From the IMG/VR virus record IMGVR_UViG_3300028392_002123: a stretch of 64,000 nucleotides of DNA. The stretch is one strand, 5' to 3'. Numbering within the stretch: the stretch's first letter is position 1; each line of letters opens with the position of its first letter. Origin of the DNA: a virus. Lineage: Duplodnaviria > Caudoviricetes. The position numbers and the translations under genes were made by a program. Below, piece by piece: positions 1 through 64,000 of the stretch. A model generated the notes under the pieces. It did no database searches. It saw only the letters and a list, made by a program, of their open reading frames with translations, and was not told where the DNA came from.

Positions 1-828
1 ATTGCTAATGCCTGTGCCACTACTACCAGCACCAGCACTGATTACTCCGTTGTTAATAGTAATAGTTGTACCGTCGACTTTAACACCACCAAGTACACTT
101 GTTGTTGCTATTGGTAAAGTGTAAGCTGAAGGGATAGTTGGCTTGTTTGTTAAATCGTTATAGTTGCCACTAAAATTGCTGCCGCCGCCTGTTGCACTGA
201 CAACACCGTTGCCATCAATGCTTAAACCAGTACCAATTTTAATACCGCCCAAAACGCTGCCGCTGGCAGTTGGTAACGTATATGACCCGCCGCCGCCATT
301 AACACCAGGGCCAGCACTGATCTTTGCTGTAACCCCATCACTGTCCATAGTTACATTTAGGCCTTCAAAATTAAATTTTGTTGCGTTACCTATGTTTACA
401 CCCTGTTGGGCAACTGGAATATTAGCCAACAAACCTGTAATAGTTGCTACTTGATTATTATCGATTGCAACTGTGGCACCTCTAAAATCTAAAGTAAGAG
501 CTTCGCCTCTAGTTGCTCCGTTTTCTTTAATACCAATTCCAGAAACAACAGAAACTCCATTACCTGGACCCGAGTCAGTGACAACATTGAAAGTTAATTT
601 ACCAGTAGCGTCGTTGTAATTGCTGATTAATCTTAAATGAAGATTACTACCATGAGCATCGACTTCGACCATTTCGCCGACAACGTCTTGTATTTGTTCT
701 GTGGATGTTGCTGGAGCATTAACATAAGCACCAAGACTTGAGCTCCATACTAAACTTTCACCGTCTGTGGGATTATCGAGTTCCAACGGTAATTGTGAAT
801 TACTTAAATTGTTTATGTAAATTGTCAT
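1..828 (-). CDS. Tail/head fibre-like protein (3' end runs off the window)
   Basis: Not in ORF track; translated by hand from ATG at 828 (MTIYINNLSNSQLPLE...) with no stop to position 1. Gly/Thr/Ser-rich, two YTLP(T/I)A..SVLGG(I/V)K repeats and a GNYNDLTNKPTIP motif typical of phage fibre proteins. Confidence 0.75.
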   Translation of the reverse strand, partial: MTIYINNLSNSQLPLELDNPTDGESLVWSSSLGAYVNAPATSTEQIQDVVGEMVEVDAHGSNLHLRLISNYNDATGKLTFNVVTDSGPGNGVSVVSGIGIKENGATRGEALTLDFRGATVAIDNNQVATITGLLANIPVAQQGVNIGNATKFNFEGLNVTMDSDGVTAKISAGPGVNGGGGSYTLPTASGSVLGGIKIGTGLSIDGNGVVSATGGGSNFSGNYNDLTNKPTIPSAYTLPIATTSVLGGVKVDGTTITINNGVISAGAGSSGTGISN

Positions 829-829
829 A

Positions 830-1198
830 TTATATACTCAACATAACTTTTGTTATATCACCTATTGATGATGTGTCTGACAGATAACTGCGGGTTTTTC
901 TAAATCTTAGTAAAACAAAATTACCTGAAAAACTAAAGCTTTCTGTTCCTATCTTTGGAGTAGTATATTCCTTGTAAGGAATATTTCTATGCATCCATAT
1001 AGGAAACCAGTCTGCTTCGGTTGGATCTAATTCTAGTGTTCCTTCTATTTGTATTCTTCCGATAAAGTTGTTAAAACTAACTGCAAGCGTTTGGAATCCG
1101 TCTCTGTAACCATAGTAACCATCACCTCGTAGGGGATTACTAACTTGATCAGGTTGTCCGTTACCCAACATTAATGTTGCAACTGTTAAATTATTCAT
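830..1198 (-). CDS. Hypothetical protein, possibly virion-associated
   Basis: 122 aa ORF tightly packed between neighbours on the same strand. Confidence 0.6.
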   Translation of the reverse strand: MNNLTVATLMLGNGQPDQVSNPLRGDGYYGYRDGFQTLAVSFNNFIGRIQIEGTLELDPTEADWFPIWMHRNIPYKEYTTPKIGTESFSFSGNFVLLRFRKTRSYLSDTSSIGDITKVMLSI

Positions 1199-1365
1199 GT
1201 TTTCTCAACTTCTACTACAACAGAATCTCCAACTAGTTCCTGAGCTACTTGCTCTAGGGCTTGTTGAATATCAGCACCAGCGATTCCGCTGTGTGTGTCT
1301 GCATCGCTGTCTTTAACGATTTTACTGAATTTAATGATAATTACATCTTCTATGATCTTAGCCAT
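1195..1365 (-). CDS. Small hypothetical protein
   Basis: ATG at 1365 (MAKIIEDV) preceded by GGAG and an upstream TAAATA at 1384-1389. Confidence 0.6.
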   Translation of the reverse strand: MAKIIEDVIIIKFSKIVKDSDADTHSGIAGADIQQALEQVAQELVGDSVVVEVEKT

Positions 1366-1442
1366 GTTGCCTCTCCAATACAATATTTAGCCAAAAAGAA
1401 AGGCGCAAACGAAATTGCGCCTTTGCAAAACAGAGGATTATA

Positions 1443-2183
1443 TTATAATTCTGATACTAAAACTGCTTCTTCTACATGGGATACATACTCGTTTAGCCGT
1501 AATTTTGCCATCATCAAATCTATATCTTCATTGAAGTACACAGCTAGAGTTGTATTAGAAGTGCGCCAACTTGGCTTTTTATTCAATGTGTTTAGATTCA
1601 TGGCAAAGCACAATTCTAAGCCCACATTAGTTTTAGCCCTGTGCTCGTCGGGATACGTATCTTCCAGCCAAACTCTAAAATTGTACAGTTCTTCTTTTCT
1701 AAATTTAGCAGTATTTTTAATATACAGTTTGTATCTATACTGCTTATTAAACAGGCTTTTTCGAACACGGATTTTGTTGTCAATTTCCATGTACTCTGCA
1801 TGTTTGGGATTTAAAGGTCTGTATAACATTATAATATTAGAAACGATGCGATCCCTCAGCATCAATTCTAAGATTAGATTATCATTGAAGTACAAATTTA
1901 CAGTACAGCCTTCTTGCCTTATGCGATAGTCTAGCTTAGATTCTTGATATTCGTCGAGGATATTTCTAATAATACTAGTAATTTCAACATTGACATTATA
2001 ATAGTTAGAACGCCTTGCCCGCCAATTGTAATGACCGTTATTAATAAACGAAGTGCTGGCCTTTTCTTTGACTGCTTCAAACTGTAGCTTATGAGTATAC
2101 TTTTTATAAAAACTCTTTTGAGGAGTTCTTATTACAATATGGTTGGGTATTACCACTAACTCATTGGAATTCATAGTCTTCAC
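1443..2183 (-). CDS. Hypothetical protein
   Basis: 246 aa ORF overlapping the clpA 3' end; no motif recognised. Confidence 0.6.
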   Translation of the reverse strand: MKTMNSNELVVIPNHIVIRTPQKSFYKKYTHKLQFEAVKEKASTSFINNGHYNWRARRSNYYNVNVEITSIIRNILDEYQESKLDYRIRQEGCTVNLYFNDNLILELMLRDRIVSNIIMLYRPLNPKHAEYMEIDNKIRVRKSLFNKQYRYKLYIKNTAKFRKEELYNFRVWLEDTYPDEHRAKTNVGLELCFAMNLNTLNKKPSWRTSNTTLAVYFNEDIDLMMAKLRLNEYVSHVEEAVLVSEL

Positions 2184-4353
2184 CGTTATAAGTTATTTTA
2201 ATGTTAACCCCCGACAGATTTTCAAAGACAATTTTCTTACTCAATGGCTTTTTAATTTTTTCTGCAATAATACGCTTCATAGGTCTTGCACCCATTTTTT
2301 CATCAAAGCCGTCTTCGATAAGTTTCAGTATTGCACCATCATCTAGTTCCAATGAAATATTCTTGGGTTCTAACAATTCGTTAATTTCGTTGATAAATTT
2401 AATTACAATCGGACGAATCATCGGTTTATCAAGTTTATTAAATTCGATGATAGAATCTAATCGATTTCTAAATTCCGGAGTAAAGTGTTTATTAACTGCT
2501 TCGATGCTGGCATTGCTGTTAGTACTGTTATCAAAGCCAATTTTATTTCTTTCACCTTCTCTTGCGCCCAAGTTAGAAGTTAGGATTAAAATAATGTTTC
2601 TGCAACTAACAGTTTTTCCACTGCTACTGGTCAGCATACCATTGTCCATAATGCCCAATAAGATATTAAGCACATCAGGGTGAGCTTTTTCAACCTCGTC
2701 TAAGAGCAATACAGCATTGGGTGTTTGTTCTAAGTCATTGATTAATTTGCCTGCGCCGCTGCCGCCTTCACCGTAGCCCACATAGCCAGGAGGTGCACCA
2801 ATCAAGCTGGCAACTTTATGACTTTCTATGTATTCACTCATGTCATAGCGTAATAGTTCCATGCCCAATACATTGGCCAGTTGTTGCGCTAGTTCAGTTT
2901 TACCAACACCTGTTGGACCAACAAACAAATAACTTCCCAAGGGTTTGGTTAGCTCCTTTAAACCTGCTTTACTGATATAAACAGCATCTAATAGTTTTTC
3001 CACGGCCTTGTCCTGCCCGAAAACTTTGGTCTTAATGTCGTGTTCATAGTTCACCGGCTTGTATTCGTTGAGCACTTCCATTTGTTCGATGGGTACCCTG
3101 GCTTGTTCGCTTACTTCTTTCTTGACCTGGTCAACAGTTAGGAATTTATCTAAGGCATCTATTTTTATCTTGGCCATGGCACTATCTAAAACATCCAGTG
3201 CTTTATCGGGCAAATATTTGTCGTGCATGTGTTTAACAGTTAAATCCACACAGGCATCGATGGCCAGGGTATCTACTTCAACTCCATGATAAAATTCATA
3301 TTGATGAATACTGCAATGTAGCATATTTTTACAGTCTTCAGGACTCATTTCATCTATGTCTAATTTAGTAAAACGACGAGCCAACGCACGATCCGGTTCA
3401 ATTGATTCCCTGTATTCTTCATAGGTAGTACTGCCAATGATTTGAATTTTTCCCTTGGTTAATGCTGGTTTGATCAAGTTTGCCATGTCTGTACTGCTTG
3501 ATCCTGCGGCACCTGCGCCAACAATGGTGTGTATTTCGTCAATGAATAAAATGACATTGTCTCTATTTTCTAGTATATCAAATACTTGTTTGACACGTTC
3601 TTCAAAATCTCCTCGATACTTAGTACCGGCCATTAATGCGCCCATGTCTAGATTATAGATAATATGTTCTTTAATTGTACCAGGAACATCATCTTCAACG
3701 ATACGTCTAGCCAAGCCTTCAACAATGGCAGTTTTACCTACCCCTGGATCTCCTACTAGGATTGCATTTTTCTTTTTACGTCTAGCTAGAATTTGTACAA
3801 GTTTTTCAACTTCCTCACTGCGGCCGATCAGCATGTCTATTTCTCCTGCTTCGGCATCTTTGTTTAAATTGATACAATATTCTTCTAGAACTTTTTCTTC
3901 TAATTTAGATTTTTTAGTTTCCACACGTTCCATTTTACCAATACTTTCCAGGAAAGTGTCTTTGGTAACGCCGTGTTCGTGCAGATAAAAATATGCATGA
4001 CTATGTTTTTCACTGAGAATACTTAACAGCATATCAGGCGGACTAATAGAAGCTCTTCCATTAAAAATAGCCTGGGTAAACGCACGATTGAATGAGCGTT
4101 CTAACGTCTGTGTTTTTCTGGGTTTAGTCAGTCCTGGGACAACTAGATCCTCAATGCCTTCTAAGAAATTTGTCAAGTCTTCTACTATTGGTTCTGGGGC
4201 AACGCTCATGACTGACAATGACTCTTGGATATCTTTGTGTTCTAATAGAACCAAAGTTAAATGTTCCAAAGTAACATATTCGTGTTCTTTGTTTAATGCC
4301 AAGCGAAATGCTTTTTCGACAATTTCGTTAATTTGTTGTTTATCTTCTTCCAT
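2161..4353 (-). CDS. clpA: ATP-dependent Clp protease ATPase subunit ClpA
   Basis: Clp N-domain; two AAA modules with Walker A GDPGVGKT and GPTGVGKT, Walker B LFIDEIH and LLLDEVEKAHPDV; FTPEFRNRLD and MGARPM motifs; no ClpB middle domain. Confidence 0.93.
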   Translation of the reverse strand: MEEDKQQINEIVEKAFRLALNKEHEYVTLEHLTLVLLEHKDIQESLSVMSVAPEPIVEDLTNFLEGIEDLVVPGLTKPRKTQTLERSFNRAFTQAIFNGRASISPPDMLLSILSEKHSHAYFYLHEHGVTKDTFLESIGKMERVETKKSKLEEKVLEEYCINLNKDAEAGEIDMLIGRSEEVEKLVQILARRKKKNAILVGDPGVGKTAIVEGLARRIVEDDVPGTIKEHIIYNLDMGALMAGTKYRGDFEERVKQVFDILENRDNVILFIDEIHTIVGAGAAGSSSTDMANLIKPALTKGKIQIIGSTTYEEYRESIEPDRALARRFTKLDIDEMSPEDCKNMLHCSIHQYEFYHGVEVDTLAIDACVDLTVKHMHDKYLPDKALDVLDSAMAKIKIDALDKFLTVDQVKKEVSEQARVPIEQMEVLNEYKPVNYEHDIKTKVFGQDKAVEKLLDAVYISKAGLKELTKPLGSYLFVGPTGVGKTELAQQLANVLGMELLRYDMSEYIESHKVASLIGAPPGYVGYGEGGSGAGKLINDLEQTPNAVLLLDEVEKAHPDVLNILLGIMDNGMLTSSSGKTVSCRNIILILTSNLGAREGERNKIGFDNSTNSNASIEAVNKHFTPEFRNRLDSIIEFNKLDKPMIRPIVIKFINEINELLEPKNISLELDDGAILKLIEDGFDEKMGARPMKRIIAEKIKKPLSKKIVFENLSGVNIKITYNGEDYEFQ

Positions 4354-4380
4354 AGGCCTTCAGTCTAAAATTTATAGTGT

Positions 4381-4410
4381 ATTGTAACACTACAGATATT
4401 TAACTGTCAA
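4381..4410 (-). promoter_or_regulatory. sigma70-type promoter for clpA (TTGACA-N18-TACAAT) with an internal TAAATA
   Basis: Read directly on the minus strand. Confidence 0.65.
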
Positions 4411-4436
4411 GACTTATTCTTTGAGTTAGTAGTTAA

Positions 4437-4703
4437 TTACTTGCCAGCTTTATCAAAAATTTCTTTTTGAATGCCATACCATTCAATCCAAGTATCTAAT
4501 TTAACAGCACATTCGTAGTAGGCAGTATAATTGTTTACCACAGTTTTGGTTAGTTCACTGAACACCGTTGTTTCGGTTGGTATAGTCTGTAACTGTGGAC
4601 ATTTTACTTTGATAACATCGGGTGCATCTGGAAATTTAGTAGTCACAGGAACAGGACTAGCACAACCCGCCAACGCAAGAACTAATAATAAAGAATATTT
4701 CAT
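4437..4703 (-). CDS. Lipoprotein, putative o-spanin (Rz1-like)
   Basis: Signal peptide with lipobox LAGC, Pro-rich mature region, overlaps the upstream membrane/coiled-coil gene. Confidence 0.6.
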   Translation of the reverse strand: MKYSLLLVLALAGCASPVPVTTKFPDAPDVIKVKCPQLQTIPTETTVFSELTKTVVNNYTAYYECAVKLDTWIEWYGIQKEIFDKAGK

Positions 4704-5143
4704 TTTGCTTCCTCTACAGTTTTATTTAATGCGGCCGCATTATGCGCCTTGACCACAGGAGCAGGTACAGGACAGGTATTGTCAAGTTTTGTAATTTCTC
4801 TATCAACATATTTAACAACTTCACTGCCAGGGATTCGAACTAGTTCTAATTTTTTAACAACTCGTTCTACAATTTTTACATTTTGTTTTTGACTTTCGGC
4901 CTCTGCTTTTGCTAACTTAGTTTCTACTTCTTTTACTTTAAGTTGCCAAGCATCATAGTCTGCAAGTCCGCCTTCGAGATATACTCCTAAAGATAATATA
5001 AGAATACTACAGACCTGAATAGCCAATCTATATGGCGCAATTTGAGGAATAAATGTCAAAACAAATCCAACAATTATTCCTAATATGCCGGCAATTACTA
5101 CTAAATGAATTGCCCAGTTAGGCAATATAGATAATATCCACAT
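4700..5143 (-). CDS. Putative i-spanin (Rz-like)
   Basis: N-terminal hydrophobic segments followed by a coiled-coil and a C-terminal Cys; paired with the downstream lipoprotein. Confidence 0.55.
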   Translation of the reverse strand: MWILSILPNWAIHLVVIAGILGIIVGFVLTFIPQIAPYRLAIQVCSILILSLGVYLEGGLADYDAWQLKVKEVETKLAKAEAESQKQNVKIVERVVKKLELVRIPGSEVVKYVDREITKLDNTCPVPAPVVKAHNAAALNKTVEEAK

Positions 5144-5146
5144 ACG

Positions 5147-5371
5147 TTATCCTTTGTATCTAAAAGTTATTCTGCCCTTGGTTAGATCATATGGGCTCAT
5201 TTCCACTTCCACTCTATCAAGATTTAATATATTGATATTGTGTTTTCTTATCTTACCGCTGATCACTGCGGTTATTACTACACCTGCATCTTTTAGTTTA
5301 ACCCTAAATGTTGCGTTGGGCAAACATTCAATTACTTGACCTTCCAGTTTAATTAATTCTTCTTTGCTCAT
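5147..5371 (-). CDS. infA: Translation initiation factor IF-1
   Basis: [26 protein letters not shown]...[31 protein letters not shown] matches the IF-1 consensus. Confidence 0.95.
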
Positions 5372-5889
5372 CAGTAATTTAATAAAAATTTGAACCTAGA
5401 TTTAATCGACTCTTCTACTGCCTTTTGTTCTAGTTCTTCTGGCGTTTGGCCGTAAGTTGTGGGGTCAACATTAATGTGCGCGGCAAATGTTTCTTCATCG
5501 AAAGGTAAAGCATTCTGCAAGTCACTTGTGATAAATTTCCAATTTTTGATGGCACTTAATCTTTTGCTGTCATTCAAAATATCTTGTATGCTGGTAAATG
5601 CATTTGGATCTCTTTTTAGTTCGACATAAATTAAGTATCTGCCTTTGTCGTCGGTGGCAGGACTGACTTCAACATCTTCAAATTCTGCCACACCATGTTC
5701 GATGAATAGTGCAAGATCATTGGCAGGTTTTTGATCCTTAACCGGTATGGCTAAAACAATATAATCTCGATCTTCACCTAGTTTTGTTTTATGCATGTCA
5801 ATCATGACTTCGTCATAGACTAACCATTGTAGATCACCTTCGTGAAGGCTTTCATTAAGTTTGTTGTTCTTTGTTCTCGTCATTGGCAT
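5371..5889 (-). CDS. Hypothetical protein
   Basis: 172 aa acidic ORF, operonic. Confidence 0.6.
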
Positions 5890-6397
5890 TACCTTTTGCG
5901 GCTTCGTCGTCGTTTAAGTTTTCGTCATAGGCATTGGATACATCTTCCATGTCTACTTTTCCGCTACTTGTATCTACTTTGTCGGTTTGCATTTCGTCTA
6001 CAAAGTGACGTGGCATAGTTATTTTAACAACCCATACAGGAGCTTCTAAAATCTTAGCTTTTAATCTGCCGCGGTCATCTACTTCGTAGTCGTCATCGCC
6101 TTTAATTTTACCCACGTATTTTAGAATTTCTTTGCCGTACCAAACTTTACAGCCGTGGTCAACGAGACGTTCAGCACCTGCAGGATCTGGCATCATTTTG
6201 TAGGGATACATTAGTGTAACAGTGATCCAATATCTGTCAATTTTTGGACCATCGACAATTTCGCCTTTTAGCCAATTGTCAAATACATAAAGATCTAAAT
6301 TATCTAATGTACGCTCAAATTCCATGAGAATGTCCAAGACATTATCACTGCTAAAAGCCGTGTCCAAAGTGGTATATATTGTGTCGATATCAATCAT
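5855..6397 (-). CDS. Hypothetical protein of a type recurrent in jumbo myoviruses
   Basis: 180 aa ORF (DILMEFERTLDNLDLYVF.NW..GE.VDGP..RYW); TAAATA 5 nt before the ATG. Confidence 0.65.
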   Translation of the reverse strand: MIDIDTIYTTLDTAFSSDNVLDILMEFERTLDNLDLYVFDNWLKGEIVDGPKIDRYWITVTLMYPYKMMPDPAGAERLVDHGCKVWYGKEILKYVGKIKGDDDYEVDDRGRLKAKILEAPVWVVKITMPRHFVDEMQTDKVDTSSGKVDMEDVSNAYDENLNDDEAAKGNANDENKEQQT

Positions 6398-6421
6398 GCA
6401 TATATTTAGCCGCAGATTTAA

Positions 6422-8044
6422 TTATCTTACTGTGGACTTTAATCTAGGATAAACCGCCCCAGTTGCGGGTCTAGTGCCATAGTTTTGTTTAGGAAATGTA
6501 GCACCTATACGTGTTGACGATAATAAATTGTAGATTATATCCGCTCTTGGGCTACCCAAACCTGTGGCCGCATCCCAGCCTGTTGTGGCCGCATAGCCAT
6601 TAACGCTACCTAAACCATGCCATGAATAGTTATTATAGCCCGTAGTAATATCTGTTACTGTATTGCTATTTCCATATAATAAAGTCATTAATTCACCGAA
6701 CTGTATTCTTCTTCCTAACAATTGATTTAATCTAGCAAATACTCCAGCAAGAAATGGCGCAGCCGCGCTGGTACCGCCATTTTGATTTAAACTTCCATTT
6801 ACATAAAAAGTATATCCAGTATAAGGATCTGCAGGTGCTGATATATCTGGAACACCTCTTCTGGTAACTACTGTGGGACTGCCTGTTTGTCCAGATTTAT
6901 TATATGTTGTGTAATATAAAGTAGGACTTGCTTGCCAAGTTGGCCTAGAGCTATAAGTGCTGATACCACCACCGCTGCCAGACCATACAGTTTCTGTGTT
7001 TAATGTGTTATCATTATTTAAAAAAATACTGGTCCCGCCGCTGGCAATTACATACTGACTACTAGCGGGATATTCTGCCTGCCAATTATTCCCGCCATCA
7101 TCGCCCGAGGAAAAAAATGTTAAAATACCTTTAGCAATACAAGACTGAAATGGCACGGCCAGATAGTCGCTGATATCTCCACCATATCCCCAGCTAACAG
7201 TTAACACACTGGGATTGTTTACATTGTCATTGGCAATGGCATTTACCATGTCGTAGAAACCTTGACTAGTATTCGGAGCATAATAAACTACTATTTTTGC
7301 TTTTGGCGCAACGGCGCCTGCACAATAAATATCCATCATTGTTTCAGCATCGCTGACTGTGGTAAATGTTGCACCATCTACAGAATAGTTTGTAACTGTG
7401 GGAGGTGTTAGTCCTACTTGTGTAAATGTTCTATTCACATCGGATTGATTCCATCCGCTACCTTGGAATTCTATGATTGCAATAGTTTGGCCTGCGCCGT
7501 CCCCTGCAGGAACTCGATATGCAGTGGCAACTTGAAGCGGGGTCACTGGATATTTGCTAGGATACGTGTTTGGAGCCGGACTAGGATCTGCATCACTGAC
7601 AGAAAAATTTCTAATTCTTGGTTGTACAGTAAGAGATTCATCAAATCCTAATACTAATTCTACAACAGCATCGATTTCTAAGGGAACAGTTATAGTGTCT
7701 TCATGAGTAAGATATGTTCTTGGACCATCGGTGACTGTTAATAATTGAATTTTGAAAAATGTATTGAACTGTTTAACACTACCTTCTATTTTCACCACAG
7801 CCATACCTTTATCGGATTCAACAACCAGTAATAAATTAGACCTTGCCCACTGCTCTACTAATTCAATTTCATCTTCAAGCGCACCAAATTGATAAACATA
7901 TTGATCATGATCTAATACCGGCTGTGTACCTGCAATAACACCGTCTGTATATTCTTTAAGAGTCATTCCGTTTTCATGTTTATCCCTTCGAAGATACACA
8001 CTGATAATTATTTTTTCATTTAAGTCTGCTAGAATAGATTGCAC
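6422..8044 (-). CDS. S53 family serine-carboxyl peptidase (sedolisin/kumamolisin-like) with pro-domain
   Basis: Catalytic motifs ETMMD (Glu/Asp), SSGDDG (oxyanion Asp), GGTSAAAP (Ser); RGVPDISA; GWDAATGLGSP calcium-binding region. Confidence 0.9.
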   Translation of the reverse strand: MQSILADLNEKIIISVYLRRDKHENGMTLKEYTDGVIAGTQPVLDHDQYVYQFGALEDEIELVEQWARSNLLLVVESDKGMAVVKIEGSVKQFNTFFKIQLLTVTDGPRTYLTHEDTITVPLEIDAVVELVLGFDESLTVQPRIRNFSVSDADPSPAPNTYPSKYPVTPLQVATAYRVPAGDGAGQTIAIIEFQGSGWNQSDVNRTFTQVGLTPPTVTNYSVDGATFTTVSDAETMMDIYCAGAVAPKAKIVVYYAPNTSQGFYDMVNAIANDNVNNPSVLTVSWGYGGDISDYLAVPFQSCIAKGILTFFSSGDDGGNNWQAEYPASSQYVIASGGTSIFLNNDNTLNTETVWSGSGGGISTYSSRPTWQASPTLYYTTYNKSGQTGSPTVVTRRGVPDISAPADPYTGYTFYVNGSLNQNGGTSAAAPFLAGVFARLNQLLGRRIQFGELMTLLYGNSNTVTDITTGYNNYSWHGLGSVNGYAATTGWDAATGLGSPRADIIYNLLSSTRIGATFPKQNYGTRPATGAVYPRLKSTVR

Positions 8045-8045
8045 A

Positions 8046-10049
8046 TTAAGCCTCTAATGGTAGGTATGTTATTGCCACTGTAATAGCAGTAGTGCTATTG
8101 CTGTTGTTGGTAATTTTTAAATATGCACTAGCGTTTGGTATTGGGTCATTGTTAAACCCTATTACAGCTGGAGTGAAATATGTTGTAGTAGCTGTCGTTG
8201 AAATTGTTTCTGCTAGAACACCACTACCTGGAGTTGGATCTGTTGATATAGTTCTACTAGCATCTGCTGTTCTTGCGGCTAGACTAGAATATACAGTGAC
8301 CCATGCCCCAGCAGTGACTTGTATGCTATACAAAGCATAACCAGTGGCAGCGGTCACTAATGTACTATAACTGGCTCCAGGAGCAAGACTTGGTGAGGCA
8401 TACGACACAGTTCTTCTACTTAATAAGTTATTTGAACGAGTAGTATTAACCCATTGCTGTGTATTGCCGTTGTATGTTAAATATTGTCCATCGGCTACTT
8501 GTGTAAGTGTTACATCTAATAATTCATCTAATACTGATGGAATAGTTGGTTTATTTGTTAAGTTATTGTAATTAATACCAGCTGTTGGACTGCTAAATGT
8601 AATTCCGCCAGTTGAGTCACCACCAAGTACAACTGTAGATCCTGCCGCACCCATTATGTGTACATCGCCGGTGCTAGCAATTTGAATTCCACTACTACCA
8701 ATGGTTATGTTTTGCGCCGCAACTTGTCCAAACGATACTGTAGTATCATCCTTGAGAATAAAGAAATCGCCTGGCGCAAGTTTTGATGTATCTGCAACAA
8801 CCGGTTTATTGCTTAAATTATTATAATCTGTTGTTCCTGCAGGACCAGCATCACCTGTATCTCCTTTTGCGCCAGTGGCTCCTTGTGGGCCAGCAGGTCC
8901 TTGAATACCTTGTGGGCCAGTATTACCTGTATCCCCTTTTGGACCAATATCGCCTCGATCTCCTTTTGGACCAATATCGCCTTGATCGCCTTTTGGCCCA
9001 GTATCTCCCTTGTCACCTTTGAGGCCTTGCTCACCTCGCGGCCCGGCAACGCCTTGTGGACCTGGAGCTCCTTGAACACCAGTTGCACCAGTTGCACCAG
9101 TATCACCTTTTTGTCCTGTTACAGGGCCAACATCTGCCCATAAAGTTCCAGTCCATATCCATACATGTCCATTATATTCTGCAATGTATGCATCACCTAT
9201 AGCACCAGTATATGAATGATTTAAATTAGTGTAATCATATACAACACCCACTAATCTAGCAAATACTGCTTGTTGACCTTGTTCGCCACGTGGACCTGTG
9301 TCCCCTTGAGGCCCACGTTCTCCTTGTATGCCTCGAGGTCCTTGAATACCCTGCGGGCCCTGAGCACCATCTGCTCCAGCTGTACCCCTAGCACCGGCAA
9401 CTCCGCGTGGTCCCGGAGCTCCTTGGGGACCTTGCGGGCCGCGTGGCCCTTGTGCGCTGGCACTCCAGTGTAGATTTCCCCGGCCGTCGGTTGTTAGTAT
9501 ATTACCAGGCGAACCTCCGCCCAATCCAAGCATAGAAGCATCGTCGATGATAACACGACCCTGTGGATTTAAATATATATTACCATTGTCAAAGCTTTTT
9601 ATTACATTAATTTCTAATTCGCCGCCGGGCGCAATAGCCGCACGTCCTATTAGTCCATTGCCGTCATTGACTCCAAATACTAATCTGGATCTAATCATAC
9701 CCGGTCTGTCAGGATTATAACTGTCTAACAAAGGAGCTTCTATTTCATCGATAAATGTGGAAATAAAAGAAGCGCCTAGATATTGATGGCCATCAAAACC
9801 TTTGGTTATATATGAAGAAATAACATCGTTGGGTTCTAGTATTTTTGGATTGCCAATAGTTCCCCTGCTTCTCTTAGTCAATAAGGTTGCGCCTGTAGTT
9901 ATATTATCATCTATGCTTATAGTACTAACTAATGCGCCGGTACTGACGTCCCATTTTAACTCAGAATTAGCATTTTTTGACGGCGATAAATCTGTACCGT
10001 TATTAGCATACCAGCTTAGATCGCCCATAGTTCCGTTATAAATTGTCAC
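8046..10049 (-). CDS. Collagen-like (Gly-X-Y) fibre protein
   Basis: Two long G-X-Y tracts separated by a GDAY...HVWIWTG..W.DVG domain; YNNL(S/T)NKP motifs; GTG start. Confidence 0.85.
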   Translation of the reverse strand: MTIYNGTMGDLSWYANNGTDLSPSKNANSELKWDVSTGALVSTISIDDNITTGATLLTKRSRGTIGNPKILEPNDVISSYITKGFDGHQYLGASFISTFIDEIEAPLLDSYNPDRPGMIRSRLVFGVNDGNGLIGRAAIAPGGELEINVIKSFDNGNIYLNPQGRVIIDDASMLGLGGGSPGNILTTDGRGNLHWSASAQGPRGPQGPQGAPGPRGVAGARGTAGADGAQGPQGIQGPRGIQGERGPQGDTGPRGEQGQQAVFARLVGVVYDYTNLNHSYTGAIGDAYIAEYNGHVWIWTGTLWADVGPVTGQKGDTGATGATGVQGAPGPQGVAGPRGEQGLKGDKGDTGPKGDQGDIGPKGDRGDIGPKGDTGNTGPQGIQGPAGPQGATGAKGDTGDAGPAGTTDYNNLSNKPVVADTSKLAPGDFFILKDDTTVSFGQVAAQNITIGSSGIQIASTGDVHIMGAAGSTVVLGGDSTGGITFSSPTAGINYNNLTNKPTIPSVLDELLDVTLTQVADGQYLTYNGNTQQWVNTTRSNNLLSRRTVSYASPSLAPGASYSTLVTAATGYALYSIQVTAGAWVTVYSSLAARTADASRTISTDPTPGSGVLAETISTTATTTYFTPAVIGFNNDPIPNASAYLKITNNSNSTTAITVAITYLPLEA
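8935..9010 (-). repeat. 27-bp-period tandem repeat encoding GPKGD(Q/R/T)GD(I/T)
   Basis: Repeated ggaccaatatcgcc units in the collagen tract. Confidence 0.7.
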
Positions 10050-10154
10050 GATGTTATCCTTATTATCAATTAATACATTAAGTACTTTATAGAACTATTT
10101 ACCAAAATTTTAGGTATAAAACTGGTTCTTTTTGATCATCGTGTAAATATCTTT

Positions 10155-10925
10155 GTGAAGCTGGTCCATAACAAGTCTAGTACTCCTTTAAGGAGAACAG
10201 AGATGACTAAAAAGCAACGAAAGGTTCTTGCCCCGCAAGACCCTGCTACAGTTTTGCACATTGAAAAATTTAGAAAAAACAGACTACACAGAGTAGAGAT
10301 CATTCCGAAAAACCTCAGACAAGAAGACTATCTTGTAGAACTCGAGGACAATAATAAACACATAGTATTTGCAATAGGCCCAGCTGGCACGGGTAAAACC
10401 CTGCTGGCGTGTTTACTTGCGATTCGTGAGTTTAAAGCGGGTAATATAGATAAAATTGTTATCACTAGACCCGCAGTTAGTGTTGATGAACAACACGGAT
10501 TTTTACCAGGCACTTTAATAGAAAAAATGGCACCTTGGACACGCCCTATTTTTGACGTGTTCGAAGAATATTGGAATCCCAAACACATTGAAAATATGAT
10601 TGAGGAAAATGCCATCGAAGTTGCTCCACTGGCCTACATGAGAGGAAGGACTTTCAAAAATGCCATCATCATAGCAGACGAAATGCAGAATGCAACCCCA
10701 AGCCAAATGAAGATGTTGCTGACACGCATAGGAGACGGAAGTAGAATCTTCGTCACTGGCGATCTAGCACAACATGACAGAGGCTATGAAGAAAACGGAC
10801 TACGAGACTTTATACATCGATTAGCTAGTTCACGAACTAGTATGATTGGATGCGTAGAGTTTGAACAGCAGGATGTCGAACGTCATGCTGTAGTAGCCGA
10901 GGTATTGAAAATTTACGGCGAATAA
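10155..10925 (+). CDS. phoH: PhoH-family ATPase
   Basis: GPAGTGKT Walker A, IVITRPAV, GFLPG, EVAPLAYMRGRTF, IIADEMQN, LLTRIG, VTGDLAQ.D. Start may be GTG 10155 or ATG 10203 (AGGAG SD). Confidence 0.93.
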   Translation: MKLVHNKSSTPLRRTEMTKKQRKVLAPQDPATVLHIEKFRKNRLHRVEIIPKNLRQEDYLVELEDNNKHIVFAIGPAGTGKTLLACLLAIREFKAGNIDKIVITRPAVSVDEQHGFLPGTLIEKMAPWTRPIFDVFEEYWNPKHIENMIEENAIEVAPLAYMRGRTFKNAIIIADEMQNATPSQMKMLLTRIGDGSRIFVTGDLAQHDRGYEENGLRDFIHRLASSRTSMIGCVEFEQQDVERHAVVAEVLKIYGE

Positions 10926-10928
10926 GTA

Positions 10929-11522
10929 TTAGGCAACTGGACCAGCTACCACTATTTCGTAGATTTCTTTCCAATTCTTTACCCTAGGAATTTCTGGATG
11001 TTCAAAGTCCATGTTATGTCCGTGTTCCATTAGAATTGATTTCAAACCTACACGATTGCCGGCAACAGCATTGTCTATTTTATCTTCAATCCAGTAATAT
11101 CCTCGATCTTGATATTTTGACAAAACTGCATCCTTATCAGCACCAGTGTCTAAAAAGATAAATTTGTCAAAGGCAGTTTTTCCAAATAGCTTCTTAAGGT
11201 TCATTTTTCGTAGCTCTTGTGCATTTTTATCTTTGCTTAGACTAGTTATACAATGAAATACATAACCATGCTCTTCATGCAATCGTTTAATATAATACAT
11301 GGCATCACGTAAAGGAGGAAGAAATCCTATACTTGCAGATTCATTGAAGATCTTAATTAATTTTTTACCTTGTTCTCGATCGATTCCATATCTTAGTCCG
11401 ATATCGTATTTTAATTCTCCGCCTTGAACTTTGTTAAAACCATGTGTTTGTAAATAGATATCAAAGGCATATTCCCAGTCTAGTAGTACGCCATCTGCAT
11501 CGGTTAATATAATCTTATTCAC
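10929..11522 (-). CDS. HAD-superfamily phosphatase, 5'(3')-deoxyribonucleotidase-like
   Basis: N-terminal DADGVL motif I and WIEDK motif. Confidence 0.75.
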   Translation of the reverse strand: MNKIILTDADGVLLDWEYAFDIYLQTHGFNKVQGGELKYDIGLRYGIDREQGKKLIKIFNESASIGFLPPLRDAMYYIKRLHEEHGYVFHCITSLSKDKNAQELRKMNLKKLFGKTAFDKFIFLDTGADKDAVLSKYQDRGYYWIEDKIDNAVAGNRVGLKSILMEHGHNMDFEHPEIPRVKNWKEIYEIVVAGPVA

Positions 11523-12463
11523 GTTAGTCCTCTACGTAGTCTGTCAAGTTTAACAATGGTAGCACTTAGGTTAATTTCCGGATCTGAACACATGCTGTGA
11601 TTCACCATACCTTCTTTGAGAATGATAATAGCCAAATCTTGTACATCCAAGTCGTCACTCCAGAAATTTAAATTACGGAATAAGAATTTAAAAACTTCTT
11701 CGTATTCTTCAAGGCCAATCTTTTTACAGATCATTTCTCTGGCTTGACGAATATTTCCATTTTGAAACATAGCAATAGCTTCTAGCTTCCATTCGCTGGT
11801 ATCAGTGCCAGAGCCTGCATTAGGCAATACCAGTGTGCCACCTCGACTATACTGTTGTGCTGTGTTAATTGCTTTGCGTAAATCTGGATAGGTTGCTTTA
11901 ACAAAACTGGTCAAAGTATCTACATCAAACTCACAGCCTTCGTCTGCTAAAATCTGTCCCACACGCACAGTGAATTCTGTTTCATCTAGCTGATGGAATG
12001 CAAAGCCCTGACATCTGCTGTGTAGTGCAGGCATGATTTTATGCGGCATATTACAGGTAAGAATAAAACGTGCCACCATGCTGTATTGTTCTAGCATGCC
12101 ACGCAATACTCCCTGTGCCGTTGGACTTAGATAGTCTGCTTCGTCTAGAATAATAACACGATAATCGCCAAAGGCCATGCTCTTACAAAAGTTACTGACT
12201 TTGTCACGAAGATTTTCTGCTCCTGTTTCGTGACTGGCATTAATGAACATGATGTCAGCACGTTGTACACCTAGCTCGTTGCATAGAACTTTGGCCAGTG
12301 TAGTTTTGCCTGTTCCTGGACTGCCGCTTAACAGTAAATGAGGAATATTTTTATCTTGAATCCAACCCTCAACCATGAGTTTTTGGCTGGGATCAATCCA
12401 AACGTAATCTTTAATAGTGGCGGGTCTATATTTCTCGACCCAGAGATAGTTTTGTGAAGTCAT
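11519..12463 (-). CDS. Sliding-clamp loader small subunit (RFC / T4 gp44-like)
   Basis: LWVEKYRP, GSPGTGKTT, IILDEAD, RFILTCN, ALHSRC, YPDLRKAIN. Confidence 0.92.
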   Translation of the reverse strand: MTSQNYLWVEKYRPATIKDYVWIDPSQKLMVEGWIQDKNIPHLLLSGSPGTGKTTLAKVLCNELGVQRADIMFINASHETGAENLRDKVSNFCKSMAFGDYRVIILDEADYLSPTAQGVLRGMLEQYSMVARFILTCNMPHKIMPALHSRCQGFAFHQLDETEFTVRVGQILADEGCEFDVDTLTSFVKATYPDLRKAINTAQQYSRGGTLVLPNAGSGTDTSEWKLEAIAMFQNGNIRQAREMICKKIGLEEYEEVFKFLFRNLNFWSDDLDVQDLAIIILKEGMVNHSMCSDPEINLSATIVKLDRLRRGLT

Positions 12464-12468
12464 GTTTT

Positions 12469-12497
12469 ATTATAAAGGATTTAAAGGGAAATGTCAA
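12469..12497 (-). promoter_or_regulatory. Consensus sigma70 promoter TTGACA-N17-TATAAT, 5 nt before the clamp-loader ATG
   Basis: Read directly; no SD between the -10 box and the ATG. Confidence 0.85.
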
Positions 12498-12499
12498 TT

Positions 12500-12871
12500 T
12501 TAGCGAGCGCCAAAATCTTCGGGGCGATGAGCAGAACTGCTCGTGTCAAAACTTTCGCCAAACATTGTATCATCGGGTTTTTCCGGAGCAACTGCTAGGA
12601 TACCTTCGGGATCAATTTTTTGGAATTTGAATACTTTGCCATTGTCGTCTTTGATTTCAATGGTCATAGTCCAGCGGCCGTGTTCGCAGAGAATCCAATC
12701 GTCGGCCTTGACATCTGTGATATCATCTGCTACTTGCCATACTCGACCCCAGCGTGGGCGAATACCTTCTAATTTACCATTATCGTCTTTGAGAATGATA
12801 CCACTTTTGGTAACACGCTCGCCTTGTTCTAGTACAGCAAATATATTGCCTGGTAATGGTTTAATTTTCAT
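12500..12871 (-). CDS. groES: Co-chaperonin GroES-like protein
   Basis: MKIKPLPG...ERVTKSGIIL mobile-loop motif, G.V..V, as in phage Cpn10 homologues. Confidence 0.75.
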   Translation of the reverse strand: MKIKPLPGNIFAVLEQGERVTKSGIILKDDNGKLEGIRPRWGRVWQVADDITDVKADDWILCEHGRWTMTIEIKDDNGKVFKFQKIDPEGILAVAPEKPDDTMFGESFDTSSSAHRPEDFGAR

Positions 12872-13216
12872 TTAAAATTCCTTGTTTGTATTTCTTGCGT
12901 CTAGTTCTGTGAGATATTCTACACTACCGTCGCTGTAAGTAACTTCTGTTCTAGTAATCCCATCAATGCCAACTACTTCTCTGCGTTTTATTTCTGTTTG
13001 AGAAGGATTTAAATTTACTGTTGTTGATGCAGTCATATTAGCATCATGGAACTTATTTGCAATTTCCTGCGCTGTTGCTACAATCTTTCCTCCAGCGCCT
13101 AACATATCACCACGTGCATTTCTAGGTGCGTTGCCCACTGCGGTTGTTGTGCCTCTGGATGCAGAGAATGCCTGCATGTTAAATTCTCTCCCTTTGGCTG
13201 TTCTGTGTTTGCTCAT
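12872..13216 (-). CDS. Hypothetical protein
   Basis: 114 aa, AVGNAPRNARGDMLGAGGKIV segment; operonic. Confidence 0.6.
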   Translation of the reverse strand: MSKHRTAKGREFNMQAFSASRGTTTAVGNAPRNARGDMLGAGGKIVATAQEIANKFHDANMTASTTVNLNPSQTEIKRREVVGIDGITRTEVTYSDGSVEYLTELDARNTNKEF

Positions 13217-13686
13217 TTTAAAAATTCCTTAATGTCTAAATTATATTTAAGACTGTTGACTCTGTGTATGCCCAGCAAATACAAACAATAACTGGCCACA
13301 CTACTGCCTCGTCCGACTCCATAGATAACATCATTTAATATAATAACTTCGCTGAAGTATGCTAAAAATCTTAATAGGTCAAACAAATCTCTTTCTTCGA
13401 ATAATTCTAATTCTTCATTGACCCGATTAACTTGATCTTGATTACTACATTTATCCAGCAAAAATTGTTTTATATCCAAGCTTTTATAAGGCTCGGGTAT
13501 ATTCCAAGATAAGTTATCTTCTGCCAGTGTAAATGGATTAGTCAATTTATTAGACTTACAATTTTTATCAAACTGATTCCACATTGAAATATTACTGGGC
13601 AATATTTTTACTTGCCTTTGTTCTAATAACAATTCCACTAGGTCGTCGTCGCTGACAAAAGCAAATCCCTGTTCATTTAGAAACAT
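13213..13686 (-). CDS. DnaE (Pol III alpha)-like fragment
   Basis: C-terminal YGVGRGSSVASYCLYLLGIHRVNSLKYNLDIKEFLK matches DnaE GRGS..GS.V.Y.LGIT..DP...L.FERFL. Likely start ATG 13686, just after the upstream stop. Confidence 0.75.
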   Translation of the reverse strand: MFLNEQGFAFVSDDDLVELLLEQRQVKILPSNISMWNQFDKNCKSNKLTNPFTLAEDNLSWNIPEPYKSLDIKQFLLDKCSNQDQVNRVNEELELFEERDLFDLLRFLAYFSEVIILNDVIYGVGRGSSVASYCLYLLGIHRVNSLKYNLDIKEFLK

Positions 13687-13687
13687 A

Positions 13688-13909
13688 TTATCCGATGCTA
13701 ATGAAGTTGTCAAATTTATCATCTGGGTTATTTGTATTTTGTACTTGTCTGAGTTCAAATTGAGCAAGACGGCACTCTTCTAACATAAAGTTGAACTGGC
13801 CAAGAATTTGTGGATTTGCGCCAGCTCTTATTGCAACGTTTAGTTTTTTCAAAAGAGTTTTTTCTTGCTCTATTAAAGAATTTAGTTTAGTTTGATATTC
13901 GTCGGCCAT
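13688..13909 (-). CDS. Hypothetical helical protein
   Basis: 73 aa operonic ORF. Confidence 0.55.
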   Translation of the reverse strand: MADEYQTKLNSLIEQEKTLLKKLNVAIRAGANPQILGQFNFMLEECRLAQFELRQVQNTNNPDDKFDNFISIG

Positions 13910-14236
13910 TTAAAAATTCACGCTTAATCCACAACCGCAGGATCCTTTTATGTTGGGATTAACAATAGTTAACTTACTGTTAAGTCCATCTTTTTGCATA
14001 ACTATCATACTTGCAAACATCTTATCTGCTGTGGATTTATTCAAGTATAACATATTGTCCTGCGTAAGTCTAATACTAAATTCACCAGTTTCTTCGTCTG
14101 TGGTAGTCCATCGATATTCATAACCATTACAGCCGCCATCAACTAGCTCTAAGTGAACGTGTTTCTTCCCGTCATTTTTGATCATGTCAGAAATATACTT
14201 TGCGGCCGCTGTGGTTACTTCAATAGGATGAATCAT
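13910..14236 (-). CDS. sufA: A-type Fe-S carrier (SufA/IscA, HesB family)
   Basis: GGCNGYEY and terminal CGCGLS motifs. Confidence 0.85.
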   Translation of the reverse strand: MIHPIEVTTAAAKYISDMIKNDGKKHVHLELVDGGCNGYEYRWTTTDEETGEFSIRLTQDNMLYLNKSTADKMFASMIVMQKDGLNSKLTIVNPNIKGSCGCGLSVNF

Positions 14237-14541
14237 GATTTTAATAGAACTTTGATTAAATCTGCTTTAACTGCACGAGCCTTAACTTCAAGTCCACGCT
14301 CTTGTGCCAGTGCCAATAATTCAGCTTTGGTTTTCTTTTCCAAATCTGCTTTCTTAAAACTAGGTTTAACTTCTAGTACAGTTGTTGTAACCGCTTCTGC
14401 TTTTTCAACAGGAAGAACTACAGGTACATCTGCAACGGCTGTTGGAACAACAGCAACTTCAACTTTATACGGTGCTTCTGGAGCCGTAGGTGTTTCAGCG
14501 GTCTTCGCGCCAAATATCCATGTCATCATTTTCTTGATCAT
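14233..14541 (-). CDS. Small protein with a C-terminal HeH/Rho-N-like helical motif
   Basis: KADLEKKTKAELLALAQERGLEVKARAVKADLIKVL after a low-complexity linker. Confidence 0.55.
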   Translation of the reverse strand: MIKKMMTWIFGAKTAETPTAPEAPYKVEVAVVPTAVADVPVVLPVEKAEAVTTTVLEVKPSFKKADLEKKTKAELLALAQERGLEVKARAVKADLIKVLLKS

Positions 14542-14860
14542 AATTATAAATTCCCATTTCTAGTCTAGATTCTTCGCTGATCCTGTCCGGTGTCCAAGCA
14601 GGATCAAAGACTACATCTAATGATGTTGTTCTACTTGTATTTAACATCGTACAAGCATTTTCTACCTGCAGCCGTACTTCAGCGGGTATTTCTTCAGCAC
14701 TTGGACAGAAAGCACTGGTCAATGTCATTATAATTTTAACGTCGGTGTCGGTTACTGTTAACTCGTAAAACAGTCCCAAGTCCCATATATTAACTGGAAT
14801 TTCAGGATCGTGAACTGTTTTTATATTTTCAATAATTTGTTCTCGGAGTTGATCATTCAT
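14495..14860 (-). CDS. sufT: DUF59 Fe-S assembly protein (SufT/PaaD-like)
   Basis: VHDPEIPVNIWDLGL, MTLTSAFCPSA, VVFDPAWTPDRISEE.RL.MG. Confidence 0.88.
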   Translation of the reverse strand: MNDQLREQIIENIKTVHDPEIPVNIWDLGLFYELTVTDTDVKIIMTLTSAFCPSAEEIPAEVRLQVENACTMLNTSRTTSLDVVFDPAWTPDRISEESRLEMGIYNYDQENDDMDIWREDR

Positions 14861-15264
14861 AGTGTTTTCATTTTCTCCAGGAGATTGGCTACTCCGTTTT
14901 GTCTACCCATGGACAGCAATGGTGCTAGTCCAATCTGTTCCAGTGATTTGATGCTAAAGCTTTGTCTTTGATTATTGTCTGCTTGATTATACCAATCGCA
15001 GATCATCGACGCAATACCTTGTACGATTAAACTTTCCCCGTAGCAGTAAAAATTATTATCTATACGCTCTAGCCATAGGTTACTAGTACATCCTTTAACC
15101 AAATTAGATTCTAGTAATTCCACTTGGAACGCAGGCCTAGCTATTGCTCCATATTCAATGATCCAATCATATTTGTCCAGTGATTCTTCTAGGTCGAATA
15201 AATCACTAAACATGTCTCGAAAGTCTAGCATAGATTCCTCCCAGTTTATCGAATACTGTTTCAA
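14857..15264 (-). CDS. sufE: SufE-like sulfur acceptor
   Basis: NLVKGCTSNLW (conserved Cys), GESLIVQGI, LSMGRQNG. The true start is probably a downstream ATG. Confidence 0.75.
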   Translation of the reverse strand: MKQYSINWEESMLDFRDMFSDLFDLEESLDKYDWIIEYGAIARPAFQVELLESNLVKGCTSNLWLERIDNNFYCYGESLIVQGIASMICDWYNQADNNQRQSFSIKSLEQIGLAPLLSMGRQNGVANLLEKMKTL

Positions 15265-16393
15265 TTTCCGAATATGTAGTATAACATGCCCAACTAATTC
15301 TCAACATGCCAGTTGTACCCAGGGCAGTTAATAATGGCTGAGCACATAATTTACCACTGCGAACCATTATATTGCTAGCATCCAGCATCATGGCATAATC
15401 CTCTACTTGACCAAATTTAGGTATTAAACTAATTAGGCCACTGTCACATTGTGATGTTGCAATAAACTGCTCCGATGATATATGATCATTAACAAATGAT
15501 GCCATGGTACGATCGTGTGATTCTATTTCTGTTTGATTGGCCATTAACCAATCGATTAATTTAGGCAAGGTATATATGGCCGCAAGATTTTGTGTGCCAC
15601 TTTCAAATCTAGAAGCATCCTGAGTCCATGTAGCACCAGTATTGCTGACATTAAGTACAGAGCCGCCACCCGGATGCACAGGCGGATACAACTTCCATAT
15701 AGGATCAATTAATAATGTACCTAATCCTGTGGGCCCATATATTTTATGCCACGACCATGCAACAAAATCAAAGCCATTATAGTCGATGTTACGTTTGCTG
15801 ATAATTTGTGCGGCATCGATTACAGTTGTGCAGGCATAGGTATGTGCTATTTTTTTAATTCTATCCAAGTCATTGACTTTGCCTAATACATTGCTGACAG
15901 CACTGACTGCAATAATTTTACAACCTGCAGAATCTTGTTTGACCTGTTGTTCTAATGCGTCTAAATCTAGTAGTCCAGTGGGATCTAAGTTAATGTCAAT
16001 GATATTCCATCGTCCGGCATCCAGAGCCAATTGTCTAAAAGGTAATGTCAAACTATGGTGACTGTCGATTCCTAGATAGATATTACCACCTATCATGGCA
16101 TTATTAATTAGTTGCACAGCATCATATAAACCTTGACTGGTACCGCTGTTGAAAACAACACGATCACAGGGATCTTTTATGCCCAGCCATTCGCCTATTC
16201 GAATTTTAGATTTAGAATATTCCAAGTCTATTAGTGTACCCATACTGTGTCCACTACGATGAGCATTGGATTTAAATTCCAACATAAAATCTCGCTGATC
16301 ATCTGCAACGGAATAATATGTTTGACTAGTGGCCGCAGAATCCAAATATACTATGTCTGGTCTGCGTTTAAAAAATGGAAAATTTTCACGCAT
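15206..16393 (-). CDS. sufS: Cysteine desulfurase, SufS family
   Basis: YLDSAATSQ, IDAAQ, SWHKIYGPTGLG (PLP Lys), RFESGTQN, VRSGKLCAQPL (catalytic Cys). Confidence 0.9.
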   Translation of the reverse strand: MRENFPFFKRRPDIVYLDSAATSQTYYSVADDQRDFMLEFKSNAHRSGHSMGTLIDLEYSKSKIRIGEWLGIKDPCDRVVFNSGTSQGLYDAVQLINNAMIGGNIYLGIDSHHSLTLPFRQLALDAGRWNIIDINLDPTGLLDLDALEQQVKQDSAGCKIIAVSAVSNVLGKVNDLDRIKKIAHTYACTTVIDAAQIISKRNIDYNGFDFVAWSWHKIYGPTGLGTLLIDPIWKLYPPVHPGGGSVLNVSNTGATWTQDASRFESGTQNLAAIYTLPKLIDWLMANQTEIESHDRTMASFVNDHISSEQFIATSQCDSGLISLIPKFGQVEDYAMMLDASNIMVRSGKLCAQPLLTALGTTGMLRISWACYTTYSEIETVFDKLGGIYARLSRHV

Positions 16394-16847
16394 TATCTAA
16401 TAAACTCTGTTTAATCATTTCTTTGTAATCAACAATACCTCTACTGCTGAGGTAATACTTATCTTCTGCTTTTAGTGTTCCTAGTGCATTGCCATGTGTT
16501 GCAATGATATTACTGTTGGCAATAAACATTTCTGGCCTTGCTTTGATAACACTTTTGTCAAAGGGCCAACTGCGAATTTGAATGTCAGTTTCAACCCCTT
16601 CTACATCCTTGGGTACTATTAAATTACAAACACAGTCCACTGAAGCTTTATTTTCTGCAAATACATATATTTTTATTTTGCTTTTACTAAAGGGCAGTGG
16701 ATCTATTTTGATATTAGCTGTACACGATCCTTTAGTCTGAATAATATAAATGTCAATGGTCTGTAACTTTTCCGTGGAAAAGGTAGTAAAATGCATGTCG
16801 ATATTTTCCATGTCTTCGCAGACACGTTTAACGTTTAATAGACCCAT
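16386..16847 (-). CDS. sufD: Short SufD-like protein
   Basis: C-terminal ATHGNALGTLKAEDKYYLSSRGI matches SufD/SufB C-terminus; position between sufC and sufS; only 153 aa. Confidence 0.65.
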   Translation of the reverse strand: MGLLNVKRVCEDMENIDMHFTTFSTEKLQTIDIYIIQTKGSCTANIKIDPLPFSKSKIKIYVFAENKASVDCVCNLIVPKDVEGVETDIQIRSWPFDKSVIKARPEMFIANSNIIATHGNALGTLKAEDKYYLSSRGIVDYKEMIKQSLLDNA

Positions 16848-17490
16848 TGCTTAATTCTATTTGATTACTGCTGTATAAATCTTGTAGTTCTTTGTCATGT
16901 GTTACTAATAACACACAGCCGTTATTTCTAATTTCTGTGACTAAATTAATAATTTTTTCTCTACTAGATTGTTCTAGGCCAGAATCTGGTTCATCTAGTA
17001 AAAGAACCTTGATACCATTTTTAAGTAATACTACCTGTGCTAACTCGTTTTTCTTACGTTCGCCGCCGCTGGCACCGTCATTGAACGGCCGCTTCTCCCA
17101 GCCTGCGGGCAGGCCAATCCAATTGAATATTGATTTAGTAATTTTAATTAATTCACTGGTGCTACCTGCTACGTTTTGAGATTTTTGTATTTCTTTAAAC
17201 AGAGTCATGGTATTAACACCATTTATAGTCGGAGGCGCTTGATGAGACATAAAAACTCCACCACGGCTTCTTTCATAGCAGGGCAAGTCCAACAATTCTT
17301 TGTCTCCTAGTTGAATACTGCCTGTGGCTGTAATGTCTGGTCTTCCCATGATGGTGTGCAACAATGTACTTTTTCCACTGCCGTTTGATCCTGTGATTAG
17401 CAGACATTCTCCGTAATTTACAGTCACGGATAGATTGGAAATAATTTCCTTGTCTCCAATTTTAGCTGACAGATTTTTTATTGTTAACAT
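16828..17490 (-). CDS. sufC: SufC ABC-type ATPase
   Basis: GSNGSGKSTL, IMGRP, RSRGGVFMSHQAP, ASGGERKKNE, LLLDEPDSGL. Confidence 0.9.
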   Translation of the reverse strand: MLTIKNLSAKIGDKEIISNLSVTVNYGECLLITGSNGSGKSTLLHTIMGRPDITATGSIQLGDKELLDLPCYERSRGGVFMSHQAPPTINGVNTMTLFKEIQKSQNVAGSTSELIKITKSIFNWIGLPAGWEKRPFNDGASGGERKKNELAQVVLLKNGIKVLLLDEPDSGLEQSSREKIINLVTEIRNNGCVLLVTHDKELQDLYSSNQIELSNGSIKR

Positions 17491-17716
17491 TAATTTTATT
17501 TTCTTCTAGTACAGGCGCAATTCTTTCCAACTCTTCTGGGTGAGCATAACGCACTTCTTTCATACCCGACCAACTATCTTCGGTGAAAACTCTCACGGGT
17601 TTCCAATATTTGTGTACAATATTATTCACTATAACTATAGCAATAACAAACACAATAAAGCCCAAGGCTGTTAGTATACTTCCGGCTAAAAATACTGCCG
17701 CTTGATCCATATCCAT
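17462..17716 (-). CDS. Small single-pass membrane protein inserted between sufB and sufC
   Basis: Hydrophobic N-terminal stretch; overlaps both neighbours. Confidence 0.55.
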   Translation of the reverse strand: MDMDQAAVFLAGSILTALGFIVFVIAIVIVNNIVHKYWKPVRVFTEDSWSGMKEVRYAHPEELERIAPVLEENKINVNNKKSVS

Positions 17717-19131
17717 TATCCAATACTCCCTTCCATTGTTACTGATAATAATTTATTTGCCTCGGCCGCAAACTCCAAAGGCAATGTGTTCAACACACTA
17801 CGACAAAATCCACTAACGATTGCACCTGCGGCGCTTTCTGGATCCAGTCCTCTTGACGTCAAGTAATATAACTCTTCGTCACTGACACGGCCTGTTGTGG
17901 CTTCATGTTCTACTTGAGCAGTTTCATTTCTACAATCTGTATAAGGGATTGTATTTGATCTGCTATTATTTCCAATCATCAAACTGTCGCATTGTGTAAA
18001 ATTACGAGCATTTTTAGCGCCGGGAGTCATACGAACCAGACCTCTATATGTCATCGTGCTATTACCCAAGCTGATACCTTTACTGATAATTTTACTACGA
18101 GTGTTGGCGCCAATGTGAATCATTTTTGTACCAGTGTCAGCCTGTTGTCTACCACGAGTGACAGCCACTGAGTAGAACTCACCTGTTGACCCATCACCCT
18201 GAAGGACGCAACTGGGGTACTTCCAGGTAATGGCTGATCCTGTTTCCACCTGAGTCCAACTAACTCTGCTTTTGGCTCCACGACATTGGGCACGTTTGGT
18301 GACAAAGTTGTAGACTCCGCCGATACCGTGCTCATCTCCTGGGTACCAGTTTTGTACAGTTGAATATTTAATCTCTGCCCTGTCAAGGGCAACAAGTTCG
18401 ACCACTGCGGCATGTAACTGATTCTCGTCACGTTGGGGTGCTGTACATCCTTCCAAGTAAGATACATAACTGTCCTTGTCTGCTATAATTAAGGTGCGTT
18501 CAAATTGACCGCTACCAGCACTATTAATTCTAAAGTAAGTGCTCAACTCTAATGGGCATCGTTTGCCTTCTGGAATATAAACAAAACTGCCATCACTGAA
18601 TACTGCCGAGTTAATACAGGCAAACCAGTTATCGCCCTGAGGTATAACTGAGCCTACATATTGTCGTACTAGATCAGGATGATGTTGTACTGCTTCGTTA
18701 AAACTACAAAAGATAATGCCTTCTTCTGCTAGTTTCTCTTTGTATGTTGTGCCAATACTAACGCTGTCAAAGACTGCATCAACAGCAACACCTGCTAACT
18801 TGGCACGTTCTTTTAAAGGGATACCCAACTTTTCAAAGTCATCCAGAATTTCCTGTGGTACTTCATCGAGACTTTTAAATTGTTTCTTAGGTCGACTGTG
18901 ATAGTAAATGTTGTCGTAGTCCGGGCGTGTGTACTTTAACTCGGCCCAGTCAGGCTCAGTCATTGTAGATAGTTTGGCTAGTGCATTAAGCCTGAATTCA
19001 AGTAGCCATTCGGGTTCATTGTTTTTAGCACTGATTATACGAACAGTATGCTCGTTCAAACCTTTACCGATTAATTCGGTGTCAACATTAGTAACCCACC
19101 CTGCCAAATATTCGTGTTCTAGTTCATTCAT
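17716..19131 (-). CDS. sufB: Fe-S cluster scaffold SufB
   Basis: [78 protein letters not shown]. Likely start ATG 19131. Confidence 0.96.
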
Positions 19132-19331
19132 TGTTTTATTATATCGAATATGTTGCCATATTCGTATCTTGTCCAATCATCCATATCTACATAAGTGTTA
19201 ATACACCTACGATATATTTTCTTTAACCATACTCGTTCGCCGCTGACAGTTTTAACTGGCCTCCAAGCAAACCAAATATCCCAGGGCATAACTTCTATTT
19301 TTCTAGCAACATTGCCTATAGGATCAAACAA
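19128..19331 (-). CDS. Hypothetical protein
   Basis: 67 aa Trp-rich operonic ORF. Confidence 0.55.
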
Positions 19332-19661
19332 TTATTGCCACCTTAACATAAACATCATCTTATCTTCTTGACTATCAAACTCAAGAAGCATGCCGATTAG
19401 TTTACATTGTACACTACTTATAGCACACCAGTCAAATATATTTTGCTCATTATCAATCCAAAATTTTGGATCGCAGATTAACAGCAAAGGTTTTTGACCT
19501 AAATTAGCATGTGCGTCAACAAATTTTATGCCCTGATCTTTTAACATTTTATGTGCAATATCGGCATGCTTGAGTACTTTGACAAATCTGTCGCCCTGCG
19601 CTTCTTCTACCCAAATCTCCCAACACAATTTACTAGAATTAAAATAAGCATAGGGGTTCAA
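19332..19661 (-). CDS. Hypothetical protein
   Basis: 109 aa operonic ORF ending in F.LRW-type motif. Confidence 0.55.
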   Translation of the reverse strand: MNPYAYFNSSKLCWEIWVEEAQGDRFVKVLKHADIAHKMLKDQGIKFVDAHANLGQKPLLLICDPKFWIDNEQNIFDWCAISSVQCKLIGMLLEFDSQEDKMMFMLRWQ

Positions 19662-19662
19662 G

Positions 19663-19902
19663 TTAGCCCCATTTTAATTTATAAACAAAAGCATCTTGAT
19701 CTGTTAGCTTGGCTCGAATAGCGTATCTGTATCCGTAGGCCATATGATCAATAGATTGATGGTAAACAGGTGTTTCTACAGCGTGTTCCATCACCCATTT
19801 ACCAGCATCACTGTTTTGCCAATCCCACAAAGGTTGGGCCGCATAGATTTCCGGATCTTCTACGTCACCAACCATAAATGTATGGACAGTTATCACTAAC
19901 AT
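19663..19902 (-). CDS. Hypothetical protein
   Basis: 79 aa operonic ORF (GDVEDPEIYAAQPLWDW). Confidence 0.6.
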   Translation of the reverse strand: MLVITVHTFMVGDVEDPEIYAAQPLWDWQNSDAGKWVMEHAVETPVYHQSIDHMAYGYRYAIRAKLTDQDAFVYKLKWG

Positions 19903-20222
19903 TATTTAAAAATAATCAAAGCCATCAAACAGGCCTGGATAAAAAATCCAAATCCAATGGTAACAATGTTTAAGATATCTTTTTGAATTGTTGATTTAAC
20001 AAAAAATAAAAACAATCCCGACCATGCCAGTAATACTAAATCCACAGGCGGCGTCTTTTCAGTTAGTCCTGTTAAGATTGCCATCAAGGTAGGTATAGTA
20101 GCAAGGTGTAATAAGATTACTGCAATCCATCCTGTGGTCTCTGCACTAATTTTAGTAAAATGTTCTGTGAATGTTGTTTGAATAGAATTCAAAATTTCAT
20201 TGAGATCAAATTTAAATTTCAT
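19902..20222 (-). CDS. Hypothetical membrane protein
   Basis: Three hydrophobic segments. Confidence 0.6.
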   Translation of the reverse strand: MKFKFDLNEILNSIQTTFTEHFTKISAETTGWIAVILLHLATIPTLMAILTGLTEKTPPVDLVLLAWSGLFLFFVKSTIQKDILNIVTIGFGFFIQACLMALIIFK

Positions 20223-20827
20223 TTTTGCTTTCCTTTATTAGGTTTCGTTTCTGTTGCTACAACTACTACCTGTTTAGTATAGTTGCTGGGATTATCACTG
20301 TAAAAAATATGAGCACCTACTTTGGCCACACGTTCTTTGTTCCATTGAGGATTTACATATTCAGCATGATAATACATGGCATTTTGCAAACTAGGTAATC
20401 TAAATCCTTCTAGTAAAACCTTTTTTGCCGCTTCCATACTTTGATCATATGCTTCTTTATTTTTTGGTTTTATCCCGGCCTTGCCTTCGCAATACCAACT
20501 AAATTGACAAAGGACTTTGTCGTAGACTATGTTTTTTTGATAAACCACTTTGCAAATGTCACCGGGAAACTTGCCACTCTCGGCTCGATTCAGCGTTACT
20601 TGTGCAACAGCGGCCTTACCTTCAAAAGGCTCATAACCAGCTTCGTGGTATATGTTTTGTGCCAAACAGTCTAATTGCTTTTCTCTCACTCCAGCAGTTA
20701 TACTAGTTGGCCTCATTTTTTCAGCAGTACGTAAATTGTTCATCTTATACTCATAGGTAAAATTGATGATCCAACATACTAGGATCAATCCTAGCAATCC
20801 TGCTATTAGTTTCATGATGCGTATCAT
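20219..20827 (-). CDS. Cell-wall hydrolase, SleB/Hydrolase_2 family
   Basis: CLAQNIYHEAG.E...GKAAVAQVTLNR, IC.VVYQ, CQFSW, YYHA.YV.P.W, GAHIFY; N-terminal anchor. Confidence 0.88.
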   Translation of the reverse strand: MIRIMKLIAGLLGLILVCWIINFTYEYKMNNLRTAEKMRPTSITAGVREKQLDCLAQNIYHEAGYEPFEGKAAVAQVTLNRAESGKFPGDICKVVYQKNIVYDKVLCQFSWYCEGKAGIKPKNKEAYDQSMEAAKKVLLEGFRLPSLQNAMYYHAEYVNPQWNKERVAKVGAHIFYSDNPSNYTKQVVVVATETKPNKGKQK

Positions 20828-20897
20828 AGTTTTAAACCTCCTTTACGCAGTTATATATAATAGGCGATTAACACTTTTGCACCTAGGCAAAAGTACT

Positions 20898-20926
20898 ATT
20901 ATAACAGCCTATTTGTAGAAAGTCAA
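20898..20926 (-). promoter_or_regulatory. sigma70 promoter TTGACT-N17-TATAAT
   Basis: Read directly upstream of the SleB-like gene. Confidence 0.75.
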
Positions 20927-20936
20927 TTAAAACGGT

Positions 20937-22988
20937 TTACTTGCTAGTAGCACGGTAAACTCCGTCCCAATCTTTTGGTAAATCAACTGACTTCATTTCT
21001 TTGCAACGCTCTATCCAATTTTCATAATAATGGTTCATTTGTCCGTCAAATTCTTCCATTAGGTTGTTGCAAAGTTCGATAGCCGCATCGAATCGTTGTG
21101 TTCGATACTCAGACAACATTGCATTGTGAGTTTCTCTGGCTATTAGATAACCTGGCATCGCGCCGGCATCTGTTATCAACACGGTGTGTATATTAACTCC
21201 TTCTTTCTTGCCTTTAACGGCAATACAATCTAATTCTAAAGTAAAGAATTCATCCTTTACATATTCAGCAGTTTTCGTACCAAGTACGATTCGTACACCG
21301 TACGGTTTACTCTGGCCCTCCAGTCTGGAAGCCAAATTAACACCGTCACCGAGGCAAGTATAGTCAAAACGCTGATCACTTCCCATATTACCCACCACAA
21401 CAGTATCACTATTAATTCCAAGACCCATACCAAAAGCTGGTATGCCTTCTGCTGTAACTTCTCGATTAAATTCATCCAAACTCTCCAACATCTGCAGGCC
21501 TGTGCGTACTGCATCTTTAGCATGGTTGCCATTGTCTAATGGTGCATTCCAAAATGCCATTTGTGCATCGCCTATATATTTGTCTAATGTACCTTTATTT
21601 TCTAAAATCTTTTTTGTCATAGCAGTCATATAACGATTCATAATTTTAGTAAGTCCTTGTACATCCTTGCCATAGTGTTCACTAATTGTGGTAAAGCCAC
21701 GAACATCAGTGAACATAATACTTAGCTCTCTACTCTCGCCGCCCAGCTTTAATAACTCAGGCTGACGTTGTAGTTGTGCTACAAGATCTGGACTTAGGTA
21801 AGTTCCAAACTGTTTTTTAATCTGTTGTTTTTGTAAAAACTCACTTACAAACTTGACCCCGTAAGCATGTAAAGCAACCAAAATAATGCCGCTGACCAAC
21901 AAAGTGGAATCAAGAAGATAAAGATAATTTGAATAAGCAAACTTACTGCCGACAATAGAAAGAGCAACAATAGCAACAGTACTAGCAAGTCCAAGATAAG
22001 TCCACCTTGTTAAAAATAATAAAATAATACCCGCTATTAATATAGCAATTATTTCTGCGCCATCTGCCCAGTCGGGTCTTTGTATTATAACACCGTTGGC
22101 CAAAGTTGCTATAACCGCGGCCTGCACATGATGCGGAAATACCGCACCTATGCTCGTTGGCAAAGGATTACTAATGCCTGCGGCTGTTGGTCCTACTACA
22201 ACAATGGCACCACCAAAGTCTTTGGGCAAATCAGTCAATGACACAGATTTACTTTGCTGACTCCAATCAATCCATACGCGGCCTAAATTGTCTGTGGCTA
22301 TAGGACCAAACTTTGGAATACGCATTTTTTCAACACCACCTTCAAATAGCTTGACTTGAAAAGTAGAATCCCCAGCGGCAACACGCAACGTCTCTAGGCT
22401 TAATCCTGGGTATAACTTTTCGTTGACAGCAACCACCAGGGGTACACGACGATTAACACCATCTACTTCCGGTAATGTGTTTACTATGCCCACACCTGCG
22501 GCATTATTTTCTAATTGCGGTATGTTGGCAATCAATCCAGGATATGTGACTATTTGATCCAACCATTCGGGATTTAATACAGCACTACCTGGCACACGTG
22601 GATTATTTTTATTTTTAGAATTAGGTATACTGACTAAGACAACAGGATAGTTTTTAAGTATGGCGCCAAGATCCCTATCTCCACCAGTACGATCAGGCTC
22701 AGCCATAAGCACATTGAGAACAACAAGGCCAGCGTTGCGATGATACAGGTCTTCAATAATTTCAGCATAGTTAACCCTCGGTAACGGCCATTGGCCTAAT
22801 TTATCCAGTGCCGCTTCATCTATATTCACTGTATAGATATTGTTTTCTGTTTGTGTTTTTCCAGCGATCAATGTATCGAAATAACGCAGTCTTACACTTT
22901 CAACAAATGTAGGATCTGCGATTCTTATACCTAACACCAGCACAAGGGTTATTAGTGCTGTCCACGGACTTAGCAATATTTTTTTCAT
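20937..22988 (-). CDS. CHASE2-domain class III adenylate cyclase
   Basis: N-terminal TM, CHASE2-like region (VNIDEAALDKLGQWPLPR), three TMs, cyclase motifs FTDVRGFT, LDKYIGDA, GINSD.VVVGNMGS..RFDYT.LGDGVNLASRLEG. Confidence 0.93.
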   Translation of the reverse strand: MKKILLSPWTALITLVLVLGIRIADPTFVESVRLRYFDTLIAGKTQTENNIYTVNIDEAALDKLGQWPLPRVNYAEIIEDLYHRNAGLVVLNVLMAEPDRTGGDRDLGAILKNYPVVLVSIPNSKNKNNPRVPGSAVLNPEWLDQIVTYPGLIANIPQLENNAAGVGIVNTLPEVDGVNRRVPLVVAVNEKLYPGLSLETLRVAAGDSTFQVKLFEGGVEKMRIPKFGPIATDNLGRVWIDWSQQSKSVSLTDLPKDFGGAIVVVGPTAAGISNPLPTSIGAVFPHHVQAAVIATLANGVIIQRPDWADGAEIIAILIAGIILLFLTRWTYLGLASTVAIVALSIVGSKFAYSNYLYLLDSTLLVSGIILVALHAYGVKFVSEFLQKQQIKKQFGTYLSPDLVAQLQRQPELLKLGGESRELSIMFTDVRGFTTISEHYGKDVQGLTKIMNRYMTAMTKKILENKGTLDKYIGDAQMAFWNAPLDNGNHAKDAVRTGLQMLESLDEFNREVTAEGIPAFGMGLGINSDTVVVGNMGSDQRFDYTCLGDGVNLASRLEGQSKPYGVRIVLGTKTAEYVKDEFFTLELDCIAVKGKKEGVNIHTVLITDAGAMPGYLIARETHNAMLSEYRTQRFDAAIELCNNLMEEFDGQMNHYYENWIERCKEMKSVDLPKDWDGVYRATSK

Positions 22989-23533
22989 AGGCTAAAAGGT
23001 AACCAAATTCCTTGACCTAACAAAAGAATACCCACAACAGCAACATATAAACTTACCTTATACATCTTATTGTTAACTGCAAGAATACTGGCAGATAATA
23101 AAACGATTGCTAGTTGGAATGCCATGCTGGCAAATGTTAACCATGGGCTGTGTTTACTAGCTTCATCTCTGGCCTTTTCATAGCCCTGGGCCTTGGCCAA
23201 TAATTCTTTTTTACCTTCACCTTTTTCAGGATCAGTTTCATAGCGATCAATTTTTGCCTGTAGTTTTTCAGCCTTGACTCGTTCACCGCGAGTTATATAG
23301 TCATCACGCTGACCCTCGGCAATGGCCTGTTTGATAGATTTGGATTGAAAAAATGCGTATGTGTCTGTGGCTTTTAGTGTATTCTTTAATACAGCACCAC
23401 TGAAACTATTAGCAAAGTAAGTAGTAATAGCCATGAACAACGCCATAATAACAATGACTAATCCGGCTTTATCTTTAATTAATGCTTCGCGTTCGCTACG
23501 AGACAACGGTTTATCTAATTTTACTTCTGACAT
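22985..23533 (-). CDS. DUF4337-like membrane protein
   Basis: N- and C-terminal TM segments, ATDTYAFFQSKSIKQ motif. Confidence 0.65.
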   Translation of the reverse strand: MSEVKLDKPLSRSEREALIKDKAGLVIVIMALFMAITTYFANSFSGAVLKNTLKATDTYAFFQSKSIKQAIAEGQRDDYITRGERVKAEKLQAKIDRYETDPEKGEGKKELLAKAQGYEKARDEASKHSPWLTFASMAFQLAIVLLSASILAVNNKMYKVSLYVAVVGILLLGQGIWLPFSL

Positions 23534-23535
23534 GA

Positions 23536-23652
23536 TTAATCCTTTTTAAATGCGGCCAATACTTTTGCCTGAATGTTTTTTGCAAACTGTGGCTGAGGAA
23601 AATTCCAACCTATAAAAGCACCCAGTGCTAACCAAAATAATGTTTCTAACAT
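23536..23652 (-). CDS. 38 aa membrane peptide
   Basis: Hand-translated MLETLFWLALGAFIGWNFPQP...; GGAGG SD and upstream TAAATA. Confidence 0.6.
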   Translation of the reverse strand: MLETLFWLALGAFIGWNFPQPQFAKNIQAKVLAAFKKD

Positions 23653-23699
23653 AATTGTACCTCCCTAAAATATAAAATATTTACCAAAAACTTATTTGA

Positions 23700-24002
23700 C
23701 TACAGCTTAACATTGGCTTTTGGCTCTTTTTTCGTAGTTTTACTGTTATTCCCTGCACCTAGTACGCAGGCCGCAGATTCATTGAACTGAATCAGAGTCC
23801 AAGACTTGGTCTCTTCATTGACCAATAGTGCATATTTACTAACGGTGTCCTGTCCGGTCCAAATTGGAAATTCTCCGTATGTTGTAGTAAGAGGTCCAAT
23901 AATATTGGTAGGCGTATCACATATCAATTCTTTATCTACTGTTACGGGGTTTGGGTAAGCCAAAACAGGTAATAGTAGAACACAAGCTAATAATTGTTTC
24001 AT
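23700..24002 (-). CDS. Small secreted protein with two mature-region Cys
   Basis: Signal peptide; AGGAG SD and TAAATA upstream. Confidence 0.6.
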   Translation of the reverse strand: MKQLLACVLLLPVLAYPNPVTVDKELICDTPTNIIGPLTTTYGEFPIWTGQDTVSKYALLVNEETKSWTLIQFNESAACVLGAGNNSKTTKKEPKANVKL

Positions 24003-24024
24003 TGTGTTCTCCTTAGAAAAGTAT

Positions 24025-25161
24025 TTATTGCCCTTGATTCACAGTAATCTTAGCACATCCGCCGGCCGAAGCACAGTTACTGGTAATCGAATAAAATTGT
24101 TGTGTATTACCGCTTTGGGTTAAACTCAAGTCTTGTGCTAGCCCTGACAGACTAACCTTGGCCATATGACCAGCACTTCCCTGTTGAGTAATGTCAACAT
24201 TTTTATTGCCTCCACTTAGTGTAACTTCGGCATAGTGACTGCCACTATCCTTTTGCTGGATAGCAACTGTGTTGTTACTGTCTTGAATATTAACAAAGGC
24301 ACCTTTACCGCCGCCGGTACTTTGCTGAATAATGTTAACAGTATTATTATTACCCGATATATTTGTTTCTGTATAGTTTATTTGAGTGGATGAATTTCCT
24401 CGTTGGGTAATAGTAGTATTATTAGAAGAGCCGTTGCCGTTGTATTCAACATAATTTTGCTTGGTTCCCGACTGTTCTACTGTAATAGTATTTGCATTGC
24501 CTATTTGATCAATATATACTTTACTATCATTAGTTGTGCGAGAAGAGAATCCTAAAACCTTAGACATATTTGCAGTAGTTGCATTAAACGGTGAAGCACT
24601 ACCTCCGCAACATAAAGGTGGCGGCCCGGCCGGCTGTGCTGTTTGACCAGCGGCCAAGGGAGTGGTACTACCATTGGCGGCATACGCATTGACCTGAGCG
24701 GCTGTTGGATTCAATGTACCAGTCCACGTAACCCCGGCTGATCCAGATAGTCCAGTGGTCATACTGAATAGTTGACCAGTGTTATTATCGTTGCCTACAA
24801 AAAAGAAAAAGTCGTTGCCCATGTTAATAATATGCCCAGTACCCATGTTGTCTATGGCAGTACCGTTACTTCTGTAGTGTACAGCCAGCCAAGGATTGCC
24901 AGCGTCCTTTTGCGAGTTATCAATGAATGCTATGTAGTCGCCTGCGGCCCAAGTTATGCGGCCGCTGGTCCAGGGAATTTTGTATGCTGTGCCTGGATTC
25001 TTACTGTAGATTTGACAAGTGGTAGTGTACATACAAGCACTGACATTCCACTGACTGTCTGCAATTTGTGCTTGGCCAAACTTTAAATCAACAAGCCCTG
25101 TTGCTTGTCCAGTGGAGCATAGTGCAAATAATAAAAAAAATATTGATAAAAATCTTGTCAT
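24025..25161 (-). CDS. Secreted protein with C-terminal curlin-like repeats
   Basis: Signal peptide, about 190 aa non-repetitive domain, then N...I.Q.G..N repeats (NTITVEQSG, NTTITQRG, NTVNIIQQS, NTVAIQQK, NVDITQQG). Confidence 0.7.
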   Translation of the reverse strand: MTRFLSIFFLLFALCSTGQATGLVDLKFGQAQIADSQWNVSACMYTTTCQIYSKNPGTAYKIPWTSGRITWAAGDYIAFIDNSQKDAGNPWLAVHYRSNGTAIDNMGTGHIINMGNDFFFFVGNDNNTGQLFSMTTGLSGSAGVTWTGTLNPTAAQVNAYAANGSTTPLAAGQTAQPAGPPPLCCGGSASPFNATTANMSKVLGFSSRTTNDSKVYIDQIGNANTITVEQSGTKQNYVEYNGNGSSNNTTITQRGNSSTQINYTETNISGNNNTVNIIQQSTGGGKGAFVNIQDSNNTVAIQQKDSGSHYAEVTLSGGNKNVDITQQGSAGHMAKVSLSGLAQDLSLTQSGNTQQFYSITSNCASAGGCAKITVNQGQ

Positions 25162-26258
25162 CTTCTTAATACACCGTTATTTTGTTTTATATAAACACTA
25201 TTCCCACCACCACCTGCTCCAATTAATTCACTGGCACTGGCATCATCATGTACAATAGTTATTGATGTATTAGATTCATAGCCCTGTGTTTTTACTTCGG
25301 CATAATGATCTGTGTTAGAACGAAAGGCGATACCTTTACCTTTTAACTGAATGTCACTGGCATCTGGATTTGTCCAACTTATACAGATGCCAGTACTTGG
25401 ATTACAGCCTGTTTTTCCTGCGGCCTCAAGTAATGCTAAGATTCTAGCACGTTCGATGTCATCTGCAGATTCTTTAACTCTCTGCGCTAGTCGCCTTGCG
25501 GCTTCTGATTCAATTTCTGCATCTAGCTCTTCTTTCTTTGTGCGACCAGTATTATCACGTATAGCACGTTCAACTTCGTGTGGCCTAACAAGAATTAAGT
25601 TATTATTAATTTTACTTTCTAGTGTATTGATAACCACAGGTGCTGTTGGTCTACTGTCAAAGCTGGTAATATAAGTTGCTTCAAATGCTTTGTCTAATGT
25701 AACTACACCTGCGCCATTAGAAACAACGATAGCTCCTACTTTACAAAGATTTTCTTCTAATTCGTATTTCTTTTGCTGGCTTTCGTCTTTACAACTAGGT
25801 AAAAGAACAACTAGGCTCTGTCCCGTTTCGTCCACTGTCATTGAAAAGTCTGTGCCACGAACAGCAATGTTAGCAGTGGGTGTGTTAACTGCAACTTGTT
25901 GCGGATTATTTTTAGCAATTTGTCCACTGGCATAACGTACTGTGCCCATGGTTACTTTCATGGCCAGTTTGCCGGCATCTGATTTTTTAGGATCGTAGAC
26001 AAAGTCGTCAATGACTAATTTAGAGTTTTCGGTTATTTTAACTTTGGTATCGTCTTTGAATGTAATATTACTAGAACAAGCCTGTGTCAAATATGTGTCC
26101 ATACTTTCTATGCTTGCACCTTTAAGTCCTGGAGATTTATTTTTTCCTCTTAGCACTTCACAGGCAGATCCTTTATTGTCTGCTACAACACCAATACTAT
26201 CGCCGGCAATGGCGATAGTATTTTGTAACACTAAAAGAAAGAGAAATAATCGCCACAT
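25158..26258 (-). CDS. FecR-domain periplasmic protein
   Basis: Signal peptide; ITFKDDTKVKITENSKLVIDDFVYDP, GTVRYASG, V.TPTANIAVRGTDFSMTVDE.G.S.V.L motifs. Confidence 0.8.
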   Translation of the reverse strand: MWRLFLFLLVLQNTIAIAGDSIGVVADNKGSACEVLRGKNKSPGLKGASIESMDTYLTQACSSNITFKDDTKVKITENSKLVIDDFVYDPKKSDAGKLAMKVTMGTVRYASGQIAKNNPQQVAVNTPTANIAVRGTDFSMTVDETGQSLVVLLPSCKDESQQKKYELEENLCKVGAIVVSNGAGVVTLDKAFEATYITSFDSRPTAPVVINTLESKINNNLILVRPHEVERAIRDNTGRTKKEELDAEIESEAARRLAQRVKESADDIERARILALLEAAGKTGCNPSTGICISWTNPDASDIQLKGKGIAFRSNTDHYAEVKTQGYESNTSITIVHDDASASELIGAGGGGNSVYIKQNNGVLRR

Positions 26259-26261
26259 GAA

Positions 26262-27068
26262 TTACCTCACAATGGCAGTTGCCGCTCCGACAATAGCAGT
26301 ACTACTTGTTCTAACTGTTATAGTATTATTGCTACCTGTTGTTCGAATATCCACAGTAGTATCATTCATACCCTGTTGTTGAGTTGTAATGCTGTTAAAA
26401 CTACCAGCAATAACTTCCTTTAAATTATGACCATTGGCACCAGCTGAGTCAATCTGTTGAATATTTAATACGTTGCTGTTACCTGTGATACTAATATCAC
26501 TTACACCATTTGAACTTTTCAATTCTTTAGTGATTTGATTTAAATTTCCAGTTATCGATATAGTACTTGTAATATCATTGCCTACTAACTGTTGAAGTAC
26601 TAAATTGGTATCTCCAGTTATTGTTTCTGTCACTGTGTTACGCAAATTACTAGCATTATTAGTGTCTCCAATAGAGAGTCTAGTTAAATTGTTGATCCCA
26701 GTGACAGTACTAGAATATGAATTGTTATTACCTTGGATATTATATTGTGCTCCATTACCATTGCCATGTTGTATCAATGACAGCGTATTAGAACTGCCTG
26801 TAATTGTAGCATAGTTAGTTGAGCTAGGTGCTGCCGGTGCAACAGTTGTAATGCCGCTGGCGGATATCGAATTTGTGGCAGTTGATGCTGTTCCTCCAAC
26901 GTTGTTGGTGCCACCGACTTGTTCAATAGTAACCGTATTACTATTACCGACTTGTTCGATATAAACTTTATTTGGGCCTGTTGCAGATTGTGCAATAGCA
27001 TACGCAGTTGCAGTAGAAAGTGCAAGGCCAACTAAAGTCATTGATAACATCTTTGTCGCTTTTTTCAT
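26262..27068 (-). CDS. Curlin-like major subunit (CsgA/CsgB-like)
   Basis: Signal peptide followed by Asn/Gln/Gly/Ser/Thr-rich repeats (N.VYIEQVGNSNTVTIEQVG, NTLSLIQHGNGN, NVLNIQQI..N). Confidence 0.78.
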   Translation of the reverse strand: MKKATKMLSMTLVGLALSTATAYAIAQSATGPNKVYIEQVGNSNTVTIEQVGGTNNVGGTASTATNSISASGITTVAPAAPSSTNYATITGSSNTLSLIQHGNGNGAQYNIQGNNNSYSSTVTGINNLTRLSIGDTNNASNLRNTVTETITGDTNLVLQQLVGNDITSTISITGNLNQITKELKSSNGVSDISITGNSNVLNIQQIDSAGANGHNLKEVIAGSFNSITTQQQGMNDTTVDIRTTGSNNTITVRTSSTAIVGAATAIVR

Positions 27069-27216
27069 TTTATAACATAGATAGATTATTTTTTCTCTAC
27101 CTAAGCCCCTGGGTTAAACCCTGTTACTTACCCTGTTTATTTTGCCAGGGTGTGTGATTTTCGTACCACACACTACACAAGCAAGATCCATGCAAGAATT
27201 TTTCTTAAATCCATGC

Positions 27217-28329
27217 TTACTTAGAACCATCTTTTAAATACCTTTTTAATTCTGACCCTTTATCTTTTTTGTTGTCAACGGCCGAACTTTCTGTTTTGTT
27301 TCTTCCATCATCTTTTGGCTTGCTGGGCTCGCTCTGTGCGGATGAATCAGTGGGCTCTGCAACGGTGGCGGATGTTTTTGAGGTTTGTGTTTGAACCAAC
27401 TCATTTTTCTTCTCCTTGATTAACGGAACATCTTCTGTGTTAGAAATTGTCACAGGTCTTTCAATATGCTCTGGTAATGGCGGCATTTTTACCGCAGGTT
27501 TTTCTTCCTGGAAAGCCCAGTGGCCTTTTCTCACACCTTCTTGTATGGTATTAATCACCGCGGCTTGAACTGCTACATCAATTGCTTTGTTTATACTTTC
27601 ATTAATGCTACCGCCAATTTCTCCTTCAAGAGCAGTGGCATTTGCACCTAAATCTGTTCCGTCACCTATAAATCTTAATAATGTAATTTTATCCATATAG
27701 CTTAATACAGTTTTAGTTACCGTGGTTGTTGTTAAAATTTCTCCTGTGGCCACACTGACTGTACGCAATGTAACTGTGACAGTATCACTTTGATATTGTG
27801 TGCTGGCTCCTATGCCGAATATACGAACACCTGATCCACCTGTTAATGTATTGCTATCATAGCCAACTATGCCGCCTTCAATGATGATACCTGCAAACAC
27901 CATTGGTGGTAAAGGTTTAGCATCTTTACCTTGATATTGTTCACGGGCTTGTCTAATCATTTGACGCTCTTTGATTAGGTTATCCAAGCCAACACGTTCC
28001 AATACCATGAACCATCTTGCATCACCGGCTTCTTGTAGTGCCCTAATAAGATAACTTTCAGCACCCTGTGTAACTGCTGAACTTAAACTGGCAATGTTAG
28101 GCATTGACTTGCGTTGGCCTGTCTTATCTGTAAATCCATAAACAGCCACAGCGATTGGTCCGCCAGCAGGGGGTGCTAATTTATTCTGTTCCTTTTTCAA
28201 AAACTTACTAGTTTCTATAACGGGTTCATCAAACTGATTACCAGTCATTTTTTCTCTAACTGCGGACCCAGTGGCACACCCGGTTAAAATTGCTACTACG
28301 GCCAAGGATAAAACTGTTCTTTTCATCAT
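27217..28329 (-). CDS. csgG: Curli secretion channel CsgG
   Basis: Lipobox LTGC; VAVYGFTDKTGQRK, SSAVTQGA, WFMVLERVGLDNLIKERQMIR, IIEGGIVGYDSN..TGG.G.R; low-complexity C-terminal tail. Confidence 0.93.
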   Translation of the reverse strand: MMKRTVLSLAVVAILTGCATGSAVREKMTGNQFDEPVIETSKFLKKEQNKLAPPAGGPIAVAVYGFTDKTGQRKSMPNIASLSSAVTQGAESYLIRALQEAGDARWFMVLERVGLDNLIKERQMIRQAREQYQGKDAKPLPPMVFAGIIIEGGIVGYDSNTLTGGSGVRIFGIGASTQYQSDTVTVTLRTVSVATGEILTTTTVTKTVLSYMDKITLLRFIGDGTDLGANATALEGEIGGSINESINKAIDVAVQAAVINTIQEGVRKGHWAFQEEKPAVKMPPLPEHIERPVTISNTEDVPLIKEKKNELVQTQTSKTSATVAEPTDSSAQSEPSKPKDDGRNKTESSAVDNKKDKGSELKRYLKDGSK

Positions 28330-28339
28330 TTATATCTTT

Positions 28340-28831
28340 TCATATCTTAAATGCCGCATATGGCATTGTTAATTCTGTGTAATTGTTTGGATTATTCATA
28401 TCTACTATTCGAACAACAATGTTATTTCCAACAATACTCCAAGTAATGTTTTGTCCACCGATGTCAATATCTCCGCAAGGACCTCCAACACTCAATGGGG
28501 TACAAGTTGGAGCACTAGTAGTTGATCCAAACAAACTGTCACTGATACGTTTTGCTAGTTCACTGTAAATTCTTGTTTCTAAACTAGCTTGAAATCTTGC
28601 CTGTGGGGTGTTTGCGGCATCTCTTTCAGCGGCCGCTTTTAAAGCATCTGCCGCTGCCTTATTTTTTTCTTTTTGCTGATCTTCTAGTTGTTTAATAGTC
28701 AGCACATGACTACTATATCCAACGCCACTAAACGCTGGACTATTAAAACTATGTTGCAATTCAGCTGAATACGCATTTGTTAAAATTGACAAAATACCTA
28801 TTAGAATCATAGACTTTTTCATACGAGACAC
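28340..28831 (-). CDS. csgF: Curli assembly protein CsgF-like
   Basis: Signal peptide then AELQHSFNSPAFSG, resembling the CsgF N-terminal F.NP.FGG segment; directly upstream of csgG. Confidence 0.75.
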   Translation of the reverse strand: MSRMKKSMILIGILSILTNAYSAELQHSFNSPAFSGVGYSSHVLTIKQLEDQQKEKNKAAADALKAAAERDAANTPQARFQASLETRIYSELAKRISDSLFGSTTSAPTCTPLSVGGPCGDIDIGGQNITWSIVGNNIVVRIVDMNNPNNYTELTMPYAAFKI

Positions 28832-28963
28832 TCCTTAATTATATTTACAGTCTTAGTTAGTGGTGTAATACACAAGTTTAATCATTACAACCCTTAGTAT
28901 TAAGTACTCAGTTTATTGATTTCAAAAAACATCTAAATAGCTATAGTTAACTAGGAGACAGCC

Positions 28964-29599
28964 ATGGAATTTCTTTTTGATTTCACAGATGAAAAACTTG
29001 CAAAATGTATAAGCAAGAATAAAGATCCACACAGTTGGTATGAAGCATTGGCAGAACAACTGCCTAAATTTTATATAGTTACACCTGCAAGGGTTGCAGG
29101 TTTTATCAGTCAATGCCAACACGAAAGTGCTGATTTTACTATACTAGAAGAAAATTTAAATTATGGATGGAAAGGCCTACGCGGCCTATTTGGAAAATAT
29201 TTTCCCAATGACGATCTTGCCAAGCAGTACGAGCGCAAGCCACAGTTAATTGCCAACAAAATTTACAGCGGCAGAATGGGCAATGGGCCAGAAGCTACCG
29301 GAGACGGATTTAAATTTAGAGGTCGTGGCATATTACAAATTACAGGCCGCAGTAACTATACACAATGTAGTAGAGACTTATTCGGCGACGATACTCTAGC
29401 TGACAATCCAGATTTGTTAACTGAACCAGAATACGCTATTTTAAGTGCCTGCTGGTTCTGGCACAAAAATAGATTAAACGATATCTGCGACAAAGGCGAT
29501 GTAGTGCTACTCAGCAAACGAATCAATGGTGGTACCATTGGCTTAGAAGATCGTATACATCACTGGAACCAGTGTTTACATTCTTTCGAAAGTCAATGA
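28964..29599 (+). CDS. Glycoside hydrolase family 19 endolysin
   Basis: FISQCQHES, EENLNY, GDGFKFRGRGILQITGRSNY, SACWFW, RINGG..GL.DR. Confidence 0.9.
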   Translation: MEFLFDFTDEKLAKCISKNKDPHSWYEALAEQLPKFYIVTPARVAGFISQCQHESADFTILEENLNYGWKGLRGLFGKYFPNDDLAKQYERKPQLIANKIYSGRMGNGPEATGDGFKFRGRGILQITGRSNYTQCSRDLFGDDTLADNPDLLTEPEYAILSACWFWHKNRLNDICDKGDVVLLSKRINGGTIGLEDRIHHWNQCLHSFESQ

Positions 29600-29600
29600 G

Positions 29601-29882
29601 ATGTCAGATGTATTCAAGATTATCGGTGATCTAGGATTTCCTGTAGCTGCCGCACTGGCCGGCGGCTACTTTGTATATCTAACTATTAAACTGTTACTAC
29701 AAGGTGTATTAGGTAGTATCAAAGGTATGGCTGGTATTATTACAGCCCTTGACAATCGTGTAAAAACTATGAACCACGACGTGATTCGTATTGATACTAT
29801 TGTATCCAACGCACTGGGCTTGAGACCCGATGTAGACCGTATTGCTCGAGCAGACGGCAAAAATGATGCAAGGCGTGACTAA
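29601..29882 (+). CDS. Holin-like membrane protein
   Basis: Directly after the endolysin; GFP-containing TM segment plus charged C-terminus. Confidence 0.5.
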   Translation: MSDVFKIIGDLGFPVAAALAGGYFVYLTIKLLLQGVLGSIKGMAGIITALDNRVKTMNHDVIRIDTIVSNALGLRPDVDRIARADGKNDARRD

Positions 29883-30097
29883 TGGAATATACTATTACAA
29901 TTAATCTAGTCTACGTATTATGGGCATTGGCTGTAGTCATATTATTTTATATCTATATAAACGACAACAGCGACGATCGCCTAACTCAAATGCGTCATGA
30001 CGTTGAAATGAGAAAAGAATGGTTTGGCATGTTAGCTGAACAGAATAAACAAAAGGCCAAGAAGGCAAGTTGGAATAATACTTATAGACGATCATGA
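29882..30097 (+). CDS. Small membrane protein
   Basis: N-terminal TM, basic tail. Confidence 0.5.
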   Translation: MEYTITINLVYVLWALAVVILFYIYINDNSDDRLTQMRHDVEMRKEWFGMLAEQNKQKAKKASWNNTYRRS

Positions 30098-30315
30098 AAC
30101 AATACTATGTTTTAACACAGAATCCAGAATTTTTATCTGTACTTAAATTTATTAAAGAACATAAACTAGAATTTGAAGCACATATAAATCGAACAAGATT
30201 TTGGATATCTAATAAAGAAGTAGAATTGATGTTGTTATTAAAATGGGGTAATAATGTTGGAGAAGTATCTCCAAACGAAGACCTTGTTACTGGATATGGA
30301 TATATCGAACTATGA
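30094..30315 (+). CDS. Hypothetical protein
   Basis: 73 aa operonic ORF. Confidence 0.55.
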   Translation: MKQYYVLTQNPEFLSVLKFIKEHKLEFEAHINRTRFWISNKEVELMLLLKWGNNVGEVSPNEDLVTGYGYIEL

Positions 30316-30494
30316 ATAAAATGATTGTAGAAGAAACAACAGAACAAAATTCCGAGCAGTGGATATGGAGCAACAAAGATCTACGTAAACATTGTATGGT
30401 TGCATTTGGTTTTGGAATTTTTGTAGGCACATTAATTGGCTACGAATGGGCATGGCGCCCTGTTGTAGACTGTGCAAGGTACTTGGTGGGATGA
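30312..30494 (+). CDS. Small membrane protein
   Basis: One hydrophobic segment; operonic. Confidence 0.5.
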   Translation: MNKMIVEETTEQNSEQWIWSNKDLRKHCMVAFGFGIFVGTLIGYEWAWRPVVDCARYLVG

Positions 30495-30497
30495 TAC

Positions 30498-30680
30498 ATG
30501 ATACACTACGACTACATCTGGGATCTATATCCAAACTATATGTTATTAGATGAAGAATTAAACATTGGCGGCCTGGGATGGAAAGAAGGCGATTACTTTA
30601 AAATTGAAAAGGTAAATGGTCGTATGATGCTACGTAAAGTAGAAAAAATTGAAGCATTCTTAATATGCGGGAATGAATAA
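30498..30680 (+). CDS. AbrB/MazE-like small DNA-binding protein (tentative)
   Basis: LGWKEGDYFKI...NG.MMLRKV pattern. Confidence 0.4.
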   Translation: MIHYDYIWDLYPNYMLLDEELNIGGLGWKEGDYFKIEKVNGRMMLRKVEKIEAFLICGNE

Positions 30681-30692
30681 AGGTGTAGGGTA

Positions 30693-31466
30693 ATGGATCC
30701 AATTACCCTATTCGCCATGGCTAATACTGCTGTAGCGGCAGTAAAAAAAGGATGCCAATTATACAAAGATATCAAAGGTGCTGCCGGAGATGTTAAGGCC
30801 GTACTCAAAGACCTTGACGAACAGTTTCATAACAATCATAAAGACAAGCCTGCCACAGTTACGCAACGCAACGCTTACATAGAAGAAAAAAATCGTGTAA
30901 TAGAACTAAACAAACGTGGCGGCGAAACAGCAGGCATCTATACAGAAATAGGTGAACATCTAGGCACATACTACGATAACTTAAACAAGTGTATGGCTAT
31001 TTTTGAAGAAGAAGAACGTCGAAGTCGAACTGAAGTATACACCGGTGATGCTAGCCTAGGCAAACGGGCACTACAACGTGTTCTAATGAAAAAACAATTA
31101 GAACAAATGGGTACCGAGCTACGTGAACTAATGATTTATCAAAGTCCGCCTGAACTAGGTGCGCTGTATACTGAAGTCGAAGAGATGATGAAAATCATGG
31201 GTAAGGAACAAAAAACTTTACTAACTAGACAAATACAAAAACAGGCTGTACAAGACGCAAGACATGCGGCACGTATGAAAAAGCTAAGAGATGAAGCCAT
31301 ATATGGTATTTGTATTTTAATAATAATATTGGCCATGGGCGGTATGTTTATGTGGGTGGCATATGATCGTCAACAAAAATATCCTCAATATGGAGATGAG
31401 TTGTTCCCAAAAAGTGAAAAACAGCGACGATTAGAAGCTCAACCTCAGATCTATGTGGGCAGGTAA
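30693..31466 (+). CDS. Hypothetical coiled-coil protein with C-terminal TM
   Basis: 257 aa ORF beginning MDPITLFAMANTAVAAVKKG. Confidence 0.65.
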   Translation: MDPITLFAMANTAVAAVKKGCQLYKDIKGAAGDVKAVLKDLDEQFHNNHKDKPATVTQRNAYIEEKNRVIELNKRGGETAGIYTEIGEHLGTYYDNLNKCMAIFEEEERRSRTEVYTGDASLGKRALQRVLMKKQLEQMGTELRELMIYQSPPELGALYTEVEEMMKIMGKEQKTLLTRQIQKQAVQDARHAARMKKLRDEAIYGICILIIILAMGGMFMWVAYDRQQKYPQYGDELFPKSEKQRRLEAQPQIYVGR

Positions 31467-31485
31467 ATAAAAAGAGGAGCAAATA

Positions 31486-31830
31486 ATGGATGTAGTAGAA
31501 CTAGTAAACAAATATGGATTTCCAATAGTCATGGCTGTTGGCATGGGATTTATTATCAAATACGTGTGGGAATGGGCCACCAAAGAAGTCAAGCCAGTGA
31601 TCAGTGATGCCAATACTGTGCTTATTGCTCTAATCGATCGTATCCGTATGCTGGACAATGATTTAATTCGACTAAATCAAAAGGTTAATACTGTGTTAAC
31701 TATTCGTGGCAAGATGATTGAAAGTGATCGTGTTATGGAAACTGCTATTGTAGAAGCACAGGCCAATGTCAAGTTTCACGACGCCATGGATGAAGCTGAT
31801 AATATCAGCAATAAAAATAAAAAATCTTAA
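31486..31830 (+). CDS. Holin-like membrane protein, paralog of 29601-29882
   Basis: Shared GFP...G.F..(TM)...AL..R...(N/D)D.IR pattern; AGGAG SD. Confidence 0.5.
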   Translation: MDVVELVNKYGFPIVMAVGMGFIIKYVWEWATKEVKPVISDANTVLIALIDRIRMLDNDLIRLNQKVNTVLTIRGKMIESDRVMETAIVEAQANVKFHDAMDEADNISNKNKKS

Positions 31831-32606
31831 AGTTTTTTAAGAATAGGTACAATCCACTTAGCAACATCAAATTCATACCATGCGTGACTGTCATGTTCCC
31901 GACTGGGAAATGCATGATGATTATTGTGTAATGCTCCTGATCCCTGCCAGGTTATCCAACTATACCATGTGATATTTCTGCTGTTATCTTTGGTGTCAAA
32001 TCTACGTGTACCCCATAGGTGTCCGGCACTATTAGTAAATCCTGATAGTATCATACCTAGACTAGATCCCAGTGCTAAAAATAACGGAATGTGCCAATCT
32101 ATTAAAGCTGGCAAAATCATTCCTATATACCATATTTTAATACTATGGATTTCTAAAAATTTATAATAAGGAACCATCCATAACTTTTTTGCCAAAGACA
32201 CTGACATATTAGGAGTTTCTTTTTCTAATTGCCAACCCATGAAGGCATGCCAAAATCCATTTTGTACTGGACTATGCGGATCTCTAGGCTTGTCAGCATG
32301 GCCATGATGAGTTAAATGATATATGCGCCAAGCAATAGGAGTTCCAAATGCACCTAACATGGGCAATACTGCTCCTACCTTCGCCACGGTAGGTCTACAT
32401 TTAAATGCTTCGTGTGCAAAATATCTATGTAAGAAAATACCTTCACCTACCACATAATAAAAGAACCAAGAAAATGCTGTAAAGTAGAGCCAATAAAAAT
32501 TTGTTTCCGTACATAAAACAACTATAGCTATGGCCGCTAGCACATACTGAACAACAATAGTTTTAAGTGTATAATTTCTAAATGTATTCATTATTTTTGT
32601 TTTCAA
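31827..32606 (-). CDS. Membrane fatty-acid desaturase (delta-9-like)
   Basis: His boxes HRYFAH, HLTHH, HNNHH; D.RDPHSP. Confidence 0.88.
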   Translation of the reverse strand: MKTKIMNTFRNYTLKTIVVQYVLAAIAIVVLCTETNFYWLYFTAFSWFFYYVVGEGIFLHRYFAHEAFKCRPTVAKVGAVLPMLGAFGTPIAWRIYHLTHHGHADKPRDPHSPVQNGFWHAFMGWQLEKETPNMSVSLAKKLWMVPYYKFLEIHSIKIWYIGMILPALIDWHIPLFLALGSSLGMILSGFTNSAGHLWGTRRFDTKDNSRNITWYSWITWQGSGALHNNHHAFPSREHDSHAWYEFDVAKWIVPILKKL

Positions 32607-33342
32607 ATAGTTTTGTATATATCAAATATACATAGTCTTTATTAAATTTAGAATCGCTGCCATAATTTAAATCATAGGGCCTATCATGATGATTTTTATG
32701 CAGGCCTTCACCTGCTCCACCCATTAGTAGACTCATCCAAACAGAAATATTAACTGGGCCTGAGCCATTTTTTCCACCATGCGACCAATAGTTAAAAGAT
32801 GTAACTGCTATCAAGTATCTAAGATTTAATAAAGAAAAACTTAGAAAAAACAAATCAGTGTCTATTAGATAAAATACTGCTAAATTTGCAAACCATAGAA
32901 GATAAAAATGTTTTTGTACAAACATAACATCTTTATTTTTAAACACATCACTGAGTGGTACTCTAATATTCTCAGGTACATTAAAGTTACCAATTAAACA
33001 ATTCCAAAATCCCAATTTGGGATTATGCGGATCTTGGTCTGAATCAGGATGTTTATGATGCAGTCTATGTCCCGCTACATATTCTACAGGTTTAACTAAT
33101 GCGGTGCAGACTACGCACCACAGCATGAATATACCAACAGGTCTGCTGGGACTGACTAATTTATGTGCCAGCCAACGATGATAAGCAAAGTTGGCAATTT
33201 TAGTTATAATATCAAATACTAAAAATACAACAACGGCCTTTAGTACGGTTCCACCATTGTCGAAATATACAAAAAGGCCGATGAAGGACAACAAACATAA
33301 AATTAAAAATTTAAATATTTGTTGTTGTTTGATAGTAAACAT
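32578..33342 (-). CDS. Membrane fatty-acid desaturase (delta-9-like)
   Basis: His boxes HRWLAH, HRLHHKH, HKNHH; DSDQDPHNP. Confidence 0.88.
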   Translation of the reverse strand: MFTIKQQQIFKFLILCLLSFIGLFVYFDNGGTVLKAVVVFLVFDIITKIANFAYHRWLAHKLVSPSRPVGIFMLWCVVCTALVKPVEYVAGHRLHHKHPDSDQDPHNPKLGFWNCLIGNFNVPENIRVPLSDVFKNKDVMFVQKHFYLLWFANLAVFYLIDTDLFFLSFSLLNLRYLIAVTSFNYWSHGGKNGSGPVNISVWMSLLMGGAGEGLHKNHHDRPYDLNYGSDSKFNKDYVYLIYTKLFENKNNEYI

Positions 33343-33848
33343 TAACTGAGAAGATCTTCATTCCACTCACGATGCCCTTCTCTGAAGGCCATGTTGCTTT
33401 GAGTTTCACGTACTTCAACCCTGTAGCACCATAAACGTTCTGCTTCGCCTGGGCCCCACATTTCGGGAATATATACGCCATTAACATATTTATACAACAT
33501 GTCGCTGAGACCTTCACAGCCTAGTTTAGGTAGTACGACAATCTTAGCCATTTTCTTTTCTTGTAACAGTTTGTATGTCTCCATCTCTGGATCATCTTGT
33601 GCCACAATTAAAGTGTGATCGAATTGATCTTCTAAGATCTTTTTAAGTTCTTTTAGGCCTCCATAATCAGCCGCCCAGTTACGAACGTCCAAGTTATTGG
33701 TACCGAAATAAAACTTCATTGAAAAACTGTAACCATGTATTAGATTACAGTGACTATCAGCCCGCCATTGCCTGTAGGCGCAGGGAAATGCATCGTGATA
33801 TTCTTTTGTTGATGTATACTTGTAGTATACTGGTTGAAAATTTGCCAT
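33342..33848 (-). CDS. queD: 6-pyruvoyl-tetrahydropterin synthase / QueD-like protein
   Basis: AYRQWRADSHCNLIHGYS, DYGGLKELK..LEDQFDHT, VEVRET..N.A. Confidence 0.82.
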   Translation of the reverse strand: MANFQPVYYKYTSTKEYHDAFPCAYRQWRADSHCNLIHGYSFSMKFYFGTNNLDVRNWAADYGGLKELKKILEDQFDHTLIVAQDDPEMETYKLLQEKKMAKIVVLPKLGCEGLSDMLYKYVNGVYIPEMWGPGEAERLWCYRVEVRETQSNMAFREGHREWNEDLLS

Positions 33849-33920
33849 TGTTATCTCCTTTAGATTAGCAATGACACGCAGAGTATTTAAAGAGGGATGA
33901 GCGTCGTAAAAGTCCTCTAT
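33849..33920 (-). ncRNA. Candidate structured 5' leader (possible riboswitch) of the queD-like gene
   Basis: AGAGG/CCUCU stem at the predicted transcript start; loop ACGC complementary to downstream GCGU; AAAGGAG SD follows. Confidence 0.45.
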
Positions 33921-33926
33921 CTTGCG

Positions 33927-33956
33927 ATTATATACTTATCTCTGTGTGTCTGTCAA
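33927..33956 (-). promoter_or_regulatory. sigma70 promoter TTGACA-N18-TATAAT
   Basis: Perfect hexamers read directly. Confidence 0.8.
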
Positions 33957-33957
33957 G

Positions 33958-34797
33958 TTAAGGTCTACCGATAAGCATAAACCTTTTGTATCCTTTTAAT
34001 TGAAGTTCACCTTCATATAAAACTTCTTTCATTGGGAATTTCTTCTTCATATGATCAACTGTGTGTACACAATTAATATGTTCATCGATGTCAAATAAAT
34101 TATTACTTTGTATAACTACGATGGGATCGGATTCAAGTTCTTTGAAACGTATTTGATTGTACCAGCTATCATCCATGTGTTCTGCACTGGTGTTAATGAT
34201 CAAGTTGGGAAGGAATTTTTCTTCAAAAACTTTTTCCTTTTTAAAATCTTCCACGGGCAAGACATATCCTGTTTTTTGTAAGATAATATCGTTTAAGTCA
34301 GTGCAGACACTTTTGACCTTAAAGTCTGTGAGTTTGTCTAAATTAAAAATATTATCTGAAAAGGTACATGCAGTTCTATCCATGTCGACTATTCTAATTT
34401 TATTATAATCAAATTTAAAATAATCCACTAACTGTCCGAACCAGCCGGCCAATATCAATACGTTTGGTTTATCAAGATTAATTTTACTAAGTTCTGTTGA
34501 TAACCAAATTTTACTTTGTACTTGACCTCGGCTATATGCATCACACAATACTGCACCATCTCCTTGATATCTAAAATATTTGTGAAAGATATCAAGGTGT
34601 TTGTTTGGTGCAAATTTTCTAACAGTACCGATAAACTCTTCCGCACTTCCATCAGATTCTGATTTAATTGTTGGATTATTTGCATAGAGAAGTTTAAGCA
34701 CAAAAAGTATATAATTCCTGGCTTGGTCTTCTTGCATAAAACCAAAGTATTCTTCTAGTCCGTGTAACCAATGTAAAGATCCAGTGCCCGATTCCAT
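33958..34797 (-). CDS. Putative class I SAM-dependent methyltransferase-like protein
   Basis: VLILAGWFG motif I-like segment, IRIVDMD acidic strand end, LIINTSAEHM. Confidence 0.5.
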   Translation of the reverse strand: MESGTGSLHWLHGLEEYFGFMQEDQARNYILFVLKLLYANNPTIKSESDGSAEEFIGTVRKFAPNKHLDIFHKYFRYQGDGAVLCDAYSRGQVQSKIWLSTELSKINLDKPNVLILAGWFGQLVDYFKFDYNKIRIVDMDRTACTFSDNIFNLDKLTDFKVKSVCTDLNDIILQKTGYVLPVEDFKKEKVFEEKFLPNLIINTSAEHMDDSWYNQIRFKELESDPIVVIQSNNLFDIDEHINCVHTVDHMKKKFPMKEVLYEGELQLKGYKRFMLIGRP

Positions 34798-35363
34798 TAT
34801 TTTCTTTCAGGGTATTTTGTCATATTTAGATTCCTGAAACAACTTTGTAGTGCCACAATCTGACTCCAGCAGTCCCAAGCGGCATGATGCAGTCTAGGAT
34901 TAGGACGTTCATGTTCGATCAAGCCATATACTGTTCTAGCGTCTCGAACTTGCCAATACTTCCAAGGAAATCCTCTGCCCAAATGTTTGCACACTTGTTC
35001 AAGAATAACAATATCAAATGCAGGACCGTTGGCCCACATGTTATCAAAACTTTTACACCATCTATGAAAGTCTAGCATTACCTGTTGAATAGGGTGTCTG
35101 TCATCATCTGTAAATGCTTCAAATTGAACTTCGGGTTTTTGTTGTCCCCACCAAGCCAAAGTGTTATCATCTATATGTGCTTCGGGCCATGTAAAACTAG
35201 CAGGGTCAATTCTACGATAAAATGTATCCATGAGGATCTTATCGCCTTCGTAACTTTCCCTGTCATCACCAAACGGGTCGAAACGAATAGCACCAATGGT
35301 AATTACCACGCTGTTAGGCGTAGTTGCCAATGTTTCGATGTCCAACATGATATCATTGGCCAT
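34797..35363 (-). CDS. DEDDh 3'-5' exoribonuclease (Rv2179c-like)
   Basis: MLDIETLA, IGAIRFDP, WANGPAFDIVIL, WQVRDART, HHAAWD. Confidence 0.8.
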   Translation of the reverse strand: MANDIMLDIETLATTPNSVVITIGAIRFDPFGDDRESYEGDKILMDTFYRRIDPASFTWPEAHIDDNTLAWWGQQKPEVQFEAFTDDDRHPIQQVMLDFHRWCKSFDNMWANGPAFDIVILEQVCKHLGRGFPWKYWQVRDARTVYGLIEHERPNPRLHHAAWDCWSQIVALQSCFRNLNMTKYPERK

Positions 35364-35532
35364 TGCTGTCTTTCTTTTTCAGTGACCAAGTGCCGTCTTT
35401 GTTATCAGTCCATTCTAATACATCGCCCTCTTGCCAACCTGCTTCTTCGAGCATATCTGGGGGAAATGTCAAAATACAGTCTCCGGTTGCAGGGTCTTCT
35501 TCTACATTCAATATCCACGATTTATTCGTCAT
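35353..35532 (-). CDS. AbrB/MazE-like small protein
   Basis: Hand-translated 59 aa: ...GDCILTFPPDMLEEAGWQEGDVLEWTDNKDGTWSLKK. Confidence 0.55.
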   Translation of the reverse strand: MTNKSWILNVEEDPATGDCILTFPPDMLEEAGWQEGDVLEWTDNKDGTWSLKKKDSNGQ

Positions 35533-36034
35533 GTTTGATTACCTCTACTCCACTTTTTTTAAGGAATTTGATACCACTATCATCTCTATAGTCTTCACTA
35601 TAAAATACACGGCTAATACCTGACTGAAAAATAAGTTTACTGCATTCCATACAAGGAGCGTGAGTAACAAATAAATCAGCGCCAAGACCACTGTCATTAG
35701 ACTTCGCCAATTTTGCAATAGCATTTGATTCTGCATGTAATACTTCTGGTTTAGTTTTTAACCCGTAACGAACATTTCGCTGTGCTGTTTCATGCCAACC
35801 TTCAAAAGGATACTGTGTATCAAATTCGTCGGGATCTAACCAGCCTCCGGCACCTTTATCCCAGACTTTATCTTCACAGTTATTTTCCCAGCCTGCAGGC
35901 ATGCCATTGTAGCCCATGCTGATAACTCTGTCGTCTTTGACAATGACTGCGCCCACTTGTAGTCTACGAGCATGACTCATTTTAGCTACTTCGTGGGCAA
36001 TATTGTTATATAGTTTTTGGAATTTAGGCTTCAT
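35522..36034 (-). CDS. dCMP deaminase
   Basis: QVGAVIVKD.RVISMGYNGMP, LHAESNAI, THAPCMECSK. Confidence 0.92.
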   Translation of the reverse strand: MKPKFQKLYNNIAHEVAKMSHARRLQVGAVIVKDDRVISMGYNGMPAGWENNCEDKVWDKGAGGWLDPDEFDTQYPFEGWHETAQRNVRYGLKTKPEVLHAESNAIAKLAKSNDSGLGADLFVTHAPCMECSKLIFQSGISRVFYSEDYRDDSGIKFLKKSGVEVIKHDE

Positions 36035-36040
36035 AGCAAG

Positions 36041-36069
36041 ATTGTACTATAAAGCCTTGACGTTGTCAA
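36041..36069 (-). promoter_or_regulatory. sigma70 promoter TTGACA-N17-TACAAT, 6 nt before the dCMP deaminase ATG
   Basis: Read directly; no SD. Confidence 0.8.
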
Positions 36070-36072
36070 TAC

Positions 36073-36696
36073 TTACTTAACCAAAGTAACAAGTATGCCA
36101 ACCGGTGTAGTTATAGGATCGCAGTCTACACCAAAATTTTCTTTTACCCAATGATTGGTAAAATGGTTCCATGTGCAATCATATTTGGTACTGAACTGCA
36201 ATAGCTTTTTGTTTTGTTGAATTACTTCAGTGAAGATTGTTGTATGATCTTCAAAGGCGTCATAGCGAGGATACTCGATGCTAAAGCCGCCAACTTGATG
36301 CCACCAAGCAAAGCTGTCTAAGTCCGGACGATAGATCATCATGATCCATGCATCTGGATATTGAGCCTTAATAGCATCTAAGTGATAGGCCCACTCATGA
36401 CTTTTAATAAACTGTGTGCCTTCTTTTACTGGCCATGGTGCATCTACGTTGGTTTGATCTAATTCTGCTGGATATTCCATGCCCCGACCAAAGTAAGTAC
36501 CTGTGTGTCCAGTAAATTTAATTTTATCCGGATTACGTTCTGCATCAATACTTTCCAAATGAGTATTATGCCATTCTCTTTCTTCTTTACGGTCACTGAT
36601 GTTAGCACCTGGCATAGTTTCTAACATTTGAATAATGTAACTCCAGCGACTGCCTATACCTCCGGTACAGAATATTCTTTGAGGTAATTTGCTCAT
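36073..36696 (-). CDS. Hypothetical protein, possibly sulfotransferase-fold
   Basis: N-terminal IFCTGGIGSRWS loop and IKSH / MIYRPD segments loosely resemble P-loop sulfotransferases. Confidence 0.35.
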   Translation of the reverse strand: MSKLPQRIFCTGGIGSRWSYIIQMLETMPGANISDRKEEREWHNTHLESIDAERNPDKIKFTGHTGTYFGRGMEYPAELDQTNVDAPWPVKEGTQFIKSHEWAYHLDAIKAQYPDAWIMMIYRPDLDSFAWWHQVGGFSIEYPRYDAFEDHTTIFTEVIQQNKKLLQFSTKYDCTWNHFTNHWVKENFGVDCDPITTPVGILVTLVK

Positions 36697-36697
36697 T

Positions 36698-37573
36698 TTA
36701 TTTCCTAGTTAATTTTTGTTCTGCTAAAATTTGAAACTGCTCGAACTCGTCGGGTTTCATAAAAACAGTATGTTCTGTACCAGGGTAAGCACGATTAACA
36801 ACATCATCTATATATTGCTCATAACCCTTTTCTATAATAGGTACTAAGTCTACGTAGACTTTGCTGTGACGAGGTGTATGTTTTTCATACATCTTAAATA
36901 AGTCTGCTCCAATAATATGCACACCGTCGCCTCGGTTACCCGATCCCAAACTAATAATAGGGATAGGTAGTTTTTCTTGTAGGTACTCGACAACTTCGGA
37001 TGTAACAACTTCTGCCATGATACTAAAACAGCCTGCTTCATAAAAAGCCAACGCATCATCTAGCAATGACATTGCATCAACTGCGGTTTTTCCCTGAGCT
37101 TTAAAACCACTTTGTTGTGCATTACGCATTGGACAAATTCCAATATGTCCTTGCACTGGAATACCAGCACGTATAATTGCCTGTATATTTTTAGCGTGAT
37201 ACTGATTGCCTTCACACTTCATTACTTCTGCGCCGCCACGAGCAACGTACATAGCGGCATTTTCAATAGCCTGTGCTTCGCTGTAGTGATAACTCATGTA
37301 AGGCATGTCTACCATGCGTAGGCCATATTGACTGCCACGCTTGACAGCCTGCGCCATGAACATGACTTCTTCGAAGGTCACAGTTGTTGTGCTTTCGTGT
37401 CCAAATAATACCATACCGCCAGTATCACTGACACAGAGAATATCTATGCCCAAACGATCTGCAATGATAGCATTTTCGTAGTCATAAACAGCCAGTTGAG
37501 TTATCGGCTGTTTATTTTTCTTCTTAGCAAGTAATCGATCTATTGTTACTTTTTTTCTAGTTTCGGTGTTCAT
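36698..37573 (-). CDS. panB: 3-methyl-2-oxobutanoate hydroxymethyltransferase
   Basis: AVYDY, IDILCVSD..GMV, VDMPYMSY, KCEG, GIPVQGHIG..P, FKAQGKT, EAGCFSI..E.V. Confidence 0.9.
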   Translation of the reverse strand: MNTETRKKVTIDRLLAKKKNKQPITQLAVYDYENAIIADRLGIDILCVSDTGGMVLFGHESTTTVTFEEVMFMAQAVKRGSQYGLRMVDMPYMSYHYSEAQAIENAAMYVARGGAEVMKCEGNQYHAKNIQAIIRAGIPVQGHIGICPMRNAQQSGFKAQGKTAVDAMSLLDDALAFYEAGCFSIMAEVVTSEVVEYLQEKLPIPIISLGSGNRGDGVHIIGADLFKMYEKHTPRHSKVYVDLVPIIEKGYEQYIDDVVNRAYPGTEHTVFMKPDEFEQFQILAEQKLTRK

Positions 37574-37574
37574 T

Positions 37575-38081
37575 TTAACCTTTGAGATAGTCTAGAACGT
37601 CTTCTGGTTTAGTCACGTTGATTTCGGAAAAATCATCTAACGCAAAGTATTCTATGACGCCATTATTTACAACAGCGGACCATCTTTGACTACGCACTCC
37701 TAGACCTTGATAAGTGAAGTCATAGTCTAGACGTGCATTTCTTATAAAGAAACCATCTCCGTCTGCCAAAATAATCAAATCATTGGTGTTTGTTGTTGCT
37801 AAGATTTTCTTTTCAAATTCTTTACAAACAAAAAAGTCTTGGGCATAAATTGCATAAACATGATCAACATACTCCAGCATTTCTTTAGTCATGTTAGCAT
37901 ACATGATAGCCTGTTCGGTGTCCAGTCTACTAAACGGTGCCGGTCCTCCAAAAAATACAACTCGACTATTATCTGTGATATCTTTTAATTTAAGACTGAC
38001 AGCAACACCATCCGAGTTGATCCTATATACTACACCCAAATCTAAGCTTTCGCCGATTTTGGGAAGATTGTCGATATCCAT
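37575..38081 (-). CDS. Peroxiredoxin-5/redoxin-like protein lacking the peroxidatic Cys
   Basis: VVFFGGPAPFSRLD in place of PGAFTPTC; ADGDG.F, GLGVRSQRW..VVNNGVIE. Confidence 0.7.
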   Translation of the reverse strand: MDIDNLPKIGESLDLGVVYRINSDGVAVSLKLKDITDNSRVVFFGGPAPFSRLDTEQAIMYANMTKEMLEYVDHVYAIYAQDFFVCKEFEKKILATTNTNDLIILADGDGFFIRNARLDYDFTYQGLGVRSQRWSAVVNNGVIEYFALDDFSEINVTKPEDVLDYLKG

Positions 38082-38104
38082 ATATTATCTCCTATAGGAT
38101 ATAT

Positions 38105-38779
38105 TTAATCTTTCTTGTCGCCAAATAACTGTAGCAAGCTTAAGAAGATATTGATAAAGTCCAAGTACAATGTCAGCGCACCACACACTTCTGCAGCCGG
38201 ACTGGAGTCAGTACTGACCATCTCACGGATCTGTTGTGTGTCATAGGCAGTCAAGCCCATGAAGATCACAATGGCCAGTGCTGAGATAACCATTTGCATA
38301 ACTGAGCTACCAATAAAGATATTGATAATGCTGGCGATGATAATAGCAATTAGTCCAACAAACATGAACTTGCCTAGACTGTCCAAATCTTTCTTGGTAA
38401 AGTATCCGTAAAAACTCATTGTACCAAATAGAACACTAGCACCCATGAACGCACTAAAGATACTGCTCATTGTATACACAGCAAAGATTACAGCAAAGCT
38501 CAAGCCCATAATAGCCGCAAAACCTGCCAGCAATAGTACCGCAGTTTCTTTTGGCGGATTAGCGTTGAGTGCAATAGTAATACCGAACACGGCCGCAAGC
38601 GGTGCCAGCATCACTACCCAATGCATTGCACCTGTAAAGAAAAACTTGACAAGTTCTGGCGTAGTTCCAACAAAATAACTAACCAACATACTTACCAGTG
38701 TGGCCAGACCCATGTAGCCATAGACACGACCCATGGCTTGATTAATTTCTCCTGCGGAGCGATAAGTTACATATTCCAT
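38105..38779 (-). CDS. Bax inhibitor-1 / YccA family membrane protein
   Basis: Seven hydrophobic segments, YGYFTKKDL, TAYDTQQIR, ALTLYLDFINIFL.LL. Confidence 0.9.
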   Translation of the reverse strand: MEYVTYRSAGEINQAMGRVYGYMGLATLVSMLVSYFVGTTPELVKFFFTGAMHWVVMLAPLAAVFGITIALNANPPKETAVLLLAGFAAIMGLSFAVIFAVYTMSSIFSAFMGASVLFGTMSFYGYFTKKDLDSLGKFMFVGLIAIIIASIINIFIGSSVMQMVISALAIVIFMGLTAYDTQQIREMVSTDSSPAAEVCGALTLYLDFINIFLSLLQLFGDKKD

Positions 38780-38784
38780 TTTGA

Positions 38785-39108
38785 TTACCTTTCAAGTAGA
38801 TTTAATTTATTTTTGATGTCTTTGAATTCCTCGGCTGTGGGTAGCTCGGGTTTCTTTTTTATTATAGTTGGCCAAATTTTACTAAGCTCTGCATTGATTG
38901 CAATATAAGGATGTTGACTGATATCTATGTCAGTGTCAGCAACAATAGCATCTACTGGACACTCCGGCACACATACACCACAGTCAATACATTCGTCTGG
39001 ATCGATTACAAGAAAGTTTGGACCTTCTTTAAAACAATCCACAGGACATACAGACACACAGTCTGTATACTTACATTTAATACACGATTCAGTGACTACG
39101 TATGTCAT
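38785..39108 (-). CDS. fdxA: Ferredoxin, FdxA-type (7Fe)
   Basis: [51 protein letters not shown]. Confidence 0.93.
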
Positions 39109-39268
39109 TATTAATATTACCTTCTATTTTTTCGTTATAAATTATTTGTTCTGTAATTTCAACACGGCCGCCACATCTTTGACAGATAACATCAGGTTCC
39201 ATTCGATGTTGATCAAAGGAAGAATAGCATTGTGTACAATGTAGTAGCCATTTAGAGTTTGGTTGCAT
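39089..39268 (-). CDS. Small zinc-ribbon protein
   Basis: CTQC...CQRCGG; ATG 7 nt after TAAATA. Confidence 0.55.
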
Positions 39269-39278
39269 GGTCGAATAT

Positions 39279-39671
39279 TTATCGACGCATACTTGAAATT
39301 TCCTTGGCTTCGTCGTCGGTAAAAATAGGCACAGCATTTGATTTATGCATGGTACCGATACCTTTGACCTTGGTACCTGTGTACACGGGATTGGGTTTAT
39401 AAGTTGCTACACCAACTTCGCCGGTGTTGCGCGAAGGGATATGACTGGTCGATCTTCCCGCAGGTACTTCTAATTTATAAGTCAGCGGTTCAGCCGACAT
39501 AGCACGGCGACGTTTCTTATCTTCGGCATCTACACCCCATTGCTTTTGCAGGGCCTTCCAAGACTCGTCTAATTCTCTAGCTTTGCGGGCTTCGTCGGCA
39601 TTGCGGAATTTGACCTTGCCTTTTTTCTTGCCGTTATAGCTAAGTGCAGGATGATGTAAGTGCATACTCAT
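39279..39671 (-). CDS. Hypothetical basic protein
   Basis: 130 aa; KGIGTMHKSNAVPIF segment. Confidence 0.65.
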   Translation of the reverse strand: MSMHLHHPALSYNGKKKGKVKFRNADEARKARELDESWKALQKQWGVDAEDKKRRRAMSAEPLTYKLEVPAGRSTSHIPSRNTGEVGVATYKPNPVYTGTKVKGIGTMHKSNAVPIFTDDEAKEISSMRR

Positions 39672-39696
39672 AGATTACTCCAGTAATTATGCTAAT

Positions 39697-39725
39697 ATTA
39701 TAATATAAATCTAATTAATTGTCAA
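39697..39725 (-). promoter_or_regulatory. Consensus sigma70 promoter TTGACA-N17-TATAAT
   Basis: Read directly. Confidence 0.85.
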
Positions 39726-39726
39726 G

Positions 39727-39972
39727 TTATTTTGATAGTTGATATATCAAAACAGCTTCGTCTAAGGCCTGTTTTAGTGTGGGATTGGTTTTGGCGGCCC
39801 TGCGAATTTGTCCCCAAAGTTGATCTTCCTTTATCTGTTCATGAAGATCAAAGGCTCTGGGACTTTGGCTGTGAAGTTGGCGTTGATTACTACCGGCTTC
39901 CCTGACATAGATAGTTTCGCCGCCATCTGGACTTTCGTAGATCACTGCTTCGGTAATTTTACTAACCATCAT
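39727..39972 (-). CDS. Hypothetical protein
   Basis: [12 protein letters not shown] motif; operonic. Confidence 0.6.
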
Positions 39973-40289
39973 ACACTGAATGAACTACCGCAACCGCAAC
40001 TAGTCTGAGCATTGGGATTTTTGATTACAAAATTTGCACCGGCAAAATCTACTACAAAATCAATTTCGGCACCGGTTAAATATTGCATACTCATCGAATC
40101 TACTAAAAATTTTACTCCCTCTTGTTCGATGACAAAATCGTCATCTTCTTGACTAGTTTCAAAAGTAAACCCATAACTCATTCCACTACAGCCTCCGCCT
40201 TGAACAAATATTCTCAGGCCTGTGTTAGGTTCTTCTTCTTCAAGTAAATATTTTACTTGTTTTGCAGTTGCATCGGTAATTGTAATCAT
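39969..40289 (-). CDS. erpA: A-type Fe-S carrier ErpA/IscA
   Basis: [45 protein letters not shown]. Confidence 0.9.
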
Positions 40290-40291
40290 TG

Positions 40292-40846
40292 TTAATTCCT
40301 TTTAAACAACGAGAGGTAATTGGAAAAATCATTTCCCTGAAACCTTATACTAGCACATATCCTATGGCTATTTCCATTAATGGTAACATTATGTGGTACT
40401 GTTGTTTTTACTAAACAAGGTCCGTCGGACCATGCATAGCTTTCTATTAAATCACAGTCTTTTAAATCAAATCCCACGTATGAGTTTGTTCCTGTACGTG
40501 CCGGCCCGTCCCAACTAGGTAAAGATTTTTCTTTATACCAATTCATTGTCCATGGACTATCACAGCGTATCCAATTTATTGCGGCACGGTCGCCTAAATC
40601 ATATGAACCATCAACATGTATAGTCATATAATAAGGTGCAGGAGGGATAACAAAAATTTGTACCTCTCTCAATTTGAGGCCCATGCCTTTATATGATTTA
40701 ACTAATTCTGGTCTAAGAATAGTTTCGTCTTTGTAATATAGTAATTGTCCGTCAGTCTTGAGTGTTAGTTCGGGTGTTAGATCTGGGATAAAAGGCCACG
40801 CTTGCCATTCGGGTATGGAAATTTTATAATGAAGATCATCGCTCAT
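40292..40846 (-). CDS. 2OG-Fe(II) oxygenase-like protein
   Basis: HVD...AINW...MNWY...[10 protein letters not shown]...RICASIRF. Confidence 0.6.
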
Positions 40847-40847
40847 A

Positions 40848-41357
40848 TTACAAATTGTTATCCATGATAAACTCTTTGACTATGTCAAAGGTATATGGAG
40901 GATTGAAACCCAGAGTAAAAACAACACGCGGTTCATTGAAGTTCAAAACTGCATGTTCAGTTTTTGTGTCAATTAGATAATAATGTCGTGGTTTATATTT
41001 TAACTCTTTGATATGATGCAGGTCTTCGCCTGTTTCATATGGTCGTCCCCAAAACGAATGACTGTCCCAGCCTGTCATTAACATATTAATAGCACAGGTT
41101 CTCACAGTATCTTTGTGAAATTTATAGTGCAGATTAGATCCCATTTTAAGAAAAACAGGCGACGTGGATTTTATATCAAATTCGTTATACAGCGCCGCCA
41201 TGACTGGATCACTGCGTATCAACATTTCTGGTAATACCAGTATGTCGAAACTGTATTGATTAAACCATTTAGCATCAGGCATGTCAATACACCCTGCAAT
41301 TTGATCATATATACTGCACGGAGTCTTAAGTTCGTAAAAGCATTCGTTTATTATCAT
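40848..41357 (-). CDS. 2OG-Fe(II) oxygenase-like protein
   Basis: FHKD..R.CAIN...EHAVLN...R. Confidence 0.6.
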   Translation of the reverse strand: MIINECFYELKTPCSIYDQIAGCIDMPDAKWFNQYSFDILVLPEMLIRSDPVMAALYNEFDIKSTSPVFLKMGSNLHYKFHKDTVRTCAINMLMTGWDSHSFWGRPYETGEDLHHIKELKYKPRHYYLIDTKTEHAVLNFNEPRVVFTLGFNPPYTFDIVKEFIMDNNL

Positions 41358-41369
41358 TATAATATTTAC

Positions 41370-41951
41370 CTAGTAAGCATCTTGGTAATCTTCTAGTACA
41401 TACCAGCCTAATTTTTTAAGGTCTGCTCGGATCTCATCCGTGACCACCATTTCCGAAACAAATGCCTGTGCTTCTTTATATCTAACTTGCTGTTCTTCTG
41501 TTAGTGCATTAAATTCTTCAGGAGACAATTCGTCATTATTTTTTATACCACTACAGTACCAATCAATGTAGTCGCCCTTTTCCTGCATGTCAGCAATGAT
41601 GCCACCGGCATAGCGCCAGCTGGCACTCCAAGTCTGGCCAGCCAATCTGGGTATGAATTCATTTTTTTGAAAAGTATTATTGCAAATGGCCGCGTAAAGG
41701 TTTTGTGCATAGACGTCGTTGTCGCGAACTTTTTCCAATATCCACGGAGTACTGCGTAGATCATACTCCATGTTATTTTCTTGCCAAGCGGGATCGGCTT
41801 CCCGTTGTTGTTTATCAATATCCCAACTATCGTAATATTCGGCCATGGCCTTGGTGTCCTCGTCATTTTCCGGAGTCCGGCCATCTTCGGCTCGTCGTTT
41901 TAGGAAGTTTTCTTTTTGAAAAGTATTTCTTTGTGGACTGTTTGACAGCAT
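41370..41951 (-). CDS. Hypothetical protein
   Basis: 193 aa; YAQNLYAAICNN, SWRYAGGIIADM, GDYIDWYCSG segments. Confidence 0.65.
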   Translation of the reverse strand: MLSNSPQRNTFQKENFLKRRAEDGRTPENDEDTKAMAEYYDSWDIDKQQREADPAWQENNMEYDLRSTPWILEKVRDNDVYAQNLYAAICNNTFQKNEFIPRLAGQTWSASWRYAGGIIADMQEKGDYIDWYCSGIKNNDELSPEEFNALTEEQQVRYKEAQAFVSEMVVTDEIRADLKKLGWYVLEDYQDAY

Positions 41952-41957
41952 ATTAGT

Positions 41958-42587
41958 CTATATTATGGGTCGAAATTCTGGTTTAATAACCCCTGTCTGC
42001 AACAGCAAGGGACTTTGAAGTTTACTTGGCAATACTACATAGAATCCTTTGTAGTCTTCTTTGAGCTGATCCAATTTTTCCTGAGTATCGATATAGCGAT
42101 CAATATAAAAGTTAATGCGTTTGACTTTTTTATATATTTGTTCTTGCCAAATCTTAATACCTTCCTTGGTACGTGGGCCCTGTGTTATTGAAAAGAAATA
42201 ATAGATACCTTGGTTGATAAATGGATCAAATGCCAAATAGCCCATGTCATTTTCCCAGATATTATTGCTTGCTGGAGTATACCCCGGAGCGGTGTACACA
42301 AACAATAAACAAAAATATGGAACAACTCTAACAGGTTTGCTCCATAATTTATTCAAACTACTGGTTACAACGAACCTAACGATTTTATCATTGTCGATTT
42401 CCGCCGAAATAAAAAAATTTTTATGCGGATCGGATTCTCTGCTGGTCCACCATTTAATGTACCAATCAAAGGTCAAACTCAATCCTTCGGTGGAATATGA
42501 CTTTGATTTTTCAAATAATATTTGATCGAGACATTGCCTAAAAAGTACAATGTCGTTTTCGTCATCAGGGTTTAATAAACGTATCAT
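41958..42587 (-). CDS. Hypothetical protein
   Basis: 209 aa ORF directly downstream of the tRNA. Confidence 0.55.
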   Translation of the reverse strand: MIRLLNPDDENDIVLFRQCLDQILFEKSKSYSTEGLSLTFDWYIKWWTSRESDPHKNFFISAEIDNDKIVRFVVTSSLNKLWSKPVRVVPYFCLLFVYTAPGYTPASNNIWENDMGYLAFDPFINQGIYYFFSITQGPRTKEGIKIWQEQIYKKVKRINFYIDRYIDTQEKLDQLKEDYKGFYVVLPSKLQSPLLLQTGVIKPEFRPII

Positions 42588-42603
42588 TGCTGTCCTATAT
42601 AAT

Positions 42604-42679
42604 TGGTTGCGGGTGAAGGATTCGAACCTCCGTCCTCCAGGTTATGAGCCTGACAGTCTGACCACTGACGTAACCCGCG
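42604..42679 (-). tRNA. tRNA-fMet (CAU), initiator type
   Basis: 76 nt cloverleaf CGCGGGU...ACCCGCAACCA; C1:A72 mismatch, G11:C24, loop CUCAUAA, encoded CCA. Confidence 0.9.
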
Positions 42680-42688
42680 GTATGCTAT

Positions 42689-43258
42689 TTATAGTAAGCC
42701 TTCTTGCGTTAATATTTGTACAGTACGATCGCTGAGTGCAATCTCTGTGCGTACATTTAACTCAAGCAATTCGTCTTGCAATTTTTGTTTAGATTTTTTT
42801 ACTAAACTGACCAAGATTTTAAAACCTTTGATATCTTCTTCTTGGAAGATACTGGTAGAAACTGTGTTTTCGAAGCCGTAGATACTGCGACTGTCTTCTT
42901 TACGATTTCTAATTTTTGCCAATTTACCTTCGATGTGTGTGGGATCTTCTCGAACTGCCTTGGCCATGAATGCGGTATAACTTTGGATTTGTTTATCCAA
43001 GTGTGCAATGTCTGCCAAGCGCATGTCAACACCCACTTGATTATTGGCCGCACTAGTGGCTTTGCGAATTTCATAGACCGCAGACACCAAAGTGTCTTTA
43101 CGTGCAAGATCTTCTTTGAATTTCATAACTGCTTTGGCTAGTTCTGGTTCAACAGTTTGAAATTCATTGAGACTGACTTCAGTGACCAAATTAATAGACT
43201 TGATCGCGTCATTGATGCTATTTTGCAGTACAGAAGCTTTACGTAAACTAATGTTCAT
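42689..43258 (-). CDS. Hypothetical coiled-coil protein
   Basis: 189 aa; AAGGA SD. Confidence 0.65.
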   Translation of the reverse strand: MNISLRKASVLQNSINDAIKSINLVTEVSLNEFQTVEPELAKAVMKFKEDLARKDTLVSAVYEIRKATSAANNQVGVDMRLADIAHLDKQIQSYTAFMAKAVREDPTHIEGKLAKIRNRKEDSRSIYGFENTVSTSIFQEEDIKGFKILVSLVKKSKQKLQDELLELNVRTEIALSDRTVQILTQEGLL

Positions 43259-43267
43259 TTTTATTCC

Positions 43268-43441
43268 TTACTTTTTGTCTTTGTTATTTCGACCGGTGCG
43301 CTGACGACTTTCAGCTTCTGCAATAGCCACATAGCTACGCATAAAAGCACCACGCTTGTGCGGATCACTGATAGTTGATGCCGCCATTTTTACCAAACTA
43401 CCGATTTTAACGGCCTTGGGATCATATCCTCTACATGTCAT
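43268..43441 (-). CDS. 57 aa hypothetical protein
   Basis: Hand-translated MTCRGYDPKAVKIG...; AAAGGA SD and its own promoter. Confidence 0.6.
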   Translation of the reverse strand: MTCRGYDPKAVKIGSLVKMAASTISDPHKRGAFMRSYVAIAEAESRQRTGRNNKDKK

Positions 43442-43464
43442 TTTATTTCCTTTAAGTTAACAAT

Positions 43465-43493
43465 ATTATACAACAAAATTAAAACAGAGTCAA
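43465..43493 (-). promoter_or_regulatory. sigma70 promoter TTGACT-N17-TATAAT
   Basis: Read directly. Confidence 0.8.
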
Positions 43494-43499
43494 GAAAGC

Positions 43500-43770
43500 A
43501 AGTAACCAACTGGACAAAAAACAGTGAAATTAATTTCTTAATTTCCAACAAGTCACAATGCACAAAGCACAGAGACTTGTATATGTCTGGTTAGCAAATC
43601 ACAAAGTCGATAAAGTTCGGACCAGTTCACACAAGTGCGGGGCGTTTTCAAGGCGCCTGCCATTGGAGTTATGTTCGTAATCGCATGTAGCGATAACGAG
43701 TGTCAGTTCTCATCTCTTTCTTTTCTCCGGGTAGTTCGCTTTCGCTACTACCAAAACTATAAATCTGTGT
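43500..43770 (-). ncRNA. Candidate structured RNA downstream of tRNA-Pro
   Basis: At least five hairpins including a GAAA tetraloop and a final 7-bp stem followed by a U-tract. Confidence 0.4.
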
Positions 43771-43778
43771 TGGTAAAT

Positions 43779-43855
43779 TGGTCGGAGTACAAGGATTCGA
43801 ACCTTGGACCCCCTGGTCCCAAACCAGGTGCGCTACCAGACTGCGCCACACTCCG
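43779..43855 (-). tRNA. tRNA-Pro (UGG)
   Basis: Cloverleaf CGGAGUG..., loop UUUGGGA, TTCGAAT, CCA. Confidence 0.95.
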
Positions 43856-43937
43856 AATAAAATCTTGCCTTATTAGAACGGTTAGGCTACCGGTTAAATT
43901 CTCGACTCTAACTGTGATTCAATCTCGGTGGAAAAAA

Positions 43938-44567
43938 TTATTCTAGTCTGCTAAATCCCCATTGACGTTCTTCACACCACCAACAGTGACCGCAGTGGCC
44001 ACTAGTTAGTATAAGATCTTCGCAGGACCTTGTCAAGGGAAATATATCGTCTAATACATTCAATTCCTTATATATACCCGAAATTACTTTTTTATCAACG
44101 TTGATAAAAGGTCTATAATTCCTATTGTTATTCCCTGTGTAAAATGGTTTAATATCATAGGGATTGCGTTCTGATCGAGTACGACTATTATCTGTAAATT
44201 TATCTGTTACTTCTACCGGAGGATTTGCTGTTACCCCTGTGTACAAATAATTTATTTTTCCCGAGTTAAGATCTGCAATACCATGCGTTAACATATTACT
44301 TTCTGTTTGTTCATCGACAAACACAACATGATGATAGACATTATTTCTATTTAACATATCTATACATTTGCCAATTACTTTTAATGCATAATGCGGTGCT
44401 GTTCTACTTTTTGCTTTATTGGCACATGTATAAACATGCACAGCACCTTTTGCATATTTCATTAAAATATACAGCAATATTGAACTGTCGGCTCCTCCGC
44501 TGACACTAACACCGATCGGTCCATCATGAATGTCAATGTTAACATTATTAATTGTCAACGTCTGCAT
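43938..44567 (-). CDS. QueC-like PP-loop ATPase (7-cyano-7-deazaguanine synthase family)
   Basis: [10 protein letters not shown]-loop and C-terminal TRSC...[10 protein letters not shown] Zn site. Likely start ATG 44567. Confidence 0.7.
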
Positions 44568-44568
44568 G

Positions 44569-44853
44569 TTATTCTGTTTTATTTGATTCTTCAGCGTCCC
44601 GACGGAACTCATCTTCCATCCACAACATTTTTCGATGCTGATACATTTCTTCGCTGAGTCCGTGCCAGCCGATACACTTGCCTGTTGGGCTACGGCCGCA
44701 ACCACACTTGCCAAATTCTTCTGCGTTTTCTTTTACTCTTACCTGCATAGCCTGTTCCTTATTTTTATTAAAAATTCTGTCCCAATTGGATGCATAAGTT
44801 TCTGCACCAATGCTAAATGGACGAGGTGAGCTACCTTTGCCGCCATCACTCAT
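44569..44853 (-). CDS. Small protein with CDGSH-like Cys3His motif
   Basis: [15 protein letters not shown]. Confidence 0.55.
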
Positions 44854-44890
44854 AGTAATTCCTCAAAATTGTATAATTACTTATTCATAG

Positions 44891-44919
44891 ATTATACAAT
44901 AGATCCTGCAGGCAGTCAA
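44891..44919 (-). promoter_or_regulatory. sigma70 promoter TTGACT-N17-TATAAT
   Basis: Read directly. Confidence 0.8.
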
Positions 44920-45056
44920 GCAGTTTTTAACTTTTTTAAATTATCTATTGCCAATTTTACATCATTGACATTGATACATAATCTCTGTGCTATTTCAAAT
45001 GCACTAAGCCTAAGTTCTAAATAGGATCTAATTTCTGCAAGTATAAGACGCGACAT
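44916..45056 (-). CDS. 46 aa protein, HTH-like
   Basis: Hand-translated ...LSAFEIAQRLCINVNDVKLAI...; GGAG SD. Confidence 0.5.
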   Translation of the reverse strand: MSRLILAEIRSYLELRLSAFEIAQRLCINVNDVKLAIDNLKKLKTA

Positions 45057-45128
45057 ACTAATCTCCAGGTATATAATATATAACGCATGAACTTAGTCTG
45101 TCGTTGACAACACACTATAAATATTTTG

Positions 45129-45896
45129 ATGCAAGACTTATTTGATATACTATACACACCCCTGGACTGTCCGCCAATGCCTAAAATAGATGTGGACAAA
45201 CTGGATCTTTGGCAACAAGATCGAGTCAATAATTTTGACAAGAACAAATCAGCAAGCGCGGCCGAACTTCAGTCCAATGCTCGCACTTGGTTTATGAAAA
45301 AATCTTTTTTTCAAGGAGATCAAAATCAATATCCCTGGGATCTATCTATGTTATATTATAATAAAAATAACAGCAACGTGGGATGGTTAGGCGGATTTGA
45401 TAAAGAGTTCCCCGAACTAGTAGAGTATATTAACTCAGCTTTTGGAATACCAGTGCATGAATTTGGCACAGTATTATTACTGCCTGTTAAAAAATCACAT
45501 ACTGGAATATACTGGCATAGAGATGATGATACATCGGGTCTGCGTATGTACATTGAACACGAAGATCCAGTGAACAATACATTAATAATGCGTAGATCTG
45601 TGACCAGAGATAGATGGCCCTTGCCATGGCAGTATGATATTACTAGGCCGTTAAATGGATTTCAAGAAGAAGATTTAACCTGCAACATTGTCAGTAAAAA
45701 TCAATGTTTCTTCCTGAACAATATTAGAGCATTGCATGCCACAGTGACCAAAGCACCTGAGCGCAGAAGATTCACATTGTTGTTTGGCGACAAGTTAAAT
45801 AGAGTCATGCCAAATAGAATTAATCAACTCACCGAAGATTTAATCAAACGTAGTGCTGAAAAATACAAAGAGCAGGCCATACTATGGCCGGTTTAA
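45129..45896 (+). CDS. 2OG-Fe(II) oxygenase-like protein
   Basis: WHRDD...LHATV...RRF; ATG 5 nt after TATAAATA. Confidence 0.55.
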   Translation: MQDLFDILYTPLDCPPMPKIDVDKLDLWQQDRVNNFDKNKSASAAELQSNARTWFMKKSFFQGDQNQYPWDLSMLYYNKNNSNVGWLGGFDKEFPELVEYINSAFGIPVHEFGTVLLLPVKKSHTGIYWHRDDDTSGLRMYIEHEDPVNNTLIMRRSVTRDRWPLPWQYDITRPLNGFQEEDLTCNIVSKNQCFFLNNIRALHATVTKAPERRRFTLLFGDKLNRVMPNRINQLTEDLIKRSAEKYKEQAILWPV

Positions 45897-46090
45897 ACAG
45901 CAGTCAATGCTTGTTTGAGTGCCGCTAACTCTGCGTCAGACATAACTAATTCTAGTTTGTTCTGCTCTGCATCTGGATTACGGGCCCATGCATAAGTTGT
46001 AAAAATTCGAACATGGTTGTCATATGGGGCAACGTTTAATTTACGAACTTCGCAGTACAACTTATAACCTGCTTTGTCACTGATAATCAT
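45893..46090 (-). CDS. Hypothetical protein
   Basis: 65 aa; AGGAG SD. Confidence 0.6.
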   Translation of the reverse strand: MIISDKAGYKLYCEVRKLNVAPYDNHVRIFTTYAWARNPDAEQNKLELVMSDAELAALKQALTAV

Positions 46091-46109
46091 ATCGACTCCT
46101 TTTAAAATA

Positions 46110-46185
46110 TGGCTCCCCGAGCTGGGTTCGAACCAGCGACCAGCGGATTAACAGTCCGTTACTCTACCAACTGAGCTATCAGGGA
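46110..46185 (-). tRNA. tRNA-Asn (GUU)
   Basis: Cloverleaf UCCCUGA..., loop CUGUUAA, CCA. Confidence 0.95.
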
Positions 46186-46191
46186 ATAATT

Positions 46192-46267
46192 TGGTGGAAG
46201 TTGACGGGATCGAACCGCCGACATTCTGCGTGTAAGGCAGACGCTCTACCATCTGAGCTAAACTTCC
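46192..46267 (-). tRNA. tRNA-Val (UAC)
   Basis: Cloverleaf GGAAGUU..., loop CUUACAC, CCA. Confidence 0.95.
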
Positions 46268-46269
46268 TA

Positions 46270-46413
46270 TTATCTTGTAAAATACCTTTTTATCTTGATC
46301 CAGTAGTACCTAACTCCACGTGGAGTTTTGATCCAATCTGCATCAAACCAAAAACCTATTTCTCGGGGCATATTGCCATATGCCTTGTTTAAAGTATCTT
46401 CTTGCTTTGACAT
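46270..46413 (-). CDS. 47 aa basic protein between tRNAs
   Basis: Hand-translated MSKQEDTLNKAYGNMPREIG...; AAGGAG SD. Confidence 0.6.
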   Translation of the reverse strand: MSKQEDTLNKAYGNMPREIGFWFDADWIKTPRGVRYYWIKIKRYFTR

Positions 46414-46432
46414 ATATGCTCCTTATAGTAAA

Positions 46433-46508
46433 TGGTGGAGGTGACAGGGATCGAACCCGCGACCTACTGGTTGCAAACCAGTCGCTCTCCCAATTGAGCT
46501 ACACCCCC
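46433..46508 (-). tRNA. tRNA-Ala (UGC)
   Basis: G3:U70 identity pair, loop UUUGCAA, CCA. Confidence 0.95.
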
Positions 46509-46509
46509 A

Positions 46510-47313
46510 TTAATTTTTAAACTTGGCTAAATTTAACTTAACCAATAATTCTATTGTTCTTGCCGCTGGATCGAGTTCATACCATTTTCTTCCATAGCGA
46601 TAATTCGCAGGATCATCATGATGATTTCGATGCCAAGCATCTCCGTTATTAATATTCAGCATAACCAGTACTAGGCTGTTACTACCTTTATTATTACCTC
46701 CAACAGGTAATAACCATGCAGGAGTGTTATGACCCCATGCGTTAATGCTATGCATCTTGTTGATGGTCAATCCCAACACAGCAATCCAAAATAACAACAA
46801 TTCTGGACTAATAAAATAAAGCGACAATAACCATACTGCATTTATTACCCAACTATATCTTGCAAACCATGCATGAGTAGGGTCCTTGGCTAGATCGGGC
46901 GCATACTGTATTTTAATGGGAGTAAAATACGTACAAAACTGAATCCACAGCCTAGATTTAAAATAAGGACTATGCGGATCACGTTCGGTGTCAGCATGTC
47001 TATGATGTTGTCTATGCACAGCGGCCCAACCTATGCTGGTGCCAACCATGGTAATTGTGAATAAAAATAATCCTAGAATATTCAGATATTTCTTAGGTAC
47101 CCAGGATCTATGCGACCATGCTCTGTGTGCAAAAATAGTAAGATTAATTCCTAGTGCGTATACAGTAATCAACAGTATTGCAATGGAACTAAAATTAAAA
47201 TTATTTGCAATCCAATATACACTGACTATCAAACTAGTGATGCCCACGGTGCTTAACAACCAAGGTTCAATTTTAACTCTGTCTAAGACCATATTATTCT
47301 TTAATGAATACAT
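46510..47313 (-). CDS. Membrane fatty-acid desaturase (delta-9-like), third paralog
   Basis: His boxes HRAWSH, HRQHHRH, HRNHH; DTERDPHSP; WYELDP. Confidence 0.88.
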   Translation of the reverse strand: MYSLKNNMVLDRVKIEPWLLSTVGITSLIVSVYWIANNFNFSSIAILLITVYALGINLTIFAHRAWSHRSWVPKKYLNILGLFLFTITMVGTSIGWAAVHRQHHRHADTERDPHSPYFKSRLWIQFCTYFTPIKIQYAPDLAKDPTHAWFARYSWVINAVWLLSLYFISPELLLFWIAVLGLTINKMHSINAWGHNTPAWLLPVGGNNKGSNSLVLVMLNINNGDAWHRNHHDDPANYRYGRKWYELDPAARTIELLVKLNLAKFKN

Positions 47314-47740
47314 ATTCGTAGTTCACTGTTTCAGTGTTTTCTCTATGTACCACAGCACCATTACGCAAATGAAATTTTCTCGCAGTATCTGTTCTAGGAC
47401 TCAGTGTTATAAATCTACTTATACCGGGTCGAGTTTGTTTTATATGTTTTACTGCATCAAAAATTAACTGTCTACCCGAGCCTGGCTTATAACTCCATAT
47501 GGTGTAGAATACTGCTATATTGGGTTCTTCAGATTCTTCAAACAATTCTAATTCATTGCTGGGAATACTACCCTGATAACTAACACAGGTAATCGCTTTT
47601 GCTTTATGTTCGTCATCACGTAGAACAAAAATATCTTTGTTATTACCCACACGATCCATGTGTGCAATATGTGGTCGTACCGGATCTTCATTTAAATGAA
47701 CGACAAACTTATCGCTGAGATTTTGTACAAGATGCAACAT
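47294..47740 (-). CDS. Hypothetical protein, GNAT-like fold (tentative)
   Basis: FYTIWSYKPGSGRQL...TLSPRT.TARKFHLRNG resembles an acetyl-CoA-binding motif A/B. Confidence 0.45.
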   Translation of the reverse strand: MLHLVQNLSDKFVVHLNEDPVRPHIAHMDRVGNNKDIFVLRDDEHKAKAITCVSYQGSIPSNELELFEESEEPNIAVFYTIWSYKPGSGRQLIFDAVKHIKQTRPGISRFITLSPRTDTARKFHLRNGAVVHRENTETVNYEYVFIKE

Positions 47741-47741
47741 A

Positions 47742-48590
47742 TTAATAATGAATTCCTTCTGTGGGTATACTAGGATCAAATTCGTAATCCTCGGGAAGTT
47801 CAATAACGCTGTTTCTATCTAATAAGTCAATCATTCCTGCACCGGGTATACCTGATATACGTATCTGTCTACGACGACTTGTAACAACAGGCACTCCGTG
47901 ATAAAAATAATCATTGGTTATATAAACGGGATCATCTGCCAATTTATAATTGACCAATTCTTTGCCGTCTAGTGCCCAATACAACGGAACTCCTCCGTTG
48001 GAAATATTAATATTAAGTGTTATAAAACCTTTTGAAAAAACTTTGTTGACACCTGCACTGGACTTTCCATCATAAAGTCCCTTCATATCCCTGTGAATTG
48101 TTGCCATTCCACCAGGATCTAAATGCACACAATGCATCCAAATTATTTTTTCAAAAGGCAATGTATCTTTTATCCATTTAACTATGGCCAAATCTTTAAA
48201 TTCTTCTTTGACATTAAATGTCAAATCAAAACCTTCATTGCGTAAACTAGGCCCTGCGTATTTTCCCATGGTCAATAACAGCGGATCTGTAATTCCTTTT
48301 GCATCTAACTCAACCAAAGAAGCCATCTTCCATGCTCTTCGATTTTTTGTAATTGTTTTATATGTATTAAAGTTTCCAGGTTGTTGCCAACAATCTACTT
48401 CATCATAGGCTGAATCCGGAGCCATTTGCCAAATACTATTTAATTTCTTAGTTGCAGTCAGTCCATCACACGAATTACATATAGTAACTCCTATAGGAGC
48501 AATATATCGGTCGTACTCATCGATGAATGTATCTTGCTGATTTCCAAAGTCTACATTCAATTTGGCAAATGCAAAATTTTTAAAATACAT
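47742..48590 (-). CDS. 2OG-Fe(II) oxygenase-like protein
   Basis: IHRD...NINI...FYHGV...RRQIR. Confidence 0.55.
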   Translation of the reverse strand: MYFKNFAFAKLNVDFGNQQDTFIDEYDRYIAPIGVTICNSCDGLTATKKLNSIWQMAPDSAYDEVDCWQQPGNFNTYKTITKNRRAWKMASLVELDAKGITDPLLLTMGKYAGPSLRNEGFDLTFNVKEEFKDLAIVKWIKDTLPFEKIIWMHCVHLDPGGMATIHRDMKGLYDGKSSAGVNKVFSKGFITLNINISNGGVPLYWALDGKELVNYKLADDPVYITNDYFYHGVPVVTSRRRQIRISGIPGAGMIDLLDRNSVIELPEDYEFDPSIPTEGIHY

Positions 48591-48599
48591 GTTATCGAT

Positions 48600-48821
48600 G
48601 TTCCTGTTATTAGTTGTCCAGCTACTCGCACCACACGAGCCCTGAACTGAGCAGTTACTCTGTCCACGTATTTCTTCTTTTGGTAAAGGTTAACGTTCCT
48701 CACCCTAGGCAGTTTTCGGTATCCCATATAGCGGGACCGTAAGGTCAGGTCCTAGTGTACCCCCTAGTCTATCGTTCAAGGGACGCTCTTATTATAACGT
48801 AAAAGAGTAAACCGGGTTTCT
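48600..48821 (-). ncRNA. Candidate structured RNA downstream of tRNA-Thr
   Basis: Several nested stems in a 220 nt ORF-free stretch. Confidence 0.45.
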
Positions 48822-48897
48822 TGGTGCCCCCACCATGATTCGAACACGGGACCTACTGATTACAAATCAGTTGCTCTACCAGCTGAGCTATAAGGGC
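48822..48897 (-). tRNA. tRNA-Thr (UGU)
   Basis: Cloverleaf GCCCUUA..., loop UUUGUAA, CCA. Confidence 0.95.
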
Positions 48898-48929
48898 AAT
48901 ATTATTACTTATTTTTGCTATTCAAAATT

Positions 48930-49003
48930 TGGAGCGGGATAGCGGAATCGAACCGCTGACTTGAACTTGGAAGGATCTCGTTTTACCACTAAACTAATCC
49001 CGC
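48930..49003 (-). tRNA. tRNA-Gly (UCC)
   Basis: 74 nt, GCGGGAU..., loop CUUCCAA, CCA; anticodon stem has two mismatches. Confidence 0.85.
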
Positions 49004-49014
49004 ACTAAAAGGGA

Positions 49015-49210
49015 GAAACTACGGTTGCAGGACCTAATGCTCTTTCGAGGAAGTATCCAGGCGATGTAGTTTCAAATTTGAAACCATATAAAAACTCTCT
49101 GCGGCGCTTGAATCCACGGTAGCCCTGCTCTTCATGGCCGGTCCCGGTACATGGTCGACATTGACCGGTGTTTCGGTGTTCCACTGTAGCTACTACAGAA
49201 AGTTTTTATA
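49015..49210 (-). ncRNA. Two closed-stem candidate sRNA modules between tRNA-Leu and tRNA-Gly
   Basis: Terminal inverted repeats GAAACTAC/GTAGTTTC and TATAAAAACT/AGTTTTTATA enclosing GC-rich hairpins. Confidence 0.45.
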
Positions 49211-49294
49211 TGGTGCCCCAGAGGAGACTCGAACTCCTACACCTCTCGATAGTGGCTTCTAAGACCACCGCGTCTACCATTCCGCCACCGGGGC
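49211..49294 (-). tRNA. tRNA-Leu (UAG)
   Basis: 84 nt class II tRNA with variable arm, loop CUUAGAA, CCA. Confidence 0.95.
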
Positions 49295-49340
49295 AAATAC
49301 CAACACAAATTTTTAAAGAACAATTTTTCTACAATAACGT

Positions 49341-49369
49341 ATTATACACAGAAACAGATTTACTGTCAA
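49341..49369 (-). promoter_or_regulatory. Consensus sigma70 promoter TTGACA-N17-TATAAT driving the Leu-Gly-Thr tRNA operon
   Basis: Read directly. Confidence 0.88.
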
Positions 49370-49476
49370 TAAAACAGAATTATCATTTCTTAAAATAAAA
49401 GTATTACAGTGGAAGTCTACAAAAGAATTATTGTAGCAGTTTATTTATCTCTAGTCAATGACTAATCTTGCCAAAT

Positions 49477-50037
49477 TCAAATTAATCTTTGATTGACCAC
49501 ATCCCAATTGATGATGCGCCAAATATTTTCTAGATACTTTTTCTTGTCAGCTTGATAGTCTAGGGCCCAGGCGTGTTCCCACCAATCAATTAACAGTACA
49601 ATTCTATCTGTGTTGCCTGTGATGCTGTGGTTGGCAATGGTCTGTATACGACCTGCGCGATCTAAAAAGATCCAACCACTGCCCTGTATGGCCATGGCCT
49701 TGGCACTGACTTGATCTTTAAATTCATCAAAGCTTTTAAAATTACGAGTGATAAAGTCCTTGGAATTTCCAGTAGGTTGATTGCCGGACTTGGGTGCTTG
49801 TAGCTGTGGAAAGAATATATTGTGCAAGTCTGCACCATTCTTATTGAACTTGGCGTCACCTTCGCCTGAGTTATAACGATCTACATAGGCCTTGGCCAAG
49901 GTGCCGTAGTGATAGTCTAGGGTAGCTTCGCTCATCACGGGTGCCAAGTCTGTTCTTTTATAGGGCAGTTTGTTAAGGCTAAGAGTCAACTTAGTGCCTT
50001 CAACCACCATGATATATCTTCTAATATCGTATTGCAT
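49477..50037 (-). CDS. sod: Fe/Mn superoxide dismutase
   Basis: LPY...LAPVMSE.TLDYH, LHNIFF, GSGW, DWWEHA..LDY; four metal ligands retained. Confidence 0.9.
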   Translation of the reverse strand: MQYDIRRYIMVVEGTKLTLSLNKLPYKRTDLAPVMSEATLDYHYGTLAKAYVDRYNSGEGDAKFNKNGADLHNIFFPQLQAPKSGNQPTGNSKDFITRNFKSFDEFKDQVSAKAMAIQGSGWIFLDRAGRIQTIANHSITGNTDRIVLLIDWWEHAWALDYQADKKKYLENIWRIINWDVVNQRLI

Positions 50038-50040
50038 ATG

Positions 50041-50056
50041 ATTATTTATAAATAAT
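50041..50056. promoter_or_regulatory. Palindromic bidirectional T4 late-type promoter (ATTATTTATAAATAAT)
   Basis: Perfect 16 bp palindrome giving TATAAATA on both strands, each 5 nt before a divergent ATG. Confidence 0.75.
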
Positions 50057-50059
50057 TAC

Positions 50060-50494
50060 ATGAGATACTGGGCAGAATATGTCAAAGCCGGTTGGGAATT
50101 AGTAGTATTAGCACAAGGTACTAACAAAGTCTATTTGGATCAAGACTTGGAAGCATTTCTAGTTCATGTTGTTGCTAGAACATTTGAACGCACAGATCTA
50201 TGGACAGAGCCTGTGGCAATTAAACTAATGACTGCACAGCAGTTACCACAGTATCAAAGACAGATAGCACTGAGAAACATAGGTGAGGAATGTCTGTTCA
50301 TTGACGCTTGGCAGATCAAGCAACCACGTTGGCCAGCACCTAAATACTTTGAAGACATGGGCAAGATTGCCTTTGGCTATGCCAGCGTAGCCACTGACCC
50401 TGCAGATGATTTACTGGATGCTGCCGCGGAAAATTTCACCATGGTAAGTCGTGTGCTTAGATATACCAGAGACTTGTATCTACACAATGTCTAA
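50060..50494 (+). CDS. Hypothetical protein
   Basis: 144 aa ORF divergent from sod. Confidence 0.65.
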   Translation: MRYWAEYVKAGWELVVLAQGTNKVYLDQDLEAFLVHVVARTFERTDLWTEPVAIKLMTAQQLPQYQRQIALRNIGEECLFIDAWQIKQPRWPAPKYFEDMGKIAFGYASVATDPADDLLDAAAENFTMVSRVLRYTRDLYLHNV

Positions 50495-51229
50495 GTAATC
50501 TGATTTTTTATACTGGCTGATCAAGGCCTGCTGTTTGTATTTAGATACACTACGTTCCAGCAAATCATGATATTTTTTAATGTCGATGCCGCATTCATCA
50601 AATATTAAAACTAGTTTTCTAAATTCAGGATTGTACAAACTGCCATGTACTGTTCTCAAATTATTCCAAACAAAAGAATTTGTTTCTTCTAGTCTAGGTA
50701 TAAAAAATCTGTCATTCATTTTGCTGTCTGGTAATTTTTCCGCTGTATAAAGAGTCTGCTGGGGATTGTTGTCAAACAGCATTATTCTAAAACTACTGGG
50801 ATAATCAGTGAATTCAGTTTGATCTCTGTGCGGCCTAACTGGCCGATTACTGGACCACAGCTTTATATGTGGTACCACAGTAAAAGGAAATTCTTCCATG
50901 ACACGTTCCATGAAAAAAGGAAATAGAGTTAAAAACTCTTGTTTTGGATTTGTGGTCCAGTGATCAAATTTATTTGTATTCCCCGTGGGAAACACATCTA
51001 CTACGTCGTAGTTTGTTACACCTATCACAGGACTGGCAATATCGGCCTTGATTTTTTTATTTGGCACAGCATGGTTCGCAAACCATTGATTAATTTCTGG
51101 ATAGTTGTACACCGGCACGGCCAAGGGAACATAAGAATATTCTCCAAAAATTTCCAACTCTGCCAGTCTAGGATATTTTTCCAATTGACGGCTGCGGTTG
51201 ATGGTAAACTGAGATCGTTCTGTGATCAA
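50480..51229 (-). CDS. 2OG-Fe(II) oxygenase-like protein
   Basis: PHRD...VHGS...RK. Confidence 0.55.
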   Translation of the reverse strand: MITERSQFTINRSRQLEKYPRLAELEIFGEYSYVPLAVPVYNYPEINQWFANHAVPNKKIKADIASPVIGVTNYDVVDVFPTGNTNKFDHWTTNPKQEFLTLFPFFMERVMEEFPFTVVPHIKLWSSNRPVRPHRDQTEFTDYPSSFRIMLFDNNPQQTLYTAEKLPDSKMNDRFFIPRLEETNSFVWNNLRTVHGSLYNPEFRKLVLIFDECGIDIKKYHDLLERSVSKYKQQALISQYKKSDYLDIV

Positions 51230-51230
51230 T

Positions 51231-51437
51231 TTAACTTTTCCATTCGGAGGCCGCGGACCAGGGCTTGAGGCTGTGTTTAGCCATTAAAAATGTGCGCTCA
51301 CCGGGCTGTTTGCATACAGTGATAAACTCTACACCGTCAATATTTTTAACCTGAGTATAATTTTCACAGTACCAAACATCGCCAGTTAGATCGTTTTTTA
51401 ACAATCGTGCTCGCACGGTACTATTGTTTTTCTTCAT
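51231..51437 (-). CDS. Hypothetical protein
   Basis: Likely start ATG 51437; the longer track ORF overlaps the tRNA. Confidence 0.55.
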   Translation of the reverse strand: MKKNNSTVRARLLKNDLTGDVWYCENYTQVKNIDGVEFITVCKQPGERTFLMAKHSLKPWSAASEWKS

Positions 51438-51476
51438 AAGATAAGACAGCAATTTATAGTAATTGCCAACTATAAT

Positions 51477-51552
51477 TGGAGCGGGCGAAGAGGTTCGAAC
51501 TCTCGACATTTACCTTGGCAAGGTAATGCTCTACCAACTGAGCTACGCCCGC
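51477..51552 (-). tRNA. tRNA-Gly (GCC)
   Basis: Cloverleaf GCGGGCG..., loop UUGCCAA, CCA. Confidence 0.96.
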
Positions 51553-51627
51553 ATTTTCATATATGAAAAGATCTTTCGGAGATCTTTCCTGCGATTTATT
51601 TATATTCAATGTCAAATAAATAGATTT

Positions 51628-52272
51628 ATGCATAGTAATAAATTTAAAGAAACATTCTCCATGGAAAATGCAAAGTTGCCCGTGGGTTTTCAGGACTTAG
51701 ACAGTGATCTGGACCAAAAAGAAGTTCAGGAGTTAATTGACTATATCCACACATTAGACTTAGATTTTTTAACCATGGGCCAAGGTACACGTGGTAATCA
51801 TTTTTATGGCAGTACGTTTTTACGATTACCTGACAGGATTCTTTATGAAGATATAATTCCACAGCCAACTTGGGATAGTTTTTGGCGCTGGGCCCAATTA
51901 CCCAAGAATCCAGACCGAGAAAGAATATATGAAGAACTTAAATTTAAGCTAAGGCCAGCAATTACATCAATGTGCGAAAGTTTGTCTAAATTTACCGGTC
52001 GACGACATTTTCCCATGGGCATAGAAATAAACATTATGCCGCCTAATTCTAGAATTGAAACTCATATTGACAAACATCCTCGAGTTGAGGAAACACACAG
52101 AGTTCACTTAGTACTGGAAACTAACCCAGGCGCACGTATGTTCTGTGGACGTGAATCGCGCCACTGTCCGCAGGGCGCTGTGTTTATTTTCAATAATAAA
52201 ATGAGTCATGCTGTGATAAATGGTGACACTGATCGCAGTCATTTAGTTGTGGACTTTTTAACCTATCGTTAA
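51628..52272 (+). CDS. Aspartyl/asparaginyl beta-hydroxylase-like 2OG oxygenase
   Basis: MPPNSRIETHID...RVHLVL.TN...FIFNNKMSHAVING.TDRSHLVVD; ATG 5 nt after TAAATA. Confidence 0.72.
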   Translation: MHSNKFKETFSMENAKLPVGFQDLDSDLDQKEVQELIDYIHTLDLDFLTMGQGTRGNHFYGSTFLRLPDRILYEDIIPQPTWDSFWRWAQLPKNPDRERIYEELKFKLRPAITSMCESLSKFTGRRHFPMGIEINIMPPNSRIETHIDKHPRVEETHRVHLVLETNPGARMFCGRESRHCPQGAVFIFNNKMSHAVINGDTDRSHLVVDFLTYR

Positions 52273-52631
52273 TCTGCCTGTCTAGTTAGATAATATTTGC
52301 GTAGCTTTTCTGCGCCAAAGTGTTTGTGCATACTAGCTTCAACAGTGGCAGAATCAAAGGGCTTGCAACTAAAAACGTCTAGATAAATTTGGCCCAGGCC
52401 ATCAACAAAGTGAGCTACAATGCTGGAAGTAACAATGACCTGTACCACAGTGAATCCTGCTTTGTCTGGAAATTCACCGGCAGTATATTCGATTCTGGGT
52501 TCGCCAATGGGTTTCATATCTATGTCCTTGACCAAATTTCGAATCCAAGCGTCTACATTTTTGTAGTCCGACATTAATTCTGCGTTGCAACCGCCACAGT
52601 CAATGATTAGATGATAGCCCCAGTATTCCAT
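52269..52631 (-). CDS. speD: S-adenosylmethionine decarboxylase proenzyme
   Basis: WGYHLIID, G.TVVQVI.TSSI.AHF, YLDVFSCKPFD. Confidence 0.8.
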   Translation of the reverse strand: MEYWGYHLIIDCGGCNAELMSDYKNVDAWIRNLVKDIDMKPIGEPRIEYTAGEFPDKAGFTVVQVIVTSSIVAHFVDGLGQIYLDVFSCKPFDSATVEASMHKHFGAEKLRKYYLTRQAD

Positions 52632-52717
52632 TTTTATTCCTTTAGTTATGTATGTATATTATAGCACCTCAATTATTTATTGCCTAGGTACTAAATAATC
52701 AAAAGCAAGGAACAAGC

Positions 52718-53341
52718 GTGAGCTACTACATGAAATTAAAATTGCCGGCCGATCCATTTAAATTCGGAGCAGCCAGAGAAAGTCTAAGAAAAATCACCGG
52801 CGGATATAATATTGTCAAACCTGAGGAAATACTCAATGACCAAGTCATGGACACTTTTGCCACGTGGTCATTGACTCCAAAATTTGTCAGCTTGTTTGGC
52901 CGCAACGATCAGGACAGTAAAATAGAAGACCGCATGATACACACTGACGTGGCTATGAATCGCGACGGCGCCACGTGGCGTAAGTTAATATTTGGCATTA
53001 ATTGGGAAATAGAACAAAGCGAAAATATATTTTCTTGGTGGGACATGTCTAAATTAAAAGAATGCTGGCCCGACGAACAGCTCGGTGAATTCAGTAAATA
53101 TAAAATACTAAATGGTATACACTATGTAAATCGAGGATTTTTAGGTATACCTGACCTAGCAGTTAAACTAGATGAAACTGTGATCTCTGGACCCACTGCG
53201 GTGCGTACAGAAATTCCACATATGACCTTGTATACCAGTCCCACTTATAAAAGACTGGGAATCAGTGTAAGATTTGACGAATCTAAATTTAATTCCTGGG
53301 CGGACGTTGTTGAATTATTAAAACCCCATGAGCTATCATAA
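52718..53341 (+). CDS. 2OG-Fe(II) oxygenase-like protein
   Basis: IHTD...GINW...WW...VRTEIPH...RLGISVRF. Confidence 0.6.
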   Translation: MSYYMKLKLPADPFKFGAARESLRKITGGYNIVKPEEILNDQVMDTFATWSLTPKFVSLFGRNDQDSKIEDRMIHTDVAMNRDGATWRKLIFGINWEIEQSENIFSWWDMSKLKECWPDEQLGEFSKYKILNGIHYVNRGFLGIPDLAVKLDETVISGPTAVRTEIPHMTLYTSPTYKRLGISVRFDESKFNSWADVVELLKPHELS

Positions 53342-53972
53342 ATCACTGAACTTGCCGGCCAACCCTATAATAGATTGGTCCGCACTAAAATCTAAATTGC
53401 CAAGAAATGTGGTCATGAGCAATAAAAACTTTGCCGGCAGTTTTTCATTGCTGGACATCAATAAACATCTAACCACAGAAGTTTTAGATACACTTGGCCA
53501 TGCAGGAATTACAGTAACACATTTAGTTGTTTTTTCCAATGGCAAATCTAGGACCAATGATGTAGAAAGAATGATACACAGCGATGTTAAATGGGATAGA
53601 GAAGATAATTCTTGGAAAAGTATACATTGCGGAATTAACTGGGAATTAGAAGGCACAAATTTATGGAAATGGTGGGACATGACTGCATACCCTGCTGTCT
53701 ACCCCACAGGCCCAATGACTCCGGAAAATCATATACTGCATGGCATACACTATGAACGTAGAGGAAGGTCCGGAGTACATCCAAATGCTAGATTAATCGA
53801 ACAGGCTTATATACCCGGTCCTAGTTTGGTACGCACAGATGTGCCGCACAGCACTATATTTGGCAAGGAAGGCTATACTCCCAGAGCAGGTATTAGTCTA
53901 CGAATAGATGAAACTAATATTTCATCCTGGGAAGATGCTGTAGAATTGTTTAAACCTTTGATCAAAGAATGA
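53328..53972 (+). CDS. 2OG-Fe(II) oxygenase-like protein, tandem paralog
   Basis: IHSD...GINW...WW...VRTDVPH...RAGISLRI. Confidence 0.6.
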   Translation: MSYHKSLNLPANPIIDWSALKSKLPRNVVMSNKNFAGSFSLLDINKHLTTEVLDTLGHAGITVTHLVVFSNGKSRTNDVERMIHSDVKWDREDNSWKSIHCGINWELEGTNLWKWWDMTAYPAVYPTGPMTPENHILHGIHYERRGRSGVHPNARLIEQAYIPGPSLVRTDVPHSTIFGKEGYTPRAGISLRIDETNISSWEDAVELFKPLIKE

Positions 53973-55453
53973 ATGTAATTTTAGTCAATGGCATCTATGA
54001 CTTGATGCCCAGTAGAAGTCTTGGTCCTTACTTGCTAAGACATGTGTTAGCCAAGAATGGCTATACCTGTCAAGTAATCGATCACTGTCAGGAATTCACA
54101 GCCGACGAACTCTACGCTACTATCAAACACTTTATCACCAAGGACACAGTATGCTTGGGATTCAGTACTACATTCTGGCGCGACATAGAACGTAAGATAT
54201 GGAACAACAATGGCGGCATGCCGCCTAACTTAGACACAGCCAGTCGTAGAATTAAACAGGAATATCCCCATATTAAACTAGTGCTAGGTGGTGCAGGCAT
54301 ACGCAATGTGGGTGCCAAGGTGGATCACGTTGACGCACTGGTAGTGGGTGAAGCCGAAGACCTGTTCATTGAACTCTTAGATCACTGGACCAAAGGCACA
54401 GCAGAACCTCCACGTAAAACAAATACAACAGTGAACAAGCCCTACTACAATCAATGTATAAACAAAGATTATGATGTCAGTACCTGCGACTTTATGTGGA
54501 GTTTCAGCGACGCAATTCTGCCCGGAGAACCCCTGCCCTTGGAAACAGCCAGGGGTTGTATTTTTAAGTGCAAGTTTTGTAGTTATCCGCACTTGGGTAA
54601 AAAGAAAATGGACTACTTAAAACCCATAGAACACATACGCGAACACATGATGCACAACTATGAACGTTGGGGTACACGACACTATATCATGCTGGATGAC
54701 ACATTCAATGACAGTGAACACAAGATAGACACACTCTTGGACATGACTCGTCGATTGCCTTTTAAAATAGGCTATGTTGCTTATATTAGAGCTGACTTGG
54801 TGCATAGATTCAAAGGACAGGCGGAAAAGCTACAGGAGTCCGGACTTGAAAGCTGTTTCTTTGGACTTGAAAGTCTACACCCCCAGGCCAGTCAAGCAGT
54901 GGGCAAGGGCTGGAGTGGTCGACATGCCAGAGAATATATACCGCATTTACTGCACGACATATGGCAGGATAAGGTCAATGTGACCACAGGCTTTATTGCA
55001 GGCCTACCCGGAGAAGACGCTGACAGTTTGCTGGACACACTTAAATGGGTCAATGACAATGGCATCATGACATTCTGGTTGGGCTTGGGTATCAGCAGTC
55101 CTGCCAGCTTGGCCGCAGGCAGCATGGATGGTGTGGCCTTTTACAGTGAGTTTGAACGTAACGCTGACAAATACGGCTATAAATTTGACAGCAAAGGTTG
55201 GTGGTACAATGATCTATGGACACATCATACTGCGGAAAAGTTTGCCATGGAACGGCTTAACTATTATAGAAAACTTAAACGTATTAGCTGTTGGTTCCAT
55301 ATTCAGCTACGTGCCTTTGGCTACACAGACGACGAACTATGGGCCATTGCCGGCAGTCAACTCACACACAATGGCTTTTTAACAGATCAGACATTTCTGG
55401 ACCGCAGAGACAAATACGTGGCTGACTATAAGAAATTGTTGTTGACACTATAA
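53969..55453 (+). CDS. B12-binding-domain radical SAM protein
   Basis: N-terminal cobalamin-binding-like domain (LGFSTTF, LVLGG, VGEAE); ETARGCIFKCKFC (CxxxCxxC); DDTFND; FGLESL. Confidence 0.88.
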   Translation: MNVILVNGIYDLMPSRSLGPYLLRHVLAKNGYTCQVIDHCQEFTADELYATIKHFITKDTVCLGFSTTFWRDIERKIWNNNGGMPPNLDTASRRIKQEYPHIKLVLGGAGIRNVGAKVDHVDALVVGEAEDLFIELLDHWTKGTAEPPRKTNTTVNKPYYNQCINKDYDVSTCDFMWSFSDAILPGEPLPLETARGCIFKCKFCSYPHLGKKKMDYLKPIEHIREHMMHNYERWGTRHYIMLDDTFNDSEHKIDTLLDMTRRLPFKIGYVAYIRADLVHRFKGQAEKLQESGLESCFFGLESLHPQASQAVGKGWSGRHAREYIPHLLHDIWQDKVNVTTGFIAGLPGEDADSLLDTLKWVNDNGIMTFWLGLGISSPASLAAGSMDGVAFYSEFERNADKYGYKFDSKGWWYNDLWTHHTAEKFAMERLNYYRKLKRISCWFHIQLRAFGYTDDELWAIAGSQLTHNGFLTDQTFLDRRDKYVADYKKLLLTL

Positions 55454-56158
55454 CAAGCCCCTGCGCTGATATAAAGTTTCTAGACTACAGTCCAGGGCCA
55501 AGGCCACAACCAGTCTAAATCCCGGGCGATCAATGTCCAAACAATGAGCACAGTCTGTGCGTAAAAATGCGGCACAGTGGTTCTTATATAAACCATGTTT
55601 TGTTGTTGTAGGTTGGCCTAGGTACTGCCATTTTTCTAGATAGTCCCTGCCCTTGATGGCCAAGTATTGATAATTCCGCACACCTAGATTTTCATGATCC
55701 TGTATGCCCACCAAGGGATGACCAGGCACAACATTTTCCCACCAATGCATGGGATCATCAGGATCATATTCAATGACCACATTAAAGCGTGTTAGCACTG
55801 GCAGTCTGCGTAAAGGGTCCACTTCATCCCATTTATATCCATCAATATGCGGATATCCTGGCTGAGCTTTATTGGCATTATTGCTGAGGAACACGTCGGG
55901 CCCACAGAGTTCACTGCCCACATAATTTCTTTCAATGCCCCAGGTCGCCAAATAGTCACGTAGTTCTTCCAGGGCCCGACTGCCCTGCCATATTATTTTC
56001 TTATTAAAGAATTTGTGTTCTGCGTCTACAGTAGCGTATTTGTCATAGGCAATATACTTGTTGACAAAAGGATAATAATAAATTTGTTTAATCCATTCCA
56101 CTGCTTCAGCACTAAATTTAAAATCGCTGTGGTGATAACAATAATTTAATTCGCTCAT
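55448..56158 (-). CDS. 2OG-Fe(II) oxygenase-like protein
   Basis: PHIDG...RFN...MHWW...LRTDCAH...R. Confidence 0.55.
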   Translation of the reverse strand: MSELNYCYHHSDFKFSAEAVEWIKQIYYYPFVNKYIAYDKYATVDAEHKFFNKKIIWQGSRALEELRDYLATWGIERNYVGSELCGPDVFLSNNANKAQPGYPHIDGYKWDEVDPLRRLPVLTRFNVVIEYDPDDPMHWWENVVPGHPLVGIQDHENLGVRNYQYLAIKGRDYLEKWQYLGQPTTTKHGLYKNHCAAFLRTDCAHCLDIDRPGFRLVVALALDCSLETLYQRRGLL

Positions 56159-56188
56159 AGTCGTATTTATTATTCATAAATATTCATT

Positions 56189-57637
56189 ATGCACGTCATA
56201 TTTTTAAACAGTATATACACACAAATTCCGCAAAGAAGTCTTGGTCCGTATTTGCTCAAACATCAATTAGCCAAGAATAATTATCAAAGTCAAGTCATTG
56301 ATTTTTGTCAAGACTGGCATGCTGATCAAATTTTACTGCTATTTAAAAAATTTGCCACAGACAAAACTCTGTGTTTGGCACTGAGCAGTACATTTTGGTT
56401 TGACGAAACACAGACTTATTATACCTATGACAACGGAATTCCGCCCAACATTTATCAAGCCGTTAAATTAATTAAACAACAGTTTCCCCAGGTTAAAATC
56501 GTTTTGGGCGGAGCGCACAGTAGTTATATGCGTTATAGAATAGAAGACGTGGACTGTGTGTTCATTGGAGAAAGCGAAGACACACTGGTAGAAGTGTTGG
56601 ACCATTGGTGCCGGGCCGGCCAAGAACCTGTCAGTGAAATTAATCCCGCCACAGGCAAATTAACATACAGAGATCCAAGGAATAAAAAATATCAAATACA
56701 GACCTGTGATTTTATGTGGCAGGAAGAAGACTGTATTATCAACAAAGAAGCTCTGCCCATGGAAACTGCTAGAGGCTGTATATTTAAATGTAGTTTTTGC
56801 GCTTATCCGCACTTGGGTAAAAAGAAATTCGATTATTTAAAACCCAATGATGCCATTAAAAATTATTTAATTAACAATTATAATCGTTGGCAGACCACTA
56901 GTTATATCATCTTAGATGACACTTTCAATGACAGCGAATATAAAATAGATGGATTTTTAGATATTACTAAAAGCCTGCCTTTTAGCATAGAATACGCGGC
57001 CTATATTAGAGCAGACTTGGTCTATAGGTTTGAAGGCATGGCAGACAAGCTGGCAGAAACAGGCCTGCGTGGAGCTTTCTTTGGCATTGAAAGCCTGCAC
57101 CCCCGGGCCAGTCAGATTGTGGGCAAAGGCTGGAGCGGTAGACATGCTCGTGAGTTTGTGCCCAGACTGGTACATGACACGTGGCAGAATAAGATCACTG
57201 CACATTGTGGATTAATTGTGGGACTGCCCGGAGAAACTCGTGAAGATTTAACTACAAGTTTAACCTGGGCCAATGACAACATGATCAATGTTATTTTCTT
57301 TGGCCTGCAGGTCACTAATAACTTACACGAGCGTAGCTATATCAGTGAATTCGAGCGTAACGCTGACAAATATGGATTTAAATTTGACGAGCATGGAAAA
57401 TGGTATAATGACACGTGGACAAGAAATTCTGTTTTAGAATTCAGCGCACAATTAAATCCTCAGCGCAGGCGCATGAATTATTCGGGATTTAATCACGTGG
57501 CCCTGCACACACTGGGCTATACCAATGAAGAAATAATGAACACACACCAGGATCTACTAGTGCGTAACAGTGAGGAATTTCGTCAGCGTAAACAACAATT
57601 CCTCAGGGCCTATTGGAATAAAATTATCAATTTATAA
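56189..57637 (+). CDS. B12-binding-domain radical SAM protein, paralog
   Basis: ETARGCIFKCSFC; same architecture as 53969-55453. Confidence 0.88.
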   Translation: MHVIFLNSIYTQIPQRSLGPYLLKHQLAKNNYQSQVIDFCQDWHADQILLLFKKFATDKTLCLALSSTFWFDETQTYYTYDNGIPPNIYQAVKLIKQQFPQVKIVLGGAHSSYMRYRIEDVDCVFIGESEDTLVEVLDHWCRAGQEPVSEINPATGKLTYRDPRNKKYQIQTCDFMWQEEDCIINKEALPMETARGCIFKCSFCAYPHLGKKKFDYLKPNDAIKNYLINNYNRWQTTSYIILDDTFNDSEYKIDGFLDITKSLPFSIEYAAYIRADLVYRFEGMADKLAETGLRGAFFGIESLHPRASQIVGKGWSGRHAREFVPRLVHDTWQNKITAHCGLIVGLPGETREDLTTSLTWANDNMINVIFFGLQVTNNLHERSYISEFERNADKYGFKFDEHGKWYNDTWTRNSVLEFSAQLNPQRRRMNYSGFNHVALHTLGYTNEEIMNTHQDLLVRNSEEFRQRKQQFLRAYWNKIINL

Positions 57638-57646
57638 ATAACAACA

Positions 57647-58207
57647 ATGATGTATAAAAAATTAATTCTGCCCCGGGATTTAATCACGGAAATTCAAATA
57701 ACTGCCATTGAGGAAATGTCTACATTTGATGTTAATTCTGGACAGCTACATTTCTTAATTAAACCACAGCATGTCATGGGCAAATATTTAAAAATGACCT
57801 ATCCCACTCTGCCCTTTTTATATAATTGTTTATTATTTCATCGTCCCCCTAATTTTCAACAGGCTCTGCACATAGACTGTAACAATGAAGATCCGCCGCA
57901 GTTGATCAACTGTGCCATTAATATACCCCTGCAAAACTGTGACGACAGCTACATGGAATGGTACTCGGGTGCGTATACCACAGAAGTCAATGCCACAGTG
58001 GGTCAGGATGGTAGAACTAGAAAATTCGTTGAACTAGCATGGCAGGGAGAACCCCAGTTAATAGAAAAAACAATAATAGATCAGCCCACGCTGGTACGTG
58101 TTAATCAGCCACATAGAATCAGTTGTATTAGTCGTGTGCGTAGTTTAATTACTTTTAGATTCAGCAAGAATCCTGATTTTGACACAGTGGAAGCTATGAT
58201 GCTTTGA
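57647..58207 (+). CDS. 2OG-Fe(II) oxygenase-like protein
   Basis: LHID...AINIP...MEWY...LVRVNQPH...R. Confidence 0.6.
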   Translation: MMYKKLILPRDLITEIQITAIEEMSTFDVNSGQLHFLIKPQHVMGKYLKMTYPTLPFLYNCLLFHRPPNFQQALHIDCNNEDPPQLINCAINIPLQNCDDSYMEWYSGAYTTEVNATVGQDGRTRKFVELAWQGEPQLIEKTIIDQPTLVRVNQPHRISCISRVRSLITFRFSKNPDFDTVEAMML

Positions 58208-58892
58208 CATCAGCAGGTATTTCTGCAATGCCTGTGATGCGTATTTTTTCCAAGTCAAAAAAGCTACGGGGAATTAAATTCATTTCCTGGGCTCCCCATA
58301 ATAAACGTAGATAAACATCATCTCCACCTAGCTCAGACTTTGAATTTTTCAACATGGGCACAATGCTGAGACAGATTCTGGGTCGGTCCGGTGTGCCATT
58401 TTTCATTTGTACGCTGTGGGGAATTCCTGCGTTTACCACGTAGAGTCCGGACATGTCTAAATGATCTATTTCCATGACGTCCTCGGGAGGAAATGCTAGA
58501 TACTTTGTGCCAGCATTGGTCACTAACTGATGTCGATCTTCAACTCGAACCCTGGGCATGTACCAGCGCATGATATTGTCCGACTCACCTATTACATAGT
58601 TAATTTTAGCAATACAGGGTACAACTCTATGCCCGTCTACGTGTATAAAAGCATCAAAGTCTTCGCCTACACCAGGACGAAAAAATACTTCACTGTGCTT
58701 GACTACCATGCCGCCACGTAGCATCATTTCTTTAAATTGCTCACTGATATATTCGGGATCATATTTGTAGTGTGCAAAAAATGTATAAGGTTGACCTTCT
58801 TTATTCTTAGGAAACGGATAAGTTTCTAATATTGTTTCCTTGCTGGCAGGAGCTATATTTAAAATATTAATGTCTCTATATGTAAATGTCAT
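58194..58892 (-). CDS. 2OG-Fe(II) oxygenase-like protein
   Basis: IHVDG...KINY...MRWY...VNAGIPHSV...RICLS. Confidence 0.6.
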   Translation of the reverse strand: MTFTYRDINILNIAPASKETILETYPFPKNKEGQPYTFFAHYKYDPEYISEQFKEMMLRGGMVVKHSEVFFRPGVGEDFDAFIHVDGHRVVPCIAKINYVIGESDNIMRWYMPRVRVEDRHQLVTNAGTKYLAFPPEDVMEIDHLDMSGLYVVNAGIPHSVQMKNGTPDRPRICLSIVPMLKNSKSELGGDDVYLRLLWGAQEMNLIPRSFFDLEKIRITGIAEIPADVKAS

Positions 58893-59437
58893 TTTAAATA
58901 TCCTTTGAACGTGTCTTCAATTTGATTAAATTTTACTTTTAGGTTGTGTTTATTTAACAGCATAAAACTATAGCAAAGTCTAGGCACGTCAACATTTTCC
59001 ACATTGTGTAACTGTCCAGCATTGACTATGGTAGGCTCTAACAGTGAGCTTTCTGCTACCATTTCCACATCTTCCCTGGCAGCCCACATATAGGGAGTGT
59101 TGATCACTGTCATTTTAAACTGTGCAGAACAGCCGGGTCGAAGCTGCCACCAACGCATAACGCTGGCACCTGGATTAACTATAAAGTTAATTTTAATATG
59201 ATTGTCAATTTGGCGGCCGTCTAAGTGCAGAGCCCAGGGATAGTCGATGTCTGTGGGTTTTTTTAAAAATACTTCGCTGAAGCCAATTTTTAATTCTAAA
59301 CTGGCCAGCCAATCAATAAAATTAACGTCAATTAATTCTCTGTCTAATTTAATTTGTCCGTGTGCAGTGGGAAATTTAACTTCGGGCAGGGACATTTTAA
59401 ATGGCAGCGTTAATTCTCTATAATATATATTTTCCAT
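58889..59437 (-). CDS. 2OG-Fe(II) oxygenase-like protein
   Basis: LHLDG...KINF...MRWW...VNAGQLHNV...RLCYS; likely start ATG 59437. Confidence 0.6.
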   Translation of the reverse strand: MENIYYRELTLPFKMSLPEVKFPTAHGQIKLDRELIDVNFIDWLASLELKIGFSEVFLKKPTDIDYPWALHLDGRQIDNHIKINFIVNPGASVMRWWQLRPGCSAQFKMTVINTPYMWAAREDVEMVAESSLLEPTIVNAGQLHNVENVDVPRLCYSFMLLNKHNLKVKFNQIEDTFKGYLK

Positions 59438-59439
59438 GA

Positions 59440-60219
59440 TTAATTCTTGGCTATCCAAAAGCTTAGATGACAGCGTGTCTGTTCTTCTCTGGGCTGATAC
59501 CAACCCACGCCCACTGACGCCACTGAGTGCATGTAGTCCTTGGTGAATATTTCATAGACCTGACCATCCGCGGGAATATAGTGTCCGACAAAGTCCATGG
59601 GCTGTTGTGCTTCTTCTTGATCAAAGCCTGCTTTCCATTTAAAATTTCTAGCACTGAATAATAGTACGTGCCCGGGGTTGGTCCACAGGGGAATATGAAA
59701 TCTATTTTCCACGGGATCGTCTTTGTGCCAGTAAAGTCCCTGACTGGTACCATTGACTGTTCTATTCTGACAGCGTATGCGTATGGGTGCTTGAAATTTA
59801 TCCTGCATGTAATTGTGCAGTTCTTCCACTATGGTGCCTTTAAATCTAGGCACCAGCTCGGCTAATTGATCATCGGTCATAGCAGGTTCTTCAACGCCCA
59901 CACCGTCAACAACACGACCCCTGCGTCCGGTGCCGCCAAACAACTGTTGATCCAATTCAGTGAATCTAGACAGGTTAGTGGTTAAATTAATATCACCATT
60001 GGTAATTCTGCTGGGATTGACAGCGTTGTAATCATGATGCAGGCTGGCATCACACCAATCCTCTGTGCCCAACTTTTTAAGTTCAACTGTTCTACGCCAG
60101 TGATCAAATCTAATGCCCGCTAGGAATACTCTGTCGCGAACAACTTCGGTTATTTTATTCACGTCCCATTGACTGAGATCTTGTCGTACTTCATAATATT
60201 TTTTAAACAGTGACGTCAT
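59440..60219 (-). CDS. 2OG-Fe(II) oxygenase-like protein
   Basis: WHKD...RFHIPL.TNP...MHSV...RCHL. Confidence 0.6.
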   Translation of the reverse strand: MTSLFKKYYEVRQDLSQWDVNKITEVVRDRVFLAGIRFDHWRRTVELKKLGTEDWCDASLHHDYNAVNPSRITNGDINLTTNLSRFTELDQQLFGGTGRRGRVVDGVGVEEPAMTDDQLAELVPRFKGTIVEELHNYMQDKFQAPIRIRCQNRTVNGTSQGLYWHKDDPVENRFHIPLWTNPGHVLLFSARNFKWKAGFDQEEAQQPMDFVGHYIPADGQVYEIFTKDYMHSVASVGVGWYQPREEQTRCHLSFWIAKN

Positions 60220-60266
60220 GAAATTATTTATAGCAAAAATCGTTTATTTTCACTATAAATATTCAC

Positions 60267-61289
60267 ATGCCCACTAGTCCTTATTTACTGCGCTATAGAG
60301 ATCCCGAGGTTAAAGAACCCGAAAATATAGAAACCAACGAATTTATTCAAAGACAGCTGGGCCGTCGCAGTCTGCGTAATTATGATCCACAGCGTAAAAT
60401 ATCCTGGGAACAGCTCAGTTATTTGATCACTGCCGCGCAATGCAGTCCCAATGGCAGTGGCGCACAAAGTTGGAGTGTGATTGCACTGATCACTGACGAA
60501 GAAAAAAGAATATTCCGGGAAGCCGCAGGCTCTGTTCTAGACGGCACAGATCCTTTGAATAGATTAAACTATGATAACTGTAGTGTATTTTTAATTTGGA
60601 TCGCAGACAACTACAAAAATGAACAGGGTATACGCATTGTAGGCAACAAAGAACTTTCTCCAGAAGAATTAAAACTCATGCCCAAGCATATATCTGCTAC
60701 TATATCTGTGCATCCTGTGCCGGGTAGAGATGACATATTATTTGATGTTGAACAGCATGTGCAAAACTTAGATCAAAGTTATTATTCTATTAGAGCCATG
60801 CAGGACTGTATTATTGCCGCACAGACCTTTGTTATGTGTGCTGAAAGTCTGGGCATGGGCACACTATACATGGGCAGTATAGCACATTGTGAACTAGCCA
60901 GTTTTAAAAATACATTAAATTTACCCAATAAAACTTATCCCCTTTTTGGCATGTGCGTGGGCTATGAACTAGCACCAGGCAGTGATCACAACGGCATACA
61001 TATTAATAATGGGCAAAGCGACTTGTACAGAAAGATCAGATATTCCGATGCAGATTATGCAGACTGGCTGATCAAACCTGTGCAACCACAGGATATTGTT
61101 CTGCATCGTGCCAAATATAATAAAGATGTCAAGGCCAGTTTATTCAAATATAATAAAATCATTTATGAATATGTCAGCAGATTAAAATCTCGCCGGGCAA
61201 ATTATTTGGTTAGTAGAGTAGCACAGCGCATTTATAAAGTAGTTGATCAATTGGGCCTAATGATGGCCATGGGTAATCGATGGCGTTGA
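60267..61289 (+). CDS. Nitroreductase family flavoprotein (NfsA/Frp-like)
   Basis: RRSLRNY, AAQCSP...AQSW, DCIIAAQT...AESLGMGTLYMGSI, LNLP...PLFGMCVGY. Confidence 0.85.
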   Translation: MPTSPYLLRYRDPEVKEPENIETNEFIQRQLGRRSLRNYDPQRKISWEQLSYLITAAQCSPNGSGAQSWSVIALITDEEKRIFREAAGSVLDGTDPLNRLNYDNCSVFLIWIADNYKNEQGIRIVGNKELSPEELKLMPKHISATISVHPVPGRDDILFDVEQHVQNLDQSYYSIRAMQDCIIAAQTFVMCAESLGMGTLYMGSIAHCELASFKNTLNLPNKTYPLFGMCVGYELAPGSDHNGIHINNGQSDLYRKIRYSDADYADWLIKPVQPQDIVLHRAKYNKDVKASLFKYNKIIYEYVSRLKSRRANYLVSRVAQRIYKVVDQLGLMMAMGNRWR

Positions 61290-61320
61290 TCACTAAATAT
61301 TTTAAACAAGTGGAGATACT

Positions 61321-61947
61321 ATGAATTTTGCCGCGGCATATCAAATTATTGGCCGAGTCCCTGACAGTCTATTAGAAAAGGTCAACGAAGAAATTAATCA
61401 TGCACTAACAGATGCTGACTTTAATTACAAAGATAGAAACGTAGAAACCGCAGAACTAAGCTGGCTACGCTTGGACTTTATGCGGCCGCCAGAAGATAAA
61501 AATCGCATGCCATTGTACACTAGTATACTGGCAGTGATCAATCATATCACTGAAAATTATAACATTGATCCATTAAACTCTGTGAGTGTTAGTATGCTCA
61601 AGCCCCTGCAGGTCCTGGATGAGCACACCGATGGCCGCTTTTTACACAGAATTACCAATAGATATTTGGTGCCATTAATGGACAGTGAAGTTAATTATAA
61701 CTATGGTTGGTATGAAAATGAAAAGGTAATCTATCCTTTACGCTATGGCAATATCTATAGAGTTAACAATGCCATTGTTCACAGCGCATTGAATTTGGAA
61801 AATGCCGAAAGATTTAACATATTAATTGACACATGGGAGCCCAGACTCAAGGCCAAATTTAAAGATCATCAAGACTTAATGGCGGCATTAACAGTACTGG
61901 GAGTTAACTATAACTTTGAAAAACGATTGAAAGTGAAACCAAAATGA
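61321..61947 (+). CDS. Asp/Asn beta-hydroxylase-like 2OG oxygenase
   Basis: EHTD...RYLVPL...GNIYRVNNAIVHSALN...R. Confidence 0.62.
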   Translation: MNFAAAYQIIGRVPDSLLEKVNEEINHALTDADFNYKDRNVETAELSWLRLDFMRPPEDKNRMPLYTSILAVINHITENYNIDPLNSVSVSMLKPLQVLDEHTDGRFLHRITNRYLVPLMDSEVNYNYGWYENEKVIYPLRYGNIYRVNNAIVHSALNLENAERFNILIDTWEPRLKAKFKDHQDLMAALTVLGVNYNFEKRLKVKPK

Positions 61948-62168
61948 AATTTGAAGAAAGAATTCCAAGAAGCCTAAGTAAAGTAATTACTTGGAGAATT
62001 ATACTATCTATACAGTATTTCGTTATTGGCTATGTAACCATGGGAACCATAGCCAGTGCCCTGGGATTAGTGGGCATTACCACTGTGGTCAACAGTTGTA
62101 TATATTATCTACACGAACGTGCTTGGAATAAATCCAGCTGGGGCAAAAAGGTAGAAGTAGAAGCATGA
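61944..62168 (+). CDS. DUF2061-like small membrane protein
   Basis: RSLSKVITWRI...YYLHERAWNK..WG. Confidence 0.75.
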   Translation: MKFEERIPRSLSKVITWRIILSIQYFVIGYVTMGTIASALGLVGITTVVNSCIYYLHERAWNKSSWGKKVEVEA

Positions 62169-62749
62169 ACTTTGACTTGCCCTACAAGCATATAGGTCCG
62201 GTGCCCCGAGAATTATTGGAGCAGGCCGAGTCAGGAGTCATTGACTTAGAAGCGTCAGGCGCTTATAATTTTAAACACGGCGAATGGCTACGCTTGGACA
62301 GTTATTATAATCCGGATAATCATCAATTATCTGACATCGTGGGCTCGGGCCTAGTAGATCATGTCATGAGTTTCTTTCCCGGTGAAAAGTTGTTTGGGTG
62401 GAGTGTCAGTCATATACCGCCACATCAGCCCGTGATTGATCATGCTGATCGTATGTTTTTTCATAGATTTGCCAAACGTATTATTGTGCCCATCAATGAC
62501 GTGGGCAATAATGTATTAAATTGGCACTGGTCTTGGAATGATACAAGACGTTGTTATTTCTTTGAATACGGAAATATATATAGATTAAACACAGCATGGA
62601 CACATGGTGTTAAAAATTCTTCTAACAAGGTTAGAAGAGCAGTTTATTTTGATGTTATGGAAACTAAATTTTACGATAAATTCATCACACATCCTGACAT
62701 ACTAACAGTTATATTGGCCAATGCTGCCGGAGAGAGATATGTACTTTAA
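62165..62749 (+). CDS. Asp/Asn beta-hydroxylase-like 2OG oxygenase
   Basis: DHAD...RIIVPI...GNIYRLNTAWTHGVKN...R. Confidence 0.62.
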   Translation: MNFDLPYKHIGPVPRELLEQAESGVIDLEASGAYNFKHGEWLRLDSYYNPDNHQLSDIVGSGLVDHVMSFFPGEKLFGWSVSHIPPHQPVIDHADRMFFHRFAKRIIVPINDVGNNVLNWHWSWNDTRRCYFFEYGNIYRLNTAWTHGVKNSSNKVRRAVYFDVMETKFYDKFITHPDILTVILANAAGERYVL

Positions 62750-63338
62750 AAATATTGCAGAAAACGTGGGCATACTGCCCGATTACATGATAAAAGATAT
62801 CATGGCCTATGAAAGTGATATAGAACCAGTTAAAGATTATCGTGCTGTATTAGGTAAAGAAAATTTAATTCAGAATTTTGTTAAAATGTCGCCAGACCTA
62901 CAACGACAAGTAACACAGGTCAGTAGCTATATTTTATCTTTACAACTGCCTATTCTTAAGGAAATGGTCATATATGAAAGTTTATTAGTTAATATTCCCA
63001 CAGTGACCAGTACGATTGTCATGCCCACACGTTATCTATGCAGGGTGGGTGAATTAATTATTGCTCCTTTAAAAGGTGGTTGCGTCATTGAAAGCGAAGA
63101 ATTTCCCAGTAGTGTAGCATTTAAACCAGGCTACTTGTATAGGATTAACAATAGAGTCAACAGTACCTTTATGGCCACACCAGACTTTCTCTGTGTAGCA
63201 TTTAATCTCTTGGACTTTGATCTTAGACGCTACTTGATGCCCCATGATCTAAGAAGCGCATTTATTCGTCGCAAGGACGAACATTTAAATCCCGACGAAG
63301 CTCCAGACAATCCCGGAGTGCCCAAAGATGCGTACTGA
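62721..63338 (+). CDS. Degenerate paralog of the preceding oxygenases, lacking metal ligands
   Basis: Retains PGYLYRINNRV.. pattern but no HxD or distal His. Confidence 0.45.
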   Translation: MLPERDMYFKNIAENVGILPDYMIKDIMAYESDIEPVKDYRAVLGKENLIQNFVKMSPDLQRQVTQVSSYILSLQLPILKEMVIYESLLVNIPTVTSTIVMPTRYLCRVGELIIAPLKGGCVIESEEFPSSVAFKPGYLYRINNRVNSTFMATPDFLCVAFNLLDFDLRRYLMPHDLRSAFIRRKDEHLNPDEAPDNPGVPKDAY

Positions 63339-64000
63339 ACCTTTGATAGCCAAAAGCGGCCGCGAGTTATCCTGGGGCATACGTATGTATGTTGACAGCT
63401 ACGAAGAACTGGTCAGCATGGGCCGAGAAGAACTGACACGCTTGGTCTATGCTAATAAATTCTTTGCTGTGCGCGGCATGTCAGGCATGACCAAACAACA
63501 GTTCTGGGACTTGTGCAATATGTTCGGCGGAGGCTGTTGGACCAAAGAAGATTACCTTGTGGGCAAAGAACAAAACTTTCCCATAGATGATGATGGCAGT
63601 ACTGATAGAGTATTTGCGTTTTACACTAATCACGGTAATACTGCCAAGGCCATAGGTGATGCTGAAATGAGTTGGCACGTGGATATCCCACTGTGGCCCA
63701 CACACAAAGCTCCTTTACGTGCTTTTTATGCTACTAGTATACCTGACAATCGTTATGGTATCACACGCTTCGCGGATCGTGCCTATGGTTGGCTAACAAT
63801 GACTCCCGAAGAACAAGAAGAAGCTCTTAAGTGGGATTTACTATATCAAAGCTGGTACGAGCCTGGCACTAACCTAACTTGGTTGCCTGTGGTAGATACT
63901 AGTCCTGTGGACGGCAAACCCTATTTACAGTTTACCAGTTTCAGTAACAGCGGCAAAAAATACAGCCACTATGCACATGGCTGGAAAGTACATGGTTGGG
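63328..64000 (+). CDS. TauD/TfdA-family dioxygenase (3' end runs off the window)
   Basis: Not in ORF track; hand-translated from ATG 63328, open to the end: SWHVDIP, L.AFYA...P, G.TRFADRAY, LPVVDTSPVDGKPYL. Confidence 0.8.
   Translation, partial: MRTEPLIAKSGRELSWGIRMYVDSYEELVSMGREELTRLVYANKFFAVRGMSGMTKQQFWDLCNMFGGGCWTKEDYLVGKEQNFPIDDDGSTDRVFAFYTNHGNTAKAIGDAEMSWHVDIPLWPTHKAPLRAFYATSIPDNRYGITRFADRAYGWLTMTPEEQEEALKWDLLYQSWYEPGTNLTWLPVVDTSPVDGKPYLQFTSFSNSGKKYSHYAHGWKVHGW

Follow-up and report, generated by a model that had tools for sequence, protein, structure and literature searches.

The window analysed here is a 64,000-nt stretch of a 141,699-bp record (G000) of an uncultured freshwater giant phage, about 41% complete and with a G+C content of 39.5%. 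SD-led genes, those preceded by a Shine-Dalgarno (SD) sequence, are the majority (122 of 218). We describe a second arrangement in which the hexamer TAAATA lies directly before an ATG. The window also contains sigma70-type promoters that adjoin start codons, TAAATA boxes that serve SD-led genes, and genes for initiation factor IF-1 and an initiator-type tRNA (Table 1). For comparison we used 40 IMG/VR records (G001–G040), among them two relatives taken over their whole length (G001 and G002), and the cultured phages PA5oct, RaK2, Atu_ph07, Phosso and T4. Single IMG/VR loci are given L-numbers, and orthologues of the virion gene were compared in 24 of these loci. A DNA search of a phage collection with this phage returned no match.

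Table 1. Promoter boxes, start codons and initiation genes in the window (positions count from the first nucleotide of the window)
Feature	Coordinates	Strand	Remarks
Phage IF-1 gene (infA)	5147-5371	-	PF01176, 78.5 bits
TAAATA (6403-6408), 5 nt, ATG 6397; virion structural gene 5855-6397	6395..6408	-	PHROG virion structural protein
TAAATA promoter of phoH; predicted +1 at G of GTG 10155; 48-nt leader with AAGGAG; ATG 10203	10144..10205	+	
TTGACA-17-TATAAT, 5 nt, ATG 12463; gp44-like clamp-loader gene	12461..12497	-	Pfam AAA/Gp44_lid aligns from N-terminus
TATAAT, 6 nt, ATG 19131; sufB	19129..19143	-	No recognisable -35; weaker case
TAAATA and 19-nt SD leader; endolysin gene 28964-29599	28934..28966	+	Leadered example
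TTGACA-17-TACAAT, 6 nt, ATG 36034; dCMP deaminase gene	36032..36069	-	Pfam profile position 5 = residue 7
TAAATA, 7 nt, ATG 39268; opens 59 aa only	39266..39281	-	Uncertain
TAAATA, 5 nt, ATG 41357; 169-aa gene	41355..41368	-	SD absent; no SD-led start within 40 codons downstream
Initiator-type tRNA-Met	42604-42679	-	C1xA72 mismatch; two of three anticodon-stem G:C pairs, A29:U41 replacing the first
TATAAATA, 5 nt, ATG 45129; 255-aa gene	45116..45131	+	Motif and spacing
Divergent pair ATG 50037 (-), Fe/Mn superoxide dismutase, and ATG 50060 (+)	50035..50062	both	22 nt between
TAAATA, 5 nt, ATG 51628; Asp/Asn hydroxylase-like gene	51617..51630	+	G001 orthologue also TAAATA-N5-ATG
Divergent pair ATG 56158 (-), box at 5 nt, and ATG 56189 (+), B12-binding radical SAM gene, box at 6 nt	56156..56191	both	30 nt between
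TATAAATA, 6 nt, ATG 57647	57633..57649	+	G001 orthologue: box also at 6 nt
Divergent pair ATG 60219 (-) and ATG 60267 (+), nitroreductase; each with TATAAATA at 5 nt	60217..60269	both	47 nt between
Further SD-leadered boxes	1384, 4723, 24022, 28842, 31464, 38102, 52692, 61294	-, -, -, -, +, -, +, +	

An initial annotation of the window had listed start codons with TAAATA a few nucleotides upstream, and its motif and spacing are present at every coordinate. The resulting geometry is of the leaderless type: a -10-type element stands 5–7 nt before the start codon and an SD is absent. At 39268 the box is in place 7 nt before an ATG, and the status of the gene itself is uncertain, given an ORF of that size. 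Three divergent pairs carry boxes on both strands, with 22–47 nt between their ATGs. In the tightest of these, at 50037 and 50060, two TATAAATA boxes overlap as the palindrome TATTTATAAATA, each 5 nt from its own ATG, and the distance between the two start codons leaves no space for a leader on either side. The TAA in the box before 57647 also terminates the preceding radical SAM gene, at a gene–gene gap of 9 nt. Termination–reinitiation through a TAA inside the box was considered as a general explanation and rejected, as it fits 57647 alone.

The distance from TAAATA to the start codon is far from random. Compared with shuffled sequence, as the initial annotation had suggested, the window holds 11 instances of TAAATA-N5-ATG, whereas dinucleotide shuffles hold 2.2 ± 1.5 and none of 100 shuffles reaches 11; nine of the 11 sites are the first ATG of a gene. 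Across the whole record, 18 boxes lie 5 nt before the ATG of an ORF of at least 60 aa, against 0–4 at each other distance from 0 to 40 nt, and a control with the reversed pattern gave 1 site against the 18. When every one of the 4096 hexamers was scanned over the whole record, at 31 distances from the ATG that comes first in a long ORF, TAAATA at 5 nt ranked first, with 17 observed and 0.17 expected, an enrichment of about 100-fold. The spike is sharp to one nucleotide in this phage and in both of these relatives (18, 20 and 20 sites in G000, G001 and G002), with shoulders at 4, 6, 7 and 8 nt. All 58 predicted leaderless starts are ATG, with no genuine GTG or TTG, versus 16% GTG or TTG among SD-led genes, and no alternative SD-led start was found downstream of the leaderless ATGs. 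Under the same controls the spike is absent from PA5oct and RaK2, and TAAATA 5 nt before ATG shows no enrichment in T4, PA5oct, RaK2, Atu_ph07 or Phosso. Atu_ph07 had been a candidate carrier of the pattern on a mild enrichment (10 versus 3), yet only two of its 10 matches open an ORF of at least 60 aa, and it was dismissed.

Sigma70-type promoters adjoin start codons as well. The two full promoters proposed earlier, 5 nt before 12463 and 6 nt before 36034, are borne out: TTGACA-N16-18-TAYAAT-N5-6-ATG occurs twice where 0.01 occurrences are expected. TATAAT 6 nt before a start codon occurs seven times genome-wide, with a background of about 1. For the weaker case, the lone TATAAT noted before sufB, bacterial SufB alignments begin at residues 1–8 and back the start at 19131. 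These observations point to several host-type promoters adjoining the ATG in this phage and its clade. SufB was tried as a guide to the host; it is 63–67% identical to many Alpha- and Gammaproteobacteria alike, and this equal closeness allows no host to be named.

The same box also precedes SD-led genes, at a distance of 16–40 nt from the start. All four sites said to feed such genes (1384, 28934, 52692 and 61294) are among the leadered examples, whose leaders are mostly 11–26 nt long. To this class we add phoH. Its GTG at 10155 had been taken for a leaderless start, and the box is indeed present at 5 nt, but PhoH starts at the SD-led ATG 10203: AAGGAG lies 7 nt upstream of that ATG, and G001 shares the conserved N-terminus MTK[KR]Q. 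Position 10155 is instead the predicted transcription start. In terms of function, the box is carried by a virion structural gene, by the endolysin gene, whose late role fits a late promoter, and by many auxiliary enzyme genes. Function does not divide leaderless from leadered genes; auxiliary enzymes and late genes occur in both classes.

The sequence around the box resembles a T4-type late promoter. Over 58 leaderless sites the consensus is A-TAAATA not followed by G, where the TAAATA core is fixed by the search itself and the other positions were scored. An A occupies -12 in 33 of the 58 sites, and T at -13, the first base of TATAAATA, is weak (20 of 58). From -30 to -14 these sites show no conservation, and they have no conserved -35 element; nor is there any beyond the box, which excludes a repeated mobile cassette. 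Positions -5 to -2 are about 70% A+T, with G nearly absent at -5. At 56 of 58 sites -1 is occupied by a pyrimidine, with A at +1, as bacterial RNA polymerase usually prefers for its start; leadered promoters show this pyrimidine bias far less strongly. Depletion of G right after the box is common to leaderless and leadered sites, which argues for a single promoter type. By the T4 geometry, taken from PMC2988020, where the wording is 'A(-13) in place of T', the late box spans -13 to -6 and transcription begins six bases downstream of its end. Genes for a gp55-like sigma occur in G001, G002, G021–G023, G025, G026, PA5oct, RaK2 and Atu_ph07, and at least 572 IMG/VR contigs carry a sigma of this type; in the 141.7-kb G000 fragment, about 41% complete, neither gp55 nor sigma70 region 2 turned up.

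Orthologues retain the box and change what follows it. Upstream of the virion gene at 6397, it is kept in all 24 IMG/VR loci compared, in some of them in leaderless form and in the others ahead of a short SD leader, and it also stands before the orthologous gene in three cultured phages; leader length alone varies. Locus L010 reads TAAATA-ctagc-ATG and loci L016–L018 read TAAATA-ctagc-GGAGGCACT-ATG. The sequences are identical through ctagc, so that the predicted +1 is exactly where the SD cassette starts. The gp55 gene, too, exists in both forms: leaderless in the G001 subclade, SD-led elsewhere, with the promoter unchanged. Spacing drifts between 4 and 6 nt in orthologues: in G001 the boxes of the 56158/56189 pair are retained at 5 and 4 nt, and that of 60219 as ATAAATA-N5-ATG. 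Fused late promoters stand before about 20 genes per genome in dozens of uncultured freshwater jumbo-phage contigs and are absent in cultured kin. The trait is restricted to one clade of the sigma tree.

We conclude that TAAATA is probably the T4-type late promoter of this clade and that, at about half of its sites in the phage and its relatives, +1 would be the A of the ATG, giving mRNAs predicted to begin at the start codon with no ribosome-binding leader. The initial annotation had viewed the box as a T4-type late promoter, and it appears to behave as one: it is kept before orthologues, lacks a -35 element, and is followed by AT-rich sequence. The suggestion that +1 falls on or next to the start codon likewise agrees with the N5-ATG geometry and with the comparative signature expected of leaderless mRNAs. 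In the mechanism we propose, host RNA polymerase with a phage gp55-like sigma would read the box and start at the sixth base after it. Where that base is the A of ATG, the message would begin with AUG, carry no SD, and presumably be translated by the 5'-terminal-AUG route, on a 70S ribosome or by means of IF2 and fMet-tRNA; the remaining half of the boxes would yield minimal SD leaders. Since several consensus sigma70 (early/middle) promoters are fused to ATG too, leaderless first genes would be a genome-wide habit of the clade and not a property of one promoter class.

Other explanations were weighed. Chance, AT-rich composition, or mis-called start codons might generate such sites at this G+C content, and 10155 was a mis-called start. 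The size of the enrichment, the shuffles, the reversed control, the lack of a spike in PA5oct and RaK2, and the lack of alternative SD-led starts led us to reject this explanation, to which we attach almost no credence. It is also quite unlikely that TAAATA at 5 nt is a translation signal that works at the RNA level independently of an SD (for instance, an A/U-rich enhancer to which ribosomal protein S1 binds) on longer transcripts from upstream promoters. The box is A/U-rich and stands in place of an SD, and the gene at 57647 follows another so closely that a polycistronic RNA is possible. Yet at 16–40 nt from SD-led starts the same box cannot act as a ribosome site, and the divergent pairs leave no upstream non-coding space. 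Furthermore, spacing sharp to one nucleotide and a near-universal pyrimidine at -1 are the signature of a transcription start, and orthologues insert their SD exactly after position 5.

A different view accepts the box as a promoter and places the start 1–4 nt before the ATG, so that the message would have a very short leader in place of a true 5'-terminal AUG. The shoulders beside the spike, the drift in orthologues, and the fact that start-site choice can wobble all lean this way. We nonetheless consider it unlikely: the dominant spacing is exactly 5 nt, the pyrimidine at -1 disfavours a start there, and the sixth base is +1 in the T4 geometry.

The proposed fused late promoter has parts in common with several systems described before. 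In the T4 family, gp55 reads the late promoters (TATAAATA from -13 to -6) together with gp33 and the gp45 clamp; these promoters share its core box, the missing -35, the AT-rich sequence after the box, the virion and lysis genes, and, in relatives of our phage, a gp55-like sigma. The predicted late motif of the RaK2-like jumbo phages CBB and GAP32, ATAAATA, has the same core. What sets the present phage apart from T4, PA5oct, RaK2, Atu_ph07 and Phosso is that about half of its boxes are fused to the start codon and that the 8-mer shows only weak conservation of its first T. A literature search found no paper describing late promoters fused to start codons as here.

Leaderless translation in bacteria is usually regarded as uncommon except in Actinobacteria, Deinococcus-Thermus, and a small number of other groups. 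To our knowledge, its phage examples are single genes and phiYS40. Lambda cI is such a single gene, for which Shean and Gottesman in 1992 are reportedly the source. As here, the promoter of lambda cI-type genes abuts the AUG; those are isolated regulatory genes, whereas our clade has about 20 such genes per genome. The closest precedent is the Thermus phage phiYS40. There, leaderlessness extends phage-wide to later genes, most middle and late transcripts being leaderless; a -10-like element sits immediately upstream of the ATG, and a -35 is missing (PMC3594737). No transcription factor was found in phiYS40 (PMC4124052), and leaderless expression is common in Deinococcus-Thermus hosts (PMC12340547). 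PhiYS40 is unrelated to our phage, which has a T4-type promoter, kin that infect Pseudomonadota, a majority of SD-led genes, and leaderlessness predicted from sequence. The mapped transcriptomes of two jumbo phages with promoter classes of their own differ from our prediction: the phiKZ transcriptome contains no leaderless transcript (PMC8244752), and 5' UTRs in AR9 measure 26–491 nt (PMC5312081).

A search for RNA sequencing runs containing this phage found none, and four metatranscriptomes, picked via a related protein, yielded only short contigs of relatives, from which 5' ends are not readable. If mapped 5' ends confirm the prediction, the clade would offer a natural series of genes, switchable between leaderless and SD-led, for in vivo studies of how well leaderless initiation competes. 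It would then also be possible to adapt, for these phages, gene callers that depend on a ribosome-binding site, and to predict from promoter geometry alone when, and in what dosage, late auxiliary enzymes are made.

The initial annotation further reported a phage IF-1 gene and a variant initiator tRNA, both of which are present, and suggested that they bias translation towards leaderless messages. In its strongest form, the phage would reprogram initiation with its own IF-1 and initiator tRNA, and leaderless late messages would outcompete host mRNAs. Distribution across G001–G040 and the five cultured phages offers counterexamples in both directions: IF-1 occurs without the pattern in Phosso, G021 and G022; the pattern occurs in G003 and G004, where no IF-1 was found in the 65–67% of each genome covered; and G002 has no initiator-type tRNA despite its leaderless spike. 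Because the trait lies within one clade, co-occurrence of IF-1 and pattern is confounded by descent and the association is not independent. A literature search found no paper linking IF-1 to leaderless translation in phages. We thus regard active reprogramming as doubtful. The same doubt applies to a broader proposal, that 5'-terminal-AUG initiation is a main late route of this large freshwater jumbo-phage clade in otherwise SD-reliant hosts, a pathway closed to host mRNAs and backed by initiation components of the phages' own: an IF-1 expressed late and, in part of the clade, an initiator tRNA. In favour of reprogramming, there is the precedent of phiYS40, whose infection raises host IF2 and lowers IF3 (PMC3594737). 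G000, G001 and G002 all encode IF-1, which PA5oct, RaK2, Atu_ph07 and T4 do not, and the initiator-type tRNA occurs in G000 and G001. In addition, the leaderless structural gene at 6397 opens an operon with infA in third place, and L005–L010 likewise have IF-1 in such an operon.

TAAATA (consensus ATAAATA), a predicted T4-type late promoter box, is concentrated at one distance from start codons in this phage. The window holds 11 copies of TAAATA-N5-ATG (5-nt sites) against 2.2 +/- 1.5 in shuffled sequence. Across the whole record that contains the window (G000), the peak is equally sharp: 18 copies of TAAATA stand exactly 5 nt ahead of an ATG that opens an ORF of at least 60 aa, versus 0-4 at other distances and 1 in a reversed-pattern control. 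An unbiased scan of every hexamer at every distance of 0-30 nt before first ATGs ranks TAAATA at 5 nt first (17 observed, 0.17 expected), above every Shine-Dalgarno (SD) hexamer. Most genes have a strong SD, AAGGAG at a spacing of 6-7 nt, and 122 of 218 are SD-led in a rough gene call.

The initial annotation had proposed leaderless messages from such sites, and motif and spacing were found at every site it listed, with two adjustments to the starts. At 39268, box and spacing hold but the ORF opened is just 59 aa; 10155, read there as a start codon, is instead the predicted transcription start of phoH. In G000 and its relative G001, an SD and an ATG (conserved N-terminus MTK[KR]Q) follow 48-54 nt downstream of the predicted +1; in a second relative, G002, GGAGGG and then TTG follow. 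The phoH leader (10155-10202, ~48 nt) is much longer than other late leaders, keeps its length and SD in G001, and could be a regulatory 5' UTR. At 33481, the ATG of TATAAATA-N5-ATG opens a 56-aa frame that lies inside a different gene; it probably does not start a gene of its own.

The record is a single one of 141,699 bp (39.5% G+C, 29 tRNA genes) and ~41% complete by CheckV; therefore, the full genome would be that of a jumbo phage. Its virion protein at 5855-6397 is 27-43% identical to those of PA5oct, Atu_ph07, Phosso, and RaK2-type jumbo myoviruses, and in both G000 and PA5oct, PhoH is followed by two virion proteins and then a Clp ATPase. The sequencing runs containing the phage are freshwater metagenomes; none is an RNA run, and metatranscriptomes yielded contigs of relatives that do not reveal 5' ends.

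On comparative sequence grounds, the TAAATA box is a predicted promoter. It is kept upstream of the orthologous virion gene in 24/24 IMG/VR loci and in PA5oct, Atu_ph07, and RaK2, and its flanks there are not conserved. In G000, G001, and G002, 71 SD-led starts, among them that of the window's endolysin gene, follow the same box at a distance of 16-40 nt; their leaders are mostly 11-26 nt, and G is avoided just 3' of the box, as in the 5-nt sites. A gp55-like late sigma gene is present in each of G001, G002, PA5oct, RaK2, and Atu_ph07, and relatives of it occur in over 570 IMG/VR contigs. T4-type late promoters, like gp55, are well established, and the ATAAATA late motif has already been predicted in RaK2-like phages; in one, CBB, it adjoins a gp55-like gene (PMC5259590).

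In T4, the late box covers positions -13 to -6 (PMC2988020, which has "A(-13) in place of T"), so the sixth base after TAAATA would be +1, the A of ATG. Messages from the 5-nt sites should thus be leaderless; five observations fit this reading and are hard to account for otherwise. Position +1 is A and the -1 base is a pyrimidine in 56 of the 58 sites of G000, G001, and G002. The bias is far weaker at the equivalent position of leadered promoters (30/71), as expected if start precision matters only at sites where the message has to begin with the A of AUG. ATG opens the gene at all 58 sites; among SD-led genes, 16% open with GTG or TTG, a rate at which none in 58 has a chance of ~4e-5 (0.84 to the power 58). 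AUG is generally required for leaderless initiation. No SD-led start lies within 40 codons downstream at any of the 18 G000 sites. Three divergent gene pairs have gaps of just 22, 30, and 47 nt and a box for each ATG; in the 50037/50060 pair, the two boxes overlap, forming a palindrome. Finally, orthologues switch between leaderless and leadered forms at the position predicted for +1: for the virion gene, locus L010 has TAAATA-ctagc-ATG and L016-L018 have TAAATA-ctagc-GGAGGCACT-ATG, and at L020-L022 its leader carries GGAG from the sixth base on. Between G000 and G001, the box lies 4-6 nt from the ATG in ten orthologous genes in which spacer and N-terminus differ.

The pattern is real and clade-wide. 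As whole records, G001 (235 kb, 66% complete, virion protein ~68% identical to that of G000) and G002 (331 kb, 93%, ~38%) each hold 20 5-nt sites. Many further IMG/VR jumbo contigs are enriched over the reversed control: G023 (100% complete; 18 vs 4), G025 (16 vs 1), G031 (14 vs 1), G004 (15 vs 0), and G028 (9 vs 0). No enrichment was seen in PA5oct (9 vs 9), RaK2 (3 vs 9), Phosso (3 vs 1), T4 (4 vs 2), G021 (8 vs 8), or G022 (1 vs 0). Atu_ph07 (10 vs 3) was not counted as enriched: just 2 of its 10 sites open a long ORF. In a gp55-like sigma tree, the enriched genomes form one group (support 89/94), with the non-enriched ones outside.

The phage IF-1 gene and initiator-type tRNA are indeed present, and IF-1 is the third gene in an operon led by the predicted leaderless virion gene (G000, L005-L010). 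The suggestion that they bias translation toward leaderless messages fared less well, as their distribution does not follow the trait. IF-1 occurs without the pattern in Phosso, G021, and G022; it was not found in G003 and G004, which have the pattern (two thirds of each genome covered), and G002 has the pattern and no initiator-type tRNA. With the trait confined to one clade, their joint occurrence with it does not count as independent evidence, and a functional link is possible but unsupported. In the cultured Sinorhizobium phage Phosso (469 kb), which lacks TAAATA-N5-ATG enrichment, IF-1 and peptide deformylase lie near virion and Clp genes. In G000, three tRNAs have CAT anticodons, one initiator-type and two others.

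Leaderless expression is phage-wide in Thermus phage phiYS40, with host IF2 and IF3 shifted (PMC3594737); phiKZ (PMC8244752) and AR9 (PMC5312081) are without leaderless transcripts. Our literature search found no paper combining TATAAATA with "leaderless", tying phage IF-1 to leaderless mRNA, or describing a TAAATA-N5-ATG fusion of late promoter and start codon.

Sigma70-type promoters also abut ATGs. The two full promoters initially annotated stand, TTGACA-17-TATAAT-5-ATG at 12463 (clamp loader) and TTGACA-17-TACAAT-6-ATG at 36034 (dCMP deaminase); both head genes whose Pfam profiles align from the N-terminus (2 sites, 0.01 expected). TATAAT lies 6 nt before ATG seven times in G000 and six in G002. 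Within the G001 subclade, the gp55-like gene itself has TTGACA-17-TAxxxT-6/7-ATG; most other relatives have a ~24-nt leader with GGAG after the same promoter. For sufB, bacterial alignments beginning at residues 1-8 uphold the start at 19131, but its TATAAT has no -35 element. As a host clue, SufB points only to Pseudomonadota in general, nothing narrower.

Further features (window coordinates unless stated)
Feature	Coordinates	Strand	Remarks
Late block	2161-10049	-	includes ClpB/ClpA-like double AAA+ ATPase
Kumamolisin/subtilase-type peptidase	6422-8044	-	late block; pro-domain
Collagen-repeat protein	8046-10049	-	late block; 667 aa
SUF iron-sulfur assembly set	15206-19661	-	phage-borne
Class-V aminotransferase / cysteine desulfurase	15206-16393	-	
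SufB	17716-19131	-	63-67% identity to proteobacterial SufB
CHASE2-sensor adenylate/guanylate cyclase	20937-22988	-	683 aa
CsgG-family curli secretion-channel homologue	27217-28329	-	370 aa
Enzyme island	49477-61289		under predicted leaderless TAAATA promoters; includes Fe/Mn superoxide dismutase, Asp/Asn beta-hydroxylase-like protein, nitroreductase
Paralogous B12-binding radical SAM enzymes (two)	53969-55453, 56189-57637		enzyme island
Late promoter boxes adjoining tRNA genes	71694, 74193 (extended window)	-, +	record: G000:C1:44657-44670 (+); 42167-42180 (-)
Phosso IF-1 and peptide deformylase	116147-116365 and 124937-125455 (L226, PV764938.1)		

Genes for tRNAs lie at the 5' edge of the enzyme island and just ahead of it, and one tRNA-adjoining TATAAATA begins immediately past a tRNA 3' end.

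Follow-up and report, generated by a model that had tools for sequence, protein, structure and literature searches.

In an uncultured freshwater giant phage, a gene cluster for SUF-type iron–sulfur (Fe-S) cluster assembly occupies positions 13910-19131 of the minus strand (Table 1). The window, that is, the whole 64,000-nt stretch of DNA analysed, is part of a 141.7-kb IMG/VR virus record classed as 'linear', with a CheckV completeness of 41%. Besides families with no known members outside phages, the window encodes a clamp loader, a tail fibre protein and nine tRNAs. On the minus strand, the genes run in the order sufB, a small membrane ORF (orf84), sufC, sufD, sufS, sufE, sufT, orf102 and sufA, with neighbouring ends either abutting or overlapping by 1-59 nt. 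This agrees with an initial annotation, made from the sequence, of a full SUF set on one strand with overlapping or abutting ends: all seven genes are in place, each with a family match (7/7). No gene for an iron donor or reductant was identified within the cluster.

Table 1 Features of the SUF locus and candidate client genes in the window
Feature	Coordinates	Strand	Description
orf67	19128..19331	-	Small ORF; stop overlaps sufB start (ATGA-type coupling)
sufB	17716..19131	-	471 aa scaffold subunit; NCBIfam PRK11814 810.6 bits (cut-off 717)
orf84	17462..17716	-	Small protein in variable sufB/sufC slot; one predicted TM helix; no family match
sufC	16828..17490	-	220 aa ABC-type ATPase; TIGR01978 E=6.8e-46, 156.6 bits (under 212.8 cut-off)
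mini-sufD	16386..16847	-	153 aa; Pfam SUFBD_core 29.5 bits (cut-off 27)
sufS	15206..16393	-	395 aa type II cysteine desulfurase; TIGR01979 E=3.7e-69
sufE	14857..15264	-	<=135 aa, sulfur shuttle; Pfam SufE 69.7 bits
sufT (DUF59)	14495..14860	-	121 aa, FCP motif; Pfam FeS_assembly_P 55.2 bits; TIGR02945 E=1.3e-29
orf102	14233..14541	-	Conserved N-terminal motif, Ala/Pro/Val-rich linker, Rho_N/HeH-like C-terminal helix pair
sufA	13910..14236	-	108 aa A-type Fe-S carrier; Pfam Fe-S_biosyn 43.7 bits
Promoter candidate, sigma-70-type	20898..20926	-	TTGACT-17-TATAAT, TG extension, 11/12; consensus match only
Two paralogous B12-binding radical SAM genes	53969..57637 (53969-55453, 56189-57637)	+	Candidate SUF clients

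The best promoter candidate sits upstream of the run of co-oriented genes to which the SUF genes belong, in the one intergenic gap of any size there, and no T4-type late box (TATAAATA) was found in 12800-21200. In close relatives, sufB and a handful of further SUF genes are matched by contigs from three metatranscriptome libraries; these contigs are short and may reflect DNA carry-over.

Alignment to the E. coli proteins bore out the expectation that key residues are retained. SufB, whose true start, judged by the 471-aa length of its homologs, is the ATG at 19131, matched 5awf_A (E=3e-186) and is identical to E. coli SufB at 12 of 12 mapped functional residues (Y224, R226, N228, C254, Q285, W287, K303, C405, D406, E432, H433 and E434). 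Its score of 180 bits against SmsB (cut-off 650) indicates that it is not of the minimal-system type. SufC has intact Walker A, Q-loop, signature, Walker B, D-loop and H-loop elements and keeps the equivalents of E. coli K40, Q85, E171 and H203, while lacking ~25 C-terminal residues of cellular SufC. In SufS, the PLP-binding Lys217 (E. coli K226), Cys350 (C364) and the equivalents of H123/H124, R359 and R379 are preserved; the residue before the catalytic Cys is Leu in the phage protein, whereas all cellular copies that have the motif carry His there. SufE, with an uncertain start codon given that its longest ORF overlaps sufS by 59 nt, retains Cys59 (E. coli Cys51), SufT its FCP motif and SufA all three Cys ligands (C50, C114 and C116). 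Indeed, all residues found essential when the E. coli SUF proteins were mapped (Yuda et al. 2017, PMC5571166) are retained. Every SUF gene, mini-sufD included, showed dN/dS values of 0.03-0.25 (unsaturated pairs), with 0.06-0.07 for sufB. Five proteins (SufC, SufS, SufE, SufT and mini-SufD) fall below NCBIfam curated cut-offs, so activity does not follow from family membership.

The two small ORFs previously noted among the SUF genes are real. No relative's operon has a counterpart of orf84 at the same position, where a CGFS glutaredoxin or a DUF1289 protein fills the slot instead; a 46%-identical stretch adjoins the clamp loader in a distant relative (record G012 / L146). By contrast, orf102 (Rho_N match at E=0.0027, under the cut-off) is found at the same position in six related operons with 45-53% identity and a dN/dS of about 0.3. 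It also shares 49% identity with the ORF preceding orf73 in a SUF-less relative, marking it as a backbone gene rather than a SUF-specific one. Upstream of sufB, orf67 recurs in five of six close SUF-carrying relatives that include the upstream flank (L003-L007, 76-85% identity; no match in L008), and the SUF-less relative likewise yielded no match; its PHROG matches were to unknown-function families only.

SufD is about one third of the normal size (153 versus 423 aa in E. coli). It lacks the N-terminal helical domain and roughly two thirds of the beta-helix of full SufD, and a short-SufD profile aligned to residues 259-399 of E. coli SufD (2zu0/5awf; E=7e-26). An AF2 model (pLDDT 94.7) superposed all 153 residues on SufD 238-398 (Z 11.1-11.2, rmsd 2.7-2.8) and matched SufB 311-470 at Z 12.6, as compared to Z <=6.1 for unrelated beta-helices. 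On both alignments, mini-SufD spans the final beta-helix turns, with the equivalent of His360, and continues into the C-terminal domain as far as its second helix; in E. coli this domain docks SufC. In the published account, the absent portions are not described as belonging to the contact reported for the E. coli complex. His118 (E. coli H360) is invariant in 29 short-SufD sequences; the C358 equivalent is Ala.

Structure prediction suggests a pairing of mini-SufD and SufB like that seen in the E. coli complex. The predicted complex scored 0.79 (best of three controls, 0.00). Of 80 solved complexes, 58 attained that mark, as did 2 of 110 mismatched pairs; as the like complex 5AWF has been solved, this score reflects likeness to 5AWF and is no proof of binding. 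Three prediction runs agreed in >=97% of contacts, with partner pLDDT >=86, and the predicted interface joins SufB 368-415 to SufD 93-126, taking in Cys381, the EHE motif and His118.

The operon and the phage genes flanking it (a cell-wall hydrolase block on one side, a co-chaperonin and clamp loader on the other) are syntenic in at least seven independent viral contigs from different metagenomes, and the operon stretch recurs in freshwater metagenomes of at least three studies. Two relatives (L004 and L024) carry the T4 Gp23 capsid gene and the operon on a single contig, one of these records being 235 kb long. In one close relative the whole cassette is missing at the same locus, implying that it is accessory and dispensable. 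In quick trees built against 70-80 of the nearest cellular homologs, a single clade gathered 33 of the 37 viral SufBs, and all viral SufC and SufS sequences likewise formed one clade each (SH-aLRT 96-99); the four remaining SufBs (L025, L030, L032, L038) nested among cellular clades. That the viral clades stand apart from the nearest cellular genes argues for an old acquisition rather than a recent capture, supporting the earlier suggestion that the divergent subunits reflect long residence in phages. The subunits have diverged to very different degrees: identity between phage and cellular proteins is 65% for SufB (63-67% to the nearest cellular sequences, best 67%), 33% for SufC, which loses its tail within the viral clade, and 27% for SufS.

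A full pathway was initially proposed to be unusual in phages. A SufB search of the GenBank phage collection returned no record with the phage-type operon; yet this operon is widespread among uncultured jumbo phages. We found no paper describing a phage SUF operon with a miniature SufD. The sole full set in the GenBank search, annotated sufB-sufC-sufD-sufS-iscU in the deposited jumbo phage record of Microcystis phage MaAM05/PhiMa05 (MW495066), consists of full-size cellular-type genes with a SufU/IscU-type partner. Its SufB is only 60% identical to the protein described here. The set is placed at the end of the record, amid panB/panC-like cellular genes, and the cellular-like content of that genome is disputed in the literature (PMC13623530).

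Marine T4-like jumbo phages (L016-L031, L035, L036, L040) also carry full SUF operons. These belong to the same viral SufB, SufC and SufS clades, share the sufB-(slot)-sufC-sufD-sufS-sufT order and reside in radical-SAM-rich genomes, but their SufD is full-length (384-431 aa) and their SufC measures 231-244 aa, whereas the operon of the freshwater clade additionally includes sufE and sufA and has the miniature SufD. Single Fe-S genes (A-type carrier/sufA, iscU, sufE, paaD/DUF59) have been reported from marine viruses (Nishimura 2017, PMC5332604; PMC8940887). These, too, are phage-borne, often in T4-like genomes with many radical SAM enzymes; as lone carriers or shuttles, however, they need a host machine, while here scaffold, ATPase, desulfurase, shuttle and carriers occur together.

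Relative to the cellular E. coli-type system (SufABCDSE; SufBC2D, PDB 5AWF/5AWG/2ZU0; SufBC2D-SufE cryo-EM, PMC13485665), the viral operon encodes the same components, its type II SufS being SufE-dependent, and shares the mapped SufB residues, the SufD His, the predicted SufB-SufD interface and the sufB-C-D-S-E order. Besides the shorter SufD and SufC and the loss of SufD C358, it differs in the SufS motif ('KLC' for 'HHC'), in having sufA last instead of first, in the added sufT and in the absence of the enterobacterial Cys-rich SufB insert.

We propose that the operon is a working, phage-owned SUF pathway, carried as an accessory cassette by an uncultured T4-like jumbo phage lineage and most likely maturing phage Fe-S enzymes, a reading to which we assign a probability of about 75%. 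In such a pathway, SufS would draw on cysteine and hold the sulfur as a Cys350 persulfide before passing it to SufE Cys59, from where SufE would deliver it to SufB Cys229 (E. coli C254). Clusters would be assembled at the SufB/SufD interface on SufB Cys381 and Glu410 and mini-SufD His118 (E. coli C405, E434 and SufD H360), in a cycle driven by two SufC ATPases, and passed to target proteins by SufA and SufT. Mini-SufD may have been trimmed to essentials, namely the SufB-pairing beta-helix turns, the His ligand and the two helices that open the C-terminal domain, the SufC-binding one in E. coli. The loss of SufD Cys358 and the replaced SufS His would count against a working pathway.

The operon might instead mainly sustain host Fe-S metabolism during infection, such as respiration and nucleotide synthesis, rather than load phage enzymes, as expected from the classical view of auxiliary metabolic genes when oxidative stress prevails or iron is scarce. 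Single Fe-S genes (sufA/ATC, iscU, sufE), common in surface-ocean viromes, have been read in this way (PMC5332604; PMC8940887), the comparative closeness of SufB to cellular SufB (65%, versus 33% for SufC) would fit host partners or clients, and the window's own 142-kb record has only three radical SAM matches. However, four of five SUF-carrying records of relatives searched hold 11-23 such matches (the fifth, a 92-kb fragment, none), and the relatives' operons themselves enclose a radical SAM gene, a ferredoxin or a CGFS glutaredoxin. Eight of nine records without a SUF match have 0-2, and record G012 (59% complete) has 11 radical SAM genes and no SUF gene; the link is drawn from fragments and from related, non-independent genomes. 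We regard host maintenance as an unlikely primary role, noting that the two roles are not mutually exclusive.

It is improbable that the short SufD is a functionless, decaying remnant, with the scaffold formed by SufB2C2 or completed by a borrowed host SufD. Its length and its low scores (36.5 bits against NCBIfam SufD, cut-off 222; barely above the Pfam cut-off) would suit decay, and SufB2C2 scaffolds are reported to exist (PMC12584684, PMC12442378). The archaeal SMS (PDB 9H78) is likewise a naturally reduced SUF scaffold, but has a SufB-like homodimer and no SufD, while the phage retains a distinct, trimmed one and its SufB scores far below the SmsB cut-off. Moreover, mini-sufD is under purifying selection (dN/dS 0.04-0.23), and the ORF is intact in 12 of 12 short-SufD relatives (143-156 aa; 11 read directly, plus L006). 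The invariant His, the confident predicted fold and the canonical predicted interface likewise speak against decay. SufD size classes of about 420, 280, 193 and 150 aa occur within the viral clade. Most copies of intermediate size (193 and 276-286 aa) still have the His motif, a pattern that resembles ordered trimming rather than decay. A 148-aa SufD (P0143) also lies beside sufB in a cellular-looking contig (L126). Such short SufDs of small-genome bacteria resemble the phage protein in length, in having SUFBD_core as their sole match and in the retained His motif, but are 22-28% identical to it and stand in a cellular context; they probably represent a parallel reduction.

Many thiolation pathways are reported to be fed by cysteine desulfurases (PMC8300815), and SufS-SufE might mainly supply sulfur for phage DNA or tRNA thio-modification, with Fe-S assembly secondary; we consider this very improbable, as the SufB, SufC and SufD scaffold and the carriers SufA and SufT are co-conserved under selection and no thiouridylase or Dnd-type gene is present in the cluster. 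Finally, there is next to no chance that host DNA was fused to phage DNA by misassembly or misbinning, a concern of the initial annotation that the partial, linear metagenome contig, the four SufB contigs nested among cellular clades and the contested MaAM05 region might revive: the synteny and the Gp23-bearing operon record rule out a chimera, GC is uniform across the region (0.38-0.40), the SUF genes are translationally coupled to phage ORFs at both sides, and even the nearest cellular SufB is only 67% identical.

SUF is the robust Fe-S pathway under oxidative or iron-poor conditions. With this complete, bacterial-type gene set kept under selection, the virus probably makes the Fe-S cofactor itself during infection. 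The need would arise after takeover of host gene expression, possibly under such conditions, and the likely role of the cassette would be to supply the phage's many radical SAM enzymes, a class present in unusually high numbers across this phage group.

The SUF genes constitute a real, old and selection-maintained phage pathway of a new, reduced form, whose activity and clients are predicted. Nine tightly packed genes occupy the minus strand between 13910 and 19131, with neighbours overlapping by 1–59 nt or abutting; the single-strand layout described in the initial annotation, including two interleaved small ORFs (orf84 and orf102), is therefore borne out. A further small ORF, orf67, overlaps the sufB start upstream, and another, orf73, abuts sufA downstream. 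Pfam and NCBIfam models identified all seven SUF genes. For SufC, SufD, SufS, SufE and SufT, the best match was to the right family, yet stayed under the curated NCBIfam cut-offs. While the longest sufB frame opens with a TTG (19176), more than 100 homologs are 471 aa long, so the true start is the ATG at 19131, as initially annotated. The minimal SmsB–SmsC (SMS) system was ruled out as an identity for these genes by the score of phage SufB against the SmsB-type scaffold model NF052511 (180.1 bits; cut-off 650) and by the presence of a SufD-type gene.

Genes and features in and around the SUF operon of the window
Feature	Position	Strand	Assignment
sufB	17716-19131	-	NCBIfam SufB equivalog, 810.6 bits (cut-off 717)
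orf84	17462-17716	-	Single-TM ORF in the sufB–sufC slot
sufC	16828-17490	-	Equivalog score 156.6 (under 212.8 cut-off)
sufD (153 aa)	16386-16847	-	TIGR01981, 36.5 bits (cut-off 222)
sufS	15206-16393	-	TIGR01979, 233.5 bits (under 475.1 cut-off)
sufE	14857-15264	-	Pfam SufE match over cut-off
sufT/DUF59	14495-14860	-	PF01883, 55.2 bits (over 23.5 cut-off)
orf102	14233-14541	-	Phage backbone ORF
sufA	13910-14236	-	Pfam, 43.7 bits (over 26.3 cut-off)
DnaE-like ORF (184 aa)	13213-13767	-	Start of DNA polymerase III alpha NTPase domain only (PF07733 18-94 of 260)
Co-chaperonin gene	12500-12871	-	GroES/gp31-like; Cpn10 E=0.0035, phrog_931 'head morphogenesis' E=3e-10
Promoter candidate	20926-20898	-	Sigma-70-type site
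Nine tRNA genes	42604-51552		Met, Pro, Asn, Val, Ala, Thr, Gly x2, Leu

Pairwise, gene-by-gene alignment to the suf operon of E. coli K-12 revealed the functional residues to be largely in place. Phage SufB is 59% identical to its E. coli counterpart and matches it at all 12 residues mapped as functional by Yuda et al. (Y224, R226, N228, C254, Q285, W287, K303, C405, D406, E432, H433, E434; PMC5571166), with the region of the persulfide acceptor Cys254 and the cluster site Cys405/Glu434 present. In SufC, the Walker A Lys, Q-loop Gln, Walker B Glu, H-loop His, signature and D-loop are all intact. SufS carries the residues of a type II desulfurase, namely the PLP lysine K217 (Lys226 in E. coli) and C350 (Cys364), and also retains H112/H113 (His123/124), R345 (Arg359) and R365 (Arg379). 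SufE C59 corresponds to Cys51, and SufA C36, C100 and C102 to C50, C114 and C116, the C-x(n)-C-x-C pattern of A-type carriers. Together with the DUF59 Cys-Pro motif of SufT, present as 'SAFCP', these alignments agree with the earlier claim that the key residues of SufS, SufE, SufT and SufA are retained. The 153-aa SufD (mini-SufD) keeps the E. coli residue His360 as its His118 and has lost Cys358, whose role is redundant. Separately, the residue preceding the SufS catalytic Cys is a His in 65/65 cellular SufS with a motif match and a Leu, Met or Val in 30/30 viral SufS with a motif match (R-x-G-x-[LMV]-C-A). The non-His residue in the window (within 15340-15360, SufS residues 345-351) is thus a viral-clade signature beside the nucleophile.

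That the pathway belongs to a phage is supported by its surroundings. The IMG/VR record containing the window spans 141,699 bp and is 41% complete according to CheckV, which translates to a genome of roughly 345 kb. Around the operon, GC content is even (0.38–0.40), and the phage encodes a tail fibre, a T4-type clamp loader, several phage-only families and tRNA genes scattered among small ORFs. The T4 Gp23 capsid family was not found in this 142-kb record; it lies on the same contig as SUF genes in two relatives, L004 (235-kb record) and L024 (340-kb record). An IMG/VR scan with SufB returned 41 loci, 12 of which (L003-L012, L043; SufB 75–92% identical) share a sufB-C-D-S-E core in the same order, and the eight closest (L003-L008, L043) add sufT, orf102, sufA and orf73. 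In seven or more contigs, drawn from different samples, the two flanks are alike, one with the cell-wall hydrolase, orf106, orf79 and orf109 and the other with orf73, the DnaE-like fragment, a pair of small genes and the clamp loader. The stretch also turns up in the freshwater metagenomes of three or more studies. A host/phage chimeric assembly, looked for as an explanation of the locus, is excluded for practical purposes by the syntenic flanks, by Gp23 and SUF genes sharing contigs and by this recurrence across studies.

The viral proteins were also compared with cellular ones. Among 185,579 species genomes, the closest SufB proteins are 63–67% identical and scattered over Alpha- and Gammaproteobacteria. 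In quick maximum-likelihood trees, which carry one support measure and a cellular sample picked by SufB similarity, 33/37 viral SufB group in a single clade (SH-aLRT 96), separate from 80 cellular SufB. All 33 viral SufC and all 31 viral SufS likewise form one clade each (SH-aLRT 99 for both), although rapid evolution of viral SufC and SufS could draw their branches together in such trees. These per-gene trees support the long residence in phage proposed at the outset. Divergence of the subunits is strikingly uneven: median phage-to-cell identity is 33–39% for SufC (66% between cells) and 27–35% for SufS (52%), but still 65% for SufB (75%).

The remaining four 'viral' SufB (L025, L030, L032, L038) nest in cellular clades and represent either separate events or misclassified DNA. 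In L038 (IMGVR_UViG_3300020477_000990, 328 kb), SufB is sister to Pelagibacteraceae SufB (SH-aLRT 99) and SufC falls in the viral clade, with sufC and a 192-aa sufD located 4.4 kb from sufB; here, sufB may have been replaced by a host copy, hinting at a SAR11 host. L004 and L005 are near-identical over the operon (dS 0.08–0.34) except in sufE (dS 1.41, dN 0.235), which suggests an allele swap by recombination within the operon.

The most reduced component is SufD. The full three-domain architecture of this protein (N-terminal helical domain, long beta-helix and C-terminal helical domain; ~420 aa) is absent. A single-sequence search of mini-SufD against PDB sequences gave no match and a profile was therefore required. 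An exhaustive search of 1.84 billion representative proteins returned only 54 relatives, many of them 139–220 aa long. A profile of 29 short SufDs, in which His118, Pro105 and Gly137 are invariant, aligned to E. coli SufD 259-399 (E=7e-26) and more weakly to SufB (7e-13). The AlphaFold2 model (pLDDT 94.7) comprises nine beta-strands and two helices; in Foldseek, SufB/SufD chains alone reached a probability of 1.00. With VIA-align, all 153 residues superposed on SufD 238-398 (Z 11.1–11.2, rmsd 2.7–2.8), the only part of SufD covered, and on SufB 311-470 at Z 12.6, with unrelated beta-helices at Z ≤6.1. Profile, model and superposition therefore identify mini-SufD as the C-terminal third of SufD, which takes in the final turns of the beta-helix, the His ligand and helices one and two of the C-terminal domain. 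In E. coli, this C-terminal helical domain is the SufC-binding domain. The parts of SufD that mini-SufD lacks are not implicated in sulfur delivery.

Complex prediction for SufB and mini-SufD scored 0.79 (best of three controls, 0.00), a mark reached by 58/80 solved complexes and 2/110 mismatched pairs; since the E. coli complex is solved, this score may reflect likeness only and is not proof of binding. Runs shared at least 97% of contacts, with partner pLDDT of at least 86. In the prediction, strands of SufB 368-415 pair in antiparallel fashion with strands of SufD 93-126, in a region that includes SufB Cys381, the EHE motif and SufD His118 and coincides with the cluster site that published work places at the two-sheet interface of SufB and SufD (PMC5571166). 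Purifying selection acts on all SUF genes, mini-sufD among them (dN/dS 0.03–0.25 in pairs with unsaturated dS). Short SufDs are not confined to phages: L126 (369-5447), a cellular-looking contig with genes for a seryl-tRNA synthetase and an MFS transporter, encodes a 148-aa SufD after a ferredoxin, 3 kb from sufB, and is an independent case of a miniature SufD.

The SUF cassette is accessory. A close relative (record G008, locus L145), whose clamp loader is 84% identical, keeps both flanks and lacks SUF genes; its entire 142 kb contain no SUFBD match. The interval from orf109 to orf73 is filled instead by ~2.5 kb with about eight small unknown ORFs (C1:48000-64000, 4560-7045). Directly before orf73 lies a homolog of orf102 (49% identity, E=4e-24), which marks orf102 as phage backbone rather than a SUF component; because the SUF-less relative has small ORFs at this place yet keeps the orf102 homolog, the locus is hypervariable. 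Direct repeats flanking the cassette were not found in the window, where only short two-copy families of the kind arising by chance occur. The DnaE-like ORF adjoins the cassette in all relatives, the SUF-less one included, and the co-chaperonin gene sits between cassette and clamp loader. Presence or absence of the cassette in close relatives provides a natural comparison for its fitness value.

Variation extends into the operon, above all to the slot between sufB and sufC. Its occupant in the window, orf84, has no counterpart in the relatives' operons, and the sole relative detected adjoins the clamp loader of a distant record (G012). Elsewhere, the slot holds a CGFS monothiol glutaredoxin (L004, 9449-9754; L009, 9407-9715), a DUF1289 protein (L024, 9422-9679) or a 263-aa unknown protein (L008, 9470-10261), or is empty (L006, L007, L015). 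The window's own record yielded no homolog of the CGFS glutaredoxin. Two more distant relatives have insertions in the SUF operon: L014 (12131-14322) has gained genes for an RpiB-type isomerase, a glutaredoxin and a ferredoxin that carries DUF3470, and L015 (12243-13280) a radical SAM gene.

What might the machine supply? The window encodes two B12-binding radical SAM proteins (53969-57637). Radical SAM matches numbered 17, 15, 11 and 23 in four of five searched SUF-carrying records of relatives and 0 in the fifth, a 92-kb fragment; nine related records without a SUFBD match had 0–2 in eight cases and 11 in one. This comparison is only suggestive of a link with SUF, and because the records are fragments and not independent of one another, we go no further than to infer that the SUF machine feeds phage-encoded Fe-S enzymes. 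Nishimura et al. (PMC5332604) had pointed out a similar link in the case of single carrier genes. As for expression, the sigma-70-type site (table) is the leading promoter candidate for the gene run. With nine occurrences in the window against 7.4 expected, the late-promoter box TATAAATA is not enriched, and the operon contains none. Three metatranscriptome libraries yielded short contigs that map to sufB and a small number of further SUF genes in close relatives, weakly suggesting that the relatives' genes are transcribed; RNA from the window phage's own operon was found in no run.

With respect to precedents, the literature searched, the coverage of which is incomplete, reported neither a complete SUF operon in a phage nor a miniature SufD, and described single viral Fe-S genes only (PMC5332604, PMC8940887). 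PHROGs includes SufB-like and SufS-like families labelled 'unknown function'. Among GenBank phages, a DNA-level search gave only two weak sufB matches, and a protein-level SufB search found a full SUF set only in Microcystis phage MaAM05. Other 'phage' SufB records in GenBank proved to be prophage or host flanks, or unannotated fragments. In MaAM05, sufB-sufC-sufD-sufS-iscU stand at the end of the genome record (MW495066.1 258786-273876), and panB, panC and pxpA-like cellular genes come before them; unlike the window's reduced set, these SUF genes are of full length and cellular type, and their partner is IscU/SufU. The cellular-like content of the MaAM05 genome is the subject of a published dispute. 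A full SUF pathway is thus unusual among GenBank phages, as first supposed, but less so in IMG/VR, given the 12 loci with the shared core. Particular to the present case are the freshwater clade, the joining of sufE and sufA to the operon, the pairing of mini-SufD with a shortened SufC, and the presence/absence polymorphism of the cassette.

SufD of the viral clade falls into size classes: 384–431 aa with a SufC of 231–244 aa (a 16-member, probably marine clade), 276–286 aa (L022, L033), 193–194 aa (L014, L015, L039), and 143–156 aa with a SufC of 217–220 aa (the clade of the window). In the quick tree, which resolved no branching order among them, the three shortened classes cluster (SH-aLRT 93); the shortening may thus plausibly have been stepwise. 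Taking these data together, we propose, at somewhat less than even odds (roughly 0.4), a natural deletion series (SufD of ~420, 280, 193 and 150 aa, with the SufC tail removed) leading to a minimal, virus-owned SufB-SufC2-miniSufD machine dedicated to loading phage radical SAM enzymes after host shut-off. If true, SufD would need no more than its final beta-helix turns, His360 and the C-terminal helices next to them. Graded shortening under selection would then map the indispensable parts of a poorly understood subunit, and the 153-aa SufD offers a small, tractable partner for studying structure and mechanism at the SufB–SufD cluster site. Phage Fe-S genes have so far been described as single helpers of the host machine; a virus owning desulfurase, shuttle, scaffold, ATPase and carriers shifts the limit of phage self-supply, and makes it easier to see how jumbo phages can sustain dozens of tailoring enzymes that depend on Fe-S clusters.

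Follow-up and report, generated by a model that had tools for sequence, protein, structure and literature searches.

A curli cassette linked to a secreted FecR-domain protein and a CHASE2 adenylate cyclase in a freshwater jumbo phage

The window analysed here is a stretch of 64 000 nucleotides from the IMG/VR virus record IMGVR_UViG_3300028392_002123. The carrier is almost certainly a freshwater T4-like giant (jumbo) phage; its complete relatives have genomes of about 330–345 kb, and the whole record here is 141.7 kb. All nine minus-strand genes of the cassette (20937–28831) were found at the coordinates listed in an earlier note on this DNA (Table 1), and the identities proposed there were right according to Pfam, sequence and model matches. 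Only the start of csgF was revised: it is probably ATG 28822 rather than GTG 28831, because an AAGGAG ribosome-binding site precedes this ATG. The module core consists of csgF and csgG, the genes for a curlin subunit, a secreted FecR-domain protein and an adhesin–curlin fusion, and the gene for a class III adenylate cyclase with a CHASE2 domain. These six genes of the proposed nine-gene cassette are conserved. The DUF4337 and small secreted protein genes vary among related loci and are lineage-specific inserts outside the conserved module; the 38-aa peptide is probably another.

Table 1. Features of the cassette and of its upstream intergenic region (positions in the window)
Feature	Coordinates	Strand	Evidence
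Receptor adenylate cyclase	20937..22988	-	CHASE2 E 1.4e-39; Guanylate_cyc E 9.3e-19
DUF4337 membrane protein (accessory)	22985..23533	-	Pfam DUF4337 E 1.9e-30
Putative hydrophobic peptide, 38 aa (accessory)	23536..23652	-	ORF with AGGGAGG ribosome-binding site
Small secreted protein, 100 aa (accessory)	23700..24002	-	Signal peptide
Adhesin-like curlin fusion	24025..25161	-	BLASTP to curlin gene, 42% over 90 aa, E 4e-10
Secreted FecR-domain protein, 366 aa	25158..26258	-	Pfam PF04773 E 5.6e-10
Curlin-repeat subunit (CsgA/B-like), signal peptide	26262..27068	-	Curlin_rpt 23.9 bits (cut-off 20.7)
csgG, outer-membrane lipoprotein channel	27217..28329	-	Pfam PF03783 E 2.9e-46
csgF-like, secreted CsgF homologue	28340..28831	-	Pfam PF10614 E 2e-07, 31.7 bits (cut-off 25.8); phrog_35372
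Divergent csgF/GH19 intergenic region, candidate promoter region	28832..28963	.	Weak sigma-70-like matches only

With near certainty, the cassette belongs to the viral type VIII secretion (curli) module already in the literature. A csgF-csgG-curlin-FecR-curlin-cyclase cluster was described in marine pelagiphages (Wittmers et al., 2022; PMC9599517), and the published order, csgF-csgG-curlin-FecR-(curlin)-adenylate cyclase, is matched in this phage. The precedent that the earlier note saw for the curli genes in pelagiphages is borne out by HTVC008M and Melnitz, which have the same gene order. The linkage with FecR and the cyclase, presented there as the standout novelty, is not new: it has been in print since 2022 (PMC9599517) and is annotated as such in the Melnitz GenBank record. 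This window thus holds a further copy of a described module. What is established here is the gene identities, the intact catalytic residues of the cyclase, the conserved linkage and the relationship of the FecR subfamily.

The phage CsgG was matched to the solved E. coli CsgG (phmmer E 3e-46; the lipobox Cys residues coincide), and carries at its C-terminus a tail of about 95 aa of low complexity. In this alignment, the E. coli constriction residues Y51/N55/F56 are replaced, so the pore may work differently. CsgF is encoded alongside CsgG and is kept in 42/42 and 17/17 related viral loci; the solved CsgF structures gave no sequence match to the phage protein. CsgE was not found in the five records searched, and alphaproteobacterial curli systems likewise lack it (PMC9599517). 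No T4-type late motif was present anywhere in the cassette. Two peptidoglycan hydrolase genes flank it, one coding for a SleB-like Hydrolase_2 and the other, upstream of csgF and in divergent orientation, for a GH19 enzyme. The altered constriction and the flanking hydrolases are in line with the proposal of Buchholz et al. (2022; PMC9004378) that CsgG-CsgF is a repurposed gated outer-membrane pore (pinholin or secretin-like) which times lysis without forming fibres. So is the lack of clumping in Melnitz-infected cultures (PMC9004378), which also counts against the explanation by fibres and a relay set out below.

The curlin-repeat proteins argue against a pore of this kind. A profile built from the phage curlin family matched the curlin genes located beside csgFG in five alphaproteobacterial loci. 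The curlin fusion itself gave no hit in a Pfam search. Its layout comprises a signal peptide, an N-terminal region of about 155 aa of no recognised fold, a Pro/Cys linker and a seven-turn curlin beta-solenoid. In the AF2 model (pLDDT 78.7), the solenoid was matched to the CsgA fibrils 8enq (Z 14.6) and 8c50 (Z 14.0). In its orthologues, F5/8 type C lectin domains occur together with Curlin_rpt above the cut-off, which favours adhesive fibres; the gain of lectin domains by curlin proteins would make little sense without export. Signal-peptide curlin-repeat proteins are also kept with the pore (17/17 close loci for these proteins, 69/84 loci for the fusion). Given these CsgA-like solenoids and their retention, a lysis-timing pore without fibres is improbable.

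The gene for the FecR-domain protein has a curlin gene on either side; its stop and the start of the curlin fusion overlap, and abutment or overlap of this kind recurs in many of the relatives listed. In the AF2 model (mean pLDDT 81.6), a FecR/PupR-type beta domain (residues ~19–218) is followed by a long helix (227–283) and a small conserved C-terminal beta domain (291–359). Structure searches with the model returned 6ovk (Z 14.9), 4m0n (Z 13.9) and 5ix9 (Z 6.6), the first of which assigns the PupR fold to the N-domain. Wittmers et al. (2022; PMC9599517) suggested that FecR is an iron (ferric citrate) regulator coupling curli expression to iron supply, a reading that has on its side the Pfam family name and iron limitation's importance in surface waters (PMC9599517). 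However, the protein has a cleavable signal peptide leading directly into the beta domain, with no cytoplasmic anti-sigma domain and no membrane anchor. The earlier note had reported no FecI sigma factor or TonB receptor in the window; this holds, and neither an ECF sigma factor nor a TonB-dependent receptor or transducer was found in the 141.7 kb record or in four near-complete relatives. Moreover, a profile of the phage FecR subfamily does not recognise classical FecR proteins: FecR proteins that neighbour CHASE2 cyclases in alphaproteobacteria reached 36–91 bits, and none of the 12 best classical ones exceeded 4.8 bits. On these profile scores, the phage FecR belongs to a CHASE2-associated subfamily and not to the iron anti-sigma FecR proteins; the iron-regulator reading is close to refuted. 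A vague 'regulatory genes' label is thereby replaced with a concrete, testable two-protein sensor.

The predicted second member of this sensor, the cyclase, consists of a transmembrane segment, a periplasmic CHASE2 domain, three transmembrane segments, a class III cyclase domain and a conserved C-terminal tail of about 80 aa, and is 41% identical to the Melnitz cyclase over 99% of its length. The six canonical catalytic residues (D428, K470, D474, T544, N551 and R555) are all retained. With these residues and a CHASE2 domain placed between membrane segments, the cyclase looks active, and the 'intact receptor cyclase' of the earlier note is borne out at the sequence level. A cNMP-binding protein (cAMP receptor) was not found in four relatives that are 92–100% complete (~340 kb). 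The genes that precede the cyclase are less constant. DUF4337, with predicted transmembrane segments at both ends and a start/stop overlap with the cyclase gene, occurs near the cyclase in only about 7/114 loci. The 100-aa secreted protein, a phage-only family in the ESM Atlas, is present in 14/84 related loci, mostly directly upstream of the cyclase. The putative 38-aa peptide had no family match. In related loci the stretch from FecR to the cyclase is an insertion hot spot occupied by unrelated genes.

Synteny was then counted in viral loci with enough flank. CsgF, CsgG, FecR and the cyclase occur together in 42/42 cyclase-centred and 17/17 CsgG-centred loci, so the synteny of csgG, fecR and the CHASE2 cyclase across phages, which the earlier note had proposed to check, was recovered, and its loss in relatives, which the note had named as refuting, was not observed. 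The co-directional linkage is real: the set stays together even in eight loci with an inverted cyclase gene, and it persists down to 29% FecR identity. These counts are not independent events, because the sampled loci are relatives picked by similarity. FecR is adjacent to the CHASE2 protein in all sampled viral loci. In alphaproteobacteria, a FecR gene of the CHASE2-associated subfamily lies within about 10 kb in 17/36 CHASE2 loci, against a background of about 1.4 FecR genes per genome. Co-folding of FecR with CHASE2 gave a score of 0.00, which by the tool's own terms is no evidence either way.

These data bear on a reading in which two modules are carried together without a functional link. 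Fibres or a pore would be the work of the curli genes; the FecR-CHASE2 cyclase would sense an unrelated cue, periplasmic or external (envelope damage, a second phage or a nutrient, for example), and reset host cAMP, and no information would pass from fibre to cyclase. The insertion hot spot between FecR and the cyclase fits this reading, as does the occurrence in bacteria of the FecR-CHASE2 pair without curli and of curli without the pair. It is harder to reconcile with a linkage that none of the sampled viral loci breaks and that inversions leave in place, with a FecR gene that sits between both curlin genes and overlaps the second, and with the fusion of the same FecR subfamily to exported surface proteins in bacteria. 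We give independent modules about a one-in-four chance.

The best explanation of the cassette as a whole is a curli module with adhesive fibres and a FecR-CHASE2 cyclase reporting to cAMP (probability roughly 0.5). The infected cell would assemble the CsgG-CsgF channel in its own outer membrane, and two curlin-repeat proteins, one plain and one with a non-curlin head, would pass out through it. This head is joined by a lectin domain in related phages, and adhesive fibres on the cell surface would result. The FecR-domain protein would remain in the periplasm as partner or ligand of the CHASE2 domain, a role proposed because bacterial genes of the same FecR subfamily neighbour those of CHASE2 cyclases. 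The cyclase would turn the state of export or of the fibres into cAMP, and the host's own cAMP receptors would read the signal, since the phage encodes none. The altered CsgG constriction, the lack of CsgE in the records searched and the alphaproteobacterial curli loci without FecR and CHASE2 speak against this explanation. A surface-to-cAMP relay of this kind is plausible; fibre formation, FecR-CHASE2 contact, the direction of signalling and the downstream effect are inferred. More tentatively, and with the odds against it, the cassette could be a type VIII form of a more general kind of device. In such devices, a protein of the FecR fold, coupled to a surface fibre or adhesin and to the outer-membrane exporter of that structure, would supply the long-sought input to the orphan CHASE2 sensor domain. 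The phage would then translate fibre export or contact between cells into cAMP, and in this way set lysis timing, aggregation or the exclusion of other phages.

The cassette occupies 5–8 kb in the genomes of these phages and their marine cousins, which are abundant. To our knowledge, curli genes are absent from the bacteria that the cultured marine phages HTVC008M and Melnitz infect; in the hosts of these two phages, infection would therefore equip the cell with a surface structure and a source of cAMP that are new to it.

The closest known system is the type VIII secretion region of pelagiphages, found in HTVC008M, pelagimyophage MAGs, Melnitz and HTVC023P-type podophages (Zaragoza-Solas et al., 2020; PMC7029224; PMC9004378; PMC9599517). 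Gene content and order are the same (csgF, csgG, curlin, FecR, second curlin, adenylate cyclase), and CsgE, CsgC and CsgD are likewise missing; protein identities to HTVC008M and Melnitz are 32–47%. In contrast to these marine modules, the present one is carried by a freshwater phage of a ~340 kb jumbo lineage, has three additional genes before the cyclase and a long C-terminal tail on CsgG. The podophage versions have a preceding 'histidine kinase' (Wittmers et al., 2022; PMC9599517), whereas none lies upstream here and no HATPase_c was found in the whole record. The minimal curli loci of alphaproteobacteria (csgF-csgG-curlin) also share CsgF, CsgG and curlin-repeat proteins and lack CsgE, CsgC and CsgD, and their CsgG proteins were matched by phage-derived profiles at E 1e-87 to 1e-95. 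FecR and a CHASE2 cyclase were absent within about 9 kb in 5/5 sampled loci of this type, so the link to curli is without cellular parallel in this sample.

Three cellular systems resemble the FecR-cyclase part. The FecA-FecR-FecI and PupB-PupR-PupI systems share the periplasmic beta domain, of the same fold (6ovk, Z 14.9), but the phage FecR is of another sequence subfamily, lacks the anti-sigma domain and the membrane anchor, and comes without an ECF sigma factor or a TonB-dependent transducer. The likeness to NsrA-CyaK-Clr drawn in the earlier note is a real precedent for a relay from the outer membrane to CHASE2 to cAMP: in the NsrA-CyaK/CyaD1/CyaD2-Clr system of Sinorhizobium meliloti, an outer-membrane protein feeds CHASE2 receptor adenylate cyclases, and the FecR-domain gene smc02177 is a Clr target in the same cAMP regulon. 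NsrA is a beta-barrel sensing a plant protein, whereas its phage counterpart would be the curli channel; the Sinorhizobium system has a known output regulator, Clr, whereas no receiver was found in the four phage relatives that are 92–100% complete. Finally, alphaproteobacterial blocks combine the same FecR subfamily (36–91 bits) with a class III CHASE2 cyclase and an outer-membrane exporter; we know of no paper on them. There, the pair often accompanies a type I system with giant FecR-headed RTX/cadherin adhesins, or a Slam-like barrel. The exporter is thus type I or Slam-like and not type VIII, and FecR usually forms the N-terminal head of what is exported, whereas the phage version is a stand-alone protein of 366 aa. 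The FecR subfamily assignment ties the phage module to these bacterial adhesin-cAMP blocks.

Of the minus-strand genes listed in the earlier note, Pfam searches confirmed csgF and csgG, the curlin-repeat subunit, the FecR-domain gene, DUF4337 and the gene for a CHASE2 protein with a class III cyclase domain. CsgF had no sequence match among solved structures. No Pfam match was obtained for the 378-aa curlin fusion, which is 42% identical to the curlin gene product across 90 residues. A signal peptide was present on the 100-aa protein, and the 38-aa hydrophobic ORF was preceded by a strong ribosome-binding site. No T4-type late promoter motif was detected within the cassette, and the sigma-70-like sites ahead of csgF were weak. 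Both edges of the cassette carry a peptidoglycan hydrolase gene, and homologues of these two genes recur close to the cassette in other loci. The positions of all features are collected in the table.

Features of the cassette and its surroundings in the window
Feature	Position	Strand	Remark
Lon-like ATP-dependent protease	2161-4353	-	full-length; phrog_4871, E 7e-239
SleB-type Hydrolase_2	20219-20827	-	peptidoglycan hydrolase with N-terminal membrane segment, at one cassette edge
Sigma-70-like promoter	20926-20898		near-consensus TTGACT-17-TATAAT, directly past the cyclase stop
CHASE2 cyclase	20937-22988	-	
DUF4337	22985-23533	-	
38-aa peptide	23536-23652	-	
100-aa protein	23700-24002	-	
Curlin fusion	24025-25161	-	
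FecR-domain protein	25158-26258	-	
Curlin	26262-27068	-	
csgG	27217-28329	-	
csgF	28340-28831	-	start probably ATG 28822
GH19 chitinase/lysozyme-like gene	28964-29599	+	peptidoglycan hydrolase at the other cassette edge
Nine tRNA genes	42604-51552		interspersed with small ORFs

The whole record from which the window derives is 141.7 kb long and 41% complete (CheckV). The cassette lies among phage genes, including those for a clamp loader, a collagen-like tail fibre, the Lon-like protease and the nine tRNAs. Its source is a freshwater jumbo T4-like phage lineage, since the same DNA recurs in freshwater metagenomes of four studies and the four cassette-bearing relatives have genomes of 328-344 kb (92-100% complete, with terminal repeats in two). 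The curli operon was reported to be absent from freshwater SAR11 myophages (Zaragoza-Solas et al., 2020; PMC7029224). Megablast of the cassette against deposited phage records gave no significant nucleotide match, and relatives of the cassette were detected by protein-level searches only. An exact-protein look-up with the FecR protein gave no match, and no RNA run containing the stretch was found.

Synteny was analysed in 34 CsgG-centred and 80 cyclase-centred viral loci, in which the cassette proteins were located by tblastn. In loci with at least 8 kb of flank on each side, CsgF, CsgG and FecR accompanied the cyclase in 42 of 42 cases, and FecR and the cyclase accompanied CsgG in 17 of 17; because the loci were selected by similarity to the window, these counts describe relatives and not independent events. 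The linkage proposed earlier is therefore upheld among these loci, with FecR identities as low as 29%. The cyclase gene was strand-inverted in eight loci, yet still lay within 10 kb. FecR and the cyclase were 31 to 6,517 bases apart. Of 84 loci, 69 had the curlin fusion in this interval and 14 had a member of the 100-aa family; assorted envelope-related inserts also lay there. DUF4337 was close to the cyclase in about seven loci. Given this variability, the last three genes ahead of the cyclase in the window (100-aa protein, 38-aa peptide and DUF4337) are accessory. In viral loci the interval between the two genes FecR and cyclase is an insertion hot spot. Small lipoproteins (about 47 aa) occupied it in 13 loci; it also held other morons, among them a metallophosphoesterase-like gene (about 250 aa) often accompanied by a second gene (about 330 aa, no family assigned).

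HTVC008M and Melnitz, two marine pelagiphages, share this gene content and gene order. The curli cluster was described by Zaragoza-Solas et al., and a role in lysis timing was proposed by Buchholz et al. (2022; PMC9004378). FecR and adenylate cyclase were reported, with phylogenies, as conserved in the viral T8SS (curli, type VIII secretion) region of podo- and myophages (Wittmers et al., 2022; PMC9599517), and the GenBank record of Melnitz already labels a FecR domain protein and a cyclase. The FecR/cyclase linkage, which the earlier note had singled out as the standout feature, is thus not new, as the published module already includes both genes. The cassette is a freshwater, jumbo-phage addition to that module. 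Modest additions made here are the assignment of the FecR protein to a subfamily, the parallels seen in bacteria and the lectin domains fused to curlin repeats.

The phage FecR protein carries a signal peptide. Its AF2 model (pLDDT 81.6) consists of an N-terminal beta domain, a long helix and a small C-terminal beta domain. Structural matches of the N-terminal domain are the periplasmic domains of PupR (6ovk, Z 14.9, rmsd 2.5, 134 residues) and BDI_1681; residues 19-115 resemble an RTX adhesin anchoring domain (5ix9, Z 6.6, 73/76 residues). The protein is assigned by sequence to a CHASE2-associated subfamily, because an HMM of its N-terminal domain scored 36-91 bits on FecR proteins adjoining alphaproteobacterial CHASE2 cyclases and no more than 4.8 bits (E 0.29 or above) on the 12 best classical alphaproteobacterial FecR proteins. 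A function as an iron regulator found no support: the phage protein has no anti-sigma domain, the HMM passes over classical FecR proteins, and neither a TonB-dependent receptor nor an ECF sigma factor was found in the whole record or its four relatives. The absence of FecI and of a TonB receptor, noticed earlier for the window, thereby extends to the whole record and four near-complete genomes. CsgE and cNMP-binding proteins were also searched for in these five sequences and not found. The conserved C-terminal beta domain, with its invariant Q359, was also considered as a curlin repeat, an idea that gained no support; Curlin_rpt matched 0 of 32 family members even at E 1, and the hhalign probability was only 12.5%.

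In the model of the curlin fusion, a disordered Pro/Cys linker connects an N-terminal domain to a beta-solenoid of seven turns, which resembles CsgA fibril structures (8enq, Z 14.6; 8c50, Z 14.0). Fold and family searches with the N-terminal head gave no match. The head is retained in orthologues, several of which have an F5/8 type C domain (discoidin, galactose-binding type) inserted before curlin repeats scoring above the Pfam cut-off. Because lectin domains are joined to curlin repeats, these sequences argue for exported adhesive fibres, the curlin part serving as anchor, over an empty pore. Two points count against fibres: the constriction residues of E. coli CsgG are not conserved in phage CsgG, and Melnitz was cultured without clumping (Buchholz et al., 2022). 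The C-terminal tail of the window's CsgG (residues ~277-370, ~95 residues, rich in Lys, Glu, Ser and Thr) is absent from E. coli CsgG and varies from 0 to ~170 residues among relatives.

The best reading is that of a FecR-fed CHASE2 cyclase on a surface-fibre exporter, for which we infer the signalling direction and output. The periplasmic FecR protein of such an export system would feed the cyclase, and the cAMP would be read by host receptors. The cyclase has one TM segment, CHASE2, three TM segments and a catalytic domain, in which the metal-binding (D428, D474), adenine-binding (K470, T544) and N551 and R555 residues are kept. Across an alignment of the phage cyclase family, T544-C545-N551 alternates as a linked set with D544-V/I545-S551; Ser takes the place of the transition-state Asn in precisely those members that have Asp for the substrate Thr. 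Co-folding of FecR 20-225 with CHASE2 25-310 scored 0.00, which counts neither for nor against contact. The earlier observation is confirmed, and its interpretation is supported in part: the genes and their linkage hold, the linkage is not new, and the co-fold moves the reading neither way.

Cyclase matches in the genome collection were mostly phage-like contigs with phage gene order in MAGs of five phyla. Such csgF-csgG-FecR-cyclase contigs (L118-L132) were binned with Chitinophagaceae, Bacteroidetes, Luteolibacter, Pirellulales, Rhodobacteraceae, Flavobacteriaceae and Pelagibacter, and are most likely mis-binned phage DNA. The single clear chromosomal match was on an Inquilinaceae chromosome (L133), where CsgG was not found. 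At this locus (L133:1423-15204) a CHASE2 cyclase is encoded together with an ABC transporter, an HlyD protein and an Ig/cadherin protein of 2,107 aa that begins with a FecR domain; L133 also carries a divergent cNMP-binding EAL protein. Giant RTX/cadherin/Ig proteins with a FecR head, type I ABC/HlyD(/TolC) genes and a CHASE2 cyclase occur together in L133, L145, L146, L150 and L151. A literature search found no paper on such alphaproteobacterial operons.

From 300 alphaproteobacterial genomes, 36 CHASE2 loci were fetched, 35 of them with a cyclase output domain. FecR genes of the phage-like subfamily lay within about 10 kb in 17 of the 36, many with products of 940-2,100 aa; as background, 427 FecR matches across 301 genomes correspond to ~1.4 per genome. 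Pfam-checked ABC and HlyD genes were paired in 12 loci, and either one was present in 23. In one locus, FecR and the cyclase were accompanied by a TPR/Slam-like barrel. Bona fide alphaproteobacterial csgF-csgG-curlin loci had FecR or CHASE2 nearby in 0 of 5. The constant element is therefore the FecR and CHASE2 cyclase pair, and the export machine varies, since bacterial loci show type I or Slam-like systems and the five bacterial curli loci are without the pair. Among the loci sampled, the curli version was found only in those of viruses and in phage-like contigs of MAGs. The pair has published parallels in the LysM-FecR and CHASE2 kinase operon of Burkholderia and in the CHASE2-cyclase/Clr system of S. 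meliloti, where the FecR-domain gene smc02177 belongs to the Clr regulon; the Sinorhizobium relay from NsrA to CyaK, cited in the earlier note, stands as a further precedent from the literature.
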